Virus record (IMG/VR): IMGVR_UViG_3300023181_000025
Coordinates: 1-64,000 of that record
Length of the DNA stretch: 64,000 nucleotides
Reading direction: 5' to 3' (one strand)
Made by a program: the position numbers and the translations under genes. The stretch's first letter is position 1. The number at the start of each line of letters is the position of its first letter. The notes beneath the pieces were generated by a model, which was not told the origin of the DNA, ran no database searches, and saw nothing but the letters and a program-made list of their open reading frames with translations. Of the stretch, positions 1 to 64,000 are shown piece after piece.

Positions 1-47
1 GTATTTCGGGCCGGACCAATAAAAACTAAACAAATCTAAACAAAGTT

Positions 48-75
48 GAGCGGCTCGCCCCCGCTCTTTTTTTTG
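48..75 (+). terminator. Rho-independent terminator
   Basis: GAGCGG-ctcgccc-CCGCTC hairpin followed by T9. Confidence 0.75.
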
Positions 76-180
76 TGCCTGTATCAAAAAATTGCATGCA
101 ATATTAATGATTGGGGAAATTGATAGTGTAAGCTATTTGTAAACGTATGTTAGATTTAAACAAACATAAGATATTCAAAC

Positions 181-272
181 TTAGCCTAACCTAAGAATTT
201 AAAAAGTATCTAAAAATTCTAATTAAATGAAACAATGATAGGCGCGGGTAAATAAGTTAGCCTTACCTAAGA
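181..272 (+). repeat. Imperfect 16-bp direct repeat TTAGCCT(A/T)ACCTAAGA in an AT-rich non-coding tract
   Basis: Copies at 181-196 and 257-272, one mismatch. Confidence 0.7.
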
Positions 273-373
273 TTTTTTTTGTTTATCTAATTTTTATTGT
301 TCTTTTGAACACTGTTCTGCAAGAGAGTAATCATTTGAACACCTATTGTTTATTTTTTGAGTTTTATTTAAGA

Positions 374-408
374 TTGGCATATCTATTGCGGCGCATGCCG
401 CATGCCAA
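374..408. promoter_or_regulatory. Head-to-head pair of sigma54-type -24/-12 boxes
   Basis: + strand TTGGCATATCTATTGC (GG376-377, N10, GC388-389); - strand TTGGCATGCGGCATGC (GG-N10-GC over 406-393). Confidence 0.6.
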
Positions 409-702
409 CGTTTTCTGTTAGACTGAAATTCGTTTAAAATCTTCAGTGGATAGACTATACCTAAAACGCCCCCGGCGCGTCCTAGGGCTATTTCCGGCGA
501 TTCTAGCGCGATGTTCATTTGAACACCCATAAAAAATGACATTTTGCACTATTAAGGGTATTATTTATGCGGAATTTCTTTTTCTGTTTTAGTTAAAAAG
601 GTATTGCGGGAATCAATTCAATATGGTTTCCTTTTGTTGTCGGGAGGCACTAAGGCCTTCCCGCCTCGCTAGAAAAAAATAGTCTCAAAAATTATTACCA
701 CT

Positions 703-1686
703 ATGAATGCTGCACAAGTTGCCAATCAAGCCCTGCTTACCCGCTTCAATACCCGCAATGCAATCGGGTTTTCCGAAATGAAACCGGAAAAAATCGAAAC
801 CCTTCCTTGGGACGCGCCTGTGCGTGTTGAGCGTCTGGTGTCCGCATCCGGTATTGCCTCTAATCTCTTCGGGATTATTGCCGAGCCCGAGGGGATGGAA
901 GCTCGCGTGGTGGGACAATACTCCAAAGAAAACACCCTTCTTAAGAACGTGGATGTTATCGCTCAGACTGAGGCGGCGCTTGCCTCGCTTGGCATGACCT
1001 ATGATCGCAAAATGCGCGTGGTCCGGGAGGGTGGCGGTCTGGAAGTCACCTATACCATCCAAAACTATGACCTTGGCCAGATTGGCCACTCCAAGGCACT
1101 CCCGCAGATTGTTATCCGCAATTCATATGATGGCAAATGGAAGCTTTCCGGTGAATTCCGCGTGGTCATGCTGGTTTGCTTGAATGGTCTGGAAGGTATG
1201 GCATCGGTCGCCAGCCTTACTCAGAAGCACAGTGCCAAGCTCAACCTTGCGGCCTTGTCGGAATCCATCGCCGGGATCGTGCAAGAAGGTGCCACACACG
1301 CGCAATCTCTTCAGAATCTGACTGAGGTGCCGTTCAAGGATGATATTATGGCCTTTAACTTCTTTTCCAACGTGGCACGCTATTCCAAGGGTGCTATCAG
1401 CAAGCGCAATGCCGCTCAGATGTTCGACTACTATCTTGCACCGGATGAGAATGAAGCGGCACTTGCGCCTAGCATGTGGAGGGGATACATGGCTGGCACC
1501 CGTGCTATGCGCGACTATGCGGAAGTGAGGCCTACCGCCGCACAAGCTGCTAACACTGCGTTCGGTAAGATTGCCTACCTCGCCGCAAACCCTACGTGCT
1601 CCGCATGGGCCGGTAAGGCGCGCAAAGAGCTGCTTGCCAAGCCTCCCGCTGACGCTCTGCTCGTGGAGGCGGAAGTGCTGGCCTAA
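703..1686 (+). CDS. DUF932 (DUF945)-family phage/plasmid protein
   Basis: Motif IVIRNSYDG...FRVVMLVCLNG typical of DUF932; codon usage GC-richer than the rest of the window. Confidence 0.75.
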   Translation: MNAAQVANQALLTRFNTRNAIGFSEMKPEKIETLPWDAPVRVERLVSASGIASNLFGIIAEPEGMEARVVGQYSKENTLLKNVDVIAQTEAALASLGMTYDRKMRVVREGGGLEVTYTIQNYDLGQIGHSKALPQIVIRNSYDGKWKLSGEFRVVMLVCLNGLEGMASVASLTQKHSAKLNLAALSESIAGIVQEGATHAQSLQNLTEVPFKDDIMAFNFFSNVARYSKGAISKRNAAQMFDYYLAPDENEAALAPSMWRGYMAGTRAMRDYAEVRPTAAQAANTAFGKIAYLAANPTCSAWAGKARKELLAKPPADALLVEAEVLA

Positions 1687-1705
1687 CCCCTAGCATCCAT
1701 CCATG

Positions 1706-1741
1706 ACCCGCGCGTCTAACCGGCGCGCGGGTTTCTTTTTT
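1706..1741 (+). terminator. Rho-independent terminator
   Basis: ACCCGCGCGTC-taacc-GGCGCGCGGGT hairpin plus T-rich tail directly after the DUF932 stop. Confidence 0.85.
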
Positions 1742-1764
1742 ATTTAATTATTAGGTGTTGACTC

Positions 1765-1780
1765 TGGCACGGTGCGAGCT
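1765..1780 (+). promoter_or_regulatory. sigma54-type box placed for a near-leaderless transcript of the ORF at 1792
   Basis: TGGCACGGTGCGAGCT (GG-N10-GC); predicted +1 about 1791, ATG at 1792; TTGACT at 1758-1763 abuts it. Confidence 0.5.
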
Positions 1781-1791
1781 ATTACTTGGGC

Positions 1792-2001
1792 ATGTCTGAC
1801 CAATCTATCTCCCGATCCATCCGTCGAATGTTCGCCACGCAAGAGGCGGACAGAAAACTATTCGCCGAATTGGATGCAATAGACCGTCACAATGCCGAAA
1901 TTGATGCCCGGCGGGAATTGCATGCCATGAGCTACCCACACGCTTGCTATGGCGGGGATTATGGCCCTATCAGGTATGATGAAGAAGGGAACTCAGTCTA
2001 A
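1792..2001 (+). CDS. Hypothetical small early protein
   Basis: ORF with ATG at 1792 just downstream of a promoter-like element. Confidence 0.6.
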   Translation: MSDQSISRSIRRMFATQEADRKLFAELDAIDRHNAEIDARRELHAMSYPHACYGGDYGPIRYDEEGNSV

Positions 2002-2025
2002 AGCCGCGATCATTTTTATTTATTT

Positions 2026-2087
2026 TTGGCACGCTTTATGACCCCGCATAGGGCGTGCCAACACCGCATGTTTCTTTCCCGTGCCAA
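2026..2087. promoter_or_regulatory. Second head-to-head TTGGCAC inverted pair plus an extra -24 half-site
   Basis: + TTGGCACGCTTTATGA (GG-N10-GA); - TTGGCACGCCCTATGC (GG-N10-GC, 2059-2046); - TTGGCACGG at 2087-2079. Confidence 0.55.
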
Positions 2088-2195
2088 GTTAAGGGTGAAA
2101 GACCCCCACCCCATTCCTTGATATTTCGGAAATGTTAAATAAAAAATACGGGCCGGGGGAGGCGACGAATATAACCGCAATCTCTCAAAATCCAA

Positions 2196-2515
2196 ATTAT
2201 TCAGAAACACAAAAAGCGGTCGCATCAAAATTGATTGACATTATTCAGAAACCATGATAAAACAACCCCATGAAAACTAAACTACATTTATTCTGCAAAC
2301 CACTAGGATGCACTCTTCAAGAATACCGAACTCATATTGAATCCCAATTTACTCCACTTATGGACTGGTCAAACTATAACGTATATTGGGCAATCTACCA
2401 TATCGACGGCGACCTCATCCATAACAACCACAAAAAACTCAAACCAATTCCCATACCCGCGCCCGGTGCCGCCATTATTAAACGACTAAAAGATTCTGCG
2501 GAATTATTCAGAAAC
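2196..2515 (+). repeat. Three identical 13-bp direct repeats ATTATTCAGAAAC
   Basis: Copies at 2196-2208, 2240-2252 (inside a promoter spacer) and 2503-2515. Confidence 0.8.
2235..2263 (+). promoter_or_regulatory. sigma70-type leaderless promoter
   Basis: TTGACA-N17-TAAAAC with TG extension; ATG 2270 lies 6 nt downstream. Confidence 0.7.
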
Positions 2516-2542
2516 CGTGTAAATACTAATGCCACTAACTAA
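2270..2542 (+). CDS. Degenerate HNH-endonuclease-like fragment
   Basis: LGCTLQEYRTHIESQFTPLMDWSNY..WAIYHI resembles the LGCS..L..HLE.QF...M.W.NY..WHIDHI block of viral HNH proteins; catalytic residues look eroded. Confidence 0.5.
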   Translation: MKTKLHLFCKPLGCTLQEYRTHIESQFTPLMDWSNYNVYWAIYHIDGDLIHNNHKKLKPIPIPAPGAAIIKRLKDSAELFRNRVNTNATN

Positions 2543-2551
2543 TTAATTTAT

Positions 2552-2746
2552 ATGAAAATTGATAAACTATGTAAAAAATGTAATACCGTCCAACCCATTA
2601 CTGATTTCCCGCCAATGGCCAAATCAAAGGATGGGCACGGTCCTTGGTGTCGCAAGTGTAAGCGAATTGACAGTCGAAATAAATATAAACAAAACAAAGA
2701 ATACTATATTAAGAAAGCCGCCGAATGGAAAGCCAAACAAAAATGA
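2552..2746 (+). CDS. Small Zn-finger protein (HNH/EndoVII N-terminal type)
   Basis: CKKC...F...KSKDG....CRKC. Confidence 0.6.
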   Translation: MKIDKLCKKCNTVQPITDFPPMAKSKDGHGPWCRKCKRIDSRNKYKQNKEYYIKKAAEWKAKQK

Positions 2747-2979
2747 TTGCCGCCGCCCCTTTACCTCCCAATGATGCGGCTAGAATTCCTCAGCCTGATT
2801 ATGGAGATTTATGGGAGGCCTTTGTCGCTGGTGTAAAATCTGGACAAAAACACCCCAGTGCAACCGAATATCAAATCAACCGTAGCGCGGATGCATATTG
2901 TAAGTTTTTTCATTTAACCAAGGATTCTGAGAGTTTTTACGCACTTGGCACGACAAGTGCTTATTCATGTTCATCATGA
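2743..2979 (+). CDS. Hypothetical protein
   Basis: ATG 2743 overlaps the upstream TGA (ATGA coupling). Confidence 0.5.
   Translation: MIAAAPLPPNDAARIPQPDYGDLWEAFVAGVKSGQKHPSATEYQINRSADAYCKFFHLTKDSESFYALGTTSAYSCSS
2945..2962 (+). promoter_or_regulatory. sigma54-type box
   Basis: TTGGCACGACAAGTGCTT (GG2947-48, N10, GC2959-60). Confidence 0.55.
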
Positions 2980-3050
2980 ATTTACAAAATCACGCACTAA
3001 TAGTTATCGCCTCTTTGTTCTTTCTTTTTGCGCTCGCTCTGTTTCTATAA
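2976..3050 (+). CDS. 24-aa hydrophobic membrane peptide (not in ORF track)
   Basis: Hand translation MNLQNHALIVIASLFFLFALALFL*; ATGA overlap with the upstream stop; terminator follows. Confidence 0.5.
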   Translation: MNLQNHALIVIASLFFLFALALFL

Positions 3051-3054
3051 AAAG

Positions 3055-3081
3055 AAAAGCCCCGGATTTCCGGGGCTTTTT
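3055..3081. terminator. Bidirectional Rho-independent terminator
   Basis: AAAAGCCCCGG-attt-CCGGGGCTTTT between convergent gene blocks. Confidence 0.85.
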
Positions 3082-3104
3082 GTTAAACGGGTATTAGTAG
3101 TATA

Positions 3105-3491
3105 TTATTCTTCGTTGCTGCTTTCTGATTGTTCTTCAACAACAAATAATCCTAATTCACTGTTATATACAATGTCCGCGCGTCCTTGTGTAACAGGGGC
3201 GCGTAATTTATAGATTGTTTTACTTGCATCTACCAAGTCTAAGCTTTCGTTTACGGCTCCGCCTAATACGGTATTGGCGGAAAATATGTTTTCTATTCTT
3301 TGCACTCCAATGTGGTTCATTAAAGCAAGTAATCTTTCTGTGGGCAAGCCCCATAAACGAACATTTACATCAATAAGGGTTGAGGCCAAAAGGTTGGTGG
3401 CGGAAGCAACCGTAGAGATAGACCTTTTATAAAAATTCACATCTTCTTCAAGCTGCGTTGTTTCTGGGGCGATTACATTAGGGAGGTTCAT
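3105..3491 (-). CDS. Hypothetical protein
   Basis: 128-aa ORF, last gene of the minus-strand block. Confidence 0.65.
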   Translation of the reverse strand: MNLPNVIAPETTQLEEDVNFYKRSISTVASATNLLASTLIDVNVRLWGLPTERLLALMNHIGVQRIENIFSANTVLGGAVNESLDLVDASKTIYKLRAPVTQGRADIVYNSELGLFVVEEQSESSNEE

Positions 3492-3516
3492 ATATATTTT
3501 TTGTATTGTTTTAATA

Positions 3517-4890
3517 TTACTTTTTAAGCGGTTCTTCTTGTAAGGTTACACCTAAATCTTTTAACCAAGTGTCATACATTGATTCATTTTTATGGTATGC
3601 GCATTTTATTAAAGTGATTTTTCGGCCATATATTAAGCCTGCAATTGCAAAGTGCAACCTATCTGTTTCTATCTCTGTATGTTGGCTAGCCAACTTAAGA
3701 TAATCATTTGGAGTGGGACATATAAACACAGGATCCCCCAAATCATTTTCTATATCTACAAAATAGGATTCTATATCTTTTCTAATATATTTCCCCGCCC
3801 CCTTCGTCGGTTCAGGCGAAGTTAATTTAGGAATAGCTAAAGCTAAGTCCGGCATAAGTAATAGATTTGGATGGTTTCCTTTTGCTATTTCAAAAGATTT
3901 TTTTTCACGAACGATTAAAAGACTGGCTAAATTTAAATGATCTCCATACTCCTCAATGGATTGTGGCATTACAATAAAAGGCTTGTTTGCTGCTTTGAGG
4001 AACTTTCCTATTTTTGAGAACAATTCATTATGCTTCCACCTCCCAGAGACGCCGCCGCCGCCCGCCCAACAATAAATATCACAATCTTCTGAGGGGATCA
4101 TCGTTTCTATTGGGTAGAACTCGTGCTCTATTCCATGTCTGTTCAACAACATTCGGGTTCCTTGATAAATAAGGCCATCCCCCACATTACATTTTGGAAC
4201 CAAAATGGCCACTTTTTTATTTCTAAGTATTTTTAATAAGTCCTCCCATTTGCTGTCAGAAATCAGACCTTCTTTTCCGGATTGTAGCCGAGGCATCATC
4301 TCCTTGCCGGTTCTATCTGATATTCCTCCAATCGTTCCAAACAACATCTTATCCAAACACAAAAGTTTTAGCTCCGACTTTTCCAACGCCAAATGTAACA
4401 GGGATTCATAGCAAAACCCTTGGTCAGAAAGGTCAACAAGTGCCGCAAGTCTATAAGCTATTTCTAAAAAACCCTTTTCTTTCAAAAGTTTTGTGTTGTA
4501 TAGCACTGCGTGAGAACCATAATAAGGTAAGAGAACTTCTTTTGTCTCTCCGTCTCCTGTAGGGATTATTTTTGTTATCTCTGCTCCCAACAATATCGCT
4601 CCGCAATCTTCTGGAAATTCAGGTAAATCTATATTAATATCCACCCCTTCAAAAACTGTTACGTCATCTTCAAGAACCAATACTGGACCTTTGGATTTTT
4701 TTATAATCTCCAAATGACTTAAAGAACAACCTCTGATAGCCCTAGAGTCTCTTTTAGTCTCCCAGATAGGGCAAATAGCTCTAAATATTTTGGTCTTCCT
4801 TAAAGATTTACGGATATTTCCAATACAGTCTTCTCTATCTATACGTTTGTCGTCGTGGATTATTTGGCATTCGAAATCTTTTAAAAACAT
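3517..4890 (-). CDS. Fusion of a GT25-like glycosyltransferase (N-term) and a polysaccharide pyruvyltransferase (C-term)
   Basis: GCSLSH...VLVLEDD...GSHAVLY (GT25-type); NVGDGLI...GGGG...PQSI...VREKKS...PDLA...TDRLHFAI (PS_pyruv_trans-type). Confidence 0.8.
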   Translation of the reverse strand: MFLKDFECQIIHDDKRIDREDCIGNIRKSLRKTKIFRAICPIWETKRDSRAIRGCSLSHLEIIKKSKGPVLVLEDDVTVFEGVDINIDLPEFPEDCGAILLGAEITKIIPTGDGETKEVLLPYYGSHAVLYNTKLLKEKGFLEIAYRLAALVDLSDQGFCYESLLHLALEKSELKLLCLDKMLFGTIGGISDRTGKEMMPRLQSGKEGLISDSKWEDLLKILRNKKVAILVPKCNVGDGLIYQGTRMLLNRHGIEHEFYPIETMIPSEDCDIYCWAGGGGVSGRWKHNELFSKIGKFLKAANKPFIVMPQSIEEYGDHLNLASLLIVREKKSFEIAKGNHPNLLLMPDLALAIPKLTSPEPTKGAGKYIRKDIESYFVDIENDLGDPVFICPTPNDYLKLASQHTEIETDRLHFAIAGLIYGRKITLIKCAYHKNESMYDTWLKDLGVTLQEEPLKK

Positions 4891-4899
4891 AATTCACAA

Positions 4900-4928
4900 T
4901 TAATAATACATTTTCCCGGTTTTGTCAA
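4900..4928 (-). promoter_or_regulatory. sigma70-type promoter of the GT25-pyruvyltransferase gene
   Basis: TTGACA-N17-TATTAA, ATG 9 nt downstream. Confidence 0.55.
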
Positions 4929-7462
4929 GAAATTACGTCCCAAACATTTGAACCGACATATATTAAAGTGAATGTTCCTAATGATGGAATAGTAGTAGTT
5001 CCATTTAGCGTAAGTCCCGTAGGGGATAGGGTAATATCGTAAAGACTTGCATTCCTAATAATAATCCTTGATCCTGTAGGAATTGTCATTACCCCCATTT
5101 CAATAGTTGATGCTGATGTATGTGTATGGCGCAGATATTTTCCTATATAATCAGAAGTTAACGATAATGTTGCGCCAGATCTTTCTTCAATTATTTCCGC
5201 TTCTATAGATAAGGCTTTTCTCCATTTTGCAGCCCAATTAGATCCTAGTGTTACATTTTCATACCCGCCCGCATCAGGCAAGTAAAAATTACCATTATTT
5301 ATTTGAAGCGCAAGCTGGTTAAAGCTTTTATCCCATACGCCATCTGTCGCTACGTCTTCTGCGCTATTAAAAAAATGAACTCTTGAATATAGGTATTGAA
5401 ATTCTTCCCTAAATTGAGCTACAACCGTTTGAGATGGTGGGATAGTCGTCGAAAGTTGAGAAGCAAGAGTATTTATAACAGACGTAAGGATATTATCGGG
5501 GATATCAAGCGCGGTTTTCCACGCTTCTTGCCAGTCGCCTTCCAATGTTACAGTTGCTTCGCTTTCGCCAGTGTCCTTTAGAGTGAGTTCACCATCTACA
5601 ATGGACATCCCATTTTGGGATAAGCTCGTGTCCCAAACCCCATCGGCATATGTTTCTGTGTCTTCTCTGTGGAGATTTTCTATTTTTTGATACCCTTCGG
5701 GAGAAAGAAAACCTGCGTCATCTTCAGAAGCTAAGCCATGAGAACCCCCTACAGAGCCAACGTGTGCGTCGAAATCTACTTTATCCGCCTTTTCGTTAAG
5801 ATCCGAAATTGGTAAAAATTCAATATAATAATTTAATTCTCCAAGTTTTCTTACCCAAAACCTTGTTCTTTCAACTATTTCTGAAGTATCTAAATCAGTT
5901 TCTTCATATGTGTAATAAAAGAATTGTCCTGGTTTACCAATAGTCCCTCCTCCATATTCGAAATCTAATTCAAGTTGACCTTCTGCGTCATCACCAGGTT
6001 CCCAAATTTCAACCTCATCAATTTCGTTTCCCTCTCCAAACCAAAATTGATCAATACCCGTTCTTCTAATTTCCCATCTGGACTCATCGGAAGACCAAGA
6101 GGCGGTTACTCCATTGCCGTCATCATAATATGGTTTTCCATTTATAGTATCTTCGGGAACCTCTTCAAAATAAGTTTCGAATATAGAATCTGCACCGGAA
6201 CCCGTAAAAGATAATACCCTGTCCTCAACTATAGGTGCATTTAATTCAATGGGATCAGGAATAGAGCCTAAATTATTTTTTGCTTGGGCTTGCTCTTCGC
6301 TCGTTAAAATTTGATAGTCATCAAACCTTAAGGCGGAATTATTAATAAATCCGCCCAATATAAAATTGTTAGGAACTAACTGCCAGTAAACCGGACTTTC
6401 CTTCAGACAGATAAATAGTTCGTTTTTATAGACGATAACATCCCCTAATTTGCCCGCAGTTCCTACTTCGTTATAGGGTGTTAGTTCTACATTAATCGGC
6501 TGCAAATTAGACATATTAATCCATCCAGGATCTTCGTCATAAAAATCATCTGTTGTCGTTTGATATAAAAACGAGGTATCACCAAGAAAAAAATTAATTT
6601 GCCATACTTGAAGATCCAAACTGTAAGCTAAAGATATATTGTAGTAAGTTCCTAGCCCATACTCTCCTGTATCGCTATAATTTATTTTGCCATCACTATC
6701 AGGTATATCGCTAGTTCCTGCGTTTAAAAGAACAACTTTCGCAAAATATGGCACATCGCCGCCCAAAACGAATCCTTGTCCGCCGTTTACAGGCTCGGAA
6801 TCCGCTAAAACAGGTTTATTGGTTTTTATATCAAATAAATTTTTTCCCTGCTTTGCAGATAAAGGTCTCGTGGCGGAACTAGAGTCTAGCGCGTCTACGG
6901 GAACTATATCAAGAGTATTTCTCCAAGCTGATATCCAAGAAGAAGCCATTGTGACCGTTATCCCTTCTCCGTAAAGGTGAAAATCGCCTCCGACAACCTT
7001 TAAAGAGGGCGAGCTTGTTACAGTGTTCCATAATCCTATTGAATAGGACTCAGAAGATGACACATATATAGAATTTATTTTAATTTTATCAGAAGAAGAT
7101 AAAAATCCATTTTGAGTGGTAGTCGCGGCTGCGTGAGCCGCCCCCCCAGACCCAACGTGTGTCGTATAAACCGATGTATTTAATTTCTGTGCCAATTCTT
7201 CTTCAAGGCCGTCAATTGAACTCAAAGATAAGCTCCCTATGGTTTCTTCGACAATTGCTGGCAACTGTTCTTCTATTTCCTCTATGATAGATTCTACAAT
7301 GGCGCTATCGCTAAAATCTTTTATAGCTTTTGCAAATGTGGGGTAAACCCCGGAATCGGTCGTTACCGTTTCCGTGTCTCCACCATCGGTGAATTTATAG
7401 GCTTTGTCCGAAGAACGTATAAACTTTGCGATGCTTTCTGATAATTGACTGATGCTTGGCAT
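4925..7462 (-). CDS. Tail fibre/appendage-like structural protein with internal repeats
   Basis: N-terminal TVTTDSGVYPTFAKAIK; two HVGS.G..H..A.....GFLS units; three GxW...W...W(R/K)xxLxI units; C-terminal beta-rich domain ending WDVI. Confidence 0.6.
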   Translation of the reverse strand: MPSISQLSESIAKFIRSSDKAYKFTDGGDTETVTTDSGVYPTFAKAIKDFSDSAIVESIIEEIEEQLPAIVEETIGSLSLSSIDGLEEELAQKLNTSVYTTHVGSGGAAHAAATTTQNGFLSSSDKIKINSIYVSSSESYSIGLWNTVTSSPSLKVVGGDFHLYGEGITVTMASSWISAWRNTLDIVPVDALDSSSATRPLSAKQGKNLFDIKTNKPVLADSEPVNGGQGFVLGGDVPYFAKVVLLNAGTSDIPDSDGKINYSDTGEYGLGTYYNISLAYSLDLQVWQINFFLGDTSFLYQTTTDDFYDEDPGWINMSNLQPINVELTPYNEVGTAGKLGDVIVYKNELFICLKESPVYWQLVPNNFILGGFINNSALRFDDYQILTSEEQAQAKNNLGSIPDPIELNAPIVEDRVLSFTGSGADSIFETYFEEVPEDTINGKPYYDDGNGVTASWSSDESRWEIRRTGIDQFWFGEGNEIDEVEIWEPGDDAEGQLELDFEYGGGTIGKPGQFFYYTYEETDLDTSEIVERTRFWVRKLGELNYYIEFLPISDLNEKADKVDFDAHVGSVGGSHGLASEDDAGFLSPEGYQKIENLHREDTETYADGVWDTSLSQNGMSIVDGELTLKDTGESEATVTLEGDWQEAWKTALDIPDNILTSVINTLASQLSTTIPPSQTVVAQFREEFQYLYSRVHFFNSAEDVATDGVWDKSFNQLALQINNGNFYLPDAGGYENVTLGSNWAAKWRKALSIEAEIIEERSGATLSLTSDYIGKYLRHTHTSASTIEMGVMTIPTGSRIIIRNASLYDITLSPTGLTLNGTTTIPSLGTFTLIYVGSNVWDVIS

Positions 7463-7468
7463 ATTAAA

Positions 7469-7657
7469 TTATGATAAGAATGATTGGATTTCCGGAGAAT
7501 CCTCTGAATGGCCGTAAAAATCTTCAATATAAAGCTCTAAAATATCAAAAGCTTCATCCCATTGTTCTGAAAATTTGTGTTGAAAGACAAACCCAATAAT
7601 ATCTAGATCACTATTGGGGATTCCTTGCGGGAAAGATATTATTTCTGACTTAGCCAT
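7469..7657 (-). CDS. Hypothetical protein
   Basis: 62-aa ORF preceded by AGTGTAAA late-type core. Confidence 0.55.
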   Translation of the reverse strand: MAKSEIISFPQGIPNSDLDIIGFVFQHKFSEQWDEAFDILELYIEDFYGHSEDSPEIQSFLS

Positions 7658-7709
7658 TTCTATATGCCCTTATTTACACTATTTTTAAAAACGCGCATTA
7701 AAAATTAAC

Positions 7710-7735
7710 TTCTCTTTTTAATAAATTGTATGTAA
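7710..7735 (+). promoter_or_regulatory. Putative late promoter
   Basis: TTCTCT-N15-TGTAA, ATG at 7747. Confidence 0.55.
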
Positions 7736-7746
7736 TATCTTAATAT

Positions 7747-7944
7747 ATGAAGAGTGACACTATTTTGGCAAGTCCCGACGAATCGGGTTGGTATTGGTTT
7801 AAAAAGAACAAGAAGTCTGACGTAGTTATTGTTTTTGTAAATGATGACGGAGAGGCAACAGCGACGACAGAAGATGGCTTTTCTTATATTTTAGATGATT
7901 TAATTGGTCTATGGAGTCTAATTAACCTCCCGGACGATTTTTAA
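7747..7944 (+). CDS. Hypothetical small protein
   Basis: P.ESGWYW motif seen in small phage proteins. Confidence 0.6.
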   Translation: MKSDTILASPDESGWYWFKKNKKSDVVIVFVNDDGEATATTEDGFSYILDDLIGLWSLINLPDDF

Positions 7945-7961
7945 TAAAATAAATTAATAAT

Positions 7962-8639
7962 ATGAAAAAAATAATTTTAGCCGCATTTTTCTGCGTATGC
8001 ACTTTTTCTTGCTCCCAAAAGGTTTCCCCTATTATTGGAATTCCTCCGGCCCCAGCTCAATCTCAGAGTGCCAGACCTAACGTGGAGAAAACCCAAGAGA
8101 GAATTGACAAGAGCCTTAATAATAATACCTCTATACAAAAAAATCTAAAGGAGCAAAATGACGCTCTCTTACAACAAAAAATTAATATTTCTGCGGCCCT
8201 TGCTCAAGCTGAAAAAATGAAGGAAAGGGCGCTTGCAAAACAAGCCATAACTGAATTAGAGGCCGAAAAGCACATTACGGAAATTAAAGCTATGGAAAGT
8301 CGCAATCTTTTTCTTGAGGGTATAAATAAAACAATGGCTGATACAGTTGTAGAACAAGCGTCTGAGTTACAGTCCGCCAAACAGGAGAACTCAAAAGCTC
8401 GGGAGCTTTTAATTTTAAGCGATAATGAAAAACTCGCACTTCGAGAACAAAATCTATTTTTATCTAAGTCTTTAGAGTTAAAGAATAAAGAAGTCGTGGA
8501 CCTTTCAGAAGAAAACAATAAAATTAACCAAAAATTAGCCAATGCAAAGGTATATAAAGGGTGGATTATTGGCGGAGCTTCATTGCTTTTAGTTGGAGGC
8601 GTGGTATTTGTCCTTTTAAAGATTTATAGACCTTTTTAA
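7962..8639 (+). CDS. Putative unimolecular spanin-like lipoprotein
   Basis: Signal peptide MKKIILAAFFCVCTFS-C (lipobox-like), long coiled coil, C-terminal TM helix WIIGGASLLLVGGVVFVLL. Confidence 0.55.
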   Translation: MKKIILAAFFCVCTFSCSQKVSPIIGIPPAPAQSQSARPNVEKTQERIDKSLNNNTSIQKNLKEQNDALLQQKINISAALAQAEKMKERALAKQAITELEAEKHITEIKAMESRNLFLEGINKTMADTVVEQASELQSAKQENSKARELLILSDNEKLALREQNLFLSKSLELKNKEVVDLSEENNKINQKLANAKVYKGWIIGGASLLLVGGVVFVLLKIYRPF

Positions 8640-8688
8640 TTATTATTTTGCATAAAAATACAAATTAAAGGTATTATTAAATAAGTAA

Positions 8689-9396
8689 ATGTTATTTGAC
8701 TTCCTTAAAGAACAGTCTGCAAATTTTAATTGGCTTCCCGAAGCTCTGGGCGTTCTCGCCGCAGTTTCTTTGGTGTTTAAGACGGTTAGAAAGTGGATTT
8801 TTGCAGCCTTTCGAGCCATATGCTCCTTTTTTACTTCCCCCTCAAAGACATATAAACTGGTCAATGATTTAACAACTAAATTGGCCAATGTTGAAGCAGT
8901 TTCAAATAATTCAGCAGGCAAAATACAAAATCTAGAAGATTTAATTGGTTATAATGGTGGGTCCGGCCTAATGGATAAGGTTGGTTATTTGCTAGGATAT
9001 CAGGCAAATGACTTTTGGTTTCGCGACCAACCCGGATTTATTTGTTCAGAACTAGGGGAAAACTTAGATACAACTCATTGCTATTGTAAGCTTTTAGGGG
9101 TTACTAATAGAACCGATTTAAATAATCGTAATTGGCAGGGCTTTGTAGATAAAGATCAGAACAAAGGCTATTACGAAGAATTTTTGGAAGTCGCCAAAAG
9201 ACGGGAAACATTTCGGCGCACTATTGGGTTTAAAGACTCAAATGGTAATGATACTGGAGTTTGGTTGGTTGTCGCTAATCCGATATCCTCAGATAAGGCA
9301 AAAGTGGCAAGATATATTGGATTATTGTATCCCTTTGACCCCACTTCAAAGCAAATAGCGGAAAAATATAAATGGCCGCTTATGCCTCCCTTATAA
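8689..9396 (+). CDS. Membrane protein with C-terminal PAS-like domain (holin candidate)
   Basis: N-terminal hydrophobic helix, coiled coil with NGGSGLMDKV, then PAS/PAC pattern (YCKLLG...W..FV...F.DSNG...WLVVANPI...YIG). Confidence 0.55.
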   Translation: MLFDFLKEQSANFNWLPEALGVLAAVSLVFKTVRKWIFAAFRAICSFFTSPSKTYKLVNDLTTKLANVEAVSNNSAGKIQNLEDLIGYNGGSGLMDKVGYLLGYQANDFWFRDQPGFICSELGENLDTTHCYCKLLGVTNRTDLNNRNWQGFVDKDQNKGYYEEFLEVAKRRETFRRTIGFKDSNGNDTGVWLVVANPISSDKAKVARYIGLLYPFDPTSKQIAEKYKWPLMPPL

Positions 9397-9404
9397 AAAT
9401 TCAT

Positions 9405-10142
9405 ATGAATAAAAAACAAGCTCGAAAACAGTCTAGTAATAAGGAAGATAAAAGTCCCTACGCTTTTCAGGGTAAAAAGCAAGATTTTAATATACCAATT
9501 ACAGAAAAAATACCTTGGACTGAAAAACAGTTGAGGTTTAATGAATTAGCTCAAAGTAAAGAATGCAAAATATTATTTGTGTCTGGTGTAGCGGGAACTG
9601 GAAAGTCGCTTTTAAGTGTCTATGCTGCCCTTAATGCAATTAATGCAAAGAAGGTCTCAGACTTGGTCTATCTTAGGTCCGCTGTAGAAAGCTCATCAAG
9701 TAAGCTTGGTTTTCTTCCCGGAACGGCGGAAGATAAGCTTTCTCCTTATCTTGAGCCCCTTATGGATAAACTTTCTGAGTTAATTGGCGAAGGGAATACA
9801 CAAGAAATCATAAAAAGACAATTAGTTTCCGCCCGGCCCATTAACTACTTAAGAGGTTGCCAATTTTCTGGTAAGTATGTTATTCTCGATGAAGCGCAAA
9901 ACCTCACTTTTACTGAAATGCAAACTTTTCTTACGAGGGTTGGCGAATTTAGTAAAGTTATTATTGCTGGTGACCCTATGCAAAGCGATATTGGAAACAG
10001 AAGCTGCTTTACAAAGGTTTTTGACTCGTTTGATAATGAAACTGCGCAAGAAAACGGAATCTATACCTTTAAATTTGGTAAAGAAGACATTGTTCGTTCT
10101 AAAATATTAAAATTTATTGTAGAAGTATTAGAAAATATTTAA
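9405..10142 (+). CDS. phoH: PhoH-family ATPase
   Basis: GVAGTGKS, LGFLPG, YLRG, ILDEAQN, GDPMQSD, DIVRS; probable start ATG 9405. Confidence 0.95.
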   Translation: MNKKQARKQSSNKEDKSPYAFQGKKQDFNIPITEKIPWTEKQLRFNELAQSKECKILFVSGVAGTGKSLLSVYAALNAINAKKVSDLVYLRSAVESSSSKLGFLPGTAEDKLSPYLEPLMDKLSELIGEGNTQEIIKRQLVSARPINYLRGCQFSGKYVILDEAQNLTFTEMQTFLTRVGEFSKVIIAGDPMQSDIGNRSCFTKVFDSFDNETAQENGIYTFKFGKEDIVRSKILKFIVEVLENI

Positions 10143-10151
10143 TAAAAATCA

Positions 10152-10177
10152 TTCTCATTAGTATTATTATAGTGTAT
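10152..10177 (+). promoter_or_regulatory. Putative late promoter
   Basis: TTCTCA-N15-TGTAT, ATG at 10188. Confidence 0.6.
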
Positions 10178-10187
10178 AGAAAACATT

Positions 10188-10595
10188 ATGAAAGTATTAG
10201 AGAAGATAAGATTTCAAAAGGAATATGTCGAAAAGCGTATCAAGCCCAAGTGTTTTTTTAATCCAGATGGGTCTGTTGCGGTTTTCGCAATTACTCAAGA
10301 AGATCAGTTGGTTCAAAAGTGGGTTTATGAAAAGGGCGCTGCCTTGAAAAACGAAGGTTTTTCTTTAAATAGCGAGACATACGATCAAATTCTGAAATTT
10401 ATAATGGAAGGCGGCTCCTTTAACGAGGCTCCGCCTGAAATTATTTTAGAACCTGAGGAACAAAAGCCTATCGTTCAAGAAGGCGTTAAAACGCCTTCTC
10501 AAGGCAATCGCTCCGAGATTATTGAGTTGTTAAAATCTAAAAAACTTAAAGTGGCAGAACTTCAAGAGATTTTGATTAAAATTTTAGAATTATGA
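10188..10595 (+). CDS. Hypothetical protein
   Basis: 135-aa ORF coupled to the next gene. Confidence 0.65.
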   Translation: MKVLEKIRFQKEYVEKRIKPKCFFNPDGSVAVFAITQEDQLVQKWVYEKGAALKNEGFSLNSETYDQILKFIMEGGSFNEAPPEIILEPEEQKPIVQEGVKTPSQGNRSEIIELLKSKKLKVAELQEILIKILEL

Positions 10596-10855
10596 ACCTT
10601 TATTGTCAAGAATGCGGTTCCAAAAACGTTTATTGTGGAGCGGAAAATAAGCCTATTGAATGTGAAGGTTGCGGAAACTTTTTTGTTACGGTAAAAGTCT
10701 CTATTGGGAAAAAAAATAAAAAAGAGGTCGTGGCAAACACTGAATTGGATATTTTTAGCGTTAGTGATCTTGTTGATCTTGTTGAAATTTCAAATATCGA
10801 AGAACCTAACCAACCTCGTTCCAGAAAACGTGCGCCAAGACAAAAAAAGAAATAA
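10592..10855 (+). CDS. Zn-ribbon protein
   Basis: CQECG...CEGCG, basic C-terminal tail. Confidence 0.7.
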   Translation: MNLYCQECGSKNVYCGAENKPIECEGCGNFFVTVKVSIGKKNKKEVVANTELDIFSVSDLVDLVEISNIEEPNQPRSRKRAPRQKKK

Positions 10856-10856
10856 T

Positions 10857-11543
10857 ATGTTTTCATTCGAAGAGAAAATTGAAGAAATTAACTTAGAAAT
10901 CTCCAAGAGGAAAAATAAGTGGAGACTTAATGCTTTGTCTTATATAGATTTTGAGGACGTTTCTCAGATCTTAAGAATTCATATATTCAATCAGTGGTCT
11001 AAATGGGATCAGGCTCGACCTCTGGCTCAGTGGCTTAATAAATTGATATCTAATCAAATAATTAATCTAATTAGAAATAATTATAGCAAGGTTGCTCCTC
11101 CTTGTAATAGTTGCGCTTATAATATGGGCGGAAATTCCTGTTCTTATACCCCTAGCGGCGAGAGGTGTAACGATTGTCCGTTGTATAAGGCTTGGTCTAA
11201 GAAAAAGAAATCCGCTTACAACCTAAAGCTGGCTGTCTCTTCTGACGCCGAAGATTATATTGAACCAAAGTCTTCTTCTTCCCAATTTGGCGATCAAATT
11301 GATTATGACGCATGTATGGAAAAAATTCATCTTTATATGAAACCAAAACTTACTTCCGCTCAATGGCGAATTTATGAGATGCTCATTATTAAGGGCATGG
11401 CGGACGAAGAAGTCGCCACGATTCTAAAGCTTAAAACAGTTGAAGAAAAAAGGGGGGCAGGCTATAGGCATTTTGCCAAGATGAGGGAGATTTTTTCTGT
11501 TTTTGCGAAGCAAATCATGGAAGAACAAGATATTTTGTATTAA
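10857..11543 (+). CDS. Phage-encoded ECF-like RNA polymerase sigma factor with Cys-rich insert
   Basis: Region-2-like DFEDVSQILRIHIF...LAQWLNKLISNQIINLIR; region-4-like LTSAQWRIYEMLIIKGMADEEVATIL; CxxC-x8-C-x8-CxxC between them; probable start ATG 10857. Confidence 0.7.
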   Translation: MFSFEEKIEEINLEISKRKNKWRLNALSYIDFEDVSQILRIHIFNQWSKWDQARPLAQWLNKLISNQIINLIRNNYSKVAPPCNSCAYNMGGNSCSYTPSGERCNDCPLYKAWSKKKKSAYNLKLAVSSDAEDYIEPKSSSSQFGDQIDYDACMEKIHLYMKPKLTSAQWRIYEMLIIKGMADEEVATILKLKTVEEKRGAGYRHFAKMREIFSVFAKQIMEEQDILY

Positions 11544-11552
11544 TTGTAAAAT

Positions 11553-12638
11553 ATGAAGAGGGACGAAAAGGATGAAGTTTATTTTTATGGGACAATTGAT
11601 CAGTCGAAATATGACCTGACTTTTGTTCAGCAAGATTTTATTAAGAAGAACATAGATAAGTTAGGCTTGGTAGATTTAATGCGAGCCACTTTTAAAGAGG
11701 ACTCCCTTACAGAGAGAAGTATAGAATACGACCAAATTCGTAAATACGTTGCAAAAATTAAGCGCGGCGTCCCTTCTCCGAAAATATCTCCCGAGCAAAT
11801 ATTGTTTATTGAGAATAATGCTCATGCAATGAAGCCTTTTGAGTTGGCTAAAACTCTTTTCCCCGACAAAGAAGTTAAGCCATTGTCGGCAGAAACTCAA
11901 ATTATAAGCGATTATTTAAAAGCCGTAGGTATTTCCACAAATGGAGATTCACAAGGGGACGAATATCGTGCTCCAAAAGCCGCCGCATCCTTATGTAAAA
12001 AGATAAATTCAGCGGATCAATTAGCTAATTTTGATGCCAACGATTTGTCTCCGATTCAAAGAAAGTGTGTTGATTCTCTTCGTCATTATATGTCATCGGC
12101 TAGATTTTCTAGATTTATTACTACTTATGACAAAGAATTAAGAGAACTTTTTGAAGAAGAGTTTATTAAGGCAACCTATAGCAAACACGATTTAAATACT
12201 GAAGAACTTAATGCCTATATTAATTTGTGCGCGGAATATGTTCATATGCACCAAATTGTAGAGAGCAAATATATTCTTGACGCTAAAATAAATACTTGTT
12301 TGGGGGACACGGAAGACTCTTCAAAGCTATATATGACATATGTTGACTTGGCCCAGAGCAAAGAAAACCAACTAAACAATTGCAAAACCCGCGTTCAAAA
12401 GCTTCAAGAATCTTTGAGTTCCACTAGGGCCAAGCGTTTAAAAGACCAATCGGAAGTAAATGACTCGCTTACTAAGTTTGTGGAAGAATGGAAGTCAAAA
12501 GAGGGACGGGATCGCGCTCTTGCAATGGCCGAAAGACAAAAGTTATTAGTTATTGAAGAAGTTAAGCGAATTGAGGACGCGGACGAATATATCGCGAATG
12601 TAATGGGAATTAGCATGGATGAACTTACCAGAAATTAA
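11553..12638 (+). CDS. Hypothetical helical protein (possible small terminase or regulator)
   Basis: 361-aa ORF upstream of the terminase, coiled-coil C-terminus; function by position only. Confidence 0.45.
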   Translation: MKRDEKDEVYFYGTIDQSKYDLTFVQQDFIKKNIDKLGLVDLMRATFKEDSLTERSIEYDQIRKYVAKIKRGVPSPKISPEQILFIENNAHAMKPFELAKTLFPDKEVKPLSAETQIISDYLKAVGISTNGDSQGDEYRAPKAAASLCKKINSADQLANFDANDLSPIQRKCVDSLRHYMSSARFSRFITTYDKELRELFEEEFIKATYSKHDLNTEELNAYINLCAEYVHMHQIVESKYILDAKINTCLGDTEDSSKLYMTYVDLAQSKENQLNNCKTRVQKLQESLSSTRAKRLKDQSEVNDSLTKFVEEWKSKEGRDRALAMAERQKLLVIEEVKRIEDADEYIANVMGISMDELTRN

Positions 12639-13557
12639 ATGTCAGTTATGCGGAAAGGAATTTTCGTCTTATGCGGGATTACATGGTCATTTGAGCAAGG
12701 CTGAGAAGCTTTCTCAAGAGGACTATTACATAAAGTTTTTTCCGCGTTTCGATTTAAGGAGTGGGAAGCCCATCCCTTTTAAAAACTTCGACGACTATGT
12801 AAACCGTAAGTTCGTTGATAAGAGAAGCGAATTTAGTTATATTAAGGAAAATGGTTTCGTCGGGGAATCACGCGAAATCCTTTTAAAGCAATTAAAAGTA
12901 ATTAAAACTAAAACAAATTACTTCCCCGGCTATGTAGAATGGCGCTCATCTAAGAACATTAGATATGATTGGATGTATAAAGGGGGATTCTTCTATGAGT
13001 TTGAAAACGCCGCTCTTACAGACCCTTCAATTGCATTACTTCATAAAGAATCTTTTAATATAGAAGGGGCGCGAAAATTAATTGTAGGTGACTTAGATTG
13101 TGATATTCTTGTAGACACAAGGGAGCAAAAGCCTTTGTTCGACGGAAAAAAAACTTCAATTAACGTTGGGGACTATACATTTTCCGCAAAAGGTTATAAT
13201 TCTATTCATGTGGATCGCAAATCGCAGGCAGATTTTATATCCACTTTCACCAGTGGTCTAGAAAGATTTAAAAAAGAGTGCAAAAAGGCCCAAAAGCTGG
13301 GAATAACTTTGGTAGTTTTGATAGAATCTTCTTTTTCTGATTGTTTTAATTATAAACCATTAAGGTTTACCGGCCAAAGAGTGACGGGAGACAGTGCATT
13401 TAATGGGGTGCGGCGCATTATTAGAGAATATGGTGTTGACTTTCTTTTTGTTAATGATAGAATTGAGGCTAAACAGTATGTCAAGAAAATACTTTCTAAT
13501 AAAGATTTAGTTTTAAACTATGATTTACAGTTTTTATATGAGTTGGGAGAATTTTAA
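12619..13557 (+). CDS. C2H2 Zn-finger plus ERCC4/XPF-family nuclease
   Basis: CQLC...HGH; ILVDTREQKP, GDY, VDRKS, VLIE. Confidence 0.8.
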   Translation: MNLPEIKCQLCGKEFSSYAGLHGHLSKAEKLSQEDYYIKFFPRFDLRSGKPIPFKNFDDYVNRKFVDKRSEFSYIKENGFVGESREILLKQLKVIKTKTNYFPGYVEWRSSKNIRYDWMYKGGFFYEFENAALTDPSIALLHKESFNIEGARKLIVGDLDCDILVDTREQKPLFDGKKTSINVGDYTFSAKGYNSIHVDRKSQADFISTFTSGLERFKKECKKAQKLGITLVVLIESSFSDCFNYKPLRFTGQRVTGDSAFNGVRRIIREYGVDFLFVNDRIEAKQYVKKILSNKDLVLNYDLQFLYELGEF

Positions 13558-13559
13558 TT

Positions 13560-16298
13560 ATGTGGACACCGGGATATCATTGTAGGACAGATAAGTTTAT
13601 CGACACAAATACTAAGTTGTCGGAGATTGAGGGGGACATAACTACAAAAGAGGCTCAGGTTGCTTTTGCGAAATTTTGTTGCGCGAACCCTCATTGGGCC
13701 GCAAAGATTTTAATGGGAATTGACTTATATCCTATTCAGGATGTCATGATTAGGGCGATGATGCAAAAGGATTTCTTTTTAGGTGTTTGTGGGCGGGGAT
13801 TCGGCAAATCTACAATTGCAGGGGTATTCTTGCCCTTATATGCTATATTTAATCCCGGAGTTAAGATAGGAATAACATCACAGACATTCCGTCAGTCGAG
13901 AAATATCTTCGAAAAAATCGAAGAAGCCATTGCCTCCCCCAAAGGAAAATTCCTAAAACAATGCCTGAATGGCCCCCCAAAGCACAACAATGATGCTTGG
14001 AGCATGAAATTTGGCACATCTGAAATTGTCGCCCTACCGTTAGGCTGTGTAACTGGAAATACCCTTATTCGAACTTCAAATGGTCTCAAACGCATCTCCG
14101 CGCTCGAACCAGAAATGCATACATATGAATACGGTGTAACTTATAAACCTTGGAAAAGGGGCTTATGTTGGGCCAATATAGATGAGCAGGTTGATACACT
14201 TGACGGTGTCTCACGATGCACAAATGTGCTATATAAAAGAGAAGAGGAGTGCCTTGAGCTTGTCTTGCGCGGGGGATTTGGCCTTCAGGGATCTAAAAAA
14301 CACAAGGTGTTGGTTTATTCTAAGGATGGAGAGCATCTATGGAAAGAATTATCACGAATTACACTAAAGGATTACGTCGCAATTGATGTCCGCGAAAGAT
14401 TCTCAAAACAACCAGAATTTAATTTAACTTCCGAAATTGGATATAAATACGGGTGCCAACAAGTATTTTCTAAAGCTACTGATGAAAGAATTTTAAACTG
14501 TTCTGAAAATTTCGGGCGTGGGTTCTTTGCGGGCATTTTCGAATCTGCCGGAGAATATTCGAGCAATGGATATGGTAATAAACCCTGTATTTCCGTAGCC
14601 ATGAAGAGTGAAGATATAGCTAAGGACGTTCAAATTGCGTGCCTGTCTTATGGTTTTGTAATTAAAAGAATGAAAAATAAACTATTTATTACTAAATTTA
14701 AACTTAGAAGTTTTCTTGAAAAGTTTCCCACTGTAAAGAAGAATTTAAAAAGTATACTCCCGGATATTCCCACGCCTTCTTATGGAGCCATTAGCTCTTC
14801 GGAAGCAGAAAAATATGACAAGGGGTTTATGTTTTGCAAAATCATTAGCAAAAAGAAGCTGGGGAAAGTTCCAGTATATGATTTGCGCGTCCCTGCTTAT
14901 AATAACTATATCTCGAATGGCTTCGTCTCCCATAATTCCGGGGATAAAATTCGGGGCTATCGTTTTAATTTGCTTGTTATTGACGAACTTTTGCTTCTTT
15001 CCGAGAAGGTTATTAATGAAGTTTTAATGCCTTTCATGGCTATTCAGGCTAACCCCCGCGAAAGGCAAAAAATAAGGGATGAAGAAACGGCTATGATTAA
15101 TGCGGGGGTCATGACTGAAGACGAACGCACAGTATTTTCTAGCAATAAACTTATAGGTCTTACTTCCGCGAGCTATCAATTTGAATATCTATACAAGATG
15201 TTCCAAGATTACAAAGACCAAATTTGTGACAAAGAAGCCAAGAATGTTTCACATGCCGTAATGCAACTGTCTTGCGAAATAGCTCCAATTGGTCTTTATG
15301 ACGAAAAGAATATTGAAATGGCTAAAAAAACCTTTAGTCAGTCGCAATACGACCGAGAGTATATGGCGCATTTTACCGGAGATAGCTCTGGATTCTTTTC
15401 CGCCAAGTCTTTACACGCTGTATCCTTAGAAAAGGGAGAGTTTCCAACTGTTTTGGTTAAAGGGGATAGAGTAAAAGACTATATATTGGCTATTGACCCT
15501 AACTATGACTCATCAGAAACCTCTGACGATTTCGCTATGTGCCTAGTAGAATTGGATCATGACGCTAGAACCGCAGTGATGGTTCACGGCTATGCGCTTG
15601 CAAGCTGCACCCTTCAAGAACGCATGGGATATGTAAAATATCTATTTGATAATTTTAATATTATATATATGATTGTAGATAGAGCGGCGGGAGCTAAATT
15701 TATTAAGGATATTAATGATTTAGAAGTTCTTGATTTCAAACTTGGCATCTTTGAGGCCGATTTTGATACCTTCAGTGAGGAAGAGTTGTTTGAAGCTCGA
15801 AAAAGCTATTCTAATGACACAAAAGTGAAAAATATAGTTCACGCGCAAAACTTCTCAGCCCAATGGATTAGATACGCTAACGAAACTCTGCAAGGGGCTA
15901 TAGAAAATAGAACAATCATGTTTGGTTCGCCTGTGGACGCCGAAGAAATATCTGTTGATTCATTGGCCCCGATAATTAAAGAGCTTAAATTTGACGATAC
16001 CGAATATAAGAATGATAGGGACAGTCTGAAAATGAAATTGGGCGATTTCGTAGATAGGCAAGCTATAATTATTGGAAAAACAAAACGCCAATGCGCTTTA
16101 ATTGAGGCGAGTAGTGGGGGCGGGGCAATGAAATTTGACTTGCCCCAATCCCTTAAAAAGCAAACTGGTCCCGATAAGGCCCGTAAAGATAGCTATTCTG
16201 CCTTATTGTTGGCCAACTGGGGTAAAGAATGCTATTTTAATATGATGAGCGCGCCTGTTAAGAAAAAAAATAGGATTTTACCTAGATTTTTGGTGTAA
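13560..16298 (+). CDS. terL: Terminase large subunit, intein-containing
   Basis: Walker A GRGFGKS, IRGYR..LVIDE Walker B, C-terminal RNase H-like nuclease (AIDP, SDD, KDSYSA). Confidence 0.9.
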   Translation: MWTPGYHCRTDKFIDTNTKLSEIEGDITTKEAQVAFAKFCCANPHWAAKILMGIDLYPIQDVMIRAMMQKDFFLGVCGRGFGKSTIAGVFLPLYAIFNPGVKIGITSQTFRQSRNIFEKIEEAIASPKGKFLKQCLNGPPKHNNDAWSMKFGTSEIVALPLGCVTGNTLIRTSNGLKRISALEPEMHTYEYGVTYKPWKRGLCWANIDEQVDTLDGVSRCTNVLYKREEECLELVLRGGFGLQGSKKHKVLVYSKDGEHLWKELSRITLKDYVAIDVRERFSKQPEFNLTSEIGYKYGCQQVFSKATDERILNCSENFGRGFFAGIFESAGEYSSNGYGNKPCISVAMKSEDIAKDVQIACLSYGFVIKRMKNKLFITKFKLRSFLEKFPTVKKNLKSILPDIPTPSYGAISSSEAEKYDKGFMFCKIISKKKLGKVPVYDLRVPAYNNYISNGFVSHNSGDKIRGYRFNLLVIDELLLLSEKVINEVLMPFMAIQANPRERQKIRDEETAMINAGVMTEDERTVFSSNKLIGLTSASYQFEYLYKMFQDYKDQICDKEAKNVSHAVMQLSCEIAPIGLYDEKNIEMAKKTFSQSQYDREYMAHFTGDSSGFFSAKSLHAVSLEKGEFPTVLVKGDRVKDYILAIDPNYDSSETSDDFAMCLVELDHDARTAVMVHGYALASCTLQERMGYVKYLFDNFNIIYMIVDRAAGAKFIKDINDLEVLDFKLGIFEADFDTFSEEELFEARKSYSNDTKVKNIVHAQNFSAQWIRYANETLQGAIENRTIMFGSPVDAEEISVDSLAPIIKELKFDDTEYKNDRDSLKMKLGDFVDRQAIIIGKTKRQCALIEASSGGGAMKFDLPQSLKKQTGPDKARKDSYSALLLANWGKECYFNMMSAPVKKKNRILPRFLV
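14046..14936 (+). mobile_element. Intein (297 aa) in TerL with degenerate LAGLIDADG-like region
   Basis: PLG|CVTGNTLI...GSKKHKV...VYDLRV..NNYISNGFVSHN|S; internal FFAGIFESAG. Confidence 0.9.
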
Positions 16299-16307
16299 AC
16301 AAGCCTT

Positions 16308-18137
16308 ATGAAGGTTACAGAAGAAGTTTCTACAGCAATTAAGGTAAAACCTAAGATGGTATATGCCTCGGGAGAAAAGCCCTCCAGAGGTCGTGGCGGT
16401 CATTCATCCTCTTCAGGTGGAGATATAAGCGGCCTTTTATGCAACATTAAAGACGGTGTGTCGCCTTTTCGTCACCAATCAGGTGACGTAGATGTAAAAG
16501 AAGCTATAGAATTGTGCCAAAAAGCTTACTGGAACGTATCTATTTTTAAGTTGACTATAGATATCATGTCTGAGTTTGCCAATTCCAACATTCATTTTAA
16601 AGGGAAAAACAAGTCCACCGTTAAGTTTTTTGAGAATTGGGACAAAAAAATAAATGGATCTAATCTAAGGGATCAGTTTTTTCGCGAACTCTTCAGAAGT
16701 AGTAATATATTCCTATATAGATTGAAGGGTCAAATTTCTAGAGTCGGGAAAGGTGCATTTGTTGACATTCCTTTAAAATACATTGTATTGAATCCTGCGG
16801 ATATGCGGGCCGTTTCTTCTGCTTCTTTTAGCGAAGGGGCTAACTATAGCAAGGTTCTAAATCCTTATGAAGTTACTGTTTTGAGGGAGAGCACAGACAT
16901 TAAGAACATAGAATTAAAAAAATCTTTACCGCTAAAAACACAAAAAGAAATAGAAGATGGAATTTCTGAAGTTTCCATACCAATTCCTACTGATGATTTA
17001 GTATCTATATTCTTTAAGAAACAAGATTACGAAGCTCTTGCGGTTCCTTTGTATTTTCCTGTATTATTTGATATAAATTTAAAATTAGAATTCAAAAAAG
17101 CAGAACAAATTATTGCCCGCGCATGTGAATATATGATCCTGTTGATTAATGTGGGGGACAAAGATGATGGGACAGATCAGGCTGTTGTGGAGAGTATTGA
17201 GCAACTCTTTTCTACCGAGAGTGTGGGTCGTGTCATGATTACGGACTGGTCAACTAAAATGTCCTTTGTCATGCCTGAGCTTGATAAAATCTTAGGGCCT
17301 GAAAAATACGTGGCCGTAAACCAAGATATTGCGAACGGTTTAATGAATATCTTCTTTGGAGATTCTAAATATGCCGACTCCATGGTTAAGATAAAAGTTT
17401 TCTTAGAAAGATTGAAAGAAGCCAGAAAAATTTATTTAAGTCAGTTTTTAATCCCAGAAATGGACGCTATTTGTGAAAAAATGGGGTTTAGGGAGTGCCC
17501 TGAGCCATTCTTTGAGGAAATTAATTTAAATGATGAATTGGAATATAAAAAGATTTACAACCGTTTGTCGGAACTTGGAATTCTTACCCCAGAAGAGGTT
17601 CTTAAAGCTTATGATACGGGAGTCTTGCCGGAGCCATATGATAGCGTCATATCTCAAGAGGCTTTCAAGAAACAGAAGGACGATGGTTTATATATACCTG
17701 TTTCTTTGGCTCAAGTTGAAGACCCCAATGCAACAATTCCCGGACAATCTGGCAGACCTACGGGCACACCTCAAAAACAAAAACAAAAAAAGGTTACTCC
17801 CGTTGGAGCTTCTGCTACATTCTCTGCCGAAAAACTTGCCGAGGTATCAAAAACAGCAAATCTATTGATCGCAGCCGCCACCGTAGAGGTTAAATCTAAA
17901 TTCAAAGTCGAACGAATTAGTAAAAAGAATAAGGACTTTGCAAAAAATATAGCGTTTACAATTATGCAAAACGAAGAAATCGACAATTGGTTTGTAAAAC
18001 TTCGTGATTATTTGGACAATCCTACTCAATTGGGGCCTATTTATAATGAGGTTGCTGATTTGGCTGGTTATCATCAAATTGATTTTAATAGTGCCGCACT
18101 TCTTTATCAGGCTAGAATAACTTCTCAAAGTGAATAA
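16308..18137 (+). CDS. Portal protein
   Basis: Directly follows TerL; size; AYWNVSIFKLTIDIMSEF N-terminal helix and LNPADM pattern. Confidence 0.75.
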   Translation: MKVTEEVSTAIKVKPKMVYASGEKPSRGRGGHSSSSGGDISGLLCNIKDGVSPFRHQSGDVDVKEAIELCQKAYWNVSIFKLTIDIMSEFANSNIHFKGKNKSTVKFFENWDKKINGSNLRDQFFRELFRSSNIFLYRLKGQISRVGKGAFVDIPLKYIVLNPADMRAVSSASFSEGANYSKVLNPYEVTVLRESTDIKNIELKKSLPLKTQKEIEDGISEVSIPIPTDDLVSIFFKKQDYEALAVPLYFPVLFDINLKLEFKKAEQIIARACEYMILLINVGDKDDGTDQAVVESIEQLFSTESVGRVMITDWSTKMSFVMPELDKILGPEKYVAVNQDIANGLMNIFFGDSKYADSMVKIKVFLERLKEARKIYLSQFLIPEMDAICEKMGFRECPEPFFEEINLNDELEYKKIYNRLSELGILTPEEVLKAYDTGVLPEPYDSVISQEAFKKQKDDGLYIPVSLAQVEDPNATIPGQSGRPTGTPQKQKQKKVTPVGASATFSAEKLAEVSKTANLLIAAATVEVKSKFKVERISKKNKDFAKNIAFTIMQNEEIDNWFVKLRDYLDNPTQLGPIYNEVADLAGYHQIDFNSAALLYQARITSQSE

Positions 18138-18146
18138 AAAGTGTAA
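18122..18146 (+). promoter_or_regulatory. Putative late promoter
   Basis: TTCTCA-N14-TGTAA, ATG at 18159. Confidence 0.65.
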
Positions 18147-18158
18147 ATAAAAATTATT

Positions 18159-19631
18159 ATGGCACATAGAGATTTTAAATATACGAGACGGTTTGAGTCA
18201 AAGGCTAGATTTGACTTGGGAACTTGGAGGGAGGCTTCGGCTAGCAAGTCAATTATTGCTAAAGCTAGCTTAGAGGATTTGAGATCCTTACTTCCGGCTA
18301 ATGAGGTTATTGAAGACGACAACGATCTTCTTTATACCGCTTTTAATGCCGCTGTTGTAAACCTTATCAATGCAAACGATCATGGTATTGGGACCGAAAC
18401 CGCTCTTGCCGTATCAAAATACTTTGTAAAAAGGCACTTAAATCTTGAACACGACCGCAATAGTGTGGTTGGCCATATTATTACACAGGGGTTTAGTTCT
18501 TTCGGAGATAATAAAATCCTTCAGGCCGAAGAGATTTCGGGGAATGACCCTTTTAATATTTGCTTGGGAGGGATTGTTTATAGATATGTGCGAGACTATG
18601 TTGCCCAATTTATTGAAGAGGCCGCTGACGAAAAAAGCCCTTGGTATCAAGAGGTAGCGTCGTCTTGGGAAATTGGATTTAATGATTTTGATATTGTTCT
18701 TGGCTCTAAAAGGGTAAAGGACGCAGAGATAATTTCAAATCCAGAACAAGTTAAAGAATTTACTCCGCTATTGGCTTCTGAGGGCGGAGAAGGCTTTACT
18801 AAAGACGGGGTTCCAGTTTATATGCTAATTAAAGGTGATGATGCAAGGCCTGTTGGTTGCGCCTTTACTACAACTCCTGCTGCTGCGGTTAAAGGAGTCT
18901 TAGTTGCATCGTCTAAACTAGAAAGTCTTGAAAATAAAAATTCTCAAGAAATTATAACTCTTTCCAGCTCAATTTTGGAGAAATTGGCAGAAACGAATAA
19001 AACAATTGAAAAACTAAGCATTTCTACTTCACAAAATAAAATAATTAATGTAACTAAAAATAGCATGAAAATTAAATCTATTGACCAAATTACTCCAGAC
19101 TTCTTGAAAGAAGCTGAAGCAAGCGACGTTAGAGATTTCATTACTCAAACACTTGCAGATAAAGCTTCCGAATTTTCTACTCAAGTTTCCGAAAAGGAAA
19201 CCGAGAAGAAAGGCATTCAGTCCGAATTGGAAGAAGCTAAAGCAAAGGTCACTGAATTGGAATCTAAAGTTGCTTCTCTTAATGATATCATCTCCGCTAA
19301 GGAAAAGGAAGAAGCTTTCAATGTCCGTATGGATGAGATTGATTCTACCTTTAAGCTTACTGAAGAACAAAAAAAATCAGTTGCCTCAAAAATCAAAACT
19401 CTCGACAGCGATGAGTCCTATAAGACTTGGAAGAAAGAATTCTCTCTTTTCGCTACCTTTAAGGGCGACGAAGTTGATGAAACTGAAAGTGACGACGAAG
19501 AAGACGAGGTCAAGAACCTAAAAGAAGCCAAGGCTTCCAAAGGAAAACTTCCTAATGCCGCTGATTCGAAAGCAAATAGTGATATTGACGAATTGGCAAG
19601 TGGATTAGAAATCCTTTCTTTCAGAAAATAA
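18159..19631 (+). CDS. Prohead protease with fused C-terminal scaffold domain
   Basis: NANDH, LNLEH...VVGH, ASSWE, GCAFTTTPA protease-like motifs; acidic coiled-coil C-terminus. Confidence 0.75.
   Translation: MAHRDFKYTRRFESKARFDLGTWREASASKSIIAKASLEDLRSLLPANEVIEDDNDLLYTAFNAAVVNLINANDHGIGTETALAVSKYFVKRHLNLEHDRNSVVGHIITQGFSSFGDNKILQAEEISGNDPFNICLGGIVYRYVRDYVAQFIEEAADEKSPWYQEVASSWEIGFNDFDIVLGSKRVKDAEIISNPEQVKEFTPLLASEGGEGFTKDGVPVYMLIKGDDARPVGCAFTTTPAAAVKGVLVASSKLESLENKNSQEIITLSSSILEKLAETNKTIEKLSISTSQNKIINVTKNSMKIKSIDQITPDFLKEAEASDVRDFITQTLADKASEFSTQVSEKETEKKGIQSELEEAKAKVTELESKVASLNDIISAKEKEEAFNVRMDEIDSTFKLTEEQKKSVASKIKTLDSDESYKTWKKEFSLFATFKGDEVDETESDDEEDEVKNLKEAKASKGKLPNAADSKANSDIDELASGLEILSFRK
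19028..19053 (+). promoter_or_regulatory. Internal putative late promoter for a nested scaffold gene
   Basis: TTCACA-N15-TGTAA inside the protease ORF; in-frame ATG at 19065. Confidence 0.6.
19065..19631 (+). CDS. Nested in-frame scaffolding protein (188 aa)
   Basis: In-frame ATG 11 nt after the promoter motif; coiled-coil acidic sequence. Confidence 0.55.
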   Translation: MKIKSIDQITPDFLKEAEASDVRDFITQTLADKASEFSTQVSEKETEKKGIQSELEEAKAKVTELESKVASLNDIISAKEKEEAFNVRMDEIDSTFKLTEEQKKSVASKIKTLDSDESYKTWKKEFSLFATFKGDEVDETESDDEEDEVKNLKEAKASKGKLPNAADSKANSDIDELASGLEILSFRK

Positions 19632-19653
19632 TAGATAAAGACAAGAACAAAAT

Positions 19654-20235
19654 ATGAACATTACTCAAGTTCCTAACTTAAAACCACTTCGCTCTTACGA
19701 TGAGCACGATGTTATCGAATTCTTCTCGCACCAAGATGCGAGCGCGAATAAAGGTTCCCTTGTCTCTATCGTAACCGCCAATGGTAATACAAACGTTGGC
19801 AAAAACGCCAATGTTCCGCCTACTCCACATGTTGGAGTTCAGGGTCCGATGTCCAACGTTCCTAGCCGTGCTGCTGCATTCCGCTATGAAGTTAAATGGA
19901 AAGTTAAAACGGCTACAGTTGGCGATACCCCACTCGGTTTCCTTCTATTTGACGTTCGTAACGTAAACCAATACGGCGAACAATATATTTTCCGCCCTCA
20001 CCAAGAAAGAATCGACAAGAATCTTGTAGTTTCTGGTGAAGCTGTGCCAATCGTTACCAAAGGTCTGTTTAAGATCAACGGTATTGTTGGAACTCCTGGT
20101 CCTAACTCTGGTGCCATTCCTGCTTCTGGCGGATATGTCCAAGTTGTGGCCAATGTAACCGGAGCCAACAACGTAGGTAAATTCCTCACAACAAAAGATG
20201 CGGACGGTTACGCATTATTCAAACTTGAACTGTAA
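19654..20235 (+). CDS. Head decoration/cement-like protein
   Basis: Lies between scaffold and MCP; Gly/Val-rich beta sequence. Confidence 0.55.
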   Translation: MNITQVPNLKPLRSYDEHDVIEFFSHQDASANKGSLVSIVTANGNTNVGKNANVPPTPHVGVQGPMSNVPSRAAAFRYEVKWKVKTATVGDTPLGFLLFDVRNVNQYGEQYIFRPHQERIDKNLVVSGEAVPIVTKGLFKINGIVGTPGPNSGAIPASGGYVQVVANVTGANNVGKFLTTKDADGYALFKLEL

Positions 20236-20243
20236 TCCTATAT

Positions 20244-21368
20244 ATGATTAAATTAGAAATTAAAAACGATCCTGCAAAGGTTCAAAAGTTAGCAAGTTTG
20301 CTTAAATTGGCTGCGGGTAGTGAGGGTGATAACAAGGCTGGTAAAGCTCGCGAGGCGATTGCTAAGTTTGTTGGACCTACGATTACTCAAGTTCTTAATC
20401 AGCAAGCAACTCACCGCGCATTATTTACCAAATATGTTTATGATTTCGGGTCCGCCCCAGAAATCCCTATAGACTACTTTGACGGTAATGATGAAGGTCT
20501 ATTGGATGTTTGGTCTACCTCCGTTCCCGGTGGTCTTGCTACCAACCAAGTTGTTGGTGGGGAGTTCTACCGTATGTCAACATTTCGTCTTGATTCGGCT
20601 CTCGCTATGTATAAGAGCCAAGCTCTTCAAGGCAGATTCGAAGCTCTTACCAAGGCAATCGAACGTATGGCTCAAGAGGTCATGCTTAAGGAACAATATC
20701 AAGCATGGGCAACTATTCTTGGTGCATTAGGCGGAGCAAGAACTAACGGTTCTGCACAGCTTATTGACTCCAAAGTTGAAGGAGTTATTCAAGTCGATGA
20801 CTTCAATACTCTTAGAACAAAGGTTTCTCGTTTCAGAAACTCTTGGACAGGTGGAACTCCAACCTCTTCGGTTGGTCGTGGGATTACTCACTTTATCATC
20901 AGCCCTGAGATTCGCGGACAAATTAACTCTTGGGCTTACGAGCCTCAGAACACACGTCCCGGTTCTATAACAACTTCAGGAGCAACAGCAATTCCTCTTC
21001 CGGATCAAATCCGTATGAACATCTTCAATCAATCTGGTCTTCCTGAGATTCCGGGCATTGGAGCCTTCATTGAGCTAAGAGAATTTGGTGTAGGCCAAGC
21101 GTATAACGCAATGTTTGATGATGCTTATACTCCAGGTGGAGGCGACCCAGCGTTCAACGCTGCTAGCGATGAAATCGTAATCGGTATTGACCTTAGTGTC
21201 GATGGTGGTGTTCAAGCGGTTGCATCTGACAGCGACAGAACAACTGAATTGGTTCTTGAAGAAGACGACCAATGGGTTAAGCGTTCCGGTAAATTTGGAT
21301 GGTTTGGTGGTCTTGAAACCGGCTTCGGCTGGACTGACACCAAGACTCTTTCGGGTATCATTATCTAA
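20244..21368 (+). CDS. Major capsid protein
   Basis: Position and size; HK97-like P-domain pattern (THFIISPE); strong terminator downstream. Confidence 0.75.
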   Translation: MIKLEIKNDPAKVQKLASLLKLAAGSEGDNKAGKAREAIAKFVGPTITQVLNQQATHRALFTKYVYDFGSAPEIPIDYFDGNDEGLLDVWSTSVPGGLATNQVVGGEFYRMSTFRLDSALAMYKSQALQGRFEALTKAIERMAQEVMLKEQYQAWATILGALGGARTNGSAQLIDSKVEGVIQVDDFNTLRTKVSRFRNSWTGGTPTSSVGRGITHFIISPEIRGQINSWAYEPQNTRPGSITTSGATAIPLPDQIRMNIFNQSGLPEIPGIGAFIELREFGVGQAYNAMFDDAYTPGGGDPAFNAASDEIVIGIDLSVDGGVQAVASDSDRTTELVLEEDDQWVKRSGKFGWFGGLETGFGWTDTKTLSGIII

Positions 21369-21396
21369 ACACAAGAAATAAAAACTTAAAACATTG

Positions 21397-21423
21397 ATGG
21401 GGAGCTTTTCGCTCCCCATTTTT
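21397..21423 (+). terminator. Rho-independent terminator after MCP
   Basis: ATGGGGAGC-ttttc-GCTCCCCAT plus T-run. Confidence 0.85.
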
Positions 21424-21424
21424 G

Positions 21425-21450
21425 TTCTCATAATTATAATTAAAGTGTAA
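21425..21450 (+). promoter_or_regulatory. Putative late promoter
   Basis: TTCTCA-N15-TGTAA immediately after the terminator, ATG at 21459. Confidence 0.65.
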
Positions 21451-21458
21451 AGGCTAAT

Positions 21459-21776
21459 ATGAAATTTAAATATGTAAGAGACGGTAATATAGATAACCCT
21501 AGAACTATAGATGAGGCCATGGGTTTTAGGAAGTCTCCAGTTATTGGGGGATATACTTCTGTTGCGGAGTTGCAAAACGCTTTAAAGACCATGAATTTAG
21601 TTGATATGCAAGACTTGGCAATTAAACTTGGAATTAAGCCGGTAGGCGAAAGACAGCGCATGATTCGCTCTATGTGTGACCAATTTAAAAGACTTACGAG
21701 AACCTATGGAAATGCCATTAACGCGCCCGTTAACGAAGAAAAAGAAAGCCAAGATTTCGACCCTTCTAAATTCTAA
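21459..21776 (+). CDS. Hypothetical protein
   Basis: 105-aa ORF after MCP. Confidence 0.65.
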   Translation: MKFKYVRDGNIDNPRTIDEAMGFRKSPVIGGYTSVAELQNALKTMNLVDMQDLAIKLGIKPVGERQRMIRSMCDQFKRLTRTYGNAINAPVNEEKESQDFDPSKF

Positions 21777-22315
21777 TGAGCAGAATAACTCCGGCGATGC
21801 AATCCGGTTGGGCCGGAGACATAATTGAATCCTTGCAAGACACGGCATTATCGACCGGGTCTGTTGTCGGCTGGTTAAGAAGTAATTTAGGCCATTTAAA
21901 TTTGTTAATCAGAAGTTCGTATATCTTGGAAGAGGAAGATATTGTTCCCGAAATGACGGACATTCAAAGCGGTATTTACAATGAATTGTATTGGTGTTTT
22001 TGGCTTAAAAGAAAAGCGAAAAACACTTTAGGGGCAGCAAATTATGATTGGATTGAAATCTCTGGAGCAGAACAAGGAACTGTGAGGAAGGTAAGTGATA
22101 CTCAAAAAGCCGTAACGTTTCAAAGTATGGCCCGCGACTGTGATGAAAATTTAAAAAATCTTATTAAACAATATAAAGGTGGAGAATTCTCTTCACCCAG
22201 ACAAATAACCTTTAATAATCGCCGCTCTGTTCCTGATAATATTTATTGTGTGAGTGATTATTGCTGGACAAACCCAATGACCATTGTTTATGAGGAGCAA
22301 ACCGAAGAATTATAA
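21776..22315 (+). CDS. Putative head-tail adaptor
   Basis: Synteny and size only. Confidence 0.45.
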   Translation: MSRITPAMQSGWAGDIIESLQDTALSTGSVVGWLRSNLGHLNLLIRSSYILEEEDIVPEMTDIQSGIYNELYWCFWLKRKAKNTLGAANYDWIEISGAEQGTVRKVSDTQKAVTFQSMARDCDENLKNLIKQYKGGEFSSPRQITFNNRRSVPDNIYCVSDYCWTNPMTIVYEEQTEEL

Positions 22316-22765
22316 ATGATCCCTCCCGACTTAAAAGCGCAAGGAATGGCGGCAATGGATTTTATCTTTGATTTTTTTAAAAGAGAAAACAAGGTTACTT
22401 TCTACAAATCGGCAAGTGAGGTTATTATCTCTAATGACCCTGAATGGAATTCAGATTTCGGCGATAGTTATAGTAATAATATTGTAAAAACCGTTGAGAA
22501 AGCAGAATTTGAATGTCGTATCTGGTATGTAAAAAACGCTCCTGAACTTAAATTTGTGGACGGAACCGAAAATGTTTCATTAGCGGTAGCATATCCAAAA
22601 GGAAAAGTAAAAATACAAATGAGAAGAGACGCTTTTGATTGGCTAAATGAGGTTAAAAGCTTTTGGGTTGAGGGGGAAAAGTATGACAACGTGACCGATA
22701 AAAGAAGAATCGGAATTTTTGGCGAATACCAATTCTATGAGATAACCTTAGAAAAAAATCAATAA
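22316..22765 (+). CDS. Putative head-closure/stopper protein
   Basis: Synteny; beta-rich, ends YEITLEK. Confidence 0.45.
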   Translation: MIPPDLKAQGMAAMDFIFDFFKRENKVTFYKSASEVIISNDPEWNSDFGDSYSNNIVKTVEKAEFECRIWYVKNAPELKFVDGTENVSLAVAYPKGKVKIQMRRDAFDWLNEVKSFWVEGEKYDNVTDKRRIGIFGEYQFYEITLEKNQ

Positions 22766-23349
22766 TGGCTTCGAAAAGTCCTAGAAATACGTTATTTGAG
22801 ATTCTTTCTCGCAGAGTTAGGAAAAAATTTGTTGACCTTACTGAGCAAAAGTATCACGAAGCCTTGGATTGGCTTATTGGGGCTGTTCAATCGCACCCCT
22901 TTTCAATTGATCTACTTTCGCATTCACCCTCTTCTAGGCTGGGTGGATCTAAATCGGGAACATTATTTGGATTTATGGGTTTTCAGAGCGGTAGTAATCC
23001 TATTGACGAACTCACAAAAACTTTAAAATCCAATATAAAATATAGTGTATTAAAGGGAAGAAAGAAGAATGAACTGGCATCAGTTACAATTTCTATTCCT
23101 ACTAAATCAGCATTTTCCTCACTTCAAAGGCTTCCTTGGACTCAAGAATCTTGGCCGTTTTTAGTTGAAAAGGGGATTTCTGGACTTCAATTTTATATTA
23201 ATGATGGAAAATTCCCAGATAGCAGCCGTTCTGGAGAGGGAAATCAAGTTAATCGTGTAATAAGGAATGCGGATTTTGCGAGAGAGGATTATTTAACACC
23301 TTTATTCTCAGAATTTAGAAAAAGACTCTTATTGGGGAGACGAAGATAA
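22765..23349 (+). CDS. Putative neck/tail-completion protein
   Basis: Synteny; basic protein. Confidence 0.4.
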   Translation: MASKSPRNTLFEILSRRVRKKFVDLTEQKYHEALDWLIGAVQSHPFSIDLLSHSPSSRLGGSKSGTLFGFMGFQSGSNPIDELTKTLKSNIKYSVLKGRKKNELASVTISIPTKSAFSSLQRLPWTQESWPFLVEKGISGLQFYINDGKFPDSSRSGEGNQVNRVIRNADFAREDYLTPLFSEFRKRLLLGRRR

Positions 23350-23350
23350 A

Positions 23351-24172
23351 ATGACTTTTGACCATTACTTATTTAGCAGTTTTAAGGAGTATTTAGATCG
23401 TAAGGTAACTGAAAAGTTAGCTGCTTGGAGAACTGCGACAATCCCCTTGTTTGCGCAAAATGATAATAGAAAAAAAGAATATAAAATCGTTGGGGCCGGG
23501 CCAAAACAATGGGTCTTTGATTCTGGAATTACTTCGGATATAGTAAAAAACAATGGCCTTAATGGGGACTGGGCAAACGCCAAGGTCGATTATAGGAATG
23601 CTAGGTTAATCATCCCTAAAAACGGGATAGGAACCGCTCCAGCATCTATTGTAGGCTCCTATAAACTATTTAATTCATATATATCAACAAGTTCAGATGA
23701 GGATCTATTTCTTAATACAAATTGGGACGAAGCTCCTGAAATTATTTCACCTAATAATTCCTCAAAGCCATATAGTTATCATGCTCCATGTTATTTTATT
23801 AAATTGGGTGCGACATATAATAGGGGTCTAGAATTGGGGGGGAGAGATAAAACAACCTATGATATTAAGGTTCCGGTTTTCTGTAAGTCAGAAGGGGATT
23901 TGTATGCGATTGCTGGGGTTTTCCGCGACCTGCAAAATACCGTAGCGTATGTGTTGGATTCTACTCCTTTAGATGAGTTTAATGACTTAAAAGAAGAGGG
24001 CTGGACTTTTTACGATAAAATGGCTGAGATGAAAGAGTTAGGTTCACCTAAAATCTATATCGAAAAAGTATTGTTTACCCCAATTCAAGGGGTTGCGATT
24101 AAACAAGATTTTCCACAAGCTGCAATTGGAATAGCTACCTTTACAATTTTTGTTGGAAGAATGTCACACTAA
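23351..24172 (+). CDS. Putative tail terminator protein
   Basis: Synteny, directly upstream of the tail tube gene. Confidence 0.45.
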   Translation: MTFDHYLFSSFKEYLDRKVTEKLAAWRTATIPLFAQNDNRKKEYKIVGAGPKQWVFDSGITSDIVKNNGLNGDWANAKVDYRNARLIIPKNGIGTAPASIVGSYKLFNSYISTSSDEDLFLNTNWDEAPEIISPNNSSKPYSYHAPCYFIKLGATYNRGLELGGRDKTTYDIKVPVFCKSEGDLYAIAGVFRDLQNTVAYVLDSTPLDEFNDLKEEGWTFYDKMAEMKELGSPKIYIEKVLFTPIQGVAIKQDFPQAAIGIATFTIFVGRMSH

Positions 24173-24183
24173 TTCTTATCAAC

Positions 24184-24208
24184 TTCACAAAATAACAAAT
24201 AAGTGTAA
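24184..24208 (+). promoter_or_regulatory. Putative late promoter
   Basis: TTCACA-N14-TGTAA upstream of the tail tube gene. Confidence 0.65.
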
Positions 24209-24235
24209 TTATTGCTAACAGAACAATTTTAAAAA

Positions 24236-25354
24236 ATGGCTAGAATCAGAACAATTTATGGCAACGAAGCCCTGTTAGTTGGCCCTTCGCCTGCTACGGG
24301 GGCACAACCAGCTACAGGCATCAAAAGAATTCACAGGGTTCAGACTTTGGGGAATACATTTGATTATGGCCTTGAAACTGTAAACGAATACGGCAAAGCT
24401 AACGCCATCGACCGTATTAACCTTGAAGGAACAACCAATACTGTTGAATTCAGTTATTTGGCTGTTGACTTTGAAAATGAAAAAAACCTTGGCTTTACTA
24501 TTGGGAGTAATACTTCTGCAATTGCTGATATTTTAAATAAATCTCAAGACGATAGAAACTACTATCGTTTTGTTGCCCCTGAAGGCCTTGACGCCGAGGG
24601 TCTCGCTGCTTCTGCGGGTGCAGTTATGGCTGTTGGTAATGGCTTCCTTTCTAGCTATTCTTTCGAAGCTGCTGTTGGGGCCTTCCCAACCGCAACTATT
24701 TCAGTTTCCGGCCTTAATACTGCAACTTATCTTAATGGTGTCGCCCAAGATACTCCTGCTGTTGATCCTACCACAGGTCGTAAGGCTGCTGGAGCATTTA
24801 CGCTCCCTACAATTGCTGCCCCTAGCGATTCCAAACCTACGGTGATCCAACCGGGTGGAGTTAAAGTCGTATTCTCTAATCCTGATGCAGGAGTTTTCCA
24901 AAGCTTGGCTCCTAACGATCTTATCGTTCAAAGCGCCAGTGTAAGCTTCGACCTTAATTTAGAAGAAATTAGAGGACTAGGAAGCAGACTTGTTGTTTCT
25001 AGAGAAGTTGAATTTCCTGTTGACGTAACGGTTACTATTGAGGCTCTTATGAGCGATCTTCAAGAAGCCAATCTTGTTAACTTGCTTTGCGAAGAGGAAC
25101 CTACAGACATTACCATTAACCTTTACACAAGTGATTGTGATGAAGACGGCCCGGTTCTTGACGATATCTATGCAAAAATTATTGTAAAGAATACAAAGAT
25201 TACCAATCAAGACCTTTCTGGAACAATCGGTCCTAGCCACACAGTTAGCATGACTTTCCTTGGGCAAATTGGTGCCGCTAACGATAGCGGAAATGGAGTT
25301 TCTTTCAGCGGCGTTTATGGATATTCTGGATCTACGCCTTTGTTTAGCGCATAA
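24236..25354 (+). CDS. Major tail tube protein
   Basis: HRVQ.....F......VNEYG, VQSASVSFDL....IRGLG...R.V.FPV.VTVTIE tube-like pattern; own promoter and terminator. Confidence 0.7.
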   Translation: MARIRTIYGNEALLVGPSPATGAQPATGIKRIHRVQTLGNTFDYGLETVNEYGKANAIDRINLEGTTNTVEFSYLAVDFENEKNLGFTIGSNTSAIADILNKSQDDRNYYRFVAPEGLDAEGLAASAGAVMAVGNGFLSSYSFEAAVGAFPTATISVSGLNTATYLNGVAQDTPAVDPTTGRKAAGAFTLPTIAAPSDSKPTVIQPGGVKVVFSNPDAGVFQSLAPNDLIVQSASVSFDLNLEEIRGLGSRLVVSREVEFPVDVTVTIEALMSDLQEANLVNLLCEEEPTDITINLYTSDCDEDGPVLDDIYAKIIVKNTKITNQDLSGTIGPSHTVSMTFLGQIGAANDSGNGVSFSGVYGYSGSTPLFSA

Positions 25355-25378
25355 TAAATAATTATAAATATTTCAGAC

Positions 25379-25404
25379 GAGCCCGCAAGAAATTGCGGCT
25401 TTTC
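25379..25404 (+). terminator. Rho-independent terminator after tail tube
   Basis: CCGCAA-gaaa-TTGCGG hairpin plus CTTTT. Confidence 0.7.
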
Positions 25405-25416
25405 TGTTTGGCGGGG

Positions 25417-25441
25417 TTCACATTTTTGTTAATTCGTGTAA
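25417..25441 (+). promoter_or_regulatory. Putative late promoter
   Basis: TTCACA-N14-TGTAA, ATG at 25462. Confidence 0.65.
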
Positions 25442-25461
25442 CCATAATCAGGAATAAGGTT

Positions 25462-25731
25462 ATGAACGACTATAGAAGTATTGTCAAGGACGCGGCGAAA
25501 AGAAAATTAGTTGATCTAACTAAGGCCTTTTTAGAAATTATTGACGAATTAAAGAAAGAAGACGGCGAAAAACTTAAAAATTTTTCTTCTATTTCATCTA
25601 AATGGATGAATAGCGAGGAAGTTGAGGTTTTGATGCCGTTTTTAGCGTTAATGACAGACTGTAAAAAAGATATTCTTCGAAAAAGGATACTTGATAAAGC
25701 TGGCGAACTTAGTCGGGAATTAGATAATTAA
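25462..25731 (+). CDS. Hypothetical tail-region protein
   Basis: Probable start ATG 25462 (MNDYRS), downstream of promoter motif. Confidence 0.6.
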   Translation: MNDYRSIVKDAAKRKLVDLTKAFLEIIDELKKEDGEKLKNFSSISSKWMNSEEVEVLMPFLALMTDCKKDILRKRILDKAGELSRELDN

Positions 25732-25741
25732 AGGAACAAGG

Positions 25742-26431
25742 ATGAAAATATTATATACATTTAAACTTAAAAAGCCGTCCAATGGCGAAGAAATTGAACT
25801 GGCTATCAGAAAGCCAACTCGATCAGAAACAGATGAAGCAGACATGCTTGTGAGTGTCTTTCAATCTGAGTGTATCAGACGCGGAGTGTTAACCAAGGAA
25901 ATGATGCTTAAAGCATATAAAAACTTTGGTGGGGCAATGTCTGAAACAGAAGCAAAAAAATACAGAAAACTCAGCGATAATTATGCTGAGGTTGTATTTA
26001 AAATGCAAAAAACTCAAAATAAAAAAGAACTCGCAAAGCTTCAAAAGCAATATGACATTATTTGGGCGGCTCTTTCCGAAATAAATAATGAACACGAGCA
26101 TCTTTTCAATAGGACCGCCGACGTAATTGCGCGGAATAAGGTTATACTTCATCTCGTATTGCTTTTGGGTTTGCAAAAAAAAGACGATCAGTGGGTCAGC
26201 GTCTTTCAAGGGGTGGACTTCGAGGATAGATATGAATCATTTGCTGCTTACGAAGAGATAGAACCCGATGATGCAGAAGCTATTCTTGGCAAAATTTCTT
26301 CCTTTGTAACATTTTGGTATTATGGCGACAAATCCCTTACTGAAAACGATTTCAAAGAATGCGAAAGGTTGATTTATGGAGAAGAAGAGCAGCCTATACC
26401 TGTCGAAACTGAATCAAATCCAGAAGGGTAA
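25742..26431 (+). CDS. Putative tail assembly chaperone
   Basis: Between tube and tape measure; IRKPTR motif. Confidence 0.5.
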   Translation: MKILYTFKLKKPSNGEEIELAIRKPTRSETDEADMLVSVFQSECIRRGVLTKEMMLKAYKNFGGAMSETEAKKYRKLSDNYAEVVFKMQKTQNKKELAKLQKQYDIIWAALSEINNEHEHLFNRTADVIARNKVILHLVLLLGLQKKDDQWVSVFQGVDFEDRYESFAAYEEIEPDDAEAILGKISSFVTFWYYGDKSLTENDFKECERLIYGEEEQPIPVETESNPEG

Positions 26432-27302
26432 AAGCCCTGTCCGGGCCTATTGGATACGACACCCTCGAATTCAGGACGAAGCTATTTTAGAGGAACTTTA
26501 TGAAAAGTTCCTTAATTTAGCTATTAGTAGGAAGGTCAAAACCAATGAGCAGGTTCTTGCCGAAGCCAAGGAAAGCGGCTTGTGGACAGACAAACTAGAG
26601 GGAGAGTTGGCCCAACAAAGGGCTTATTTAAAAAAACTTCAAGAAAGTTTCGAAAAAGCTCTTACGATGCAGAAAAATTCCATCCAAGAGAGTATCGAAA
26701 AATCCTCTAAGAAAATTCAAGAACTGTCTCAAAAGAAGTCTGCCGTTTTAGGTAAAACCGCCGAAACATGGGCAGATAAAATGTCTATTGAAAAATATGT
26801 AGTTTCTCTTGTTTTTAAAGATGAAAATTTGACAGAATTAATGTGGAGCGAGGAAGAGGCGGACTATTTAGATGAGGATCAAATGAATTTTCTATATGAT
26901 TTATTTATAGAATTTAAACAAACATTTTCAGAGAAGGATGTGAAATCTTTAGCCGTTGAGCCCTTTTGTCAAAACCTATTTGATTGTTCATCAGGTTGTA
27001 TTGATTTTTACGGAACTCATGTTTTGAGCCTTACTTATTTACAACAAAGATTGTATTTTCATCTAAAAAATTATAATACAATTATTGGCATGATAGGCGG
27101 CAAAGTTTCTCCTGAAACACTATCTAACTGGGAGAAAATGGACGAATGGGCAAGAGCCTCTGAAAAGGCTCGTGAACAATTGGAAAATATGTGGACACGT
27201 AACACTAATAACTCTGTTACAATGGATTCTATAAAGAAAAGCGCCGAAAAGAAGGGTTCTCGTCTCGAAAACGCTAAAAATATTAAGAAGCTTCTAAGTT
27301 AA
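26376..27302 (+). CDS. Putative second tail assembly chaperone
   Basis: Synteny; coiled coil; IRHPR pattern similar to the upstream gene. Confidence 0.45.
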   Translation: MEKKSSLYLSKLNQIQKGKSPVRAYWIRHPRIQDEAILEELYEKFLNLAISRKVKTNEQVLAEAKESGLWTDKLEGELAQQRAYLKKLQESFEKALTMQKNSIQESIEKSSKKIQELSQKKSAVLGKTAETWADKMSIEKYVVSLVFKDENLTELMWSEEEADYLDEDQMNFLYDLFIEFKQTFSEKDVKSLAVEPFCQNLFDCSSGCIDFYGTHVLSLTYLQQRLYFHLKNYNTIIGMIGGKVSPETLSNWEKMDEWARASEKAREQLENMWTRNTNNSVTMDSIKKSAEKKGSRLENAKNIKKLLS

Positions 27303-27346
27303 TTGCTTATTTTAGTGTAAATATAGCATAGGGTCGGAAAGGAATT

Positions 27347-30300
27347 ATGGAAGACAATTTTAATGTAAATTTAGGGCTGGTTACAACCCGTGCTGAATCG
27401 GCGGCTTTTGCTGCTGCGGATAGAATTGAGAAAAGATTTTCGAACATTAAAATTGGAACTACTTCCAAGAATTCTTTTGGAGCCTTAAATAAGGACGCAG
27501 CCAACTTTAATAGGACTCTCGCGGGAGTAAATGATAGATTCATTGCTTTTGCGGCTTCAGCTAGTGTAATTTACGGGCTTTCTAACGCTTTTAAATCTTT
27601 ATATGCTAACTCTATTAAGGTTGAAATGGCTATGGCCCAAATCCAAGTCAACATCAGAGCTACAAGCAAAGAACTTGGAAGCTTGGAAAGTGGACTATTT
27701 TCTGTTGCCTCTTCTACTGGACAATCATTCTTTGCCGCTGCTGATGCCGCTGCTGAGTTCGCTCGTCAAGGTCTTAAGGCAAACAAAATTCTAGAGGCTA
27801 CTAATGCAGCCCTTGTTCTTACGCAAACTACAGGTCTTGATACCGTTAATAGTGTTAAGTCTCTCACCGCTATCGTTAACACCTTCGGTGAGGCCGCTGG
27901 CTCTTATGCAGATATTGTTAATAAGATGGCCGCTGCCGATACAAGCTTCGCTGTGTCGTCTAAAGACCTTGCTGAGGGCGTCAGTCGAGTTGGTTCAGTT
28001 GCCTTAGATGCGAATGTAAGCTTCGAAGAGCTTCTTGCCACTATCACAGCCATTCAACAAAGAACATCTCGTGGAGGTAACACTATTGGTAACTCCTTGA
28101 AGAGTATTTTTACCCGTCTTCAACGCGACGACAACTCAACCGCTATCGGAAATCTTGGAATTGAAACTAAAAACGCAGACGGTTCCTTTAAAAACCAAAT
28201 TGAGGTATTAAAACAACTATCTCTTGCTCTTAATAATGCCACGGATACGCAGGCCGCTCAAATCGCTGAAATGGTTGGTGGCGTTTATCAAATTAACATC
28301 GTTAAGTCTCTATTCCAAGATTTAGGTCAAGAGGTAAGCGTTTATTCGGAAGCACTTAATACGGTTAGAAATGCACAGAATGAAGCTTTCGTAAAAAGTA
28401 ATTTCTTAAGTGAAACGAATGTTTCTACTATTGTTAAAGCGAAAAACGCCTTTGTTGAATTGAGTTCTGCGGTTGGAAAGCTAGGCCTCAATGAGGCTTC
28501 TAAGGGTTTAGTTGGAAGCCTTACCGAGATTACTCAAGGGGCCACCAAACTACTTAAGCCAATCGAAGGAGCTAATGGCGGAGATGCCACTATAGGTGAA
28601 AAATTCAAGGATATTGAATCTGGGGTCGCAACGATTTCGCAATCAGTTGTTAAAGGATTTATTGATGCTCTTAGCGGGCCGGGTCTTGCTATTTTAATTA
28701 AAGCTTTTGCTCAAATTTCTGGAAGCGTAATCGGTAAACTCAAAACCGACTTAGGAAGTAGTATTTATTCAAATAATAGTGGATCTCAATCCAGACTTAA
28801 AGCTCTTCAAGAACAAAATGCAGCCGTTTTAAGAATTACTGAAGCCGAGTCTCGCGAAAACGTCCTTTTGCAGCAGGGAAATTCTGAATTGTTAAAAAGA
28901 CTTGTTATTGTGCGTGATATAGCTTTAGCCCAGTCCGCTATGGGGCTATCTGCTAGCTTTGCCGGACCTTATAGAAAATCTTCGCCTCCAGTAGCTCCTA
29001 GAAAAAACTTTGCCGGTGGGTTCTCGCCTTTCAGTAGGGAAGCTTATGATATAGCTAATGGTGTTGGGGGTGCAAGCAAAGGAGCAAGGCCTGTCGATGC
29101 ATACATCAAAACCTCTCCAAGAAAATCTGAAAAAGTTGTTCTTAACTCAGACGAATATATTGTAAAAGATTATATGGGGTCCGGCGCGGATGCTGTATTT
29201 AATAAAAATATGGTTCGTGACGCCGGGGGAATTAATAATGTTCGCTCTATGGGTGACGTAAGAAGGGCTTTTGCGGGAGGAAGAATTCCAACTCAAAGCC
29301 TCGCAAGAGGGAGTGTCCCTTTCGGCCAAAGAAGTGATGAAGAGTTGAGAAAAATTATTGAAAGGGGCTCTAATAAAATACAAGTTCAGGGAGCTATCCG
29401 CGAACTCCAAAAAAGAGGGGTAAATACGGCTAGTCTTCGACTGAAAGCTCCTAAGTCAGAAGTTTATCGCAGAAATCAAGATAGACCTTCAGTAAACTTG
29501 ATAAGAAGCAATAAAGATCAAGAGGCTATTCCTTTGGGATATGACCCTCTTCGGGGGGTGGCTTCACCGACAAGCCAACAATTCTTGCAAAAGCAAGCGG
29601 AAAGAGAAAGATTGATAAGAATCAACTCGGAGTATGAAAGAGCCAATAGGAAACCTTTGGAGGCTGTTCCTGCGTATGTTGCGCCTTCAAAACCATCAGA
29701 TAGACTCTCTTCGGAACAAAAAAGATTATTGCACGAAAAAATAAGCAATAAGACAAGCTATCAGGACCGCATAAACAATGCTTTCAGCGGAAATAAACCC
29801 GTAAGAGATCAGGCGTTAAAAAATGCTATAAGTGGATCGTCTTCTTCTAAAAAAATAGATTCATTAAATGCAGAGAATCAAAATGCTTTTATTCAAGCAG
29901 TTCAAAATACGCCCAATATCAACAAAGCAAAGATTGATGAGTTAGCTTCTCAGTATAACGTTCCTAAAAACAGCGGCATTGTAAAGGACGTAAAAAAAGA
30001 TATCCGCTCGCAAACTAATTCTAGAATTTCTGCAAAATTCGACAAATATGCTTTTGGCGCAGCTTTTGCGGGAAGCTCTATTGGTAATGCTGCCGGGAGT
30101 GAACGCTTAGGAACTGCGGTAAGCGATATAGCTACATTTTCGTCTTTGGGTTCGGCATTTGGACCAATAGGAATTGCGGCGGGAGCTTTAATTGGAACAT
30201 TCAAGGCTCTTGGATCGGAAATACAAAGCTCTGCAATTCCGCTTGAAAGTTTTTCGAAAGAGATAGAAAAGTTTGGAGCACAAACAGAAAAAGAAAGCAA

Positions 30301-33199
30301 TAGTATCGCTTCGTATTTCTCTTCCAGAGAGAGCCTTAAAAATTTAACAAGTGATCCAAATGCCTCTGAATCTAGTATATCTAATGCGGCTCAAGCTCGC
30401 GCAGACGCACTGATAAGTCTCCCAGATAAACTTAGGGAAGCCTTAATTGATAGTGAAAACTCAGACGATCCAAAAAGTTTTGAGAAATCAATGAAATTGG
30501 CTCAAGATTCTCTTAGAAAAACATCTCAACAGTCTAATTCTGCTACCGCTATTGGTAGTTTAATGGCTGAGGCGGAAAAAAGCAATAATGCTTTTGGGCT
30601 TCTTTACAGAAAGGTCGCCTTTTCTGGAAAAGACGACTCTACTCTTAAATTTGAAAATAAAGATAATGTAAAGGCCGCACTTTCTTCTATTATAAGTAAT
30701 ATTGATTTAGACTCGCTTCGTAAACAGTCTTCTGACTTGGGTAACCCACAAAGCGGACAGGCTCAAAGTGCGCTTAGTTCTCTTTCTAGAGGGGACATTG
30801 GGGCATTCTCTCGTCAGGTTAAAGGGCTTGGGGTTGTTGCTGAAGAATCCAGATCGGCTCTTGAAAAATTTTCCCAAAATGTTACTGGAAAAGAGCTTAT
30901 TTATTTTAACCAAGAAGTTAAAAATTCTTTTGAGTCTATTCAAAAATTAAATAAGATACGAGACATTGAAATTGAAAAATCGAAGTCCGTTGCCGCTGCT
31001 TTTTCTGATTTTAAGGTTTTTTCCGATAATGTAATTCGCAAAAACCAACTTTCTACAGCTATAGATGTCACTAAATCTGATATTCAGTCATCTAGATTGG
31101 GTTTTCTTTCGGACGTTCCCGGATTATCTGGGGGTGCTAGAAATTCTATATCCACTGCCCAATCTTTAATCGGAATAAATGAAAAAAGAAGGTCTATAGA
31201 TAATTCAGCCTTTATAGAGTCTCAAAATATTTTTAAAGACTTATTTGATAAAATAGGTGTTGGAAAGCTTAACTCTGCAAGTGGTGGTGATTTTGTTGGA
31301 AATTTTTTAAAAACATCGGAAGGTGGGGCTTCAAATGCAGACGCTCTTTTATCTCAATTAAGTGAGGTAACTAAAAAAGTTGGTCCCGGAGATAAGGCCA
31401 TTCTGGGAAAGCTTCAAGATACAATAACTGAGCATAAAATAGAAAATTTGAAATTAACCACTGAAGAAACATTGCTTCAGGAGACCCTTCAGGTATTACA
31501 AAAGCTTGAGAGAAAAACTAAATTTGACGAACTTATTAGCAATCTTATTGGGGCTGATAGCGGTAAGAATGTTGGAGAAGATATTGAATTTCAAAGGCTG
31601 AAGGAGGACTTTTCCACGGTTACTCGTGAAGAGCAAAAAAGATTAAATTCCGCTAAAAATAATTTCAAAAATACCGGAAATGCTTCGGCAGCTCTTGATT
31701 TAGTAAGTGAAAACAGACAAAGATCTCAAAGGCTTCTTGATAGTAATTCAGAAAGAGTGAAACGGGGACTTCCTTCTCTTAGCTCTAAAATAATTGCTGA
31801 GGCTCAAGAAGCGTCTATTCGAGGGGGAAATATTGAAGAGTTCTCTCTTCAGTCTGAAAGAAGAATAAGCGAAGGAAGGGGAACTAAAGGAGGGGCGTTT
31901 TCCGCAAGAGCAATGTTAGAGGCAAGAAACCAAGTTATTCTTGGTGGAGGCTCCGCAGCGTCTTTAATAGAATCTATAAAAATATTAAGAAAAGCTGCAA
32001 ATCAGCTTGACCCAGAAAATTCAAATAAAACTAGCTTGGAAAGCTTTGCCAATATTATTGAAGATAAAATTCTCTCACTTCAAAATAGTGCTCCTAACCA
32101 AAACGCGATCAATGGTGATATGATGGTAGCAAAAGAGTTGGCTAAACTTAACTCTTCGGGAAATAGCAATGACAACAAAAAGGCTGGAGAACTTATAAAG
32201 GCACAGGATTTGATTGCAAAGGGGCAAATTAACGAAGGTAAAAGGGTTCTTCTTGGACTCGGCTATGGGGATATAGCTAATCAATACAATAATTCTGGTC
32301 TTGATAAAAATATAAAAAACGGGCTAAATGGCTCTTCTGGTGTTGAATTTGGAAATATTTTAAATGGCGACGCTTCTGGAGCTGGAGGCCCAATTGTAGA
32401 GTCGCAAGAAAGGCTAAAAACCTCTCTTGATGTTTTAAATTCTTCCATTGTTTTACTTAACGCAAGAAATTCTGTAGAGGGGGGTATCTCTTCAAAAAGT
32501 TCTGAAGCTTCTCTTATTGCTGAAGAGAAAAAAAATAAGTCAATCGAATTAAATAGATTAGAAATAGAAAGGGATAAAAAAATAGCAATTTCTGGGGAAG
32601 AAAAGTCTAACGCTTCAAAATCTTTGCCGGGCGTTTTAAACAATTTAAATGGACTTAAAAGCTCTCCCCTGGAATCTGTAAGAAATTCTGCGGACATTTT
32701 GGGTAGATCATTCAAAAATAATGAAAAAGTAGTTTCAAAAGATAAAGAAGACTCTGCAATAGAAAGCATTCGCTCGATACTGGATGCTAGAACGCGCTTA
32801 GGGAGACCAAACGCAGTCAAAGAAAAACAAGAATTTGAAAATGCCGTGTCTATAAGAAAGAAGACATTTCAAGAAAATGATAATGTTCCTGAATTAAACG
32901 CTAAAATAGAAGAGCTGTCAAAAGTAATTTCTCAATTATCTGAAAAGATAAACAATGCTAACCAGGGGGTTGGCGATGCACGAAAGCAGGGTGAACAAGA
33001 TATAAAAAATCTTGAAGATCTAAATCCATCTAATACTAATTTTAAAAATATTTTTGATATTAATCTCAATGGTGTTGATGAAAGCCTTGGAGATAAATTA
33101 AAACCTGTTTTTATGGACTGGATTTTCCAAAAAATTCAAGAAAATAAAACTAACCCTGCCGCATTTGACGCCTTTGGCAAGAATACCGGAATAGCATAA
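27347..33199 (+). CDS. Tail tape measure protein
   Basis: 1950 aa, Ala/Ser-rich helical; TP901-type core (EFARQGL, AVSSKDLAEGVSRVGS, IGNSLKSIFTRL). Confidence 0.92.
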   Translation: MEDNFNVNLGLVTTRAESAAFAAADRIEKRFSNIKIGTTSKNSFGALNKDAANFNRTLAGVNDRFIAFAASASVIYGLSNAFKSLYANSIKVEMAMAQIQVNIRATSKELGSLESGLFSVASSTGQSFFAAADAAAEFARQGLKANKILEATNAALVLTQTTGLDTVNSVKSLTAIVNTFGEAAGSYADIVNKMAAADTSFAVSSKDLAEGVSRVGSVALDANVSFEELLATITAIQQRTSRGGNTIGNSLKSIFTRLQRDDNSTAIGNLGIETKNADGSFKNQIEVLKQLSLALNNATDTQAAQIAEMVGGVYQINIVKSLFQDLGQEVSVYSEALNTVRNAQNEAFVKSNFLSETNVSTIVKAKNAFVELSSAVGKLGLNEASKGLVGSLTEITQGATKLLKPIEGANGGDATIGEKFKDIESGVATISQSVVKGFIDALSGPGLAILIKAFAQISGSVIGKLKTDLGSSIYSNNSGSQSRLKALQEQNAAVLRITEAESRENVLLQQGNSELLKRLVIVRDIALAQSAMGLSASFAGPYRKSSPPVAPRKNFAGGFSPFSREAYDIANGVGGASKGARPVDAYIKTSPRKSEKVVLNSDEYIVKDYMGSGADAVFNKNMVRDAGGINNVRSMGDVRRAFAGGRIPTQSLARGSVPFGQRSDEELRKIIERGSNKIQVQGAIRELQKRGVNTASLRLKAPKSEVYRRNQDRPSVNLIRSNKDQEAIPLGYDPLRGVASPTSQQFLQKQAERERLIRINSEYERANRKPLEAVPAYVAPSKPSDRLSSEQKRLLHEKISNKTSYQDRINNAFSGNKPVRDQALKNAISGSSSSKKIDSLNAENQNAFIQAVQNTPNINKAKIDELASQYNVPKNSGIVKDVKKDIRSQTNSRISAKFDKYAFGAAFAGSSIGNAAGSERLGTAVSDIATFSSLGSAFGPIGIAAGALIGTFKALGSEIQSSAIPLESFSKEIEKFGAQTEKESNSIASYFSSRESLKNLTSDPNASESSISNAAQARADALISLPDKLREALIDSENSDDPKSFEKSMKLAQDSLRKTSQQSNSATAIGSLMAEAEKSNNAFGLLYRKVAFSGKDDSTLKFENKDNVKAALSSIISNIDLDSLRKQSSDLGNPQSGQAQSALSSLSRGDIGAFSRQVKGLGVVAEESRSALEKFSQNVTGKELIYFNQEVKNSFESIQKLNKIRDIEIEKSKSVAAAFSDFKVFSDNVIRKNQLSTAIDVTKSDIQSSRLGFLSDVPGLSGGARNSISTAQSLIGINEKRRSIDNSAFIESQNIFKDLFDKIGVGKLNSASGGDFVGNFLKTSEGGASNADALLSQLSEVTKKVGPGDKAILGKLQDTITEHKIENLKLTTEETLLQETLQVLQKLERKTKFDELISNLIGADSGKNVGEDIEFQRLKEDFSTVTREEQKRLNSAKNNFKNTGNASAALDLVSENRQRSQRLLDSNSERVKRGLPSLSSKIIAEAQEASIRGGNIEEFSLQSERRISEGRGTKGGAFSARAMLEARNQVILGGGSAASLIESIKILRKAANQLDPENSNKTSLESFANIIEDKILSLQNSAPNQNAINGDMMVAKELAKLNSSGNSNDNKKAGELIKAQDLIAKGQINEGKRVLLGLGYGDIANQYNNSGLDKNIKNGLNGSSGVEFGNILNGDASGAGGPIVESQERLKTSLDVLNSSIVLLNARNSVEGGISSKSSEASLIAEEKKNKSIELNRLEIERDKKIAISGEEKSNASKSLPGVLNNLNGLKSSPLESVRNSADILGRSFKNNEKVVSKDKEDSAIESIRSILDARTRLGRPNAVKEKQEFENAVSIRKKTFQENDNVPELNAKIEELSKVISQLSEKINNANQGVGDARKQGEQDIKNLEDLNPSNTNFKNIFDINLNGVDESLGDKLKPVFMDWIFQKIQENKTNPAAFDAFGKNTGIA

Positions 33200-33204
33200 A
33201 ATAT

Positions 33205-35076
33205 ATGTTGGCTTTTAAACACGCTCAAACTCTTTCTTTGTCCCATAAATTGGAATATTTGGGGGACGCTTTTGCCTATAGGGCGGTTCAGGATATTGTT
33301 ATTCGGGGCAAAATGATTAGTGACCGGGCTTATGATAATTCATTGGGGAGTTATTTTTCTATTGTATATACTGACCAATCCGGGGACAATCAATTTGTGG
33401 CTGTGGAAGGAGAAGATTATGATTTTGTAGATGATGATTGGATAGTTGAGAATAAATGGTTTCCTATTGAGAGTGCCCAAAACATTGAGACTCCAGAGCA
33501 GAATTCATTTTTTGATATTACACCTTTTGCATCTACAGTTTCTGAAGGTGGAACTATTTCGGGGGCAGACCATTATTCTCCACTTTACGATATTTGGGAT
33601 GGGGCTAATAAAATAAAGAAAGCCTTTGGAGAATTTCAAGAAATAATTTTAAATGGTGTTTCTTTGGGGTCTGGTAGAGTTGTGTCTGCAAGTTTTCCAG
33701 AGTCTAGAGACTTTCGAAAAGGCGAATATGAAATAACTTTAGAAATTTATAAACCAGTCGATCTATATAATTGGGAAGGAACTGGTTATTTTGATAAGCC
33801 AGACCCCGAGCTAATGAAGCTTGTTCAAAATCTTGATAGCACTTTTTCCTTCGACAAAGATAAAAACAATGTAATTTCTTATTCTAAAAATTTAGGGTTT
33901 AGTTTGATTAACTCAGGATTAAGCGAAGAGAGCTACTTAAATACTGCAAAGACCATTGCCTCGGGACTCTTTTATAAAGACCCAAATTTTAATAATTTTA
34001 TATCTCAGTATCCTGATTTTTATGAAAATAATGGAAATCGGGTGTTTAACGAAAGTTATAATCCATTAGAGGGTTCATTTTCCTTTTCGGAAATTTTCCA
34101 AGGTCCAACTAGTGGAAAAAAATATTTTTGGGACGTATCTTACTCGCTCACAACTCAACAAAATGGCGCAACTAGGGCTACTGAGAACGGAACTATTCGT
34201 GGCGTTTCGAAGAATAGTTTTGAAGTCGCTAATTCTGGTTACAATTCAATAAAGGGTTCGCGGGAACAAAGAATTAAAGATTTTTATGGATCTTACAAGG
34301 ATTCTTTGTGTGAAGATACTCTTATATTTAAAGCAGCTTCAAAAGCTAGCGATATTCCCGCAGGAATTATTACATATTCATTTAATTATGAAGAAGATCC
34401 TTTTGGCGAACTATGCTATGATATTGTGAGGGCTTCCGATATTCAAAAAGATGCAGACGGTGAATACACACTAACAGAAAATGGTTCTGTTAGAAATACT
34501 TGTGAATTAACTACTTCTGGAAAGTTACAAAAAGCTGTAGATTATTTTAAAAATAATATAGAAACTGGAATTAAAAGTAGGTTATACTCTGACTATGAGG
34601 CGGCCTCTTTTGGTTGTGGATGTAGCGGGGCCGCAAATATAGCAGATTTATCCCTAATTTCCACCGAAGAGGAGTATTCTAGCTTTCGAGGCGCATTTGA
34701 CTATGCGTATACATACAAAACGAGTTGCGGATTTGCTATTAATGATTATTTTTTAACGTCAAAAGAAAGGCAGGTCAAAGACACTCTTCATAATGTTGGG
34801 TTGCAAATAACCCCCTACAGCGGAGAGATAGCACAAAAACAAAATACTTCCTCTTTGATAGAGGAGACTCAGACAATTTCTGTAATTGGGAGAGAAGAAA
34901 ATATAGAAATAGAGCAATATCTGGAAGAGTGTATATCTAATATTACTCCGCCGGTTTCCTCTACATTTTTTATGAATAATGCTAGTTATTTTTTTGATCC
35001 TGATAACTCAAAAATGGAAATGAGTGTAATTTACCAATACACCGGATTTAGAAACTTCCTAGATATTAATGTTTAA
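33205..35076 (+). CDS. Tail-tip/distal tail protein
   Basis: First gene after TMP; repeated beta modules (TENG.IRG). Confidence 0.55.
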   Translation: MLAFKHAQTLSLSHKLEYLGDAFAYRAVQDIVIRGKMISDRAYDNSLGSYFSIVYTDQSGDNQFVAVEGEDYDFVDDDWIVENKWFPIESAQNIETPEQNSFFDITPFASTVSEGGTISGADHYSPLYDIWDGANKIKKAFGEFQEIILNGVSLGSGRVVSASFPESRDFRKGEYEITLEIYKPVDLYNWEGTGYFDKPDPELMKLVQNLDSTFSFDKDKNNVISYSKNLGFSLINSGLSEESYLNTAKTIASGLFYKDPNFNNFISQYPDFYENNGNRVFNESYNPLEGSFSFSEIFQGPTSGKKYFWDVSYSLTTQQNGATRATENGTIRGVSKNSFEVANSGYNSIKGSREQRIKDFYGSYKDSLCEDTLIFKAASKASDIPAGIITYSFNYEEDPFGELCYDIVRASDIQKDADGEYTLTENGSVRNTCELTTSGKLQKAVDYFKNNIETGIKSRLYSDYEAASFGCGCSGAANIADLSLISTEEEYSSFRGAFDYAYTYKTSCGFAINDYFLTSKERQVKDTLHNVGLQITPYSGEIAQKQNTSSLIEETQTISVIGREENIEIEQYLEECISNITPPVSSTFFMNNASYFFDPDNSKMEMSVIYQYTGFRNFLDINV

Positions 35077-36700
35077 AATTCTTTATAATGGCGACGAGGT
35101 TTTCGACGGTTTATCCCCTACGCCTTTCGTCGAAAGGAACTCAGAAAGCATATACAACTCTAAAAAGTATATGGAGATGGATTCTATTACCCTTAATGGG
35201 GTAATTACGGGAGAATGCGTGCAAAATGATAATGAATTTGAGGGATTTTACAATAAAGCCAGCCTTTTAATAGATAGGTTTTCAAAATCTTTTGGAGACC
35301 TTGCGATTCTTGAGGAGCTACCGGACCATTTATCTTATCTATATTCAGGGCGAGCTATTGTGCGAGCTATTGATTTCCCAGAAAGTTATTTTGCAGGATT
35401 ATTGCCTTATTCTATAACTTTTGACCTCTACAAAGAAGAGGATTTTATAAATTATGGAATTTTAGATCCAAGCCAAGAAATTCAATTTCAACAAAATGAT
35501 AATGGCACCGTTACGATTAATAAATCTACATCCGCTAGGGGCTTAAATACAGATTTAAAGGCGTTAGATAACGCACGTAGTTTTGTCCAGCAATTGAAAG
35601 GTTGGAACTCTTCTTTGTCTCCACTATTCATTGACTCCACCAACGTTTCCGAGGCTCTTTTAATTAAAGAGGATGAAGAAGTTGACCGTGCCAACTGTGT
35701 TTATAGCCTTAACGAAACTTGGTTATATGACCCATACGGTCAACAAACTGAAAATTCTTTCTATCGAGTTACAACAACAATAAACTCGGGGGCAGAGGGA
35801 AATGCTATTTCCCTAGAGGGAACCCTAGAAGGCCGAGCTATGTCTTCGTGGTTAGACTTAAGACAGGAATTTACTGAAATAAATTTTTTGCAGATTGCTG
35901 AAGAAGCTTATTTTGATGCGGGTTTTGAAGGCGAGCTTTTTATAAGACCTATAGGCAAAAGCATATCGGAAAATGCCAACGAGAAAAGCATATCTTTTTC
36001 TATGGAATATTCTGATACTATACTAGAAGATCCTTATATAACAGATAATTTTAGGGTTACTTGGGACATACAAAATAATAAAAAATGCGCATCAGCACAA
36101 GTTTTAATTTCTTCTATTGATGAGTGTTATTCTGCTAGATGGAATAAAGTCAATGATTTTTACGAGACTTTTCAATTAAAAGATTGGATTGATCAAAGAT
36201 GGCAAGACTACGGATATGAGGGAAATCTTTCCAATTCTTTCCAATCTAAGTCTGTTTCATTTGATCAAAAATCTTCCACCATTAGTATTTCTGCGACCTT
36301 GTGTGAAAAAAAGATTGTAATCCCTGCACATTTAGACGACATAAATTATAATGTGCAAATTATTCCCTCTATGCCTACTTATATTCCTTTTCAGGGTTTA
36401 GATTGTGGGGGGGCATTCACAGTTCAAAAGCTCAAGGGCCTGAAAAGACAATCTATTACAATTCAAGGAGACGCCCTGATATCTGACTGTTCTACCAAAG
36501 AGCAGGCTTTAGAGAGTTTAAAACTATATATAAACTCATTAAAATTTCAATATTTAAATGGGGGAGATGCTTTTATGAGTGGAAACGATATACGTTACGG
36601 GTCTGGTGCGGCTTCTAAAAAGATATATTTTAGTTTTTCTTGGAATGAAAAAAAATCCACAAGTTTATTTGGAGAAGAGCTTCTAAATTCCCCTATTTAA
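35069..36700 (+). CDS. Tail-tip protein, apparent paralogue of the upstream gene
   Basis: Shared patterns (GR.V.S/I.FPES, Q..NG.VTI...ARG). Confidence 0.5.
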   Translation: MFKILYNGDEVFDGLSPTPFVERNSESIYNSKKYMEMDSITLNGVITGECVQNDNEFEGFYNKASLLIDRFSKSFGDLAILEELPDHLSYLYSGRAIVRAIDFPESYFAGLLPYSITFDLYKEEDFINYGILDPSQEIQFQQNDNGTVTINKSTSARGLNTDLKALDNARSFVQQLKGWNSSLSPLFIDSTNVSEALLIKEDEEVDRANCVYSLNETWLYDPYGQQTENSFYRVTTTINSGAEGNAISLEGTLEGRAMSSWLDLRQEFTEINFLQIAEEAYFDAGFEGELFIRPIGKSISENANEKSISFSMEYSDTILEDPYITDNFRVTWDIQNNKKCASAQVLISSIDECYSARWNKVNDFYETFQLKDWIDQRWQDYGYEGNLSNSFQSKSVSFDQKSSTISISATLCEKKIVIPAHLDDINYNVQIIPSMPTYIPFQGLDCGGAFTVQKLKGLKRQSITIQGDALISDCSTKEQALESLKLYINSLKFQYLNGGDAFMSGNDIRYGSGAASKKIYFSFSWNEKKSTSLFGEELLNSPI

Positions 36701-36703
36701 AAG

Positions 36704-36729
36704 TTCACAAAATACCTTATTTGCTGTAA
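36704..36729 (+). promoter_or_regulatory. Putative late promoter
   Basis: TTCACA-N15-TGTAA. Confidence 0.65.
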
Positions 36730-36755
36730 TAAGATGCAGGAAAGGTAAGGGTTAG

Positions 36756-37454
36756 GTGGATTTTCGTCAAAAATATTTAGATTTTAAAATACCAGAGGAG
36801 TATCTTCTTTCTTTTTTAGATTTTAGTAAAAAGAACTCCCTCCAAACTGTTGTTCATTTTCCCTTTTCTAAAAACTTTTTAAATGAGGGTTGCGCACATT
36901 TTGTAAACGATAAAATTACCCTAGCTACAGAAGCCAATTTGGATAGTTTTTCTGTATTTTTCGATTTTGAAAAGGAAAATATTAATGAGACGCAGATTGT
37001 ATTTTCCAATATAGCTGATGAAGGGGGTTTCTTTTTTGGAAATGCGGTTGCGGGTCGGTTTTTTGTGGGGTATGAATTAAATGGAGAGGATTTTATTTGC
37101 TTTTTTGATGAAATCAAAGTTCCAAAACGAGCCATTTTAATATTCAAAAAATGTTTTAATTTTTATTCTTTGGGTTATTTTGATCAGAGTGACGATACTT
37201 TAATTTTTCAATCGTTCGCTCTCCCTAAGGATTTTTCAAACAAATTCGTTTGTATCGGGGGAGATATGAATGACAATTTGTCTCCTGTCCAAAATTTTAA
37301 ATTATATAGCGCCGCAATTATTAAAGATTCTTTGCCGGGATTCATGGAAAAGGATCTTTGCAAAACATTAATTAGAAGCGAGGGCGACTACCCTAAAGAG
37401 GTTTATAGATTAAGTGAAAGTCTCATTGCATCTAGAAACTTAAAAGATTTATAA
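36756..37454 (+). CDS. Hypothetical tail-region protein (possible LamG-like beta-sandwich)
   Basis: FSVFFDF..IVFSN...FFFG...IGG pattern. Confidence 0.4.
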   Translation: MDFRQKYLDFKIPEEYLLSFLDFSKKNSLQTVVHFPFSKNFLNEGCAHFVNDKITLATEANLDSFSVFFDFEKENINETQIVFSNIADEGGFFFGNAVAGRFFVGYELNGEDFICFFDEIKVPKRAILIFKKCFNFYSLGYFDQSDDTLIFQSFALPKDFSNKFVCIGGDMNDNLSPVQNFKLYSAAIIKDSLPGFMEKDLCKTLIRSEGDYPKEVYRLSESLIASRNLKDL

Positions 37455-37455
37455 T

Positions 37456-39966
37456 ATGGCTGTTAAAAATATAAATGAAATTTCGATTACTGGGTTTTCC
37501 CATTTAATTCTTTATGCGTTTTCTTATCAGCCGGGGTTCGCAGATTCATACGGAACCGTGGAGGCTCAATTTATCTCTGAAAACGGTGTTTTTCCTTCAG
37601 TAAATGTAATGGATCATAGTTATTTTCCTATATATTTTAAAAATGATGCGGGAACACAACAGCTCTTGGGAAATTTTACTGTAATTACTTCTACGGAATC
37701 TGCTGATGGAAAACTTAAAACATTGTCTGTGAAATTTGCGGATAGATCTGTTGAATTAGATAGATACATTGTTGCTCTACGGGGAGAGACGGGTTATGAT
37801 TCATTAGAATATAACTCATTGTCGGCAAAAGAAAAGACACGGATTATAGGCGCAATTTCTCCCGGAGGAAGGGTTTTATGGGTTGGAGAAAGCGACGAAA
37901 ACTGTAAAGAAGAAATCTCCGGTGGAGATGGAACGGATTTATGTGATCCATGTCCAGAGAAATTAACTCATGCCATGTATAGGCAACTTGATTGCGAGCA
38001 ATATTATCTTAACAATAGAAGAATATACAAATACAATTCTACTGATTTAGCTACAGCGGCGGCGGCAACTGGATTAGCGTTTGTTGGCTTTCCTTCTTCT
38101 GGTTTATATAAATTTCAATATTCAGGAACACTTAGACAAGTATTAAATAATATATGCTCTGAATTAGGCTATAGTTTTTGCTATAATCCTTCTACTAACC
38201 AGCTAAATTTTTTAAGAACTAGTGCGGGTATTTCTATAAATATAAAAAATCTTGAAAGCCCTGAAAATAAATGTAAAATACTTTCAAAACAAGTAACTAA
38301 ATCTCGTGAATCCTCAAAAAGCGTTTGGGGGGTTGCTGGTTTCAGTAGAGATTCGGAGGAAAAGAGATATACCTGTGGTCTTAATACGTGCCGCAAAATT
38401 CAATTAATGCCATTTACTCTGACGGATATCCTACCCAATGCTGCGCATTTTTCGGGCTCTGCAAATGGATTTTCACGATTGGAATTTTACTCTATGCTCA
38501 ATCATAGACTGGGAAAAGGTATTAGAGATCTAATGGTTTGGGCACAAGAGTATCAAATAAGGACTGATGTTACGACAGAAGCAAAAATTGGACAAAAATT
38601 AAACTACTTAAATGGTATGACCATTAAAAAGGTTTTTAGCGTCAATTCCGCAGATGAGCAAAGTAAATATGTTTATAGGTTAATGCTAAGGATTTTATCT
38701 GCTAAGGATTTTGATGCAATGAGAAATATTTCCGCCACCAAAAAATCATTTTTCTTTGTGGCGGAAACTAATGAAAAATATGAAGAAAAGATTAATAACT
38801 TAGAAACCTCTATAGCTGGAAATTTTCTTGGGCAATATTGGATAAGAAGGTTTAAGGAGCATTGGAATAGTCTTAGTTATCAAACAGTTTCCCCCGATGG
38901 TTCTATAAACTATTATGACTTTAAAGCGCCAATTAATCTACCATTTTCTGATATAGTTTTTGAAGCTTATGAGACATTAAACGGAAGCCCATTACTTGAC
39001 TTAGCCTCGGGATCAACTCCCGATGGATTAGAGGCCAAGGATACATTTTTTCTTATGAGTAGGCCCGCTGCCGCATGGCCAGTTAATTATAGCGATGCAT
39101 TATTAGGCCAAATTGAGTCACAAGTTTCAAAATATCTATTCAAAGAGATTTCTGTTCCAAGCGGAATAAGCAACTATATTAAAGACATCGTGCCTACTTA
39201 TGATCCGACTACACATAAATTATTTATTGTGGAGTCTCCGCTTGAAGATGTTACTGTATCTTTAGCTATTGGAAACTCTGATCATCCGGGCGAAGAGGAA
39301 AATCTGAATTTACCTACAGTTGTTTGTAATAAACGAACATCTTACGGTTTAAGAAGCTCAAATACGAAAAGATTTTCAGTTACATTGGGCTCCGTAAGTT
39401 TTGAAATATATTTACCTGCTCAATCAAGTGTTGATGGCAACAAATCAGGATATAATGCAATTTTAGAAAAAACTGGAGAGGACGGAACCTATGTTATTCC
39501 AAAAATAGAGGCTTTTGCTTCTTCTCCGGTTCCTACATATTCTTCCCCAAGTTTAACGGGAGAACTTAATCTATACAATGCAACAGAAAATGATTTAAGC
39601 TTATTGTCCGTTGAATCAGGAATAGGCTATTGTGACATGGACCCCGGAAAAATACAAAACTTACTTAATCCCTTGAGGTCTTTAAACACATATACTATTG
39701 GACAAACTGAAGAGAGGCAATACACAATTGAAGGTTTCCCAAAAGATTTTTACTACCCTATTGACGGGCTTAAGTCTATAAATGTAAGCTTGGGGTCTGA
39801 AGGACTTAAGACAACTTTATCTTTTAGCAATTCTTTTCCATTTAAACTCACCTCTGAACAATATATAAAAACTCTGAACAATTTGAGACTTAGAAATCTT
39901 GAAAAAACTCCTTCCGGCTCCTATAACCACGTTATCTCTACTGATTTACCTGAGGTTGACTATTAA
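37456..39966 (+). CDS. Baseplate hub/tail-tip protein
   Basis: YSGTLRQVLNNICSELGYSF and GLKTTLSFS patterns typical of hub-like proteins; synteny. Confidence 0.55.
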   Translation: MAVKNINEISITGFSHLILYAFSYQPGFADSYGTVEAQFISENGVFPSVNVMDHSYFPIYFKNDAGTQQLLGNFTVITSTESADGKLKTLSVKFADRSVELDRYIVALRGETGYDSLEYNSLSAKEKTRIIGAISPGGRVLWVGESDENCKEEISGGDGTDLCDPCPEKLTHAMYRQLDCEQYYLNNRRIYKYNSTDLATAAAATGLAFVGFPSSGLYKFQYSGTLRQVLNNICSELGYSFCYNPSTNQLNFLRTSAGISINIKNLESPENKCKILSKQVTKSRESSKSVWGVAGFSRDSEEKRYTCGLNTCRKIQLMPFTLTDILPNAAHFSGSANGFSRLEFYSMLNHRLGKGIRDLMVWAQEYQIRTDVTTEAKIGQKLNYLNGMTIKKVFSVNSADEQSKYVYRLMLRILSAKDFDAMRNISATKKSFFFVAETNEKYEEKINNLETSIAGNFLGQYWIRRFKEHWNSLSYQTVSPDGSINYYDFKAPINLPFSDIVFEAYETLNGSPLLDLASGSTPDGLEAKDTFFLMSRPAAAWPVNYSDALLGQIESQVSKYLFKEISVPSGISNYIKDIVPTYDPTTHKLFIVESPLEDVTVSLAIGNSDHPGEEENLNLPTVVCNKRTSYGLRSSNTKRFSVTLGSVSFEIYLPAQSSVDGNKSGYNAILEKTGEDGTYVIPKIEAFASSPVPTYSSPSLTGELNLYNATENDLSLLSVESGIGYCDMDPGKIQNLLNPLRSLNTYTIGQTEERQYTIEGFPKDFYYPIDGLKSINVSLGSEGLKTTLSFSNSFPFKLTSEQYIKTLNNLRLRNLEKTPSGSYNHVISTDLPEVDY

Positions 39967-40586
39967 TGAAAACGTATTTAAGAAATTTTTACCCACAAGA
40001 TTCTTCTCTTATCGCGGAAATGAATTATATTGACTTGGGATCAAAGTTTTCGAATTTTGGGCTAATTGGAGAAGAGTATAGCATTATATTTAATTTAGTA
40101 AATAGGAATCTTTTTTTTGAAAATAGTTTTATAGGGTCTTTGGGAAATAGTAATTCAGTGCATTTAAAGGTATTATGTGAAAATTCTGTTATATACATAC
40201 TATTGAATGAAATTCCAGTTAAAAATATTAATAAGAAATTTAAATTTTACAAAGTTTTTTGTGAATCGGAAGATAATTTTAATTTCATAGAAAATATTAA
40301 AGGTATTATACCTAAAATTGAATTAAATTTTTCGGAATGGAAAAAAGATGGCAGTGGAGAGATAAGTATAAATATAGATTTGGAGCATGATCTTGAAATA
40401 TATAATCTTGGTTCGGATTCACTCTATGCAAATATATTAAACTATCCTAGAACAGTATCAAAAAAAAATCCAGGAAAAATAATAATAAATTACGAAGGTA
40501 AAAGAAAATTTTGCTCTGAAGAAACTATAGTTTTCTATACTTCTGCTGGAATCTATAAAACAAACTTAAAGATAGACTATAAATAA
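39966..40586 (+). CDS. Hypothetical AT-rich protein
   Basis: ORF abutting both neighbours. Confidence 0.55.
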   Translation: MKTYLRNFYPQDSSLIAEMNYIDLGSKFSNFGLIGEEYSIIFNLVNRNLFFENSFIGSLGNSNSVHLKVLCENSVIYILLNEIPVKNINKKFKFYKVFCESEDNFNFIENIKGIIPKIELNFSEWKKDGSGEISINIDLEHDLEIYNLGSDSLYANILNYPRTVSKKNPGKIIINYEGKRKFCSEETIVFYTSAGIYKTNLKIDYK

Positions 40587-42176
40587 ATGAGTTTAAAGAA
40601 TAGTGCATCCTTTTCTTCTAATAGGCAGTCTCTTCAGTCCGATTCTTCTTTCGGCCCTTTTGAAGTAATCGACATGGGTGGGGGAAAAGTTGGAGTTAAT
40701 CAAGGCGTTATAATAAATAAAAGTGGGACTTTTTATATTGACTCTGATGACTTTTTAAGTCCAGCGAAACCGCAAAATTTATTGAGCGGTCCTGTTGTAG
40801 GGGCACAATTGCTAACCGTTCAAAATAACGGATTTGTTTGCATATTAATTTCGCCTAAAGCAACAGAAGACCCGGCCAAGCATGAGTATGAGGCCAGACT
40901 TGTTTATAGGTCTCCTGCCGATTTGCAAGGGGAATCCGGGCAAGTAATAAAATTGGCTAAAATCAGATCAATAGATTCTAGTTCTCCTGGGCAGGCTATA
41001 GATGTTGAAAATCTTTATGTTGGAAATATAATTATAAACGAGGGATCTTATCATGCATATCAAGTCATAGTTGATTCTGGAGTTCAGAAAGTTTATGTTG
41101 CAAATGGAAGCGTGGCAGCAACGATGCTTTGTGGTGATGAGGTGGTTACCGAGCCAATGATACCATACATTGGGGATGGCGGAGAAACAGAAAGTGGCGG
41201 ATTTATGGGATCTTGGGGTTTTGGAGGTTTCGATACCTCTTCTTCTTATGGAGTTTATGTTAAATTCGACTTTAGGGGTGCGGTGGTAGAAATTGTAGAA
41301 AACGACGAGGAATTAGAGCTTAAAGACTGTGAACGGGCATTTCAAGTTGCTAGGTTTAAATTGAAGAACGCAAGCTCTGGAGGAGGTTTGGTTGCGGATT
41401 ACATCACACAATATTGGCATAGTGATGTTTACTCTATGTTTGAAAAGTTTAATGAAAGTGAGGGCGGATGTTGTAATTCGAATGATGACTCTGGGGGTTC
41501 AGACGACGGCTCAGATGATTCAAGTGGTGGTGGCGATGGAAGCTCTGGCGATTCAGATGGCGATTCGGGTGATTCAGAAGGTTCTGAGGGTTCAGAAGGT
41601 GATAGTTCAGATGACGATTCGGATGATGATTCTTCGAGAGAATGTGATGATTTACTTGTGATGTCAAATTTAAGAGTTGTTGATGAAAATTATTATGGAT
41701 TTGGATGGAGTGGAAAATGTTTTGATGATCCTAGTGCCTCAAGTGCTCAGGGATCTATTGAAGTTGTTGTTGATTATGCTCCACTATGCACAAATTGTGC
41801 CAAGCATACTTATGTAGAAATTACGTGTAGTGGATTAGGAACTAAAAGACAAGTTGTCCCAATTGGTTCTTTTGGCGGAGTTCCGGGAGGAATGACTCCG
41901 GGAGGGTTTATAAAAGTAAAATTTGATTTCAGCTTAATTTTTCCTTGCACTGATTATGTTATAAGAGCTGTATTTTACCTCGTAAATGGGCCAAACTTAG
42001 ATACTCAGTTCCCATGCGAGGCAGAAAGCCCTGATCCCGATGATTTTGTTTATGAGAGTCTTATGAAAACAATATCTTGGAAATCAAGGGGTTATTGTGG
42101 AGATGGGATTGATTGCGAGAGTGGAGTTGATTCTTTAGTTTCCGATGAAGACGAAGAAGATCTTCCGTGGGCTTAA
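40587..42176 (+). CDS. Tail-associated protein with Ser/Asp/Gly low-complexity linker and Cys-rich C-terminal domain
   Basis: Last gene of the tail block; 53-aa S/D/G/E tract. Confidence 0.55.
   Translation: MSLKNSASFSSNRQSLQSDSSFGPFEVIDMGGGKVGVNQGVIINKSGTFYIDSDDFLSPAKPQNLLSGPVVGAQLLTVQNNGFVCILISPKATEDPAKHEYEARLVYRSPADLQGESGQVIKLAKIRSIDSSSPGQAIDVENLYVGNIIINEGSYHAYQVIVDSGVQKVYVANGSVAATMLCGDEVVTEPMIPYIGDGGETESGGFMGSWGFGGFDTSSSYGVYVKFDFRGAVVEIVENDEELELKDCERAFQVARFKLKNASSGGGLVADYITQYWHSDVYSMFEKFNESEGGCCNSNDDSGGSDDGSDDSSGGGDGSSGDSDGDSGDSEGSEGSEGDSSDDDSDDDSSRECDDLLVMSNLRVVDENYYGFGWSGKCFDDPSASSAQGSIEVVVDYAPLCTNCAKHTYVEITCSGLGTKRQVVPIGSFGGVPGGMTPGGFIKVKFDFSLIFPCTDYVIRAVFYLVNGPNLDTQFPCEAESPDPDDFVYESLMKTISWKSRGYCGDGIDCESGVDSLVSDEDEEDLPWA
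41478..41636 (+). repeat. Low-complexity Ser/Asp/Gly coding tract
   Basis: SNDDSGGSDDGSDDSSGGGDGSSGDSDGDSGDSEGSEGSEGDSSDDDSDDDSS (18 Ser in 53 aa). Confidence 0.9.
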
Positions 42177-42184
42177 TAATTAAA

Positions 42185-42214
42185 CTTGACAAATTGTCAA
42201 GAATAATATAATAT
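42185..42214 (+). promoter_or_regulatory. sigma70-type near-leaderless promoter whose -35 lies in a perfect palindrome
   Basis: CTTGACAA-A-TTGTCAAG; TTGACA-N17-TAATAT; ATG 7 nt downstream. Confidence 0.7.
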
Positions 42215-42221
42215 ATTTATT

Positions 42222-43985
42222 ATGATATTTGATGAGTATTTTGATAGAGTCGTTATATTAAGTCTTAATAACGAAGAAGGAAAGAAACGTTCCGAAAGAG
42301 CTATTAGAGAGTTAAAAGATAAAAATTTAAGCCAGAATGCTATAGTTTACCGTGCGGTAGACGGTAGAATATGCCGCCCACCTGATTGGTGGCCTGCCGG
42401 TCAAGGAGCTTGGGGGTGTCTCCAAAGCCATAACAGAATGGTTCAGGATGCTCTTCAAGATCAATGTAAATCTATTCTTATAATTGAGGATGACGCTATA
42501 TGGCAATCGAATGCTTATGATTTAGCAAAACAAGTTCTAGAAGAATTGCCAGATGATTGGGGTCAACTTTATTTAGGTGGGCAGCATCGGGGAGCTTTTG
42601 GTCCAACTAAAATACCCGGAAAAGATTCTATTGTAGTCGCAAATAGTATTCATAGAACTCATTGCTATGCACTAAACGCAAAAATTATGAGAAAATTCCT
42701 TAAACATATAATGGATTTCCCTGAGTATTCGAGAGCATTTAAGGAAAGCGACCAAAGAAGACATATCGACCATCAATTAGAGGAGGCGCACAGAAATAAA
42801 CTATGGAAAACTTATGCCTCTTCATGGTGGCTTGCAGGTCAAGGAGAAAATAAGAGTCATATAAATCTTAAAGAAAATACTGATAAATGGTGGCATTTTG
42901 TATGGGAGGATAACCACAGGGGAATTCCAATAATTATTATGGATCGCACCCCGACTAACCATGAGTTAAAATATTTACATTTTGGATATAATTTAACAGA
43001 AGAAGATCAAACTATAGATATCGGTGTAAGCGGCGCGAAGGACGCCAAGGCTTTAAACAGAGCTATTGAGTTTATTGCTATAGAGGGGTATAAGTTACAA
43101 AGGTTTCCTTGTGTTAATGTAAATGATAATAAGGACAAAATTGGTTGGATAAATGGTTTTTGGAAAGCCGGGGTTATAAATCTATCTTCCGGTCCAGACT
43201 TGGAAAAAATGTCAGATTTTGTAAATTCGAAAATAATTAACCATTACTGGATTAACCCACCTAAGGTTTTATCTGATGTTTTCTACTTGGATGAAAGTGA
43301 GTTTGAAATAATACCCAACAAAACGATCCACCAAATTTCATTAGATAGCAATCATTATAGAGACGATCTTAAATTTTGTTCTGAATCCGTAAAAACATGT
43401 TTTTTTCAGAATCCTTATAAACTATGGCAAGAGCGCGATATTCTTCATGGACTTGTGGGGAAATCTATTGCTCCAGAAGTAATTATAAATAAAGACAATT
43501 ATTATAGTCCCGAAGTTAGATCGGCTTTTATAAAATTAGAAATACTAAGACAGTTTGGGGGGTTGGTGTTAGATTTGGATATAGCCATATATAAGCCTGA
43601 GATTTCTCAGATTTTTAATGGGGATAAATTTATCTATTCTGATAGCGATATAGGAAAATGCTCTAATTCAATTATGTATGCTAGAAAAAATAATTTATTA
43701 GTGGAACTGTATTTAAGGAGAATGAGTGTTCAATTGCTGGATAACGGGGATGTTGATCCTATTAAATCTATGAGAGAATCTTTAGACTTTTATGTAAATA
43801 AGTGGAATGTTGAATCCACTTTAGAAATTTCTGGACAGTTGGTTGGCAATATATACAAAAACGGAAATGTTGTATTTTTACCTCATCAATCCTTTTTTCC
43901 TTATCAAAGAAAAACAGATTCAATGGAGACGTTTAAATTAGAAAATTACACTAAGGCATTTGCTGCCAAACATTGGAGAATATAA
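42222..43985 (+). CDS. Two-domain glycosyltransferase (GT25-like plus GT32/DXD-like)
   Basis: FDRVVILSL...RAVDG...GAWGCLQSH...ILIIEDDA...LYLGG...THCYA; C-terminal IPNKTIHQI...EILRQFGGLVLDLD. Confidence 0.8.
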   Translation: MIFDEYFDRVVILSLNNEEGKKRSERAIRELKDKNLSQNAIVYRAVDGRICRPPDWWPAGQGAWGCLQSHNRMVQDALQDQCKSILIIEDDAIWQSNAYDLAKQVLEELPDDWGQLYLGGQHRGAFGPTKIPGKDSIVVANSIHRTHCYALNAKIMRKFLKHIMDFPEYSRAFKESDQRRHIDHQLEEAHRNKLWKTYASSWWLAGQGENKSHINLKENTDKWWHFVWEDNHRGIPIIIMDRTPTNHELKYLHFGYNLTEEDQTIDIGVSGAKDAKALNRAIEFIAIEGYKLQRFPCVNVNDNKDKIGWINGFWKAGVINLSSGPDLEKMSDFVNSKIINHYWINPPKVLSDVFYLDESEFEIIPNKTIHQISLDSNHYRDDLKFCSESVKTCFFQNPYKLWQERDILHGLVGKSIAPEVIINKDNYYSPEVRSAFIKLEILRQFGGLVLDLDIAIYKPEISQIFNGDKFIYSDSDIGKCSNSIMYARKNNLLVELYLRRMSVQLLDNGDVDPIKSMRESLDFYVNKWNVESTLEISGQLVGNIYKNGNVVFLPHQSFFPYQRKTDSMETFKLENYTKAFAAKHWRI

Positions 43986-43986
43986 T

Positions 43987-44622
43987 ATGATACCAATAGA
44001 CTCCATACAAGTTATTAGTTTGCCAGAAAGGCATGATAGAAGAGAGATTCTTATTCCACTAATTAAACGAGCCATTAAATTAGGAATTTTTCCTGATATT
44101 GAGATAGAAATTATTAATAGGTTCCCTGTTGATGTTACAATGGTTCCTTCTTGGTGGAAGGATACTGAGGGGTATTATAGGTCTACACGAGAGCATATAG
44201 AAATATTACAAAATCTTTATCAACGAAAATCGAGTTTGGCTATGATTTTTGAAGATGACGCTTTGATACATGAAAATTTCTATTCCGGTGTAGAAGAATT
44301 TTATCAAGATATAAATAATTTGCGTCCCGATTGGGCTGCTTTATTTTTAGGGGGAAGAGACGAGAAAATGAAAGGAAGATTTCCAATTAATGCAATATCG
44401 TCCTTAAATAGAGGTTGTCTTGGAAGTCATGCTTATATTGTAAATCCTTACGGAATAAGAACTCTCCATGACAAGGCTTCAAAATGCGAAGAAATTATTG
44501 ATTGGTCTTATATGCGTTTAATGGGATCTATGTCCTGTTTTTATTCTCCGAGAAATTACATGGTAGGAACCCAAGCAGGGTGGTCAGATAATATGAAAAA
44601 ATACGTTCAAGAAGAAAATTAA
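43987..44622 (+). CDS. GT25-like glycosyltransferase
   Basis: VISLPERHDRR, MIFEDDA, LFLGG, GSHAYIV; probable start ATG 43987. Confidence 0.8.
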   Translation: MIPIDSIQVISLPERHDRREILIPLIKRAIKLGIFPDIEIEIINRFPVDVTMVPSWWKDTEGYYRSTREHIEILQNLYQRKSSLAMIFEDDALIHENFYSGVEEFYQDINNLRPDWAALFLGGRDEKMKGRFPINAISSLNRGCLGSHAYIVNPYGIRTLHDKASKCEEIIDWSYMRLMGSMSCFYSPRNYMVGTQAGWSDNMKKYVQEEN

Positions 44623-44624
44623 AA

Positions 44625-45830
44625 ATGAGTGAAATCAATAGATTTTATGAAATTTATAAAAATAAAATTAACCAAAACGAGTCTTCAACTGCTCTAATAA
44701 ACTTTCTTGATGAAAATTTATCATATAAATGTAAAACCGTATTAGATTTAGGTTGTGGGAATTTAGAATGGATTTCCAAGTGTGAGAGCATTAAAAACGC
44801 AAATTTATATTACTTGGGTGTAGATATAATTCCCGAACTAATAAAATATAACGAAGCTTTATATCCTTGGTTTAATGGTGTATGTGAAGATTTAGAGAGT
44901 TTTATTAAATGGCCAAAAGCGGATATAGTTATATTAAGAGATGTTTTAAAATATCATTGTAATAATACCGCTCGCGATATTATAATGTATTCCCTTTATA
45001 ATAAATGGGAATATTTAATTATATCAACCACTAAAAATGATATATCTAATTTTAAAAGAAAAAAAATAAGGGGCGGGAACTCTGAAGAATTTAATATTTT
45101 AGAGAGTTTTAAGTTTTTTGAATTTCCTATAATGAGAATAGAAAGAAAAAATTGTATGGATCTGGTTATAGCAAGGGGTGAAGGGCATTTTGATTATATT
45201 GAAATTGGGATATCTCACTTTGATACCATTCTACATAAGTCAATAAGGAATCATAAATCCCATAACCCTCCTTGGAAAGGAATTAGTATGGATGGTGTTT
45301 CATTCTTTTTGGATAAACTTCCCACTCAACAGGAAAACATTAAAGTTTTAGGTTGTATGGGATTACAAGAAGGATGTGGGGAGATATATTATATAGACCC
45401 TGACCAATATAAGCCGAAAAGAATTCCGGTTTATTTAAGTGGTTACTCTAAACTTAATTCTCTACATGAAGTTTGTGTTGATAATTTAAATTCCCTATCA
45501 ATCTCCCCTGAAGAAGTTGTCTTAAAACAGGAGACCCCTATAATTTCTGCGGAATATTTAATAAAAAAATATAGCATCAAAACAATTGGTTATTTGAAGC
45601 TACAAACCAATGATAATGATTTAGAAATTTTATCTTATTTTATTGAGTGCTTCAAAGATAATTATGATTTACTTCCGGGAAAAATATCTCTCAGAATGCC
45701 AAGAAAAGACAGGTATAAACAAAGCTTATTTATACAAGTCATGAATTTTTTTAAGCTGAAGGGGTATATAATAGACGAGGCAAATAATTTAGATATTATA
45801 TTCACAAGGTATATTTCATATATACCCTGA
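44625..45830 (+). CDS. Class I SAM-dependent methyltransferase fused to an FkbM-like domain
   Basis: VLDLGCG, YLGVDI, RDVLKYH; second half DYIEIG...GISMD...IGYLKLQT (degenerate FkbM-like). Confidence 0.65.
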   Translation: MSEINRFYEIYKNKINQNESSTALINFLDENLSYKCKTVLDLGCGNLEWISKCESIKNANLYYLGVDIIPELIKYNEALYPWFNGVCEDLESFIKWPKADIVILRDVLKYHCNNTARDIIMYSLYNKWEYLIISTTKNDISNFKRKKIRGGNSEEFNILESFKFFEFPIMRIERKNCMDLVIARGEGHFDYIEIGISHFDTILHKSIRNHKSHNPPWKGISMDGVSFFLDKLPTQQENIKVLGCMGLQEGCGEIYYIDPDQYKPKRIPVYLSGYSKLNSLHEVCVDNLNSLSISPEEVVLKQETPIISAEYLIKKYSIKTIGYLKLQTNDNDLEILSYFIECFKDNYDLLPGKISLRMPRKDRYKQSLFIQVMNFFKLKGYIIDEANNLDIIFTRYISYIP

Positions 45831-46562
45831 GAACCTGTCTTTTTCAGATACATAGTCTGAAAGAATTAAATTGACTGGAGTTCCTAGTGCTATGCTTGGA
45901 AGATATACATGGAGTCTCGAAGTGTTTACTTGTGAAGCCTGAGATATAAAATTTACTCTTTTTAAAGCTAAATCTATTCTTTCTTGGAAACCTTTTCCTT
46001 TTAGGTTATTATCAATTTGCTGAATTGAACTTGAATATGTTTTATAATTTAAAAGATTATCTATATCGTAAGAGCCTTCTCTTTGTCCTGTATATTTTGG
46101 GAATGTCAAAGATATGCAGCCTCCGAATTCCGCATCGACTCCGCATTTCCTTAAAAAATCTCTGGTAGCTATATCCCGGCACATCGCGGGAAAACCTTGT
46201 TGCTTTACCATAGATTTGAACCACTCTCTTTTAGCATAGGCATTTTTTTGCCTAATGTCTCGGCAGTGATAACTTGCTATAATAACGTCTGTTTTACATG
46301 GCAGAACGTCTCTTCCTATCCATCCACACAAGAGAACAAGAGAATCTTTCGGCCAAGTAGAAAATTCGTCCCTTGAGACAAAATTATTGACGCCAAAAAA
46401 ACTTGAAGCAGCTAGTGATTGAATATCATCCCCTAAATTATTAGAACCTAATGCAATTGGAATATGGGTGACTTGATTTAAAAAAGATTCCCGCAACCAA
46501 GATAAATTCATTGGTTGCGGGAAAGTATTTTCGTTTATATCGTTTTGAAGGATCTTAATCAT
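45816..46562 (-). CDS. Polysaccharide pyruvyltransferase-family protein
   Basis: NLGDDIQS, CRD..T, TSRLHVYLP...LGTPV. Confidence 0.8.
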   Translation of the reverse strand: MIKILQNDINENTFPQPMNLSWLRESFLNQVTHIPIALGSNNLGDDIQSLAASSFFGVNNFVSRDEFSTWPKDSLVLLCGWIGRDVLPCKTDVIIASYHCRDIRQKNAYAKREWFKSMVKQQGFPAMCRDIATRDFLRKCGVDAEFGGCISLTFPKYTGQREGSYDIDNLLNYKTYSSSIQQIDNNLKGKGFQERIDLALKRVNFISQASQVNTSRLHVYLPSIALGTPVNLILSDYVSEKDRFSGYI

Positions 46563-47269
46563 TCAAATTCTTCTTTATCCGCCGCTTCGATGATGGAAAT
46601 TCTGTCTTCCTGATATTGGAAACTATGGCGGGGACCATCATAGTAAGCAAGGGGGCTTTTTAGAGAGAACTTCTGGTTCTCTATATCGAACTCTAACTCT
46701 ATAATTTCACAGTTTTTAGGGTTTCTTATAAGCTCAAACTCTTCAACAGATAAGTTCAAAAGGCTCATTAAGTGAACCCTTATGAACATACCATGACTTA
46801 CAATCCCTATATTTGGAGGGCAATCCTTTTCGTTAAGTCGATTTATTAATTCTGTTAAATTAAATAACTCCGCTCTTTCATAAACATCTGCGCAACTTTC
46901 GCCTCCCGGAAACCTATAATGGAAAACTCCCCATTTAAGCCGTTCCCTTTCGAGATCCATATTGGAGTGTGTCCCTACACTGTTAGTCCACTCTTGTTCC
47001 CTAATTAAAGGGGTTTCTTTTTTTCGTATTACTTTATTTTTTAAAGTTTTCGAAATATTGAAAAAGGTCTGTCTTGTCCTGTGGTGCGTAGAAACGAAAA
47101 AATCAAATTCGCCATCAATTTTAGATAAGATTTTTCCCGCTTTTTGAGCTTGTTCTGTTCCCCTTTTGGTAAGTTTTATGGCATAGTCAGGTGTATCGCT
47201 ATAAATATTATGATTAATATTTCCTTCGCTTTCTGCATGTCTCACCAAAAGTATTCTTTTATTCTTCAT
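46559..47269 (-). CDS. Histidine phosphatase (phosphoglycerate mutase superfamily)
   Basis: LLVRHAESEGN, IREQEW, FPGGES, IVSHG; probable start ATG 47269. Confidence 0.9.
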   Translation of the reverse strand: MKNKRILLVRHAESEGNINHNIYSDTPDYAIKLTKRGTEQAQKAGKILSKIDGEFDFFVSTHHRTRQTFFNISKTLKNKVIRKKETPLIREQEWTNSVGTHSNMDLERERLKWGVFHYRFPGGESCADVYERAELFNLTELINRLNEKDCPPNIGIVSHGMFIRVHLMSLLNLSVEEFELIRNPKNCEIIELEFDIENQKFSLKSPLAYYDGPRHSFQYQEDRISIIEAADKEEFE

Positions 47270-47270
47270 A

Positions 47271-47933
47271 TTAATGGTGGTCATAGATTTTAACTGGCTT
47301 GCTTTTCATAATTTTGTCAATTTCATCAAGCCAGAAAAAACTTCTACTCGTATGCTTAATTGCGTTTTCAACCCCACAATCCAACATTTTCCCAAAGTCC
47401 TTTTCTTCTGGGTTTAGTTGAGGGCAATTTGAGTGGCTATGCCCAAAGAGGGCCGGTAACTCGTATTTCATTTTATCCCAAATAAGTGGCGCAAAATGCG
47501 AGCAAAAATATGTCCTTTTATTGGCGACCATGAAAAACTGATCCCCTAAAATATATTTACCCTCTTCAATTTCAATTGGGAAAATGTCTTGTCTGACTCC
47601 CAGAACGTTTTGCGGGTTTTGAAACTTGACTGCTTCATCATACATTTGTTTAATACCTGATGGATGATTTCCAAAAAGAAACAATGTTCTACATGGTATT
47701 TCTCGAACTAGATTCGCTACATCTGTATTGTCGGCATTGAGAGCAAAATCCCCTAAAGAAATTAAAATGTCATCTGGCTTTAGTAGCTTCCAGTCTTCGC
47801 GAATCTTAGATAGATTTTCTTCTCTATTTTTAAAACCTCTTGGGCAATAAAGAAATTCTTTGTTGTGGTAAGCATGTTGATCCGATTGGACCGCTATACG
47901 GCCAAATTTTAAATTGTCTAGATTGATCTTCAT
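47271..47933 (-). CDS. Calcineurin-like metallophosphoesterase
   Basis: SDQH, LGD, GNH, SH, GHSH. Confidence 0.85.
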   Translation of the reverse strand: MKINLDNLKFGRIAVQSDQHAYHNKEFLYCPRGFKNREENLSKIREDWKLLKPDDILISLGDFALNADNTDVANLVREIPCRTLFLFGNHPSGIKQMYDEAVKFQNPQNVLGVRQDIFPIEIEEGKYILGDQFFMVANKRTYFCSHFAPLIWDKMKYELPALFGHSHSNCPQLNPEEKDFGKMLDCGVENAIKHTSRSFFWLDEIDKIMKSKPVKIYDHH

Positions 47934-47939
47934 GCCACG

Positions 47940-47968
47940 ATTATCGTTCGAAGATCGGCAATAGTCAA
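47940..47968 (-). promoter_or_regulatory. sigma70-type leaderless promoter
   Basis: TTGACT-N17-GATAAT, ATG 6 nt downstream. Confidence 0.7.
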
Positions 47969-48141
47969 GGATTTTTTTCTCCAGTATTGCCTGATTTCAG
48001 GCTTTCTGAATTTTGTTTAATTTCGTAAAGAAATCTGTCCGGTATGGAACCGACTTCAAAAATACTTATTGGGTATCCAAACCAATAGTAATAAGAGTTG
48101 TCCCCTTTAGGGAAGAGTGTCTTCGATGCTAGAAGTTTCAT
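47965..48141 (-). CDS. Hypothetical 58-aa protein (not in ORF track)
   Basis: Hand translation MKLLASKTLFPKGDNSYYYWFGYP...GEKNP*; fills the gap in a tightly packed operon. Confidence 0.45.
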   Translation of the reverse strand: MKLLASKTLFPKGDNSYYYWFGYPISIFEVGSIPDRFLYEIKQNSESLKSGNTGEKNP

Positions 48142-48436
48142 TATTTTTTAATTTAATGGTCATAAAATTTTTAGGTATCTCAAAAACAAGCTGTTTGTTT
48201 GTGTAAAAATCTATATGCTCCCCTATATCTGAGGAAATATCTATTTCCGAAAATTTTTCTAAAAATAAAGCAGTCTCATTAAAATAAATGGATTCTTGAT
48301 GAAAAGTTTCTTTCAAGCCTTCTAGTTTACGAGAAGCTTCGTCAATCGCACTCAAAATCCTCTTTAATCTTTTTCCTCTTTCATAAAAGTTTACAAGAGA
48401 AGATTGTAATATAAAATCAGGGATTTGCAGTGCCAT
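48107..48436 (-). CDS. Hypothetical protein
   Basis: 109-aa ORF overlapping neighbours. Confidence 0.55.
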   Translation of the reverse strand: MALQIPDFILQSSLVNFYERGKRLKRILSAIDEASRKLEGLKETFHQESIYFNETALFLEKFSEIDISSDIGEHIDFYTNKQLVFEIPKNFMTIKLKNNETSSIEDTLP

Positions 48437-49232
48437 CGGTTTTTTCTTTCTTTTTTGTTGATTTGGTTACGATTGTCTCATGAATAAGAAGACAGTCATT
48501 CGTTGGAATATCTTTAAAATCATTCCAAGCTTCGTGTCCATCCCACTCTTTTTTAAGAAGTGCGTCTTTTAGGTCGGCAAAGGTCTTCCCTTTTGCTGCA
48601 AGAACATTTTTTAAACTGTCTTGTGGGCTTTTTGGCGCTTCATCTAATAATGAGCTAGTTATTTCCTTTGGTGAACTATTAATTTCTTCCGCACCTAAGA
48701 TATTAATATTTAGACCAGACTTAACCGCCCGAATAAATGCTCTGTTTTCGGCCATACTCTCAAGGAATAACTTGAAAGGGTAAACCGTATTCTCGTCTGT
48801 AGCATTCGCTAGGCCAGAAAATGATTGTGGCCGAAAATTAACCCCATCAATTTCTACTTCATCAAAATCAATATTGCATTTTACTGCTACATAGCCCTCT
48901 TCCGTATTAAAACGATGATGTTCCACCTTTGATAACCCCCTTAGGTGGGCAATATGTTTGAATCCAGCCAATCTAATAAGAAGATTCTCGTCTCCTGCCA
49001 AACTTTTAAGAGAGTTCTTTTCTTCTTGCGGAAGATCATCATAATTAGAAATTTCGTTTTTTGCCAGCCACGATGAATTTATTTCAATATACTTATCTGG
49101 GACTTTACTTTTCCAATCGAATAAGGCTGCATTGGAATATACTTTCTTTTCAGGGACGGATTCTTGTTCAACGATTTTTTTTGTCCTTGTCTTCTTTGCG
49201 GCAATTTCTTTTGTGTTTTCTTGGTCTGACAT
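48417..49232 (-). CDS. Putative single-strand annealing protein (Rad52/Redbeta-like)
   Basis: G..A.A...N....MAENRAFIRAV...NI..LGAEEI resembles the SSAP core. Confidence 0.45.
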   Translation of the reverse strand: MSDQENTKEIAAKKTRTKKIVEQESVPEKKVYSNAALFDWKSKVPDKYIEINSSWLAKNEISNYDDLPQEEKNSLKSLAGDENLLIRLAGFKHIAHLRGLSKVEHHRFNTEEGYVAVKCNIDFDEVEIDGVNFRPQSFSGLANATDENTVYPFKLFLESMAENRAFIRAVKSGLNINILGAEEINSSPKEITSSLLDEAPKSPQDSLKNVLAAKGKTFADLKDALLKKEWDGHEAWNDFKDIPTNDCLLIHETIVTKSTKKKEKTDGTANP

Positions 49233-49235
49233 AAT

Positions 49236-50282
49236 TTATTTTTTAATGTAATATAGAAAAACTTCAGCCTCTTCCAGAAAATCTTTATCTTCCGCTCCGG
49301 CTAAAATGTTGTTTCCTCGTGGGTCGCTAGATTTTATGTTATTCTTTAAGTGGAATAAACTATTAAACGTTCCATTTTTAGAAACTATTTTTCTTTTTGA
49401 TTCTATGTAAGTATCATGCCTTAAACCAAGTAATTTGTCAACATTATTTTTCCCCCAATTTTCGCTTACTTGAATTGGTTTAAAATCAAAGAATTGGAAT
49501 TTTAGCTCTTCTACATTTTGGTCATCGTAACATACCAATATATAAGGGATTCCTAATTTTTCTATCTCTCTCACTGACTCAGGCTCTATTCCCTTACCTA
49601 GAAATATGTCTATCCTTTCGCAGCCTTTTAGAAATGGCAAAATGGACGTAGGGATTTTACTTGATATACTTATAATGGGTTTGGTCCCTGCACTTACCGC
49701 ATCCATAGCAAATTTCCAATTTTTAAATAAGTCACATCTAATCCCAATTGGGGATTTAGGCAACCGGCTAATTGTATGGAAATTAAAATCTGGAATTATT
49801 TCTATAACCTCTACCCCAAAATCTGGCCCGACTAAAACAGTTTCGATATTAACATTTATATCAATTTTACATTTATCAAAAATGTATTGGGCTACGACTT
49901 CAGGGTTTTCATCATTTATCTTTAAATGGTTTAGGTTTTTTGACAATTCTAGTATCCACTCATTATCAGAAATTAAACATATCGCATTTTTCGCAAGATA
50001 TGCGTAGTGTCTTATATTTTTTGTATTAACTGGAAATGAACCATTCAAAGGGTTTCCACCATTAAGGTTAATATTGCATATGTAAATATCTTTTTGGGCA
50101 AGAATTGGTGCCGTTATGTCAATAACTTGTTTCCAATATGGAAACCCTCCGTCATTTGAGACTATTATGTATTTTTCAAACGGGAGAGGAAAATAATTAT
50201 AATTTATTTTTTCTACCTCTTCTTGTGGGTTTCCATACAAAGAAAATTTAATATTTTCTATTTCAGTTATTGATCTCATCAA
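49236..50282 (-). CDS. Hypothetical protein with degenerate GT9-like (GT-B) N-terminal half
   Basis: PYWKQVI...NIRHYAYLAKNAICLISDN resembles the GT9 C-terminal Rossmann domain. Confidence 0.4.
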   Translation of the reverse strand: MMRSITEIENIKFSLYGNPQEEVEKINYNYFPLPFEKYIIVSNDGGFPYWKQVIDITAPILAQKDIYICNINLNGGNPLNGSFPVNTKNIRHYAYLAKNAICLISDNEWILELSKNLNHLKINDENPEVVAQYIFDKCKIDINVNIETVLVGPDFGVEVIEIIPDFNFHTISRLPKSPIGIRCDLFKNWKFAMDAVSAGTKPIISISSKIPTSILPFLKGCERIDIFLGKGIEPESVREIEKLGIPYILVCYDDQNVEELKFQFFDFKPIQVSENWGKNNVDKLLGLRHDTYIESKRKIVSKNGTFNSLFHLKNNIKSSDPRGNNILAGAEDKDFLEEAEVFLYYIKK

Positions 50283-52131
50283 ATATTTTGTTGTTTTTAA
50301 AGATTACCTTTTTAAACCTAAATTCCTCATTTTTATTTTTTACTTCAGAAAGCCAAATGGGGTCTATTGATTTACTTGATTTCGGAATAATTTTATAACT
50401 ACCGCACTCTAAATAAATTTGTTCATCTACTTCATCCGCTACAATATAAACTTTTTCATTTTCGCAAAGGTCTTTTACAAATTTAAGACAGGCTAGTCGT
50501 TGCTCAATTTTTGGAGGGGATATAAAAGCTACAAATCCTTTATCCGTATCGTTTTCGAAATAGGTGGTGATTTCTGTTTTTTTTCTATTCGTGTTATTTT
50601 TTCGGGCGAATTCAGTAGTTGTTTTATAAACATTCTCTTTTGTATCACCGAATTCTATTTTTTTAAGAAGTTTTTTAATAACTTGACTATCTTTTGTCTC
50701 GTCTTGATTCAGAACACCTTTTATTAGGTCTATACACCAGTCCGTAGTATCTTCTATATCTTGGAATGGGTAGCTTGGATTAAATTCAAATCTATTAATT
50801 GAATAATTATTATCCGGTTCTGGACAACTATCTATCCAATCTTCAATTAATCCGCAAATGCGCTTTACATTAAATCGTTCACTTGCCCAAGATGAACCAT
50901 CCTTTGATCTAGAGTCTATATTATTTGATTCACAGAAGTTTTTAATTAGCTCGGCAATATGATTTGGTGAGGGTTGGGCTTTTTTGAATTGACTTTGGCA
51001 CTCCCTGTATTCTGTATGGGTTATTGTATCAACAAATGGTTGTTCGCAGAACTCTTCTCCACAGGAATAATTAACGGTGGCTACTGGCGTTCCTGCCATT
51101 AGGCTTTCTACGATTGGCATTTCTAGGCCGCCTGATGTTACCGGATGAACATAGTAATCAATAACATTGTAGATTTCGTTCATTTGGGGGTCCGAAACGC
51201 CCTTGTAGCTCTTTACAGTATATTGGGATTTTTCGCTGCCGCAATGTTGACAGTTTTCTTTATCTGTAATAAACGGTTTTAATGAATAGCCTCCACAATT
51301 ATTACATACATAAGTGGCTAGAACATCTTCGTTGTTTATATTATATTCTTCCAGAAATGAGGGGATATCCCACTTGCCTTCTTCGACCCAATTAGTGTGA
51401 AGCAAGAGTTTTGCTTTAATATTTGGATTTGAGTTTTTAAAAATTGAAAAGGCCTCAATTAGTGTTCCTACTAATTTACGAAGCTGATTTCTAAAAACAA
51501 AACCTACAATAACAGTGTTTGAGTCAAGATTATTTTTTTTCTTAATTGCTAATTTATCCAGCGGTTTAAAATTTTCTGTATCAATTGCTCCCGGAATTGT
51601 TTTGACATGAGTGTGACCGAGTCTCTTAAATTCATTTTCCGCGAATTTACTCCAAACCCATAAATTTTTAATTTTGTGGGCGTTTTCTCTGGCCTCTTTA
51701 TATAAAGGTAAAGAGTCTGCGGTAGCCCATATAGCACAATTGACTTTGTTCCACCAAGGCTTGTCGGTATATCCATCAAATGCCCAGAAATCATTGACAC
51801 CGATATAAATATCTGGCCGTTCTTTTTCTATTATATCGTCTATATAAAGTCCACCGTATTTACTTATACTATTTAAATACTCAGATTCTTCAAGGGCATT
51901 TTTTGCCCCTCGTTCTTCCGGCATGGCCCCATAGGCCCGCCACGGAACCGCTGAAAGCCTTTTATCTTTATAGGTGAATGGGGCGCAAGCAAATTCAATT
52001 ATCTCATATTTCCCCGTAGCATATAAATACGACAAAACAGCTTTGGCGTTTTTACCAAAGCCGGATGGAGTTTTACAAAAATCACTAGCCCAAAGAATTT
52101 TTTTCTTTTTGCTGTTACTTGTTTCCATCAT
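50263..52131 (-). CDS. GT4-family (GT-B) glycosyltransferase with Zn-ribbon insert
   Basis: SGFG, RPDI, RNQLRK, MNEIYN..D, GGLEMPIVESLMAGTPV; CNNC...CQHC insert. Confidence 0.85.
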   Translation of the reverse strand: MMETSNSKKKKILWASDFCKTPSGFGKNAKAVLSYLYATGKYEIIEFACAPFTYKDKRLSAVPWRAYGAMPEERGAKNALEESEYLNSISKYGGLYIDDIIEKERPDIYIGVNDFWAFDGYTDKPWWNKVNCAIWATADSLPLYKEARENAHKIKNLWVWSKFAENEFKRLGHTHVKTIPGAIDTENFKPLDKLAIKKKNNLDSNTVIVGFVFRNQLRKLVGTLIEAFSIFKNSNPNIKAKLLLHTNWVEEGKWDIPSFLEEYNINNEDVLATYVCNNCGGYSLKPFITDKENCQHCGSEKSQYTVKSYKGVSDPQMNEIYNVIDYYVHPVTSGGLEMPIVESLMAGTPVATVNYSCGEEFCEQPFVDTITHTEYRECQSQFKKAQPSPNHIAELIKNFCESNNIDSRSKDGSSWASERFNVKRICGLIEDWIDSCPEPDNNYSINRFEFNPSYPFQDIEDTTDWCIDLIKGVLNQDETKDSQVIKKLLKKIEFGDTKENVYKTTTEFARKNNTNRKKTEITTYFENDTDKGFVAFISPPKIEQRLACLKFVKDLCENEKVYIVADEVDEQIYLECGSYKIIPKSSKSIDPIWLSEVKNKNEEFRFKKVIFKNNKIFDEINN

Positions 52132-52619
52132 TAAGAATTATCTTGTTTGTCTTTAAAAAGCTTCTTTTCTTCGGTATAGTCGGCAACAAAAATCCTATTA
52201 AGGCCAAATCTAAACCACTCACATAACAATAGAGCTTCCGCGAAAGTAAATGGAACCGAAGCCTTCTTTTCCCCTTTGGAAACCGATAAAGCTATCCCTT
52301 TTGGGGTCAGAGCCTCACCTTCCTTAAAAGGATAAACTCCAAACGTAATTTGAGAGCTAGTATCACCTGTAGTATGGAAAAACTTGGCTTGTCCCTTTTT
52401 CTTTTGGCAAATTTCCATCATACCGGCTATCTCCGTTGGAGAAAATTTTAAGTTTATCTTATTTTCAGGGTTTTTATCAAAGGAGCCTGTTTTGTTTTTA
52501 TCGTCCCATCCGGTTTGTTTAACTAGCTGAATGTAAAATCCTTGCGCTTTACCTGTTGATGTAACTGAAAAACTACATGCTGCACCGCCAACCTTTGGAT
52601 TTGGTTTATAAAATTTCAT
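52131..52619 (-). CDS. Whirly/PC4-like ssDNA-binding protein
   Basis: FYK..., FSPTEIAGM, FFH, VPFTFAEA match plant Whirly blocks (IYKGK, LSVTEIG, EFFH, IPVTKAEF). Confidence 0.55.
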   Translation of the reverse strand: MKFYKPNPKVGGAACSFSVTSTGKAQGFYIQLVKQTGWDDKNKTGSFDKNPENKINLKFSPTEIAGMMEICQKKKGQAKFFHTTGDTSSQITFGVYPFKEGEALTPKGIALSVSKGEKKASVPFTFAEALLLCEWFRFGLNRIFVADYTEEKKLFKDKQDNS

Positions 52620-52627
52620 AAGCCAGA

Positions 52628-52656
52628 ATATTAGCTTAAATCAGAATATATGTCAA
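52628..52656 (-). promoter_or_regulatory. sigma70-type promoter
   Basis: TTGACA-N17-TAATAT, ATG 8 nt downstream. Confidence 0.7.
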
Positions 52657-52690
52657 CAATAATTATTAACTTTCAATGAGAAAGTATAAT

Positions 52691-55273
52691 TTATTCTTTT
52701 ATTCCTTTTAAATCAGCTAAGGAAATGCAAATTTTGTAATTCTGAATTTTCATACTATTCACCCAAGTGATATCCCCGTTTGCACTACCTACAATAAATA
52801 AAACATCTCCCTCTTTTGGGTCTAAATGACCATCTTGAGCATAATTTTCATATTTATCGCCAAGCATCATGGCATCAAAAGAGCCAGTTTCATCAAATAA
52901 ATTCATTTTAATATATTTATTTCCGGCCTTGGATGTCCCCTTTTTAACCTCTCCAACCTGATACACGCCTTCAACTTTCCATCCCGGTTCGAAACTTTTT
53001 ACTTCTAGCGCATTTTTAAGGGTAGATTTTGAACCAATGAAAACTTTTTTAAGTGTTGTCGTGAAGCTATATCCCAATAGGGTTTTTTCGTAATACCAGC
53101 TTGCAAATAATGGATGCTTGATGTTTTGATGATAAATTTCCTTATATTTGACTGAGCCTTTGCGAATTGTTTCCAATCTAGTTTTACCGGCGACTCTTTT
53201 GCCGGTAGAGTCAACCCAAGAGTCTATGTTCTTTACCATCATAAGAAGATCGAAATCATAGGATTGGCCATTTTCCAAGCAAAAAGCTTGCTCTTTTGGC
53301 TTAAGAAGGTTCCAAATCTGACCTTCAAAGACCGTTCTTTCTCTATTTGGGGAAACAGAGTTCAACATGCCAGCTTGAATAAGCGCACAAACGACCCCTA
53401 TATTCAGTTTACTCTGTTTTGCCGCATTAAATACTTCAAATTTATTAGTTTTATTTATTGAAAGGAAATTAGTTAGCGACTCTAAGGATTTTTGGCTCAC
53501 CCCTTTAATACTACTAAAACCATAACGAATATCTGAACCCTCTAGCGAGAAATCTGGTTTGCTTTTTATTAAGTCGGGGGGCAATAGCTTAATTCCAAAG
53601 AAATTAAGTTCTTGTTGAATAAGGCTGATATGGTCTTGCGTGTCAGACTTATTTTGCGCCATTCTTAAGCATTCACAATAAAATACTTGAGGATATTTAT
53701 ACTTATAATATAAAGTTAGGGCCGATAGATAACTATATGCGGCGCTGTGAGATTTATTGAACGAATAGTTGGCGGATTCTTCAAGAAGGTTCCAATAAAA
53801 ATCTGCAATTTCTGTCGGAAGGCTTTTGGATTTTTGGGCTTCGTAAATCCTCTCTTTCCACTTTGCTACTTCTTCTGCCTTTTTTTTACCAATCGCACGC
53901 CTCAGACCTTCAGAGTCCTCAAGACTAAAGCCAAAGACCTTGTGGCCTATGCTGAGGGCTTGTTCTTGATAGATGGGGATATTATGGGTTGGCGCAAGAA
54001 TTTCTTGCATTTCTTTTGTCCCCCAATATTCTTTATATTCATTCTTTACATAGTCTCCTACATAGGCCATTGCACCCGGACGAGCAAGGGCAATAACGTC
54101 ACTTAGTTCGCTCCAATTTTTTGGCTTTACCTCTTGAAATACTCTATAGTTTGCGCTTGCTCCAATTTGGAATAGTCCATACGGCAAGTCACCAGTTTGA
54201 GAGACTTGATAGATCCAAGGATCATCAGGGCTAAAATGTTTTATATCAAATTTTACTCTTTCGTCGTCTAGTGATTTTTCATCAATGACTTTTAGTGATT
54301 TTTCGATTCTGTCAATAAGAGTTACACCATGTAGCCCAAGCAAATCTAATTTAATAGATTCTTGTTGGGCATAGTTCATATCAAATGAGCTAATTACCTC
54401 ACCTTCGCCGTCAAGTTCGCAAGGAAGAAAGTCGTCTAATGGATCATAGCTAACCAAAAAAGCTGAAGCATGAGAACCCTTTTGCCTCATTAATCCTTCA
54501 ACTTTTGAAGCAATCCTAACAACTTCAGAATGTTCCTTGGCAAACGCTGCAAAATCTTCGCTTTCTTCTTGAGATTTTTTTAAAGATAATGGTTGACCGA
54601 ACTTTGTAGGAATGCTTCTTGTCCCTTGCATAAGGGTCTCTTCTGGTAAATTTGCTACAATTTTTCCACAATCTTTTAAAGCTATTCTGGACGCCAATGT
54701 AGAAATTGTCGGCAGCTTACAGAATTTTCCCCTATATTTATTTTTTAGGTGTTCAATTACTTCAAATCTTCTGTCAGTGCATATATCAAGGTCCACATCC
54801 GGGGCAAGATTTCCGTCCAAGTAAACAACGCCATCAACTGTTTTTGATTTAGCTCTTGCCCTTGAAATGAAACGCTCAAAAATTAGACTGTTTTCTACTG
54901 GGTCGATCCCAGTTACCCCAATCAAATACATAACTAGACTGCCCGCCGCCGATCCTCTTCCGGCCCCAGTAGGGATATCCTTTTCGTGACAAAAATTAAT
55001 AACATCCCAAATTAGGAGGAAATAATCTGTGAATTTAAGCTCATCAATTACCTCTAGTTCTTGCTTTGCGCGATTTACGTAATCGACATTATTTCTTACG
55101 CCCCTTTCCTTCATTCCTTTTACACAGAGTGCTTTCAGGAACTGAATATTAGAAACTTCCGGGGAAATGTTATTATCCCGGTAGTAATGTTCATCAATTT
55201 TAATTTCTGGCAGTCTAACGCCATGAATTTTAATCTCCAAATCGGAGAACTTATTTAGAAAGGACTGTTCCAT
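52691..55273 (-). CDS. dnaE: DNA polymerase III alpha, catalytic part (no PHP domain)
   Basis: DYFL, GAGRGSAAGSLV, FERF, PDVDLD, KLDLLGL, YQEQ, YSFNKSH, C-terminal OB fold. Confidence 0.95.
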   Translation of the reverse strand: MEQSFLNKFSDLEIKIHGVRLPEIKIDEHYYRDNNISPEVSNIQFLKALCVKGMKERGVRNNVDYVNRAKQELEVIDELKFTDYFLLIWDVINFCHEKDIPTGAGRGSAAGSLVMYLIGVTGIDPVENSLIFERFISRARAKSKTVDGVVYLDGNLAPDVDLDICTDRRFEVIEHLKNKYRGKFCKLPTISTLASRIALKDCGKIVANLPEETLMQGTRSIPTKFGQPLSLKKSQEESEDFAAFAKEHSEVVRIASKVEGLMRQKGSHASAFLVSYDPLDDFLPCELDGEGEVISSFDMNYAQQESIKLDLLGLHGVTLIDRIEKSLKVIDEKSLDDERVKFDIKHFSPDDPWIYQVSQTGDLPYGLFQIGASANYRVFQEVKPKNWSELSDVIALARPGAMAYVGDYVKNEYKEYWGTKEMQEILAPTHNIPIYQEQALSIGHKVFGFSLEDSEGLRRAIGKKKAEEVAKWKERIYEAQKSKSLPTEIADFYWNLLEESANYSFNKSHSAAYSYLSALTLYYKYKYPQVFYCECLRMAQNKSDTQDHISLIQQELNFFGIKLLPPDLIKSKPDFSLEGSDIRYGFSSIKGVSQKSLESLTNFLSINKTNKFEVFNAAKQSKLNIGVVCALIQAGMLNSVSPNRERTVFEGQIWNLLKPKEQAFCLENGQSYDFDLLMMVKNIDSWVDSTGKRVAGKTRLETIRKGSVKYKEIYHQNIKHPLFASWYYEKTLLGYSFTTTLKKVFIGSKSTLKNALEVKSFEPGWKVEGVYQVGEVKKGTSKAGNKYIKMNLFDETGSFDAMMLGDKYENYAQDGHLDPKEGDVLFIVGSANGDITWVNSMKIQNYKICISLADLKGIKE

Positions 55274-55865
55274 AGGCTAAGTGTTTAAATACGTCTGCGT
55301 TAATTGTAACATCATAAAGAGCGTCATGCAACTTCTTTTCGTCAACTGGGATATTGAAGCTTTTCGCCACGTCAATTAATTTTCCCTTAAAGGCCTTGTC
55401 ATACCTACCAAGCATTTTATACATGAATGAAAGACGCTCTCGCTCATCGGCGGGTAATTGAACCTCAAAGAATCTTCCTCTCGCCATACAAAGCGTATCA
55501 ATACACCTATAGATAAAATCTCGAAAATCTAACTTGCGGCCAACATAATTATACAGATTCATAAGGATATAAATGTCATACCCCAATATATTGTGACCAA
55601 CAAGTAAATCATCAGTTTCAATAAAATCTTTTTGGATGATATCTACTACATGATCGGCTGGAAGTTTTTTCTTATTATAAATCTCCCAAGAGAATCCAGT
55701 AACCTTGGCTGCGTCTGGGTTTACCTTTAGATTGTGAATATCTATATAAAGATTTTGTCTATCTACAATTTTATTGTTTTTAAGTTTTACATAGGCTAGT
55801 TGCCATGGTCGAGTTAGACTTAAGTTAAGGGATTCCGTTTCCATGTCCCAGATAGTTGCGTTCAT
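55251..55865 (-). CDS. DEDDh 3'-5' exonuclease (DnaQ-like)
   Basis: WDMETE, VGHNILGYD, IDTL, LHDALYDV. Confidence 0.9.
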   Translation of the reverse strand: MNATIWDMETESLNLSLTRPWQLAYVKLKNNKIVDRQNLYIDIHNLKVNPDAAKVTGFSWEIYNKKKLPADHVVDIIQKDFIETDDLLVGHNILGYDIYILMNLYNYVGRKLDFRDFIYRCIDTLCMARGRFFEVQLPADERERLSFMYKMLGRYDKAFKGKLIDVAKSFNIPVDEKKLHDALYDVTINADVFKHLAYGTVLSK

Positions 55866-56596
55866 ACTTTATTTATATTTTCCTTCCAACTTTCAAAACA
55901 AAATTCTTTACTGTGGCAATGTTCAAAATTCGGTGAGTCTAAACTTCTTTTGCGTCCCTTGTAATTCAGGTTTAATGAGCATTTGTAGGTTTGCCAAACC
56001 TTAAAGTCTTCGCGGTTCTTATAATAAATGGATTTGGTCTTTACTTTATTGTTTCCAATTTTTGAGGAAACTAAATCGTCAAACGGAAGTGCATTATCCT
56101 CCCAAAAGAAGGTATGTTCAATGTCATTAAATTCCGGGAGACAATTTGTTCCATTAATGACGTTCCTAAAGATATAAGAATCATAAAAGGGAACGACAAG
56201 TTCAAGATTTCTTGTCCACAAATTCTTCAAGACATTAGTGTCCACATAAGATTCGTTATGTATATTACTAAAGTTATGAAGTTTAATAAGATCCTTGTAT
56301 CCCTCTGTGTTTTTGCAGAAAATTAGAATCTTGCTCCAGTTTGGCTTGTTTTCTTCGCTAACTTCGTTAAGAAATATTCGAGTAAGACCAAATCTAGGAT
56401 TTAACTTTGCTTCTGTGAAATTTTCATACATTTCTAGAAACCCAGTCATCTTGGACTCAATGACGAAAGGATTTTTTATATCGTTATCTAAGCAGATATC
56501 AATGATGCTATCTTTGTTGTATTTCGCTGCATCTTCTGACGTATCGAACGTAAGCACACTTTTGCCGCTATAGTGACTAGTGAAAAGTGGAATCAT
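55862..56596 (-). CDS. Stand-alone PHP domain of Pol III alpha (degenerate)
   Basis: TSHYS...MTGFLE...PRFGL...CKNTEGYKDLIKL equals the DnaE N-terminal PHP pattern. Confidence 0.8.
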   Translation of the reverse strand: MIPLFTSHYSGKSVLTFDTSEDAAKYNKDSIIDICLDNDIKNPFVIESKMTGFLEMYENFTEAKLNPRFGLTRIFLNEVSEENKPNWSKILIFCKNTEGYKDLIKLHNFSNIHNESYVDTNVLKNLWTRNLELVVPFYDSYIFRNVINGTNCLPEFNDIEHTFFWEDNALPFDDLVSSKIGNNKVKTKSIYYKNREDFKVWQTYKCSLNLNYKGRKRSLDSPNFEHCHSKEFCFESWKENINKV

Positions 56597-56598
56597 AA

Positions 56599-56850
56599 TT
56601 AAAATAAGGGTTTCTCGGTTGTCAATAGTTGAGGTTGAAGAAGGGATCTAAAAGTGTCAATTTGGTGCCAAATACATTTGGTTTTAATGACTTCCTCTAA
56701 CTCTTCGTCACTAAGCTTCCAACAACAAGTAACTCTGCCATGTTCGCTAACATGAGCGGGCAGGGGATTATATTCTGGCTGATTCTTGGCAAAGATTACT
56801 GTTTGCTCTTTAAATTCTATAGTTTCCATATTTATTTTAAATTCATCCAC
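56599..56850 (-). CDS. Hypothetical small phage protein
   Basis: FAKNQPEYNPLPAH...CCWKLS. Confidence 0.6.
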   Translation of the reverse strand: MDEFKINMETIEFKEQTVIFAKNQPEYNPLPAHVSEHGRVTCCWKLSDEELEEVIKTKCIWHQIDTFRSLLQPQLLTTEKPLF

Positions 56851-57815
56851 GCCGGACAGCCCAAATAAAGCTTTTCCTCTATTGTATCCCCTTCTTTCAT
56901 TTTGTCAACCATATCCTGTTCTATTTTGGATGTCCCAATTATCTTCCCCTCTTTATTTTTAAGCTCGTAATATACGAATGGATATTTTAATGAGCAAACC
57001 CAAGCTGGAGACCCATCTTTTTTAAGAGCACCCTTTTCTTTTCCACATAAAAAATAGCTATCATTAAATCTAGCAAAATTAGAAGTAGCCTTTTTGGTAT
57101 TAAAATCTTTTAAATATAAGTATATTTCAGAAAGATAAACCTCGAAGCCTTTGAGGTGCTTGTCGGTAAACTTAAATCTTTGCCATGGGTCTTTAGGAAA
57201 TTTAAGAAAAAGGAAATTTACATCGACTTCTTCTAAATCAAGTTCTTTCCATAAAGCTAAAGCATACATAAGACCTTGAACGTTAAAATCCTTGTCTTTC
57301 CCTGTAAATTTTGCTTTACTGGTTTTATAGTCATCAACTCGACCTTTCTTTCCGCAGCAAGAGATCGCGTTTTTATCAATAAAGCCTAAAATTTTATATT
57401 CAGGGTTTTCTGATTCAATTTGAAATTTCTTTTCCGGTTTTTGAAGTTCCCAAAACTTTTCTCCATTGTGGTTTGGATCTTGAACTTCTTGGCAGAAATA
57501 ATCTGCTTTTAAACCCGTGGAAATGAAACCCTTGATCAGTTTCAGGTTCGCATCGTCGTCAACTTGCAAAATCTTTGCATGTTTAAGAACTAAACGCCAA
57601 ACGGAAGGGATTGAGTCAGTTCCATTCGCAACAATTTCAACAATATATTTTTGATGGCGAGGGTTTAATAATACTTCTAAAATTAAATGGCAAATGGTTC
57701 CCCGTTTTGCTCCATCATTAGACCCATCAATATCTCTAAGACCAAGGTGATACTGTGCATGGTAAAGCCATGAACAGGTATTGTATGTTTTTATTCTAGA
57801 GGCGCTTAAGAACAT
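56832..57815 (-). CDS. PD-(D/E)XK exonuclease (Cas4/AddB-like)
   Basis: LSASRI..Y..C, GTICHLILE, GFID, VDDYKT, QGLMYALA, C-terminal cysteines. Confidence 0.85.
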   Translation of the reverse strand: MFLSASRIKTYNTCSWLYHAQYHLGLRDIDGSNDGAKRGTICHLILEVLLNPRHQKYIVEIVANGTDSIPSVWRLVLKHAKILQVDDDANLKLIKGFISTGLKADYFCQEVQDPNHNGEKFWELQKPEKKFQIESENPEYKILGFIDKNAISCCGKKGRVDDYKTSKAKFTGKDKDFNVQGLMYALALWKELDLEEVDVNFLFLKFPKDPWQRFKFTDKHLKGFEVYLSEIYLYLKDFNTKKATSNFARFNDSYFLCGKEKGALKKDGSPAWVCSLKYPFVYYELKNKEGKIIGTSKIEQDMVDKMKEGDTIEEKLYLGCPAWMNLK

Positions 57816-59065
57816 GCGGGGCGAGAGTATATAATAGATTCTAATCCATCTTCTTTATCGAAAATAAACCCTTGACCAACTCTAATGTTCCCAACATAGC
57901 CTCTATCATAATGATAAACATCATTCCCAGAAAGAGAAGGAACAACCCTAACTTTGACTCCATTAAACTCTTTAACAATCTCATGATGAAGGTGCCCAAC
58001 TCTAATTTCTCTATATTTTGAATTAGCCCAAAGAGCGGGCTCTTCTGTTGCTGCAATTAGAGGTAGCTTTTCCATTTTTTCTTTATCTCCATGTGTATAA
58101 AGAATTAAATTTTCTCCATAGGAATAATATTTGCGAGATTTAATTCCGTTGTCAACCGTTACATTTTCATCGTTATGATACCAACATTCCAAGGCGTCTC
58201 CGATATGGAACATTCCGTTCGAATCGTGATTACCACATACCACAACTACATCTACTGGAGCATATATTTTTAAAGTATCTATGGCTTGAATAAGTAGCTT
58301 CCGGCCTTCTCTGAAGATGAATGGGAACGTGGAGTCACAATCTTGTGGTGTTCCTGCCGTTGTCGTCCTAAATGAATTATCTACATTAAGGTAATCGTTA
58401 CCCACGGGGAAACAAATTCTGTCTATCTTGCCGCCTTTAAGTGTTTTCTGAACAATGTCAACTAAAGCTTCTAGATATAGCTTTTTTGCAATCTCAATTG
58501 AATAATTATTTCCGACTTGATCCTTAAATCCAAGCTTTCCTAAATGAAGGTCAAATAAACAAATTTCAAGTAAACGTGATCCATCGTTTTTCGCACTTAC
58601 ATGAATTCGTGGAACTTTTAGTGAGGATTTCTTTAAATCTTCTTTAAGATCGTCAATGTTTATACGGGTTTTTTTTGAGATTTTACGCTCTAAATATGCT
58701 TTTACTTGAGAAAAAATAACTACTCCATCACAAGTATTCGCAGGCCATGAATTGGGCCTGAACGACTTAACTTCCCAATCTTCTTTATTTATATTGCAGC
58801 GATCAAGAAGCTCATCCAAGGTTTTCAGGCCGTAATGCTTTGCGTTTATCTCAATGTTATCATCGTCTAGGTCTATCGCAGAAATCTCTTCTTCGCTCGT
58901 TTCTTTATAATCTAGATTTTTAATTTCATTAAAATTTTGATTAACTTGGGTTTTCCCCAGCCCCGTATTGCTACGGATGTAATTTTTAATCGTTACTGTA
59001 TTCTCTCCTATTTTCAGGAGATGTTTTACAGTTTTAATTATTATATTATCAATTTTTGGACTCAT
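57806..59065 (-). CDS. Calcineurin-like metallophosphoesterase/nuclease
   Basis: DLHLGK, GND, GNHD, THGD, GHLHHE. Confidence 0.85.
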   Translation of the reverse strand: MSPKIDNIIIKTVKHLLKIGENTVTIKNYIRSNTGLGKTQVNQNFNEIKNLDYKETSEEEISAIDLDDDNIEINAKHYGLKTLDELLDRCNINKEDWEVKSFRPNSWPANTCDGVVIFSQVKAYLERKISKKTRINIDDLKEDLKKSSLKVPRIHVSAKNDGSRLLEICLFDLHLGKLGFKDQVGNNYSIEIAKKLYLEALVDIVQKTLKGGKIDRICFPVGNDYLNVDNSFRTTTAGTPQDCDSTFPFIFREGRKLLIQAIDTLKIYAPVDVVVVCGNHDSNGMFHIGDALECWYHNDENVTVDNGIKSRKYYSYGENLILYTHGDKEKMEKLPLIAATEEPALWANSKYREIRVGHLHHEIVKEFNGVKVRVVPSLSGNDVYHYDRGYVGNIRVGQGFIFDKEDGLESIIYSRPACS

Positions 59066-59951
59066 TTAATTGTTCGATTATACTTTCTTTTGGGGTCATT
59101 CCCCAATCGTTCAATTGAGGTAGTTTGATTGATATCATATCATCATTTACAAGTAGGGTCAAGCTTTTTCGAATTTTTTCGGCTCCTTGTAGCCCCCAAT
59201 TTTGCTCTGAATCGAAATCGTTATTTGTTGATATTATTATTTCTCCGCCTAGAGCCGAAAGAAAGTTTACTAGTTTAGGACTTATGTTTGTTCCAAATGT
59301 AACAATTACATTAAAAAATCCAGCGTTTCTTAATGCAAGCATGTCTCCTATACTTTCGACCAGATAAACCCTTTTTTCCTCTAGGATATGGTCTATGGCA
59401 CAAAGAGGGTAGATCCATTCTCTGCTAAATCCTATTTTTTTCCACTTAGCCTCACGACTTAACAAGTCTCGTCCGGTCAGCCCGATAATATCATCATATT
59501 CATCCCTAATTACAAAAACAAATCGGTTATTTAGTCTTCCAGACATTTGTAAGCCACATTCTAAGCCTTTTAAAATCTTTTCGTCTATATTCCTTTTGTC
59601 ACTAGTATAAAAAGAGTAGTTAGGCAACAGATCGTAAACATCTACGGGGTTTATTTTACTTTTTGTTTTTAGCTTAGGCTTTTTATATACATATTCTACA
59701 AAAAGCTCGTTATTGTTAAGCCACTTGTCGGCTTCTTTATAAGTTTCTAAATTTAGGGTGAGTTTAACTAAATGTTTCAGCCCTCCCTTTTCTCCGCTCA
59801 CAAAGTCATTGAAATAACCTGTTTCCTTATTTATTCTGAGGGCATTATTATTATCCCCTTGCCTATAAATAGCTTGTGCCCGCCAATATTTTGAATTCTC
59901 GGTTTTGAGATTGTATCCTAATTTAGATAAAACTTCTTCTATGTTGTTCAA
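59049..59951 (-). CDS. dnaG: DNA primase (Toprim)
   Basis: RFVFVI...IIGLTGR, LVESIGD..AL, STNND; N-terminal CHC2-like region without Cys. Confidence 0.85.
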   Translation of the reverse strand: MNNIEEVLSKLGYNLKTENSKYWRAQAIYRQGDNNNALRINKETGYFNDFVSGEKGGLKHLVKLTLNLETYKEADKWLNNNELFVEYVYKKPKLKTKSKINPVDVYDLLPNYSFYTSDKRNIDEKILKGLECGLQMSGRLNNRFVFVIRDEYDDIIGLTGRDLLSREAKWKKIGFSREWIYPLCAIDHILEEKRVYLVESIGDMLALRNAGFFNVIVTFGTNISPKLVNFLSALGGEIIISTNNDFDSEQNWGLQGAEKIRKSLTLLVNDDMISIKLPQLNDWGMTPKESIIEQLNESKN

Positions 59952-61459
59952 AGTAATTCCTCTCTTTCGATTTCTTTATCTTTATCCCCATAAGAGGATT
60001 TTTTTCGACCTCTTTTTGGTTTGTCCTCGTCTGGTTCTTCTAGGTCAATTTGTTTCTTTAGATGCTCTATAACATCAGCCCTTGTTCCGGCCTCTTTCAT
60101 TGCGAAATTCTTAACAGAGATATTTAACCAATTTGGATTCCAAACCGTTCCCTTTTCCTTTTCTTGTTTAACAAACTCTTCTTCTTCCCAGTCAGCCCCT
60201 TGATTTCTCAGGGCAAACGGCTGAATCACATGGGTTCCAAATTGATCCCCGTGTTCCGCAAGCTCTTCGGACGTTTTCCGTCTAAATAGATAAATATTTG
60301 ATGCAAACCACTTAATCCGCTGAGACATTGCTACATCATTTGCTGCGTTACTTTGCACCGCTGCAACCCCGCACAATCCAAGTTCAGCCATAAGGTGCTT
60401 AAGAGTGTCGCATTTTTCCCCCATGACTTGATATTCTTTGTTGGAATCATCAATTTTTTCACCAGTTATTTTTAAGTAATCATAAATAACAACGCATTCG
60501 TCATCTGGATCTGTGTGAACAGCTTTCCATCTTTTGATAATTCTACAAACCTTATCAATCGGTATATTCGCTACGTATCTATGATAAATTTTTCCTTTAC
60601 GAGCAGAGAACTTGGGAAACTGGCTTGTAACCTTTTCTACCATTTCGGAGCTTTTGGCCCATTTACCATCTTTAATGTAGCACTCATTTACTTGGGACAT
60701 AGAAGCCACCTTCCGGGTTCTTACCCGGAAAGATTCAAGTTCAGTGTCTAAAATCAGAACTTTAATTTTTTTGTCTTTATTTGCAAGAATAAAGGGCGCG
60801 TCGGCTATCCAGTTTAAAATAGTGGACTTTCCGGTTTTCGGCGGAGCGACAATGACATGAAAATCCCCTTTAGTTAATGGTCCCCACCATCTATTCCAAG
60901 TCTTGAAAGGCAAATAAACACCCTCTGGGGTCTCTCTCTCAGCAATGTTCTCAACCATTTCATCAAGCCCCTCGTATACGTCTACAAAGGTGTCATCGTC
61001 CTCTTCAGAGGCTGTTGAAGATAGGGCCATCCCCTTCTCCATTGCTGCAATGATCGTCGAAATTGGCTGATTTAAATTACTGTGAATTTCTTTAATAGTA
61101 TTTTGACAGCTAATTACGCCCGCTCTAGCAATTTTATATTTATAGCATTCTTTAAAATAGGTGTCGATTTTATCTTCCGTAACGGAGTTCATCCTTACAA
61201 TTGTTCGAATATAGTCAGGAATATCCGTCCCGTCTTGACTGGCAAGACCAATGTTTGTTACGTGATTAGCTAAGATAGTTATATCGACAGTTTTCTTGTT
61301 CTTAAACTCGTGCCTGATTGAGCCTAATATTATTTTATGAACATCGTTATGAACAAGGTCATCTCCAAGCCGTTCTAGATAATCTGGAATAACTTGAGGA
61401 TGTTTAATTATAGATGCGAGAAAAACTCGCTCAATTTCATAGGATGCTGGTATTTTCAT
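59948..61459 (-). CDS. dnaB: Replicative helicase
   Basis: IERVFLASII N-terminus, APPKTGKS, LDTEL, IYDYLK, AVQSN. Confidence 0.9.
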   Translation of the reverse strand: MKIPASYEIERVFLASIIKHPQVIPDYLERLGDDLVHNDVHKIILGSIRHEFKNKKTVDITILANHVTNIGLASQDGTDIPDYIRTIVRMNSVTEDKIDTYFKECYKYKIARAGVISCQNTIKEIHSNLNQPISTIIAAMEKGMALSSTASEEDDDTFVDVYEGLDEMVENIAERETPEGVYLPFKTWNRWWGPLTKGDFHVIVAPPKTGKSTILNWIADAPFILANKDKKIKVLILDTELESFRVRTRKVASMSQVNECYIKDGKWAKSSEMVEKVTSQFPKFSARKGKIYHRYVANIPIDKVCRIIKRWKAVHTDPDDECVVIYDYLKITGEKIDDSNKEYQVMGEKCDTLKHLMAELGLCGVAAVQSNAANDVAMSQRIKWFASNIYLFRRKTSEELAEHGDQFGTHVIQPFALRNQGADWEEEEFVKQEKEKGTVWNPNWLNISVKNFAMKEAGTRADVIEHLKKQIDLEEPDEDKPKRGRKKSSYGDKDKEIEREELL

Positions 61460-61811
61460 TTAGTAGTCGCTCTTTAAAAGAGAGGGTGCGGGAAGTTGTT
61501 CTAGTATACTCTGGATTGTCGAAGTTAACAACAGTTTTCTTCGTTTTCGATCTTGTTAATCTTTCAAGGCTCGCGTTAATTTCTTTTATGCCGTTTTCGG
61601 TATTAAAAAAGGCCATAGAATTTAAACTATAGCCTAAAACCATAAAAACCCATATTTCTTTTGGGTATTTCATAGATAGGGCGTTTAAAATTTTTATTTC
61701 GCGCGCCCAGTTTATTTTTTCTGGTTTTACAAATTTTAATATTGCGAACTCTTTTTCTTCTTTAGTCAGGGTGCTCGTCGTCTTCTCCATCTTCTTCATT
61801 TTCGGTTTCAA
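61437..61811 (-). CDS. Hypothetical protein
   Basis: ORF in replication operon. Confidence 0.55.
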   Translation of the reverse strand: MKPKMKKMEKTTSTLTKEEKEFAILKFVKPEKINWAREIKILNALSMKYPKEIWVFMVLGYSLNSMAFFNTENGIKEINASLERLTRSKTKKTVVNFDNPEYTRTTSRTLSFKERLLNENTSIL

Positions 61812-62037
61812 ATGCTTCTGATTCGTAAAAATTCAGGCTTTCAATTTCGTCCACAGTTCTTAAAGTTTCAAGGAAATTCTCAGTTTTTTTTAGAATGGCT
61901 AAGTAAGCCATTTCATGATCAAAATCGGCATGGGTTTGAACATTGCCGTCCATATCTATTCTAACAAATAAATACCCTCCCGCTGTATGTTCCTCTAAAG
62001 CTGCTCTCATCTCACTGGGTAATTGATTTTTATTCAT
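61762..62037 (-). CDS. Hypothetical acidic protein
   Basis: ATGA-coupled ORF. Confidence 0.6.
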   Translation of the reverse strand: MNKNQLPSEMRAALEEHTAGGYLFVRIDMDGNVQTHADFDHEMAYLAILKKTENFLETLRTVDEIESLNFYESEAFETENEEDGEDDEHPD

Positions 62038-62441
62038 ATGACGCCTTGTTCCTGTAAAAATTCTTTGGTTAGTGGAAGGTCTTCAGGATAGATCTCCACC
62101 ATTGTCCAGCCATTGGCTTCGCAATATTTTTTCTTTTCCATATCTCTCTCAATCTGAGCATAGAAATTCATTTTATTTCCTTTGTGGAAATGTTTGTTTG
62201 GTGTTCTGTGTTGTTCACCCTGAATTTCTATTGCAACCTTATATGTAAGGTTTAAAAGATCAATGGTCATTCGAGTTCCGGCGACAGGAAACTCTTCATA
62301 TACAATATGGTTTTTCCAAAATGGGTATAGGAAAAATTTAACTGAATCTTGAAACTTACTGCGGGTTTTCTTATTCCATTTAATTAAATATTTTGAAACG
62401 GCCTTTTCTATTTTGTTTCCTTGGGGGGTGTAAAGGATCAC
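62034..62441 (-). CDS. DUF559/Vsr-like endonuclease
   Basis: EEFP...IDL....VAIEIQGEQH...RDMEKKKYC..NGW. Confidence 0.75.
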   Translation of the reverse strand: MILYTPQGNKIEKAVSKYLIKWNKKTRSKFQDSVKFFLYPFWKNHIVYEEFPVAGTRMTIDLLNLTYKVAIEIQGEQHRTPNKHFHKGNKMNFYAQIERDMEKKKYCEANGWTMVEIYPEDLPLTKEFLQEQGVI

Positions 62442-63631
62442 AGATTTTCCTCTTCTTGAATTTCTATTTCTTCGTCAGAAGAAAGATCTATTTCATCGTT
62501 TGAAGCAAACTCGTTTAGATATTTTTTAATAGTAGGAAAAATGTCTGGTCTTGCCAAGAATACATTGCACTTGTTTTCTCCATTAACTTTATCTGGAAAA
62601 TCAAGTCCTCTTGCTCTCATTTCTTCTACGAAATAAGGCGAAAACTCATTGGCTGCTTTCTTAACCGTTAGAAGCCCATAACTAATAAGCATTCCTCTAA
62701 CCTCTAGTTCCGACCAAATGGCAGACCCATTTTTAACTTTATACTTAACTGGATATCTAACAGTCAAGCCAGTAGATTCATTTTCGCTCTTTCTGATCGT
62801 TACTTTGCACCAATGGCCAATTGTATTATTGGTTTCAAAATCCAACTTAACTTCTTTTTCTCCATTTTTGGTAATATAGTCAGATTTATTACGAGGCCTA
62901 TATTCCATAGAGATATTAGAGAAGTGGATTTGTGCATTCCCCCCTGAACCCCCAACACTAAGCTGGTCTTTAACATCATACTTAGGGGCAATGTGAGCAC
63001 TAACTTGAGCGATTAGAACGAGAACATGGCCGAAAGTGGCAATTGGAAGGCCTACTTGTTTTAAAAGTCTCTTTGTTAAGACTTGTGGTCCGGCAACCTT
63101 AACGCTTTCGTCTCCGTCAAAAGATTTCTTTACGTCCGCCTTTAGAATAAGGCCGTCCATACTATCAATTACAATAAGAAATTTAAAATCTTCCGGATTG
63201 TCTGTAACTAAATCGAAAATTAGTTGAGCAAGACTATCAAAAATATTTGACTTTAGAACTAGGCAGGTGCCTACATCCCATTTCGAGAAGTCTTCGGTAA
63301 ACTTAATTCCACAACGAGCCTTCATCTTTTCTGACAGCCTTCCCTCGGCTTTAATATAAAGAACTTTAGAGCGAGGAACAACTTCTAAAAAGTTCGCAGC
63401 CTCCTCTAGGGTGCTGGCGGATTTGCCGCCTTCAGAACTCCCTGATTTTCTTATGATTCCCGGACCATACCCGCCATCTAACGCGGCGTCTAGCTTAATG
63501 CTTCCACTAGAATACTTATAGGTAAAATCTTGAATTCCATTGTAATGGTCCTCCTTATGCTTTTCTCCATACCTTTCGATAACAGACTTAATCTTTGGTT
63601 TGGATTCTTTTTCTTCTTTAGTTTTTGCCAT
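62438..63631 (-). CDS. recA: RecA-like recombinase
   Basis: SSGSIKLDAALDGG, GSSEGGKS, YIKAEG, IVIDS, IAQ, GGNAQIHF. Confidence 0.85.
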   Translation of the reverse strand: MAKTKEEKESKPKIKSVIERYGEKHKEDHYNGIQDFTYKYSSGSIKLDAALDGGYGPGIIRKSGSSEGGKSASTLEEAANFLEVVPRSKVLYIKAEGRLSEKMKARCGIKFTEDFSKWDVGTCLVLKSNIFDSLAQLIFDLVTDNPEDFKFLIVIDSMDGLILKADVKKSFDGDESVKVAGPQVLTKRLLKQVGLPIATFGHVLVLIAQVSAHIAPKYDVKDQLSVGGSGGNAQIHFSNISMEYRPRNKSDYITKNGEKEVKLDFETNNTIGHWCKVTIRKSENESTGLTVRYPVKYKVKNGSAIWSELEVRGMLISYGLLTVKKAANEFSPYFVEEMRARGLDFPDKVNGENKCNVFLARPDIFPTIKKYLNEFASNDEIDLSSDEEIEIQEEENL

Positions 63632-63632
63632 G

Positions 63633-63836
63633 TTATAAATTTTCTTTTCTTATTTTGTAAAACGGGCATTCCTCACAATGCTCTTCATTCAAATCCTCTA
63701 TATTCCTATAGAAGCACAAGTATGCCATATGGAGGGTATCTTTGCAACAAGAAAATTCTCCAACCTCAACTTCTTCAAAGCTCCTATATTTACAGGAATG
63801 AAACTTTTCTTTTCCAGATAATTCTTCATTAGCCAT
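63633..63836 (-). CDS. Small Cys-rich protein
   Basis: Probable start ATG 63836 (MANEEL); CKY...CC...C...CEECPFY. Confidence 0.6.
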   Translation of the reverse strand: MANEELSGKEKFHSCKYRSFEEVEVGEFSCCKDTLHMAYLCFYRNIEDLNEEHCEECPFYKIRKENL

Positions 63837-64000
63837 TTTGGGATAATGCACTTTCTACCATTTCTTTTACAAGTTTATCAAAATCATATTCGGGCTTCCA
63901 TCCCATATCTTTTCGAATAAGGTCGCTACTCCCTACGTTCTTAATCGTAGACTCGGAGGGTCGAAAAAACTTAGGATTTATTTTTACAAATATTATTTCT
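63829..64000 (-). CDS. gmd: GDP-mannose 4,6-dehydratase, 3' end only (truncated by window; not in ORF track)
   Basis: Hand translation ...VKINPKFFRPSE....VGSS..IRKDMGWKPEYDFDKLVKEMV...* matches the Gmd C-terminal FFRP.E...G......LGW.P...F..LV.EMV signature. Confidence 0.75.
   Translation of the reverse strand, partial: EIIFVKINPKFFRPSESTIKNVGSSDLIRKDMGWKPEYDFDKLVKEMVESALSQNG

What the first reader, a model, noticed from the sequence alone, without database searches (positions are those of the whole stretch)
7710..36729. Conserved bipartite promoter TTCWCA-N14/15-TGTAA upstream of morphogenesis genes
Seen: eight complete or single-mismatch copies at 7710, 10152, 18122, 19028, 21425, 24184, 25417 and 36704, each 8-27 nt upstream of a start codon. 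Two follow terminators directly. Core-only GTGTAAA copies precede the portal (16293), the tape measure (27315) and the minus-strand gene starting at 7657. The glycan and SSB/phosphatase blocks instead carry TTGAC(A/T)-N17 sigma70-type promoters. Inference: this is the late promoter class, with ECF-like short spacing, read by the phage sigma factor at 10857. One copy (10152) heads the operon containing that sigma gene, suggesting positive autoregulation.
Basis: partly seen in the sequence, partly recalled or inferred. Interest (0 to 1): 0.68.

Follow-up and report, generated by a model that had tools for sequence, protein, structure and literature searches.

The report
Conserved phage late-promoter motif
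A two-part DNA signal (TTCNCA, 14-15 bases, TGTAA) sits in front of the virion-building genes of an uncultured 211-kb phage and of its many relatives, which all carry the same unusual phage sigma factor. It is very probably that factor's promoter: a new example of a well-known way phages time their late genes.

Summary
Two directly follow terminators. The window is the first 64 kb of a 211-kb phage contig from leaf litter.

The invariant part is GTGTAA(A/T). It is the most enriched intergenic word here and across 85 related loci (179 seen, 28 expected). TTCNCA is a real second element, offset 14-16 nt, found mainly in the morphogenesis module. It is kept at orthologous positions in relatives, including an intragenic site where synonymous codon positions preserve it.

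The 228-aa protein at 10857 models as a two-domain, ECF-like sigma with a conserved Cys4 insertion. At least 564 viral contigs encode relatives. A complete 209-kb relative has it as its only detectable sigma and also has GTGTAA promoters.

Corrections:
- The core also heads ribonucleotide reductase, tRNA, homing-endonuclease and IS genes, so the class is not purely morphogenetic.
- A second, orphan sigma-like gene (71466-71972) has an early-type promoter.
- "Short ECF-like spacing" depends on the alignment chosen.
- No transcription start data exist.

Verdict: a real promoter class and a new member of a known kind. The link to this sigma is likely but unproven.

The parts
7710..7735 (+). Promoter-like site TTCTCT-N15-TGTAA (one mismatch). 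It heads the operon 7747-10142, which ends in PhoH.
   Evidence: PhoH identified; the orthologous site in L002 is an exact TTCACA-N14-TGTAA
7673..7679 (-). Core-only GTGTAAA, 22 nt before the minus-strand operon 7657->3105 (62 aa, an 845-aa fibre-repeat protein, a pyruvyl transferase).
10152..10177 (+). Promoter-like site TTCTCA-N15-TGTAT (one mismatch). It heads the operon of a 135-aa gene, an 87-aa gene, sigma228, a 361-aa gene, an ERCC4 nuclease and TerL.
   Evidence: equivalent sites before the sigma operon in L002 (2519), L003 (9254) and L004 (9333)
10857..11543 (+). sigma228: a 228-aa sigma-70-family protein with ECF-like sigma2 and sigma4 domains and a Cys4 insertion in the linker. It is the proposed reader of the motif.
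16293..16299 (+). Core-only GTGTAAA, 15 nt before the 609-aa gene that follows TerL (putative portal, by position only).
   Evidence: GTGTAA/GTGTAT at the same place in L002, L003 and L005
18122..18146 (+). Exact site TTCTCA-N14-TGTAA, 12 nt before gene 18159-19631 (490 aa).
   Evidence: orthologous site in L002 at 10329
19028..19067 (+). Exact site TTCACA-N15-TGTAA inside gene 18159-19631, 11 nt before the in-frame ATG at 19065 (M303). This looks like an internal promoter for a nested 188-aa C-terminal product.
   Evidence: conserved in 14 related loci, with conservation at synonymous codon positions
21396..21420 (+). Intrinsic-terminator-like hairpin after the capsid gene, directly before the 21425 site.
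   Evidence: the capsid protein 20244-21368 is Mu GpT-like
21425..21450 (+). Exact site TTCTCA-N15-TGTAA, 8 nt before gene 21459.
   Evidence: orthologous sites at L002 13641 and L003 19634
24184..24208 (+). Exact site TTCACA-N14-TGTAA, 27 nt before gene 24236-25354.
25383..25398 (+). Terminator-like hairpin directly before the 25417 site.
25417..25441 (+). Exact site TTCACA-N14-TGTAA, 20 nt before the ATG at 25462.
27315..27321 (+). Core-only GTGTAAA, 32 nt before the tape-measure gene 27347-33199.
   Evidence: PF10145 hit
36704..36729 (+). Exact site TTCACA-N15-TGTAA, 26 nt before the GTG start at 36756. It heads the distal tail/baseplate-side block that runs to 42176.

Best explanation
TTCNCA-N14/15-TGTAA is the strong, bipartite form of a phage-specific promoter class. 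Its invariant element is a -10-like box, GTGTAA(A/T).

Proposed mechanism:
- Host core RNA polymerase carrying the phage's two-domain, ECF-like sigma (sigma228, 10857-11543) binds the box through sigma2. Where TTCNCA is present, sigma4 binds it.
- Transcription starts a few bases downstream. Many of the mRNAs therefore begin at or just before their ATG, i.e. they are leaderless or nearly so.
- The bipartite form restarts transcription at operon heads along the morphogenesis module, twice immediately after terminators.
- It also drives an internal in-frame start that would give a nested 188-aa product.
- One copy heads the operon that contains the sigma gene, giving positive feedback once some sigma has been made.

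Shown here: the motif, its enrichment, its fixed geometry, its conservation at DNA level across relatives, and the sigma fold.

Inferred: that it is a promoter (about 0.85), that sigma228 is its reader (about 0.6), and autoregulation (about 0.5).
For: 1. Enrichment and orientation.
- Six exact copies against 0.18 expected, all co-directional with genes.
- (T)AGTGTAA is, together with TTGACA, the most over-represented intergenic word in the 211-kb genome (z about 7.7).

2. Two-part nature.
- Among 50 promoter-positioned TGTA[AT] cores, TTCNCN falls at offset 14-16 in 11. No other offset has more than 2.
- In relatives the peak is at 15.
- The -35-bearing form is concentrated in the morphogenesis region: 8 of 11, against 3 of 15 core-only sites (Fisher p = 0.015).

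3. Conservation in relatives.
- Gene order PhoH, two small genes, sigma, 360-aa gene, ERCC4, TerL, portal-position gene, 490-aa gene, 193-aa gene, capsid is kept in L002-L005.
- The motif sits at the same junctions. L004 uses TTCCCA instead of TTCACA at 7 sites.
- Over 85 loci (0.98 Mb), GTGTAA is the top intergenic 6-mer: 179 seen, 28 expected, z = 28.

4. Selection acts on the DNA, not the protein.
- The intragenic copy is kept in 14 relatives as TTC[AC]CA-N15-TGTA[AT], followed by an in-frame ATG.
- The codon before Ser always ends in T although its amino acid varies. Ser is only TCA or TCC, and Val is only GTA.

5. It behaves as a promoter, not a translation signal.
- It occurs at operon heads and directly after terminators.
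- It also occurs 13 and 20 nt before tRNA-Met and tRNA-Val genes.
- Start codons peak 14-16 nt after the G of GTGTAA. The TTGACA-class promoters show the same leaderless geometry.

6. The sigma.
- The profile shows ECF-type region 2 motifs and a C-terminal helix-turn-helix.
- The model has pLDDT 78.5.
- All top PDB matches are sigma factors: sigma2 residues 1-78 at rmsd 2.4 A (Z 8.1-8.2), sigma4 residues 150-227 at rmsd 2.2-3.2 A (Z about 7).

7. Co-occurrence of sigma and motif.
- At least 564 viral contigs encode relatives.
- The complete 209-kb relative G001 has the sigma228 orthologue as its only Sigma70_r2 match. It carries GTGTAA in 29 of 322 upstream windows and 0 of 135 coding controls.
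- A promoter-positioned core lies within 1.3 kb upstream of the sigma gene in 36 of 65 loci.
Against: - There are no transcription start, RNA or biochemical data. The only runs holding this DNA are leaf-litter DNA metagenomes.
- A second sigma-like gene (71466-71972, 168 aa) lies behind an early-type TTGACA promoter and could read some or all of these sites.
- Many core sites lack TTCNCA, and two carry TTGACA/TTGACT instead (81478, 171515). The -35 element is therefore not obligatory, and some sites may be dual-use with host sigma-70.
- If the sigma gene depends only on its own promoter class, the first molecules need another source. No clear host-type promoter lies upstream of it on the + strand.
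- The window protein's Pfam Sigma70_r2 score (21.5 bits) is below the 24-bit cut-off, and the structural Z-scores are modest.
- Gene calls used for the statistics are simple longest-ORF calls.
- The host is unknown.
Confidence: 0.6

Rival explanations
1. The motif is a promoter, but it is read wholly or partly by the other phage sigma-like protein (168 aa, 71466-71972). That gene is expressed early from a host-type promoter. This would be a SPO1-like cascade in which sigma228 then reads only the TTCNCA-bearing subset, or something else again.
For: - The 168-aa ORF matches Sigma70_r2 (E = 1e-4), and its nearest Atlas clusters are sigma factors.
- It is headed by TTGACA-N17 plus a -10-like box. 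That would solve the problem of how the first sigma228 is made.
- Core-only and TTCNCA-bearing sites form two subclasses with different gene sets.
Against: - It has no homologue among 5.8 billion proteins except itself.
- It is absent from five related records, including the complete 209-kb G001. G001 still has GTGTAA promoters and shows only the sigma228 orthologue as a Sigma70_r2 match.
- The motif is clade-wide; this protein is not.
Confidence: 0.15
2. Host sigma-70 holoenzyme reads these sites with help from a phage activator or appropriator (T4 MotA/AsiA-like or Mu C/P2 Ogr-like). The activator binds TTCNCA or GTG. One candidate is the 174-aa helix-turn-helix protein at 171743-172267, whose own gene carries an exact copy.
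For: - TTCACA differs from TTGACA by one base.
- TTGACA/TTGACT occupy the same position at 81478 and 171515.
- If the -10 is read as TAAATA, the spacer is 16-17 nt.
- A helix-turn-helix gene is headed by an exact motif at 172300(-).
Against: - The invariant bases G-T-G-T are not part of any sigma-70 -10 consensus. TAAATA matches TATAAT at only 3 of 6 positions and lacks the T at -7.
- The early class in the same genome uses a clear TAnnnT box, so the two classes are sharply distinct.
- A dedicated two-domain sigma is conserved with the motif across the clade.
Confidence: 0.12
3. The element acts at RNA level, not as a promoter. It would be a translation-initiation or processing signal placed at a fixed distance before start codons in a genome that hardly uses Shine-Dalgarno sequences.
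For: - Start codons sit at a narrow distance (mode 14-16 nt) from the core.
- Only about 10% of genes have a Shine-Dalgarno-like word.
Against: - The element is absent from genes inside operons and present at operon heads and right after terminators.
- It precedes tRNA genes, which are not translated.
- It has a second element 14-15 nt upstream, typical of -35/-10 geometry.
- The TTGACA class shows the same short distance to the ATG, which is explained by leaderless transcripts.
Confidence: 0.05

Closest known systems
Coliphage phiEco32 gp36 (ECF-family sigma) and its middle/late promoters TAATGTATA; the related phage 7-11
   Same: - A phage-encoded ECF-like sigma redirects host core polymerase to phage-specific promoters before structural genes.
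- The consensus shares an (A/G)TGTA core (PMC4331800).
- Early genes use host sigma-70 promoters.
- A PhoH gene is present in both genomes.
   Different: - There is no detectable sequence relationship between the sigma228 family profile and gp36 (hhalign probability 0.2%).
- The phiEco32 promoters are described as a single -10-like element. Here a -35-like TTCNCA at a fixed offset is conserved.
- sigma228 has a Cys4 insertion.
- The genome is a 211-kb phage with a tape-measure protein and a Mu GpT-like capsid, not a 77-kb podovirus.
T4 gp55/gp33 late transcription (late promoter TATAAATA)
   Same: - A short A/T-rich -10-type box close to late-gene starts. The own-genome consensus TGTAAATA differs from TATAAATA at one position (my recollection of the T4 consensus).
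- Many sites work without a -35 element.
   Different: - gp55 is a minimal sigma without sigma4 and needs gp33 and the sliding clamp. sigma228 models with both sigma2 and sigma4, and a subset of promoters has a conserved -35-like element.
- No gp33 or gp55 homologue was sought or found here.
- The phage is not T4-like; it has no gp23-type capsid.
Bacillus phage SPO1 sigma cascade (gp28, then gp33/gp34)
   Same: Possibly two phage sigma-like proteins, one made early; distinct promoter classes for temporal control.
   Different: The second sigma-like protein here is an orphan that relatives lack. No third promoter motif was found, so a cascade is not shown.
Bacterial group 4 (ECF) sigma factors
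   Same: - Two-domain sigma2-sigma4 architecture. The best structural matches are M. tuberculosis SigH and SigL and E. coli sigmaE.
- Region 2 sequence motifs.
- The gene sits in an operon headed by its presumed own promoter.
   Different: - The promoter lacks the usual ECF 'AAC' -35 and 'CGT' -10 signatures.
- The inter-domain linker is about 70 aa and holds four invariant cysteines.
- No anti-sigma partner was identified.
- The Pfam score is below the cut-off.
Nested scaffold/protease genes such as lambda C/Nu3
   Same: An in-frame internal start in the gene after the portal-position gene would give a C-terminal 188-aa product.
   Different: - Here the internal start has its own conserved promoter-like motif rather than only an internal ribosome site.
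- The function of the 490-aa protein is not established: no Pfam or PHROG match.

Membership tests
Sigma-70 family (for the 10857 protein) | Region 2 (sigma2) domain recognisable by sequence | tested here: inconclusive
   PF04542 E = 2e-4 at 21.5 bits, below the 24-bit cut-off. Many homologues carry precomputed PF04542 hits. The family profile aligns to SigR, SigE/W and CnrH region 2 at E = 0.16-0.8.
Sigma-70 family (for the 10857 protein) | sigma2 and sigma4 folds | tested here: met
   AlphaFold2 model with pLDDT 78.5. Residues 1-78 superpose on ECF sigma2 domains at rmsd 2.4 A (Z 8.1-8.2). Residues 150-227 superpose on SigD and CnrH sigma4 at rmsd 2.2-3.2 A (Z about 7). All top matches are sigma factors. 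The Z values are modest for helical domains.
Group 4 / ECF sigma factors | Only sigma2 and sigma4, joined by a short linker, no region 1.1 or region 3 | tested here: inconclusive
   Two domains, and the top hits are ECF sigmas. However, the linker is about 70 aa with a conserved Cys4 cluster (C83, C86, C95, C107), which is not typical.
Group 4 / ECF sigma factors | Cognate promoter with an 'AAC' -35 and a 'CGT'-type -10 | tested here: not met
   The consensus here is TTC[A/T/C]CA and (G)TGTAA.
Group 4 / ECF sigma factors | Co-transcribed anti-sigma factor | not tested
   The two small conserved genes upstream (10188-10595 and 10592-10855) have no Pfam or PHROG match. No binding test was run.
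Bacterial-type promoter (functional class) | Primary transcripts start a few bases downstream of the -10 element | not testable with these tools
   No RNA run holds the sequence. Only indirect support exists: the fixed distance to start codons and tRNA 5' ends.
Bacterial-type promoter (functional class) | Strand-specific, intergenic or operon-head location, two elements at a fixed spacing, conserved in relatives | tested here: met
phiEco32 gp36-type phage sigma | Sequence homology to gp36 | tested here: not met
   hhalign of the family profile against gp36: probability 0.2%. tblastn against 50,697 phage records found no match.

The most novel reading that the evidence does not exclude
sigma228 defines a large, uncharacterised family of phage sigma factors: at least 564 viral contigs from soil, freshwater and marine samples, with no cultured member found. 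It has a Cys4 (zinc-ribbon-like) module between sigma2 and sigma4. The family would read its own bipartite promoter TTCNCA-N14/15-TGTAA and produce largely leaderless late mRNAs. It would also use an intragenic copy, kept by selection on synonymous sites, to express a nested head-assembly protein. In effect this is a self-contained, orthogonal sigma/promoter system shared by a whole clade of large uncultured phages.
Probability: 0.45. Interest if true: 0.65.

Novelty: new member of a known kind. Interest (0 to 1): 0.5.

Why it matters
- It gives a sequence rule for finding operon heads and temporal classes in a large clade of uncultured, often jumbo, phages whose structural proteins mostly escape Pfam and PHROG.
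- It nominates a compact sigma/promoter pair that could be tested as an orthogonal expression switch.
- It shows a clean case of a promoter embedded in a coding sequence and preserved through codon choice.
- It points to a phage lineage whose early and late genes are both built for leaderless translation, which constrains what the unknown hosts can be.

Tried and rejected
- Megablast of 20 kb, and tblastn of the sigma and the capsid, against 50,697 phage records gave no match. No cultured relative could be named.
- PHROG and Pfam scans of about 30 module proteins recognised only TerL (with an intein), the ERCC4 nuclease, PhoH and the tape measure. 'Portal' and 'protease/scaffold' therefore rest on position only.
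- A search for public RNA runs found only three leaf-litter DNA metagenomes. Read laying was therefore not used, and transcription starts could not be mapped.
- I tried to infer the host from the phage's IS605-type TnpB. It is 79-89% identical to small MAG contigs binned to Lishizhenia, a Woesearchaeote and Marmoricola. These are inconsistent and probably mis-binned phage DNA. One sigma homologue is labelled Maribacter. I rejected both as host evidence.
- The Bacteroidota-type promoter TAnnTTTG is not enriched.
- A search for a third promoter motif in 63 upstream regions lacking both classes showed nothing obvious by eye.
- Loose regex counting of TTCNCN-N14/15-TGTAN over all 85 loci gave 57 hits on the + strand and 46 on the - strand, so it is uninformative without positional filtering. 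It was replaced by the offset and upstream-window analyses.
- I checked whether the exact copy at 188801(-) is a promoter. It overlaps the ATG of its gene, so I treat it as doubtful.
- Covariation between sigma4 residues and the TTCACA/TTCCCA variants was looked at but is too thin to claim.

Full report
**What the window is.** The 64-kb window is the first part of a single 211,168-bp virus contig (CheckV estimates it 100% complete). GC content is about 37%. The only public runs that hold it are leaf-litter DNA metagenomes.

The contig has no nucleotide or protein match among 50,697 deposited phage genomes. The + strand from about 7.7 to 42 kb carries these genes in order:
- PhoH
- two small genes
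- a 228-aa sigma-like gene
- a 361-aa gene
- an ERCC4 nuclease
- an intein-containing large terminase
- a 609-aa gene in the portal position
- a 490-aa gene
- a 193-aa gene
- a Mu GpT-like major capsid protein
- about ten unassigned genes
- a 1950-aa tape-measure protein
- further large genes

Calling it a morphogenesis module is therefore justified, although most of its proteins escape Pfam and PHROG.

**The observation.**
- All sites are present as described. Six are exact TTC[AT]CA-N14/15-TGTAA. The 7710 and 10152 sites each have one mismatch.
- All are on the + strand, with TGTAA ending 8-27 nt before a start codon.
- Markov simulations expect 0.18 exact copies in 64 kb and 0.62 in the whole genome, against 6 and 8 observed.
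- The pattern was chosen after looking at the data, so I also ran unbiased word counts. Genome-wide, the two most over-represented intergenic words are TTGACA and (T)AGTGTAA. There are thus two promoter-like classes.
- Hairpin-plus-T-run terminators at 21396-21420 and 25383-25398 sit directly before the 21425 and 25417 copies.

**Anatomy.** The invariant part is GTGTAA(A/T), usually preceded by a T-rich run and an A.

TTCNCN is a genuine second element. Among 50 promoter-positioned TGTA[AT] cores in the genome, it ends 14, 15 or 16 nt upstream in 4, 5 and 2 cases. No other offset has more than 2. Eight of those 11 lie in the morphogenesis region, against 3 of 15 core-only sites (p = 0.015).

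Core-only sites outside the module head the following:
- ribonucleotide reductase
- an AAA/VWA pair
- a GIY-YIG homing endonuclease
- a LAGLIDADG homing endonuclease
- a gp9/10-like fibre protein
- an IS605/IS607-type element
- tRNA genes

The class is therefore phage-specific but not purely morphogenetic. The bipartite form is its strong, late-module version.

**Evidence from relatives.** The sigma-like protein has more than 120 metagenomic homologue clusters, and at least 564 IMG/VR contigs encode a relative.

Four close relatives (46-66% identical sigma) keep the gene order and carry the motif at the same junctions:
- before the sigma operon
- before the portal-position gene
- before the 490-aa gene
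- after the capsid gene's terminator

L004 uses TTCCCA-N14/15-(C)TGTAA at seven sites. Over 85 loci (0.98 Mb), GTGTAA is by far the top intergenic word on the sigma strand: 179 seen, 28 expected, z = 28. Start codons peak 14-16 nt after its G.

The complete 209-kb relative G001 carries GTGTAA in 29 of 322 upstream windows and in none of 135 coding controls.

**The strongest single result is the intragenic copy at 19028.** It lies 869 nt into the 490-aa gene and precedes the in-frame ATG at 19065. Fourteen related loci have TTC[AC]CA-N15-TGTA[AT] at the equivalent place, followed by an in-frame ATG that would give a 188-243-aa product. At the codon level:
- The codon before the Ser always ends in T, although its amino acid varies (I, T, D, S, V).
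- Ser is only TCA or TCC.
- Gln is only CAA.
- The codon before Val always ends in T.
- Val is only GTA.
- The 15-nt spacer varies freely.

Selection is therefore acting on the DNA signal, on both elements, and on their spacing.

**Promoter rather than RNA signal.** The element is found at operon heads and after terminators, not before every gene. It also lies 13 and 20 nt before tRNA-Met and tRNA-Val genes.

The short, fixed distance to the ATG matches the genome's other class. TTGAC[AT]-N16-18-TAnnnT is followed by an ATG 6-9 nt later in about 20 genes, and only about 10% of genes have a Shine-Dalgarno-like word. Both classes therefore look built for leaderless or near-leaderless mRNAs. This is inference; no 5' ends are available.

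**Who reads it.**
- *The sigma228 protein.* The 10857 protein scores just under Pfam's Sigma70_r2 cut-off. Its family profile shows ECF-type region 2 motifs and a C-terminal helix-turn-helix.
- *Its structure.* The AlphaFold2 model (pLDDT 78.5) matches only sigma factors. The sigma2 domain superposes at rmsd 2.4 A and sigma4 at 2.2-3.2 A, with ECF sigmas on top. A two-domain sigma fits a bipartite promoter.
- *An unusual feature.* The linker is about 70 aa long and holds four invariant cysteines.
- *Co-occurrence.* The motif travels with this protein across the clade. In G001 it is the only Sigma70_r2 match.
- *A rival reader.* The window's genome encodes a second sigma-like protein (71466-71972) behind an early-type promoter. 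It has no homologue anywhere and is absent from five relatives.
- *Other helix-turn-helix proteins.* One at 171743-172267 is itself headed by an exact copy. The other exact copy, at 188801(-), overlaps its gene's ATG and is doubtful.

**Spacing.** Counting from TTCNCA to TGTAA gives 14-15 nt. If the box is instead aligned so that TAA(A/T)TA is the -12..-7 hexamer, the spacer is 16-17 nt, which is canonical. That alignment is what the early-class distance to the ATG would suggest. ECF promoters are not short-spaced either (general knowledge). The 'short ECF-like spacing' point is therefore not established.

**Autoregulation.** A promoter-positioned core lies within 1.3 kb upstream of the sigma gene in 36 of 65 loci that have enough flank, and in all the close relatives that were checked. 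This fits positive feedback.

The source of the first sigma molecules is unexplained. No clear host-type promoter precedes the gene on the + strand. Weak sigma-70 recognition, read-through, or the 168-aa protein are possibilities.

**Comparison with known systems.**
- The nearest characterised analogue is phiEco32 gp36 with its TAATGTATA promoters (PMC4331800). The logic and an (A/G)TGTA core are shared. The proteins are not detectably related, and a -35 element is added here.
- T4 gp55 (TATAAATA) and the SPO1 sigmas are more distant analogues.
- A survey of 224 jumbo phages found sigma factors only in its T4-like group 2 (PMC7824862). This phage, with a Mu GpT-like capsid and a DnaE-type polymerase, does not resemble that group.

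**Verdict.** The feature is real and conserved, and it is almost certainly a promoter class. The assignment to sigma228 is the best-supported reading, at about 0.6. It is a new member of a known kind: a phage sigma with its cognate promoters.

Noticed in passing
G000 genome-wide; in the window at 2235(+), 42186(+) and 52656(-): Early-type promoters TTGAC[AT]-N16-18-TAnnnT are followed by an ATG only 6-9 nt later, often as 'cccATG'. This implies leaderless mRNAs for dozens of genes. Only about 10% of genes have a Shine-Dalgarno-like word. The 209-kb relative G001 shows the same design, with a conserved AAAAGAT spacer and TGTATAAT.
   Followed up: partly
G000:C1:71466-71972 (+) = L006:1369-1875: A second sigma-like gene (168 aa; Sigma70_r2 E = 1e-4; nearest Atlas clusters are sigma factors) sits behind a TTGACA-N17 promoter. 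It has no homologue in 5.8 billion proteins and is absent from five related records.
   Followed up: yes
window 10857-11543 (residues 83-107 of the protein): Four invariant cysteines (C83, C86, C95, C107) lie in the linker between sigma2 and sigma4, across all 44 aligned homologues. This looks like a zinc-ribbon-like insertion, which is unusual for a sigma factor.
   Followed up: partly
window 13560-16298 (+): The large terminase is interrupted by an intein with a LAGLIDADG domain. Orthologues in L002, L004 and L005 also have it, while L003's terminase (619 aa) does not.
   Followed up: no
window 18159-19631 (+), internal ATG at 19065: A nested in-frame gene would give a 188-aa C-terminal product from its own promoter-like site. 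The arrangement is conserved in 14 relatives. It is reminiscent of nested protease/scaffold genes, but the protein has no family match.
   Followed up: yes
G000:C1:91899-91973 (+) = L092:7899-7973: One of about 20 phage tRNA genes has a CUA anticodon, i.e. an amber suppressor (ARAGORN labels it Pyl). TAG is the rarest stop codon (26 of 366 called genes) and is not used at all in the late module (28 TAA, 1 TGA). No gene needs TAG read-through to stay open.
   Followed up: partly
G000:C1:92176-94908 (+); also 84069-85411 (-) and 100167-101177 (-): Mobile elements inside the phage each sit behind a GTGTAA-type promoter: a MerR-resolvase plus IS605 OrfB/TnpB pair, a GIY-YIG homing endonuclease, and a LAGLIDADG homing endonuclease. 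The TnpB is 79-89% identical to small MAG contigs binned to unrelated taxa, which are probably mis-binned phage DNA.
   Followed up: partly
G000:C1:81458-81565 and 171495-171520: Hybrid sites carry a perfect TTGACA or TTGACT at the -35 position of a GTGTAA box. The first lies 13 nt before tRNA-Met. These may be dual-use promoters, active with both host and phage sigma.
   Followed up: no
window 1-2000: The first 2 kb have 47% GC against about 37% elsewhere and contain a 327-aa ORF (703-1686). This is compositionally foreign DNA at the contig end. I did not examine it.
   Followed up: no
window 52691-55273 (-) and 59948-61459 (-): The replication block on the minus strand encodes a short (860-aa) DnaE-type DNA polymerase III alpha and a DnaB helicase. 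Glycosyltransferase and pyruvyl-transferase genes flank it (42222-52131 and 3517-4890).
   Followed up: no

What the first reader, a model, noticed from the sequence alone, without database searches (positions are those of the whole stretch)
8689..9396. Holin-position membrane protein carrying a PAS-like sensor domain
Seen: an N-terminal hydrophobic helix, a coiled coil with NGGSGLMDKV and a C-terminal ~110-aa PAS/PAC-pattern domain with no output domain. The gene lies between a spanin-like gene and phoH. Known: T4 holin T is a single-TM holin whose soluble domain receives the lysis-inhibition signal. Inference: this is a ligand-sensing holin or antiholin that could time lysis by host metabolic state, which would be an unusual lysis-control device.
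Basis: inference. Interest (0 to 1): 0.68.

Follow-up and report, generated by a model that had tools for sequence, protein, structure and literature searches.

The report
Membrane-anchored PAS protein of phage lysis cassettes
This jumbo-phage gene encodes a small membrane-anchored protein whose sensor-type (PAS) domain faces the cell interior; its undescribed family repeatedly sits beside cell-wall-degrading lysis genes in unrelated phages, so it probably helps set when the host bursts.

Summary
The ORF (8689-9396, +, 235 aa) is real. The described anatomy holds: an N-terminal hydrophobic helix (weak here, strong in the family), a long helix, an invariant NGGSG..D loop, and a C-terminal PAS domain with no output domain.

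The PAS call rests on:
- a pLDDT-94 model;
- 488 Foldseek hits, those listed all PAS/LOV;
- 23 of 90 relatives matching Pfam PAS models.

The gene belongs to an unnamed phage family of at least 145 clusters at 50% identity.

Charge bias (128 of 138 members) predicts N-out/C-in, so the PAS domain is cytoplasmic, opposite to T4 holin T.

"Holin position" is imprecise:
- In close relatives the gene follows a full cassette: spanin-like lipoprotein, 3-TM holin-like protein, signal-peptide endolysin.
- In this window the holin-like and endolysin genes are missing.

Lysis linkage is nevertheless real:
- An endolysin lies within four genes in 7 of 19 family lineages, and several unrelated endolysin families are involved.
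- Other lineages place the gene after the portal gene, or between RNR and Mom-like genes.
- None of 116 endolysin-anchored loci carries it, so it is an accessory.

Best reading: an accessory lysis-timing regulator that acts through its membrane helix. No ligand, partner or lysis effect has been shown.

The parts
8689..9396 (+). Whole gene: 235-aa TM-anchored coiled-coil/PAS protein (includes the stop codon)
   Evidence: ORF list. It has 3 close homologues and a family of 145 representatives. The model has pLDDT 94.
8689..8730 (+). Residues 1-14: short acidic N-terminal stub with an amphipathic helix, predicted to be extracytoplasmic
   Evidence: Helix over residues 2-11 in the model. The mean net charge of the N flank is -0.83, against +2.99 for the C flank, across 138 members.
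8731..8778 (+). Residues 15-30: hydrophobic helix rich in small residues, the putative single TM anchor (marginal in this protein)
   Evidence: Kyte-Doolittle 19-residue maximum is 1.49 here, against a family median of 1.84. The G/A/S/T fraction is 0.41, against 0.29 for other TM segments in the same loci.
8779..8946 (+). Residues 31-86: basic juxtamembrane stretch followed by one long helix (putative coiled-coil stalk)
   Evidence: Model helix 31-86 with pLDDT 87-96. Variable in length and sequence across the family.
8947..8976 (+). Residues 87-96: the GYNGGSGLMD loop, the family's signature motif (NGGxSxKD in distant members)
   Evidence: N89, G90, G93 and D96 are invariant in alignment A3. 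N, G, G and D are invariant in alignment A4. The model shows a loop at 87-93.
8968..9018 (+). Residues 94-110: N-cap helix leading into the PAS core
   Evidence: Model helix 94-110 with pLDDT 91-98.
9022..9336 (+). Residues 112-216: PAS core (five strands plus helices). Residues conserved across the family are P115, L135, W149, G190 and W192.
   Evidence: Model, Foldseek PDB, Pfam scan of family members, PDB profile search, conserved columns.
9340..9393 (+). Residues 218-235: short C-terminal helix and tail (consensus P-x-D-D-x-A..IA....W). No output domain follows.
   Evidence: Model helix 218-226. A220 is nearly invariant.
7962..8639 (+). Upstream gene: 225-aa protein with a lipoprotein-type signal, a coiled coil and a C-terminal TM (unimolecular-spanin-like architecture)
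   Evidence: ORF. C-terminal TM Kyte-Doolittle 2.43. Homologous to the 167-172-aa lipoprotein/TM genes of relatives (tblastn; features).
7747..7944 (+). Small conserved ORF (65 aa) that heads the same gene string in all close relatives
   Evidence: tblastn shows 51-63% identity to the 58-64-aa ORFs of L002, L004 and L005.
9372..10142 (+). Downstream gene: PhoH-like ATPase. Its annotated start overlaps the target's end; the true start may be a later ATG.
   Evidence: Pfam PhoH E 9e-53. PHROG 170. Same gene order in relatives.

Best explanation
Identity and architecture. The gene encodes a member of an undescribed, phage-restricted protein family. The parts, in order, are:
- a short acidic N-terminal stub outside the membrane;
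- one TM helix rich in small residues;
- a basic juxtamembrane stretch and a long cytoplasmic helix;
- an invariant NGG..D loop;
- a cytoplasmic PAS_3-type domain with only a short C-terminal helix after it.

Proposed function. The family is a recurrent but dispensable accessory of phage lysis cassettes. The most likely role is a lysis-timing modulator, antiholin-like or holin-tuning. The PAS module would sense a cytoplasmic cue or bind a partner, and pass the signal 'inside-out' through the N-terminal stalk to the TM helix. The TM helix would then act on the holin or another lysis membrane protein within the bilayer.

This phage. The adjacent holin-like and endolysin genes seen in close relatives are missing. 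The gene sits between the spanin-like gene and phoH, at the head of the late/structural gene string.

Status of each step.
- Shown: the ORF, the architecture, the PAS fold, the size of the family, and the gene neighbourhoods.
- Inferred: the topology, the lysis-regulating function, and the direction of signalling.
- Unknown: the ligand and the partner.
For: Fold and architecture:
- Model with pLDDT 94.1.
- 488 Foldseek PDB hits at E<=1e-3; the 50 listed are all PAS/LOV/EAG.
- 23 of 90 members match Pfam PAS_3.

Family size: 145 representatives at E<=1e-3, most of them 190-260 aa.

Topology: the C flank is more positive than the N flank in 128 of 138 members (also 97 against 3).

Lysis linkage in the window's own clade:
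- The order is small ORF / lipoprotein+TM / 3-TM protein / signal-peptide lysozyme-like protein / this gene / PhoH.
- The start of this gene overlaps the endolysin's stop codon.

Lysis linkage in distant lineages (about 20-27% identity to the target):
- L013: directly after an endolysin matching phrog_9589 (E 1.6e-12), which follows a 3-TM protein and a lipoprotein+TM protein.
- L015: directly after a lysozyme-like gene.
- L056 and L057: directly before an endolysin matching phrog_7 (E 1e-45 and 3e-25), with a 4-nt overlap. That endolysin has a weakly hydrophobic, SAR-like N-terminus.
- L065: directly after a 297-aa protein whose N-terminal ~65 residues match endolysin PHROGs (E 1e-13).
- L055 and L060: directly after a 2-TM protein, with an endolysin two to three genes downstream.
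- L058 and L066: an endolysin two to three genes upstream.

Distribution on the family tree: these lineages lie on both sides of the deepest split.

Enrichment:
- 7 of 19 lineages have an endolysin within four genes: binomial p = 0.0017 at a null of 0.10.
- 5 of 19 are directly adjacent: p = 3e-4 at a null of 0.033.

Accessory status: 0 of 36 and 0 of 80 endolysin-anchored loci carry the gene.
Against: - No experiment and no detected homology to any characterised holin, antiholin or spanin.
- In this window no endolysin or holin homologue is found, so the lysis link here is by descent only.
- One clade of seven loci lies between a class II RNR and a Mom-like gene. Three loci lie between the portal gene and a head-morphogenesis gene. 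Others lie after an exonuclease or a major head protein. A function unrelated to lysis could explain all of these.
- The window protein's own TM segment is below the usual hydropathy threshold.
- The lineage count and the null rates in the binomial test are my own rough estimates. Neighbour annotation was incomplete, because only selected neighbours were scanned.
- The homodimer prediction gave no verdict.
- No cofactor-binding signature was identified in the PAS domain.
Confidence: 0.45

Rival explanations
1. The protein is itself a holin or pinholin-like membrane permeabiliser. It would be a single-TM holin with a large soluble domain, analogous to class III holin T but with the domain inside the cell.
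For: - In L056 and L057 the gene sits immediately upstream of, and overlaps by 4 nt, an endolysin with a SAR-like N-terminus. The two form a two-gene unit on the + strand, which is the classic holin position.
- In L065 it is the only protein with a hydrophobic N-terminal helix next to the endolysin. No other ORF within about five genes reaches the TM threshold.
- The TM helix is rich in small residues, with about 1.9 small-xxx-small motifs per helix, as in helices that pack into oligomers.
Against: - Where the cassette is complete (the window clade, L013, L014, L055, L060, L058), a separate 2-3-TM holin-like protein is present.
- The gene is absent from 116 endolysin-anchored loci, so these endolysin families work without it.
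- In many lineages it is not near lysis genes at all.
- The window protein's hydrophobic segment is weak.
- There is no match to any holin family in Pfam or PHROGs.
Confidence: 0.15
2. It is a late-expressed host-modulating or phage-phage interaction protein unrelated to lysis timing. One version is a membrane-tethered PAS decoy that heterodimerises with host PAS-containing sensor kinases or chemoreceptors. Another is a superinfection-exclusion factor. Proximity to lysis genes would only reflect the tendency of accessory genes to collect at the ends of late operons.
For: - Neighbourhoods vary: portal/MuF-like, RNR/Mom-like, exonuclease, major head protein.
- The gene is a rare accessory.
- PAS domains commonly mediate protein-protein interaction (general knowledge of the family).
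- In the window the gene is separated from any endolysin.
Against: - Direct adjacency to several unrelated endolysin families, in lineages on both sides of the family's deepest split, is hard to explain by chance insertion.
- Start/stop overlaps with the endolysin gene in L002, L004, L056 and L057 suggest co-translation.
Confidence: 0.25
3. It has a virion-assembly role at the membrane, for example tethering or timing portal/prohead initiation, as T4 gp40 assists gp20 at the inner membrane.
For: - In L010, L011 and L012 the gene lies between the portal gene (Pfam Phage_portal) and a head-morphogenesis gene matching phrog_2468.
- In L082 it follows the major head protein.
- In the window it lies about 5 kb upstream of the terminase and head genes.
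Against: - Only a minority of lineages show this context.
- There is no homology to any assembly factor.
- The gene is absent from most phages with similar head modules, and lysis adjacency is more widespread.
Confidence: 0.08

Closest known systems
T4 holin T with antiholins RI and RIII (lysis inhibition)
   Same: Here too a lysis-cassette membrane protein combines one TM helix with a globular domain that could receive a timing signal. RIII shows that holin control from the cytoplasmic side exists (PMC11413866 and PMC8385771, abstracts listed).
   Different: - No sequence or fold relation: the domain here is PAS.
- The predicted topology is reversed. Here it is N-out/C-in with a cytoplasmic domain, whereas T is N-in/C-out with a periplasmic domain, and RI is periplasmic.
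- Separate multi-TM holin-like genes accompany this family.
Short PAS/LOV proteins and PAS sensor modules of histidine kinases (PpSB1-LOV 3sw1, FixL 8js5, EAG/hERG PAS 4llo)
   Same: The PAS core fold is the same, with an N-cap helix and a short C-terminal helix. These are the best structural matches (Foldseek E 2e-6 to 1e-5, TM-score normalised to target 0.6-0.78). The profile also matches PAS_3.
   Different: - No kinase, GGDEF or HTH output domain follows.
- The long helix and the TM anchor are N-terminal to the PAS domain, so the only candidate 'output' is the membrane helix.
- The LOV flavin-binding cysteine motif is absent from the sequence (my reading). Heme-ligand histidines were not checked.
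- Sequence identity is 9-16%.
VqmA-Phage of vibriophage VP882 (PAS + HTH quorum-sensing receptor that triggers the lytic programme)
   Same: It is a phage-encoded PAS protein that links a small-molecule cue to host killing (PMC8284805, abstract listed).
   Different: VqmA-Phage is a soluble transcription factor with a DNA-binding domain, acting at the lysis-lysogeny switch. This protein has no DNA-binding domain, is membrane-anchored, and is encoded among late and lysis genes.
phrog_9869 and BFVD entries annotated 'PAS domain [uncultured Caudovirales phage]' (A0A6J5NY05, 205 aa), plus Cellulophaga phage phi19:1 R9ZZL0 (240 aa)
   Same: Viral proteins of the same size and overall architecture. 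10 of 90 family members match phrog_9869. The structural matches cover 190-229 columns.
   Different: All are uncharacterised. The window protein itself matches no PHROG, and tblastn against cultured phages finds nothing.
Lambda Rz-type i-spanin
   Same: N-terminal TM helix followed by a long helix, encoded in a lysis cassette next to a lipoprotein.
   Different: - An i-spanin is N-in/C-out with a periplasmic coiled coil. Here charge bias predicts the opposite orientation, and the closest PAS folds listed are intracellular sensor-type domains.
- The cassette already contains a lipoprotein with its own C-terminal TM, which is a unimolecular-spanin-like architecture.

Membership tests
PAS fold (Pfam clan PAS_Fold; PAS_3, PF08447) | Five-stranded antiparallel beta-sheet flanked by helices in the order beta-beta-helices-beta-beta-beta | tested here: met
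   The AF2 model (pLDDT 94) has strands 116-120, 125-128, 175-182, 188-198 and 208-215, with helices across 130-170. Foldseek gives 488 PDB hits at E<=1e-3; the 50 listed are all PAS/LOV/EAG.
PAS fold (Pfam clan PAS_Fold; PAS_3, PF08447) | Significant match to a PAS profile HMM (PAS_3 gathering score 25.6 bits) | tested here: inconclusive
   The target alone scores 12.6 bits, E 0.18, though over profile positions 9-87 of 89. 23 of 90 homologous family members match PAS_3 at E<=0.01, best 1.2e-8. The family profile reaches PDB PAS chains at E 0.008.
PAS sensors with a known cofactor (LOV/FMN, FixL/heme, Aer/FAD) | Cofactor-ligating residues (LOV Cys in the NCRFL motif; proximal His for heme) | not tested
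   No NCRFL-like motif is visible in the sequence (my reading). The pocket residues of the model were not compared with those of ligand-bound structures.
Class III holin (T4 T, Pfam Phage_holin_T) | Sequence membership in the holin T family | tested here: not met
   No Pfam or PHROG holin match for the target or for 90 family members.
Class III holin (T4 T, Pfam Phage_holin_T) | N-in/C-out topology with a large periplasmic C-terminal domain | tested here: not met
   Charge bias predicts N-out/C-in in 128 of 138 members. This is a prediction only, not an experimental topology.
Holins in general | Lethal, triggerable permeabilisation of the cytoplasmic membrane that releases or activates the endolysin | not testable with these tools
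   Needs expression and complementation assays.
Holins in general | Encoded next to the endolysin as the cassette's membrane protein | tested here: inconclusive
   - Met in L056, L057 and L065.
- In the window clade, L013, L014, L055, L058 and L060 another 2-3-TM protein fills that role.
- In the window no endolysin is nearby.
Antiholins and lysis regulators (functional class, not a homology family) | Binds or antagonises the holin and shifts lysis time | not testable with these tools
   The only evidence is gene neighbourhood: 7 of 19 lineages are near an endolysin. No holin-PAS complex job was run, because the holin-like protein has only two homologues in the database.
i-spanin (Rz-like) | Type II (N-in/C-out) membrane protein with a periplasmic coiled coil that pairs with an outer-membrane lipoprotein | tested here: not met
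   The predicted orientation is the opposite. The closest PAS folds listed are intracellular sensor-type domains. There is no spanin PHROG or Pfam match.

The most novel reading that the evidence does not exclude
The family is a new class of lysis-clock component: an 'inside-out' PAS sensor whose only output is its own transmembrane helix. It would read a cytoplasmic cue late in infection (energy or redox state, a metabolite, or a phage product) and gate holin triggering accordingly. Diverse environmental phages would thereby gain condition-dependent lysis timing without superinfection sensing. In a few lineages (L056, L057, L065) it may have become the holin itself.
Probability: 0.3. Interest if true: 0.8.

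Novelty: new variant of a known kind. Interest (0 to 1): 0.62.

Why it matters
Lysis timing sets burst size and phage fitness. The only well-understood cases of signal-responsive lysis control are T-even lysis inhibition and a few analogues.

A widespread family that couples a bona fide PAS sensor fold to a membrane anchor inside lysis cassettes would be a second, mechanistically different route to conditional lysis. The family has at least 145 clusters at 50% identity and was found almost entirely on phage-like metagenomic contigs.

It would also give an unusually simple model for PAS signalling in which the transmembrane helix is the effector. The predicted ligand pocket and the small size of the protein make it an attractive, testable part for engineered, signal-gated lysis.

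Even if the lysis link fails, the family is a large, structurally well-defined and unannotated group of phage membrane proteins. It deserves a name.

Tried and rejected
Searches that found nothing:
- tblastn of the target and four family members (P0010, P0021, and the L060 and L069 homologues) against 50,697 cultured-phage records: no match.
- PHROGs for the target: none.
- The search for related loci with the broad alignments A2 and A4 failed for lack of a conserved stretch. A7 found nothing and A6 found one locus.
- The genome-contig scan with A10 gave only three weak loci. This single-pattern scan found almost no copies in sequenced bacterial genomes.

Models and complex prediction:
- The first AF2 run with four sequences was unusable (pLDDT 53).
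- The homodimer job (complex prediction, two copies, alignment A2) returned 'no answer' (score 0.09 against a mark of 0.42). It counts neither for nor against dimerisation.
- A holin-PAS complex job was not sent. The holin-like protein of relatives has only two homologues in the database, so a negative result would have meant nothing.

The window phage's own lysis genes:
- HMMs built from the relatives' holin-like, lysozyme-like, CHAP-like and spanin-like proteins were searched against all window ORFs. Only the spanin-like gene scored, weakly. BLAST with 13 endolysins found nothing.
- Viral-contig scans anchored on the lysozyme-like and CHAP-like endolysins did not return the window's contig. 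These pattern scans can miss it.

Rejected ideas:
- i-spanin: predicted orientation is wrong.
- Membership of T4 holin T: no homology and opposite predicted topology.
- I first guessed that the 657-aa neighbour in the L069-type loci was a portal. It is a class II ribonucleotide reductase.

Cultured-phage lead: Cellulophaga phage phi18:3 gp090 (172 aa) lies two genes upstream of a glycosyl hydrolase annotated from Pfam PF09374. It has the same length as the BFVD structural hit S0A2B2. The family HMM does not detect it, and I could not confirm that the two are the same protein.

Literature: three full-text searches found no paper connecting a PAS domain with a phage lysis cassette.
Full report
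**1. The observation**

The ORF at 8689-9396 (+) exists and encodes 235 aa from an ATG.
- Upstream, 7962-8639 encodes a 225-aa protein with a lipoprotein-type signal (MKKIILAAFFCVCTFSCSQ), a coiled-coil middle and a strong C-terminal TM segment (Kyte-Doolittle 2.43).
- Downstream, 9372-10142 is PhoH (Pfam E 9e-53).
- The wider string continues with a sigma-70 region-2 protein, an ERCC4 nuclease and an intein-containing large terminase.
- The window is the first 64 kb of a 211-kb IMG/VR contig, so this is a jumbo phage.

The hydrophobic N-terminal helix is weak in this protein. Its best 19-residue hydropathy is 1.49 and the core is W15-F30.

**2. The family and the fold**

The word-indexed search found only three close relatives, at 44-55% identity. 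An exhaustive profile search found 145 cluster representatives at E<=1e-3, and 74 at E<=1e-10. Most of them are 190-260 aa long.

With four sequences AlphaFold2 failed (pLDDT 53). With 90 sequences it gave pLDDT 94.1. That model shows:
- helices 2-11 and 15-29;
- one long helix, 31-86;
- a loop at 87-93 carrying the NGGSG motif;
- helix 94-110;
- a canonical PAS core, with strands 116-120, 125-128, 175-182, 188-198 and 208-215 and helices across 130-170;
- a last short helix, 218-226.

Three further results support the PAS assignment.
- Foldseek returned 488 PDB hits at E<=1e-3. The 50 listed are all PAS/LOV/EAG domains.
- A family profile hits PAS chains first in the PDB.
- 23 of 90 members match Pfam PAS_3, best E 1.2e-8, and others match PAS_4, PAS, PAS_9 and PAS_8.

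The target alone is sub-threshold (E 0.18). Nothing follows the PAS domain, so there is no output domain.

**3. Family-wide features**

- The N-terminal TM segment is robust across the family: median hydropathy 1.84, with 95 of 138 members at 1.6 or more.
- It is enriched in small residues. The G/A/S/T fraction is 0.41, against 0.29 for other TM segments in the same loci, with about 1.9 small-xxx-small motifs per helix.
- The N flank is acidic (mean net charge -0.83) and the C flank basic (+2.99). The C flank exceeds the N flank in 128 of 138 members.
- By the positive-inside rule this predicts N-out/C-in. The stalk and the PAS domain would then be cytoplasmic, which fits the intracellular PAS/LOV/FixL type of the best structural matches listed.
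- The loop motif NGGxSxKD (GYNGGSGLMD here) is the most conserved stretch outside the PAS core. Its role is unknown.

**4. Neighbourhoods in the window's own clade**

In the close relatives (L001-L005, L007-L009) the gene order is as follows:
- a small ORF of 58-64 aa;
- a lipoprotein with a C-terminal TM, 167-172 aa, homologous to window 7962-8639;
- optionally, tail-fibre-like SGNH genes;
- a 3-TM holin-like protein of 114-145 aa;
- a signal-peptide protein of 207-225 aa. In L002, L004 and L005 it has weak Phage_lysozyme and endolysin-PHROG matches. The L009 counterpart has no family match;
- in L005 only, an additional signal-peptide protein matching endolysin PHROGs, with a weak CHAP match;
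- this gene, whose start overlaps the endolysin's stop in L002 and L004;
- PhoH.

The gene therefore sits after the endolysin, not in the holin position, and a better holin candidate exists. In the window the holin-like and endolysin genes are simply absent: only 49 bp separate the spanin-like gene from the target. No homologue was found anywhere in the 64 kb by tblastn, HMM or BLAST.

**5. Neighbourhoods across the family**

I collected 46 loci that carry a family member and annotated selected neighbours with PHROGs.

Lysis contexts recur with different endolysin families.
- L013: lipoprotein+TM, then a 3-TM protein, then a signal-peptide endolysin (phrog_9589, E 1.6e-12), then the PAS gene.
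- L014: the same endolysin type, four genes upstream.
- L015: lysozyme-like gene, then the PAS gene.
- L056 and L057: the PAS gene overlaps by 4 nt the start of an endolysin matching phrog_7 (E 1e-45 and 3e-25). That endolysin has a SAR-like N-terminus.
- L065: an endolysin-PHROG-matching protein (E 1e-13), then the PAS gene.
- L055 and L060: a 2-TM protein, then the PAS gene, then an endolysin matching phrog_15351 and phrog_2649 (E 7e-31) two to three genes on.
- L058 and L066: an endolysin two to three genes upstream.

Non-lysis contexts also occur.
- Between the portal gene and a head-morphogenesis gene (phrog_2468) in L010-L012.
- Between a class II ribonucleotide reductase and a Mom-like gene in one clade of seven loci.
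- After an exonuclease (L071) or a major head protein (L082).

On a tree of 35 family proteins, the lysis-linked lineages lie on both sides of the deepest split. The RNR/Mom group is a single clade.

I counted 19 lineages by hand.
- 7 have an endolysin within four genes. The binomial p is 0.0017 at an assumed null of 0.10.
- 5 are directly adjacent. The p is 3e-4 at a null of 0.033.
These figures are rough, because both the null rates and the lineage count are my own estimates.

Conversely, none of 36 lysozyme-like-anchored loci and none of 80 loci anchored on the CHAP-like endolysin family contains a family member within 5 kb. The gene is a rare accessory, not a core lysis component.

**6. 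Interpretation**

The data fit best a dispensable modulator of lysis that works at the cytoplasmic face of the membrane. It has a PAS module, a stalk and a TM helix as its only plausible effector. That implies inside-out signalling to a membrane partner, most simply the holin. I put this at about 0.45.

The rivals are:
- The stronger 'it is the holin' reading, at about 0.15. The two-gene units in L056 and L057, and L065, keep it alive. The separate holin-like genes elsewhere and the gene's dispensability argue against it.
- A lysis-unrelated membrane-tethered PAS protein, such as a host-sensor decoy or an exclusion factor, at about 0.25.
- A membrane-associated assembly role suggested by the portal context, at about 0.08.

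Nothing bears on which ligand, if any, is sensed. 'Host metabolic state' remains speculation.

**7. Comparison with known systems**

- The family is not homologous to T4 T, RI or RIII, to lambda S, or to Rz. Its predicted topology is the reverse of both T and Rz.
- The nearest folds are short LOV/PAS proteins and sensor-kinase PAS modules.
- The nearest phage precedent for a PAS sensor is VqmA-Phage of VP882 (PMC8284805, abstract listed). That protein is a soluble transcription factor.
- Ten family members fall in phrog_9869, which has no known function. BFVD holds uncharacterised viral look-alikes, including Cellulophaga phage phi19:1 R9ZZL0.
- Three full-text literature searches found no report of a PAS protein in a lysis cassette.

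I therefore rate it a new variant of a known kind. The kind is lysis-cassette regulators, and the function is unproven.

**8. Limits**

- Topology is predicted from charge only.
- Neighbour annotation was selective.
- The rest of the 211-kb genome could not be read.
- The homodimer complex job gave no verdict.
- No holin-PAS pair could be tested meaningfully, because the holin-like protein has too few homologues.

Noticed in passing
window 7962-8639 (+): A 225-aa protein with a lipoprotein-type signal (…TFSC|SQ), a long coiled coil and a C-terminal TM helix. This is a unimolecular-spanin-like architecture, but helical rather than beta-rich like T1 gp11 as I recall it. The same architecture recurs in relatives at 167-172 aa and in L013 at 226 aa. 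No Pfam or PHROG family matches it.
   Followed up: partly
window 8640-8688, compared with L002:1590-4597 and L005:2741-4813: Relatives carry a 3-TM holin-like gene and a signal-peptide lysozyme-like endolysin between the spanin-like gene and the PAS gene. L002 and L004 add tail-fibre-like SGNH genes there, and L005 adds a CHAP-like endolysin. In the window only 49 bp lie there, and no homologue is found in the 64 kb. Where this jumbo phage keeps its holin and endolysin is unknown.
   Followed up: partly
window 13560-16298 (+): The large terminase subunit is interrupted by an intein (Pfam Intein_splicing, E 2e-11, residues 217-459). The terminases of relatives (892-918 aa) carry it too.
   Followed up: no
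window 10704/10857-11543 (+): A sigma-70 region-2-like protein (Pfam E 3e-4) is conserved at 66-69% identity in relatives, between PhoH and the terminase. It is a candidate phage-encoded late sigma factor.
   Followed up: no
window 3517-4890 (-) and 4925-7462 (-): A protein with a polysaccharide pyruvyl transferase domain (Pfam E 1e-20) lies next to an 845-aa tail-fibre-like protein on the opposite strand.
   Followed up: no
L067:4420-6899 compared with L069:4868-6838: The class II ribonucleotide reductase upstream of the PAS gene is one 657-aa ORF in L069. In L067 it is split into 595-aa and 216-aa ORFs. The second begins with a segment that looks like the end of an intein or homing endonuclease, which suggests an insertion in the RNR gene.
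   Followed up: no
L055:3505-4125: A 206-aa ORF whose N-terminus reads like a GIY-YIG homing endonuclease (my reading of the sequence, not tested with a tool). It sits between the PAS gene and the endolysin and breaks up the cassette.
   Followed up: no
L086 (Cellulophaga phage phi18:3, KC821620) 3613-6453: An apparent lysis cassette in a cultured phage: gp088 (1 TM), gp090 (172 aa, hydrophobic N-terminus), gp091 (5 TM), gp092 (glycosyl hydrolase, annotated from Pfam PF09374), gp094 (N-terminal TM) and gp095 (C-terminal TM). gp090 has the same length as the BFVD PAS-like structural hit S0A2B2 from this phage. The family HMM does not detect it, and the identity of the two was not confirmed.
   Followed up: partly
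L060:7909-8370 and L054:7903-8382: Proteins of 153-159 aa with a cleavable-looking signal peptide (no lipobox cysteine) and a C-terminal TM helix lie just downstream of the PAS gene. They may be another unimolecular-spanin-like variant.
   Followed up: no

Follow-up and report, generated by a model that had tools for sequence, protein, structure and literature searches.

A serine-rich linker of a jumbo phage structural protein is a candidate O-glycosylation acceptor for adjacent GT25-type glycosyltransferases

Introduction

At the end of the structural module of a 211-kb jumbo phage genome, a long run of serine, aspartate and glycine interrupts the protein P0001, and the next genes encode glycosyltransferases (GTs). 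Is this tract the acceptor of the neighboring enzymes, or is it a plain linker? The window analyzed here is the whole stretch of 64,000 nucleotides at positions 1 to 64,000 of IMG/VR virus record IMGVR_UViG_3300023181_000025. A sequence-only reading of it had proposed a glycosylated stalk on the tail tip, citing staphylococcal Ser-Asp repeat (SDR) proteins and glycosaminoglycan acceptor sites as precedents.

In staphylococcal ClfA and SdrC/D/E, an acidic Ser-rich disordered stalk lies between the functional domain and the anchor; its serines are glycosylated by soluble cytoplasmic SdgA and SdgB, the genes for which lie beside the substrate, and this coat shields the stalk from proteolysis. Polyserine linkers are also able to work unmodified, and in secreted carbohydrate-active enzymes of marine Gammaproteobacteria long Ser-dominated disordered spacers join globular domains; we know of no tie between the latter and a dedicated neighboring GT. 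The classical role of GT25 enzymes is to build the LPS core, and COLGALT1 (GLT25D1) transfers sugar onto a protein side-chain hydroxyl, that of hydroxylysine in collagen triple-helix sequences. To our knowledge, glycosylation of phage particles has been shown directly for only a few actinobacteriophages. We found no description of a Ser-tract/GT25 pairing in the literature that we searched.

Results

P0001 is the last + strand gene after that of a 1950-aa tape measure protein. Its position in the lineage is fixed by the two structural genes upstream, and AlphaFold2 predicted three beta-rich domains (residues ~20–150, 156–280, and 355–510) with the tract between the second and the third:

37456..40586, + strand: two upstream structural genes, 836 aa and 206 aa
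40587..42176, + strand: P0001, tract-bearing protein, 529 aa (ORF and translation); last + strand gene of the structural module
40644..41036, + strand: N-terminal beta domain, residues ~20–150 (pLDDT mostly 87–96, with a few lower blocks)
41052..41468, + strand: second beta domain, residues ~156–294 (alignment A2), ending in Q-x-W-x-S-D-[IV] and Cys-Cys
41478..41636, + strand: S/D/G/E tract, candidate O-glycosylation acceptor, residues 298–350 (composition, predicted disorder, and position conserved in ~20 relatives)
41646..42116, + strand: Cys-rich C-terminal beta-sandwich, residues ~354–510 (alignment A2 and structure model)

The 836-aa protein matched its counterparts in four related loci (L036, L037, L038, and L039) with E-values of 1e-207 to 1e-303, and the 206-aa protein resembles the N-terminus of 519–528-aa neighbors in L036–L038. 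No alternative genetic code was needed.

P0001 itself had no Pfam or PHROG family match. The five tail genes upstream had no usable Pfam or PHROG family either, their sole match being a weak one between a 623-aa protein and a PHROG of unknown function. Foldseek returned generic Ig/FN3/CARDB-like sandwiches and uncharacterized phage proteins, and against the PDB only generic beta-sandwich matches with E-values above 0.001. The N-terminal domain is conserved only within the window phage's own lineage and is the inferred virion-anchoring part. The location after the tape measure gene, together with the conserved N-terminal/variable C-terminal build, fits a tail fibre or receptor-binding protein. 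The earlier label of last tail protein is correct by position only; no family or fold match identified P0001 as a tail part. Its placement at the tail tip is tentative. In a distant phage (L002) the equivalent genes lie between head genes and a tail-sheath-like gene.

Translation confirmed a tract of 53 aa flanked by cysteines, comprising 18 Ser, 18 Asp, 13 Gly, 3 Glu, and additionally 1 Asn, with a net charge of –21. Cys295-Cys296 lie two residues ahead of the tract and Cys353 three residues past its end; nine of the 14 cysteines of P0001 are at position 353 or beyond, where alignment A2 shows a conserved Cys pattern, and the described order of a beta-rich N-terminus and a Cys-rich C-terminal domain likewise held in the AlphaFold2 model. 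The tract itself had a pLDDT below 50 and is therefore predicted to be disordered. Outside the tract, S/D/G/E/N make up 39% of P0001, and at this frequency the chance of 53 such residues running is ~3e-22. Among the 404 ORFs of the genome, the tract of P0001 is the only one of its kind. At the DNA level the tract is not a tandem repeat: TRF found only 2.2 copies of a 12-nt unit, and serine is encoded by five different codons. The dipeptides are likewise irregular (five SD and eight DS, mixed with Gly and Glu).

Searches by tblastn and megablast against 50,697 GenBank phage records gave no match, and a related-locus search of viral contigs with P0001 confirmed no relative. A word search, dominated by matches to the low-complexity tract, returned one relative. 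Exhaustive phmmer recovered 31 distant relatives. P0003, P0004, P0006, P0007, P0010, P0018, and P0019 match residues 1–170 of P0001 at 27–41% identity and are positional orthologues, and group-B relatives match residues ~155–350. In ~20 distant relatives, a W-x-S-D-I motif is followed at the corresponding junction by a Ser-rich tract of 30–70 aa and then by a CCP/CxC motif; the position of the tract is kept and its sequence is variable. P0004, a tract-less orthologue, shows the empty site. By alignment, the Ser-rich tract is thus a trait of the P0001 family, with a length ranging from 0 to >100 aa.

Downstream of P0001 lie the following genes:

42222..43985, + strand: two-domain glycosyltransferase, 587 aa (Pfam PF01755, structure model, motifs)
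42222–42887, + strand: GT25 domain of the 587-aa GT, residues 1–222 (PF01755)
43314–43982, + strand: DXD GT-A domain of the 587-aa GT, residues 365–587 (fold matches, DXD motif)
43960..44622, + strand: second, divergent GT25-like glycosyltransferase, 220 aa (PF01755), overlapping the end of the 587-aa GT gene
44625..45830, + strand: methyltransferase fusion, 401 aa (class-I methyltransferase at residues ~19–158, Methyltransf_21-like at ~187–387)
45816..46562, – strand: polysaccharide pyruvyl-transferase-like protein, 248 aa (PF04230, 26.7 bits), convergent with the GT operon
46559..47284, – strand: histidine-phosphatase-superfamily protein, 241 aa (PF00300, E 1e-26)

Both GTs scored above the Glyco_transf_25 (PF01755) cut-off of 24 bits (34.3 bits for the 587-aa and 27.9 bits for the 220-aa enzyme, reproduced on the genome), as anticipated from the sequence alone. 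The 587-aa GT was modeled with a pLDDT of 89, and a linker domain separates its GT25 and GT-A domains. Its N-domain best matched the COLGALT1 catalytic domain (Z 21.1, rmsd 2.3 Å over 195 aa) and mimivirus R655 (Z 17.4), with which it shares the EDD motif and the GT25 Pfam family at an identity of only 15–20%; a bacterial GT25 beta-1,4-GalT followed at Z 16.7. COLGALT1, however, has a non-catalytic N-terminal GT-like domain, whereas the window enzyme has a second GT-A domain with a DXD motif instead. This C-domain had no Pfam match of its own, and 39–42% identical orthologues match Gly_transf_sug (PF04488, 29.7 bits, cut-off 23), with weak TcdA_TcdB matches. It superposes on TpeL, YeGT, PaToxG, TcdA, Och1 (GT32), and SetA at Z 14–16, and at Z 12–16 on the wider set of GT-A enzymes that glycosylate protein side chains, the GT44 enzymes of the TpeL/TcdA type and NleB/SseK included; the DXD motif is conserved and the likeness is at the level of fold (8–15% identity). 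Unlike the bacterial effectors, the phage enzyme lacks delivery, protease, receptor-binding, and target-recognition parts and is fused to GT25. E89-D90-D91 is invariant across 30 sequences, and D451-x-D453 is invariant in alignment A1; both catalytic motifs are intact.

By the model, the GTs have neither a signal peptide nor a membrane segment, and their genes are co-directional with the late structural genes. A promoter/terminator scan performed no better than on shuffled sequences and did not settle co-transcription. A predicted complex between the 587-aa GT and residues 286–362 of P0001 scored 0.03, which counts neither for nor against an interaction. The only GT1/GT4-like gene (50263–52131) belongs to the replication module, at a distance of 8 kb, and also occurs in tract-less relatives. 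The histidine-phosphatase gene was found in the window only, and its membership of the module is uncertain; its NCBIfam matches lie far under the cut-offs.

Within the lineage of the window phage, we compared the presence of tract and enzyme. The window phage and L036 have long tracts and two or more GT25 genes each, and L036 also encodes an epimerase and a UDP-galactopyranose mutase. Neither L038 nor L039, in which the positional orthologue lacks the tract, has a GT25 in any frame of its complete context. L037, by contrast, carries GT25 with a Ser patch of only 10 residues. The sequence-only reading had asked whether the tract is kept only where GT genes are adjacent: the two tract-less orthologues and the long-tract relatives agree with this, and L037, with GT25 and hardly any tract, fits less well. 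In a strict comparison of complete contexts, the association (3/3 versus 0/2, p 0.1) is not significant by itself. The sample is small and phylogenetically clustered. Gene content also differs between relatives in the stretch that runs from the last tail gene to the replication module.

In L002, L003, L005, and L041, too, a tract protein gene is followed by genes for a ~590-aa GT, a methyltransferase, and a pyruvyl-transferase-like protein. Head and tail genes of these loci are unrelated to those of the window, and the GTs are 39–42% identical to the window enzyme over their full length. Genes in these cassettes often overlap or lie 16–45 bp apart. Homologues of the methyltransferase fusion are found within the cassettes of L002, L003, and L005, and in L041 its two halves are separate genes; the pyruvyl-transferase-like homologue has the same cassette position in L002 (44% identity) and an E-value of 3e-76 in L003. 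In L082, the genes for a tract protein and a 617-aa GT precede that of an orthologue of the 220-aa GT (E 1e-44). Judged by gene order, acceptor domain and enzymes move between phage backbones as a single mobile unit.

We then approached the pairing from the enzyme side. With the GT as the sole probe of viral contigs, a Ser-tract ORF was found directly upstream in 17 of 27 loci, compared with 11 of 348 other genes, a 20-fold enrichment (p 1e-15; ORFs of the compared loci were called by a crude greedy procedure). Eight to nine viral GT25 loci had no tract nearby. The associations are phylogenetically clustered and the GT tree has only ~5 label changes, hence few independent events are likely to underlie them. 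Across ~60 GT-adjacent tracts, Ser content was 23–75% (median 48%), Asp 0–35% (median 4%), and Glu had a median of 0.5%; many tracts are pure poly-Ser or Ser/Gly. Ser is the only constant residue. By these medians, what the tracts have in common is the Ser hydroxyl rather than charge, and acidity is a trait of a sub-clade.

The pairing also extends to bacteria. In L040, from a Luteolibacter genome, a 2152-aa YD-repeat protein that is unrelated to P0001 has two long S/G tracts and adjoins the same type of GT25, with a Gly_transf_sug GT and a methyltransferase close by. Tract-bearing neighbors of 2000–2300 aa occur in five other bacterial loci (the neighbor alone was scored). Two thirds of the bacterial GT25 loci have no tract nearby. 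The hosts of the tract/GT25 phages are probably Verrucomicrobiota or Planctomycetota.

Discussion

The tract sits beside one type of sugar-adding enzyme in many unrelated phages and some bacteria, hence it is probably a sugar-coated stalk. We favor, with some reserve, the reading that the P0001 tract is an O-glycosylation acceptor for the adjacent GTs; co-occurrence with GT25 and the upstream enrichment argue for this proposal of the sequence-only reading, and L037 and the small, clustered sample weigh against it. On this reading, a virion protein built of several beta-sandwiches would have gained, at a conserved junction between domains, a disordered linker rich in Ser that serves as acceptor. 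Late in infection, in the cytoplasm, the soluble GT25 domain would put sugars from host UDP-sugars onto Ser hydroxyls of the tract, and the toxin/Och1-like GT-A domain may or may not share in this direct transfer. The glycan might next be lengthened by the 220-aa GT25 and then decorated by both methyltransferase domains and by the pyruvyl-transferase-like protein. The tract would thereby become a glycan brush, stiff, hydrophilic, and resistant to proteases, that keeps the Cys-rich distal domain off the particle. A wider proposal is more tentative, and we regard it as an evenly balanced possibility at best: phages of Verrucomicrobiota and Planctomycetota, and those bacteria themselves, may share a widespread protein O-glycosylation system, not described before, in which a dedicated GT25 clade recognizes Ser-rich disordered linkers on any protein, and acceptor and enzymes form a mobile cassette that gives mucin-like glycan-coated fibres.

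Alternatively, the tract could be a flexible, hydrophilic, unmodified spacer, with the GTs acting elsewhere, be it on LPS or the host envelope (to exclude superinfection or mask receptors), on another virion protein, or on a free glycan, and their adjacency reflecting the gathering of accessory genes at the end of the structural module. Predicted disorder is expected of any linker, GT25 is annotated as an LPS-core family, the interval beyond the last tail gene is variable, many bacterial GT25 relatives have no tract nearby, and L037 has GT25 with hardly any tract. Yet an unmodified spacer leaves unexplained the enrichment of Ser tracts directly upstream of the GT, the joint movement of acceptor and enzymes between backbones, including to a position between head and sheath genes, and the Ser tracts that a bacterial YD-repeat protein, unrelated to P0001, carries next to these enzymes. 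GTs that lack a predicted signal peptide or membrane segment and are co-directional with late structural genes also fit it poorly. We therefore consider this alternative unlikely.

An acidic tract between conserved cysteines might instead bind Ca2+ or another metal, or act as an electrostatic element, stabilizing the fibre or drawing the particle to a cationic surface. The strong negative charge of the P0001 tract would suit such a role, but the low Asp and Glu content of most GT-adjacent tracts, and the lack of an EF-hand or other binding-motif periodicity in P0001, make it very improbable. We give similarly little credence to a slippage-prone spacer of hypervariable length that tunes reach or host range, for the variation in tract length is compatible with glycosylation and the tract DNA has no clean repeat, or to a phospho-Ser tract handled by the His_Phos_1 protein encoded 4.4 kb downstream, for no kinase was found, and that phosphatase is missing from other cassettes and its weak phosphoserine-phosphatase similarity falls far below every curated cut-off.

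If the acceptor pairing is real, virion glycosylation would be common among uncultured environmental phages and would use another enzyme family, GT25 together with toxin/Och1-like GT-A. A Ser-rich linker would then be an acceptor signature legible from sequence, a simple rule to predict glycosylated phage proteins, and the pairing suggests a function for many poly-Ser and Ser/Gly linkers of giant surface proteins in Verrucomicrobiota and Planctomycetota. For glyco-engineering, it would offer acceptor and enzymes in one compact cassette, and it would give access to the ways in which phages of these bacteria protect or tune their fibres.

The window system is best viewed as analogous, and probably not homologous, to SDR/SRRP proteins and to mycobacteriophage virion glycosylation. 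In Che8-type phages, GTs encoded by the phage act in the cytoplasm on its structural proteins, at flexible segments of short length, the acceptors being C-terminal tails of actinobacteriophage capsid and tail-tube subunits, and methyltransferases accompany the GTs (Freeman et al., 2023, as cited in PMC12619734 and PMC12801897). In the window system, the candidate acceptor is instead a long Ser-rich linker inside a protein that resembles a fibre or decoration protein, and the enzymes are a fusion of GT25 with a toxin/Och1-like GT-A.

SDR regions are strict SD dipeptide repeats of hundreds of residues, and SdgA/B are GT4 enzymes of GT-B fold. The P0001 tract has few SD dipeptides and no repeat unit, and its neighboring enzymes are GT-A; repeat type and GT fold both differ, hence we rejected membership of the SDR/Sdg system, and the proposed likeness does not extend to homology. 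Glycosaminoglycan attachment combines an acidic Ser-Gly motif with a GT14-type xylosyltransferase. Four SG dipeptides of the P0001 tract have an acidic context, but no xylosyltransferase-like family was found among the neighboring genes, and glycosaminoglycan priming was rejected for this reason. Unlike the polyserine linkers of Gammaproteobacteria, tracts of the window type are tied to a GT25 clade, and this is our main finding.

P0001 and its serine-rich tract

The source record comprises 211,168 bp and is complete by CheckV; the window is its first 64 kb. The tract lies in P0001, beside genes for glycosyltransferases (GTs) and further enzymes:

window 40587-42176, plus strand: P0001, 529 aa (ORF, translation)
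window 42222-43985, plus strand: two-domain GT, 587 aa, 45 bp downstream of P0001
overlapping the 3' end of the 587-aa GT gene: 220-aa gene, a second, divergent GT25
window 44625-45830, plus strand: 401-aa gene, two fused methyltransferases, 2 bp after the 220-aa gene
opposite strand, convergent with the GT genes: 248-aa polysaccharide-pyruvyl-transferase-like gene

The sequence-only reading had called P0001 the last tail protein; it is the last structural gene on the plus strand, and the word "tail" comes from its position only. Window positions 41478-41636 encode residues 298-350 (18 Ser, 18 Asp, 13 Gly, 3 Glu and 1 Asn; net charge -21), with Cys295-Cys296 just N-terminal and Cys353 just C-terminal. 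Given the composition of the remaining P0001, the chance of such a run is ~3e-22. The tract is unique among the 404 ORFs of the whole genome, and its codons are mixed, with no clean DNA repeat. An AlphaFold2 model built from an alignment of 24 relatives has three beta-rich domains in P0001 (about 20-150, 156-280 and 355-510) and predicts a disordered tract between the second and third. Translation and model thus bear out the earlier description of a cysteine-flanked 53-aa S/D/G/E tract with 18 Ser, between a beta-rich part and a Cys-rich domain. The sole other Ser-rich tract in the 211-kb genome, also rich in Cys and His, is at the C-terminus of a 209-aa ORF beyond the window (G000:C1:106308-106937, plus strand).

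Standard searches with P0001 gave no usable relatives or families, and fold searches went no further than generic sandwiches (Ig/FN3/CARDB-like) and phage proteins that are themselves uncharacterised. An exhaustive search recovered 31 relatives in two groups. The first has only residues 1-170 of P0001 in common and consists of positional orthologues from the same phage lineage, whose flanking genes match at E 1e-200 to 1e-300. The second has residues ~155-350 and onward in common, and ~20 of its members display one layout: a beta domain closing with Q-x-W-x-S-D-I, then a Ser-rich tract of 30-70 aa in which Asp, Glu or Gly accompanies the Ser, then CCP or CxC, and finally a Cys-rich domain whose cysteines follow a conserved pattern. 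Several members of this group (P0012, P0013, P0016 and P0020) carry a second tract and a further domain, so that the proteins resemble beads on a string. Tract-less orthologue P0004 shows the insertion site empty, with CCPD directly abutting W-R-S-D-I; from these sequences, we take the tract to be an insertion at a fixed junction. P0001 itself looks chimeric, because its N-terminal domain is lineage-specific and the rest, a "domain B - tract - Cys domain" unit, has its nearest relatives in other phages. The N-terminal domain would be the particle-attaching part.

Enzymes encoded beside the tract

The claim that two GT25-like genes lie next to the tract gene held: PF01755 identifies a GT25 domain in the 587-aa protein, and the 220-aa product is a divergent GT25. 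The 587-aa protein is modeled as two GT-A domains (pLDDT 89), and its EDD and DXD motifs are invariant in alignments of relatives. Residues 1-222 match the catalytic domain of human COLGALT1, a collagen hydroxylysine galactosyltransferase (Z 21.1, rmsd 2.3 Å over 195 aa), followed by mimivirus R655 (Z 17.4) and a bacterial GT25 beta-1,4-galactosyltransferase (Z 16.7). Residues 365-587 match TpeL (Z 15.9), YeGT (15.8), PaToxG (15.1), TcdA (15.0), SetA (14.0) and NleB/SseK (~12.4), whose GT-A domains place a sugar directly onto protein side chains, and also the mannosyltransferase Och1 (14.3). A sequence-level echo of the likeness to the side-chain-glycosylating domains was also seen; the resemblance itself is one of fold only.

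The two parts of the methyltransferase fusion (aa 35-158 and 187-387) correspond to two adjacent genes in a distant phage (L041 9815-11031; 191 aa and 214 aa), the 214-aa one being a Methyltransf_21. The 45-bp gap between P0001 and the GT genes contains a perfect 7-bp-stem palindrome (window 42185-42201), which may be a regulatory site or hairpin; it overlaps a TTGACA-17-TAATAT promoter-like match from a scan that as a whole was no better than shuffles.

Tract and enzymes in the same phage lineage

Same-lineage orthologues were defined by a shared 836-aa upstream gene and downstream replication genes.

Tract and neighboring enzymes in same-lineage loci
Window: tract of 53 aa; two GT25 genes, methyltransferases, pyruvyl-transferase-like gene
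L036: tract of ~47 aa, S/D/E/P; two GT25 genes, methyltransferase, UDP-galactopyranose mutase, NDP-sugar epimerase
L037: 10-residue Ser patch; one GT25 gene
L038: no tract in any frame; no GT25 in any frame
L039: no tract in any frame; no GT25 in any frame
L034: no tract; no GT (contig only ~3 kb)
L035: no tract; no GT (contig only ~3 kb)

The sequence-only reading would have homologues keep the tract only beside GT genes. The window and L036, set against L038 and L039, agree with this; L037 has a GT25 gene and a short patch. The patch precedes K-S-S-A-I-V, a motif that also follows long tracts elsewhere. Tract and GT25 co-occur with p 0.03 if L037 counts as tract-positive and p 0.1 in complete contexts only; scored tract-negative, L037 is a partial counter-example. 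In this small sample, the pattern fits a tract that accepts glycans and even seems graded. Near the tail module, L036 encodes the mutase and an NDP-sugar epimerase/dehydratase (11140-13114), and L039 a sulfotransferase (1489-2283).

The cassette in unrelated phages

In four distant phages (L002, L003, L005 and L041), the gene for a tract-protein relative (374-390 aa) overlaps, or ends at most 44 bp before, the gene for a two-domain GT orthologue (598-612 aa; 39-42% identity over full length). For the tract proteins, identity is only ~26%. Methyltransferase(s) follow, and L002 (44% identity) and L003 also have the convergent pyruvyl-transferase-like gene. On a short contig, L004, the start of the GT likewise comes immediately after the tract protein. 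Outside this cassette, we detected nothing in common between the four phages and the window: L002 combines a lambda-type terminase with a P22-type coat, and its cassette is ahead of a tail-sheath-like gene; L041 has an HK97-type capsid-protease fusion and an integrase. The GT of the window forms a group with those of the distant cassette phages and L036 in the GT25 tree (support 98/89). Given this grouping and the similarity confined to the cassette, everything from "domain B" through the pyruvyl-transferase-like gene behaves as a single inherited unit.

In distant phages with the cassette, the tract gene always follows a gene for a conserved protein of ~232-310 aa (24-37% identity). The window encodes a 206-aa protein at this position and lacks any detectable counterpart of the conserved one, which is encoded at:

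L002 9327-10025
L003 6297-7001
L005 4924-5865
L007 4566-5333

Searching from the enzyme

Probing with only the GT recovered 29 viral loci, mostly by a GT25 domain match alone. Of 27 loci that could be scored, 17 had a Ser-rich tract in the ORF directly upstream under strict thresholds, compared with 11 of 348 other genes there (Fisher p 1.2e-15, the loci being phylogenetically non-independent); several more passed when the thresholds were loosened a little, or carried the tract one gene farther upstream. Some tracts are acidic S/D/G sequences, others Ser/Gly repeats, and at the far end stands pure poly-Ser of >100 residues (Ser 23-75%, median 47.5%; Asp 0-35%, median 4%; Glu 0-17%; Gly 0-47%; Thr 0-25%). 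The hydroxyl-bearing residue is their sole constant, and acidity is a trait of the window's sub-clade. Tract presence is clustered on the GT25 tree (5 changes versus 9.8 in shuffles; 0/500 shuffles as low), with two large clades tract-positive and one mostly tract-negative, so the association is old but stems from few independent events.

In bacterial genomes, this GT25 clade was found at 71 loci, nearly all of them belonging to Verrucomicrobiota and Planctomycetota (Luteolibacter, Verrucomicrobium, Haloferula, Schlesneria, Pirellulaceae and others), and this near-confinement suggests the likely host range of the window phage. Its 37% GC is low for these groups. A tract protein lay within two genes in 21/65 bacterial loci versus 16.5% expected (p 0.0013), a weaker association than the viral one. 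As in the other fetched loci, ORFs were called by a simple longest-ORF method, which is least reliable in high-GC bacterial loci. In Luteolibacter (L040 9188-15646), a 2152-aa YD/Rhs-repeat protein with tracts of 157 and 54 residues adjoins the GT25 gene, close to a Gly_transf_sug GT and a 912-aa methyltransferase. An unrelated carrier beside the same enzyme set suggests that the tract itself is what the enzymes care about. Similar 2000-2300-aa neighbors of a GT25 gene, with long Ser/Gly tracts, occur in the Verrucomicrobiota loci L049, L055, L067, L083 and L085, the YD/Rhs-repeat type being established for the L040 protein alone; these giants are possibly glycosylated bacterial surface or polymorphic-toxin-type proteins.

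A candidate O-glycosylation acceptor

On the most economical reading, the tract is probably an O-glycosylation acceptor for the adjacent GT25-type enzyme, as the sequence-only reading had proposed; the comparative associations and GT folds speak for this, and L037 and tract-less GT25 loci against it. The soluble enzyme would glycosylate the tract in the cytoplasm, and the glycan would then be extended, methylated and perhaps also pyruvylated. The support is entirely computational, from comparative associations and folds, and every mechanistic step is one that we infer.

The main alternative, rather unlikely in our view, is that the tract is an unmodified linker and the GTs act on the host envelope or elsewhere. 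GT25 enzymes are classically LPS enzymes, and this role, like the GT25 loci lacking a tract and L037, favors such a linker, which nevertheless leaves unexplained the enrichment of tract-GT adjacency, the co-transfer of tract protein and enzymes, and the bacterial YD-repeat case. Metal binding counts as a minor alternative because acidity is not conserved among tracts, and phosphorylation because the histidine phosphatase is peculiar to the window.

An O-glycosylated tract would work like staphylococcal SDR proteins with SdgA/B, as had been suggested, and like streptococcal serine-rich repeat adhesins; P0001 and its GT belong to neither system, as repeat type and GT fold both differ. The proposed analogy to acidic Ser-Gly glycosaminoglycan sites is not supported, no xylosyltransferase-type enzyme having been found among the neighboring genes. 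Mycobacteriophage virion glycosylation is conceptually closest, although acceptor, enzymes and hosts differ, as judged from papers that cite it. The literature searched gave no description of a Ser-tract/GT25 pairing in phages.

Other features of the phage genome

The plus-strand structural module has a large terminase with an intein, a tape measure of 1950 aa and another six large ORFs. It is followed by the minus-strand replication module, whose products include DNA polymerase III alpha, a helicase resembling DnaB and a PD-(D/E)XK nuclease. No tRNAs are present.

window 3517-4890, minus strand: second polysaccharide pyruvyl transferase, 457 aa (PF04230, E 1e-20), with a ~230-aa N-terminal extension
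window 4925-7462, minus strand: 845-aa protein with weak phage tail-fibre repeats, immediately upstream of the 457-aa gene
window 13560-16298, plus strand: large terminase, 912 aa (Pfam Intein_splicing, E 2e-11, at aa 217-459)
window 50263-52131: GT1-like gene, 622 aa, replication module
window 52691-55273, minus strand: DNA polymerase III alpha core, 860 aa
window 55862-56596, minus strand: PHP domain as a separate 244-aa gene, upstream of the polymerase core

The intein interrupts the terminase matches (aa 31-126 and 451-783), and DNA polymerase III alpha appears split into a PHP gene and a polymerase core. The GT1-like gene is kept in the replication module of all relatives, tract-less ones included. 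The 845-aa protein and the 457-aa pyruvyl transferase are a possible second fibre-plus-glycan-enzyme pair, without a Ser tract. Lastly, GC is 47% in window 1-2000, which has a DUF932 ORF (703-1686), versus ~37% elsewhere; this stretch may be a foreign insertion or lie close to a genome end.
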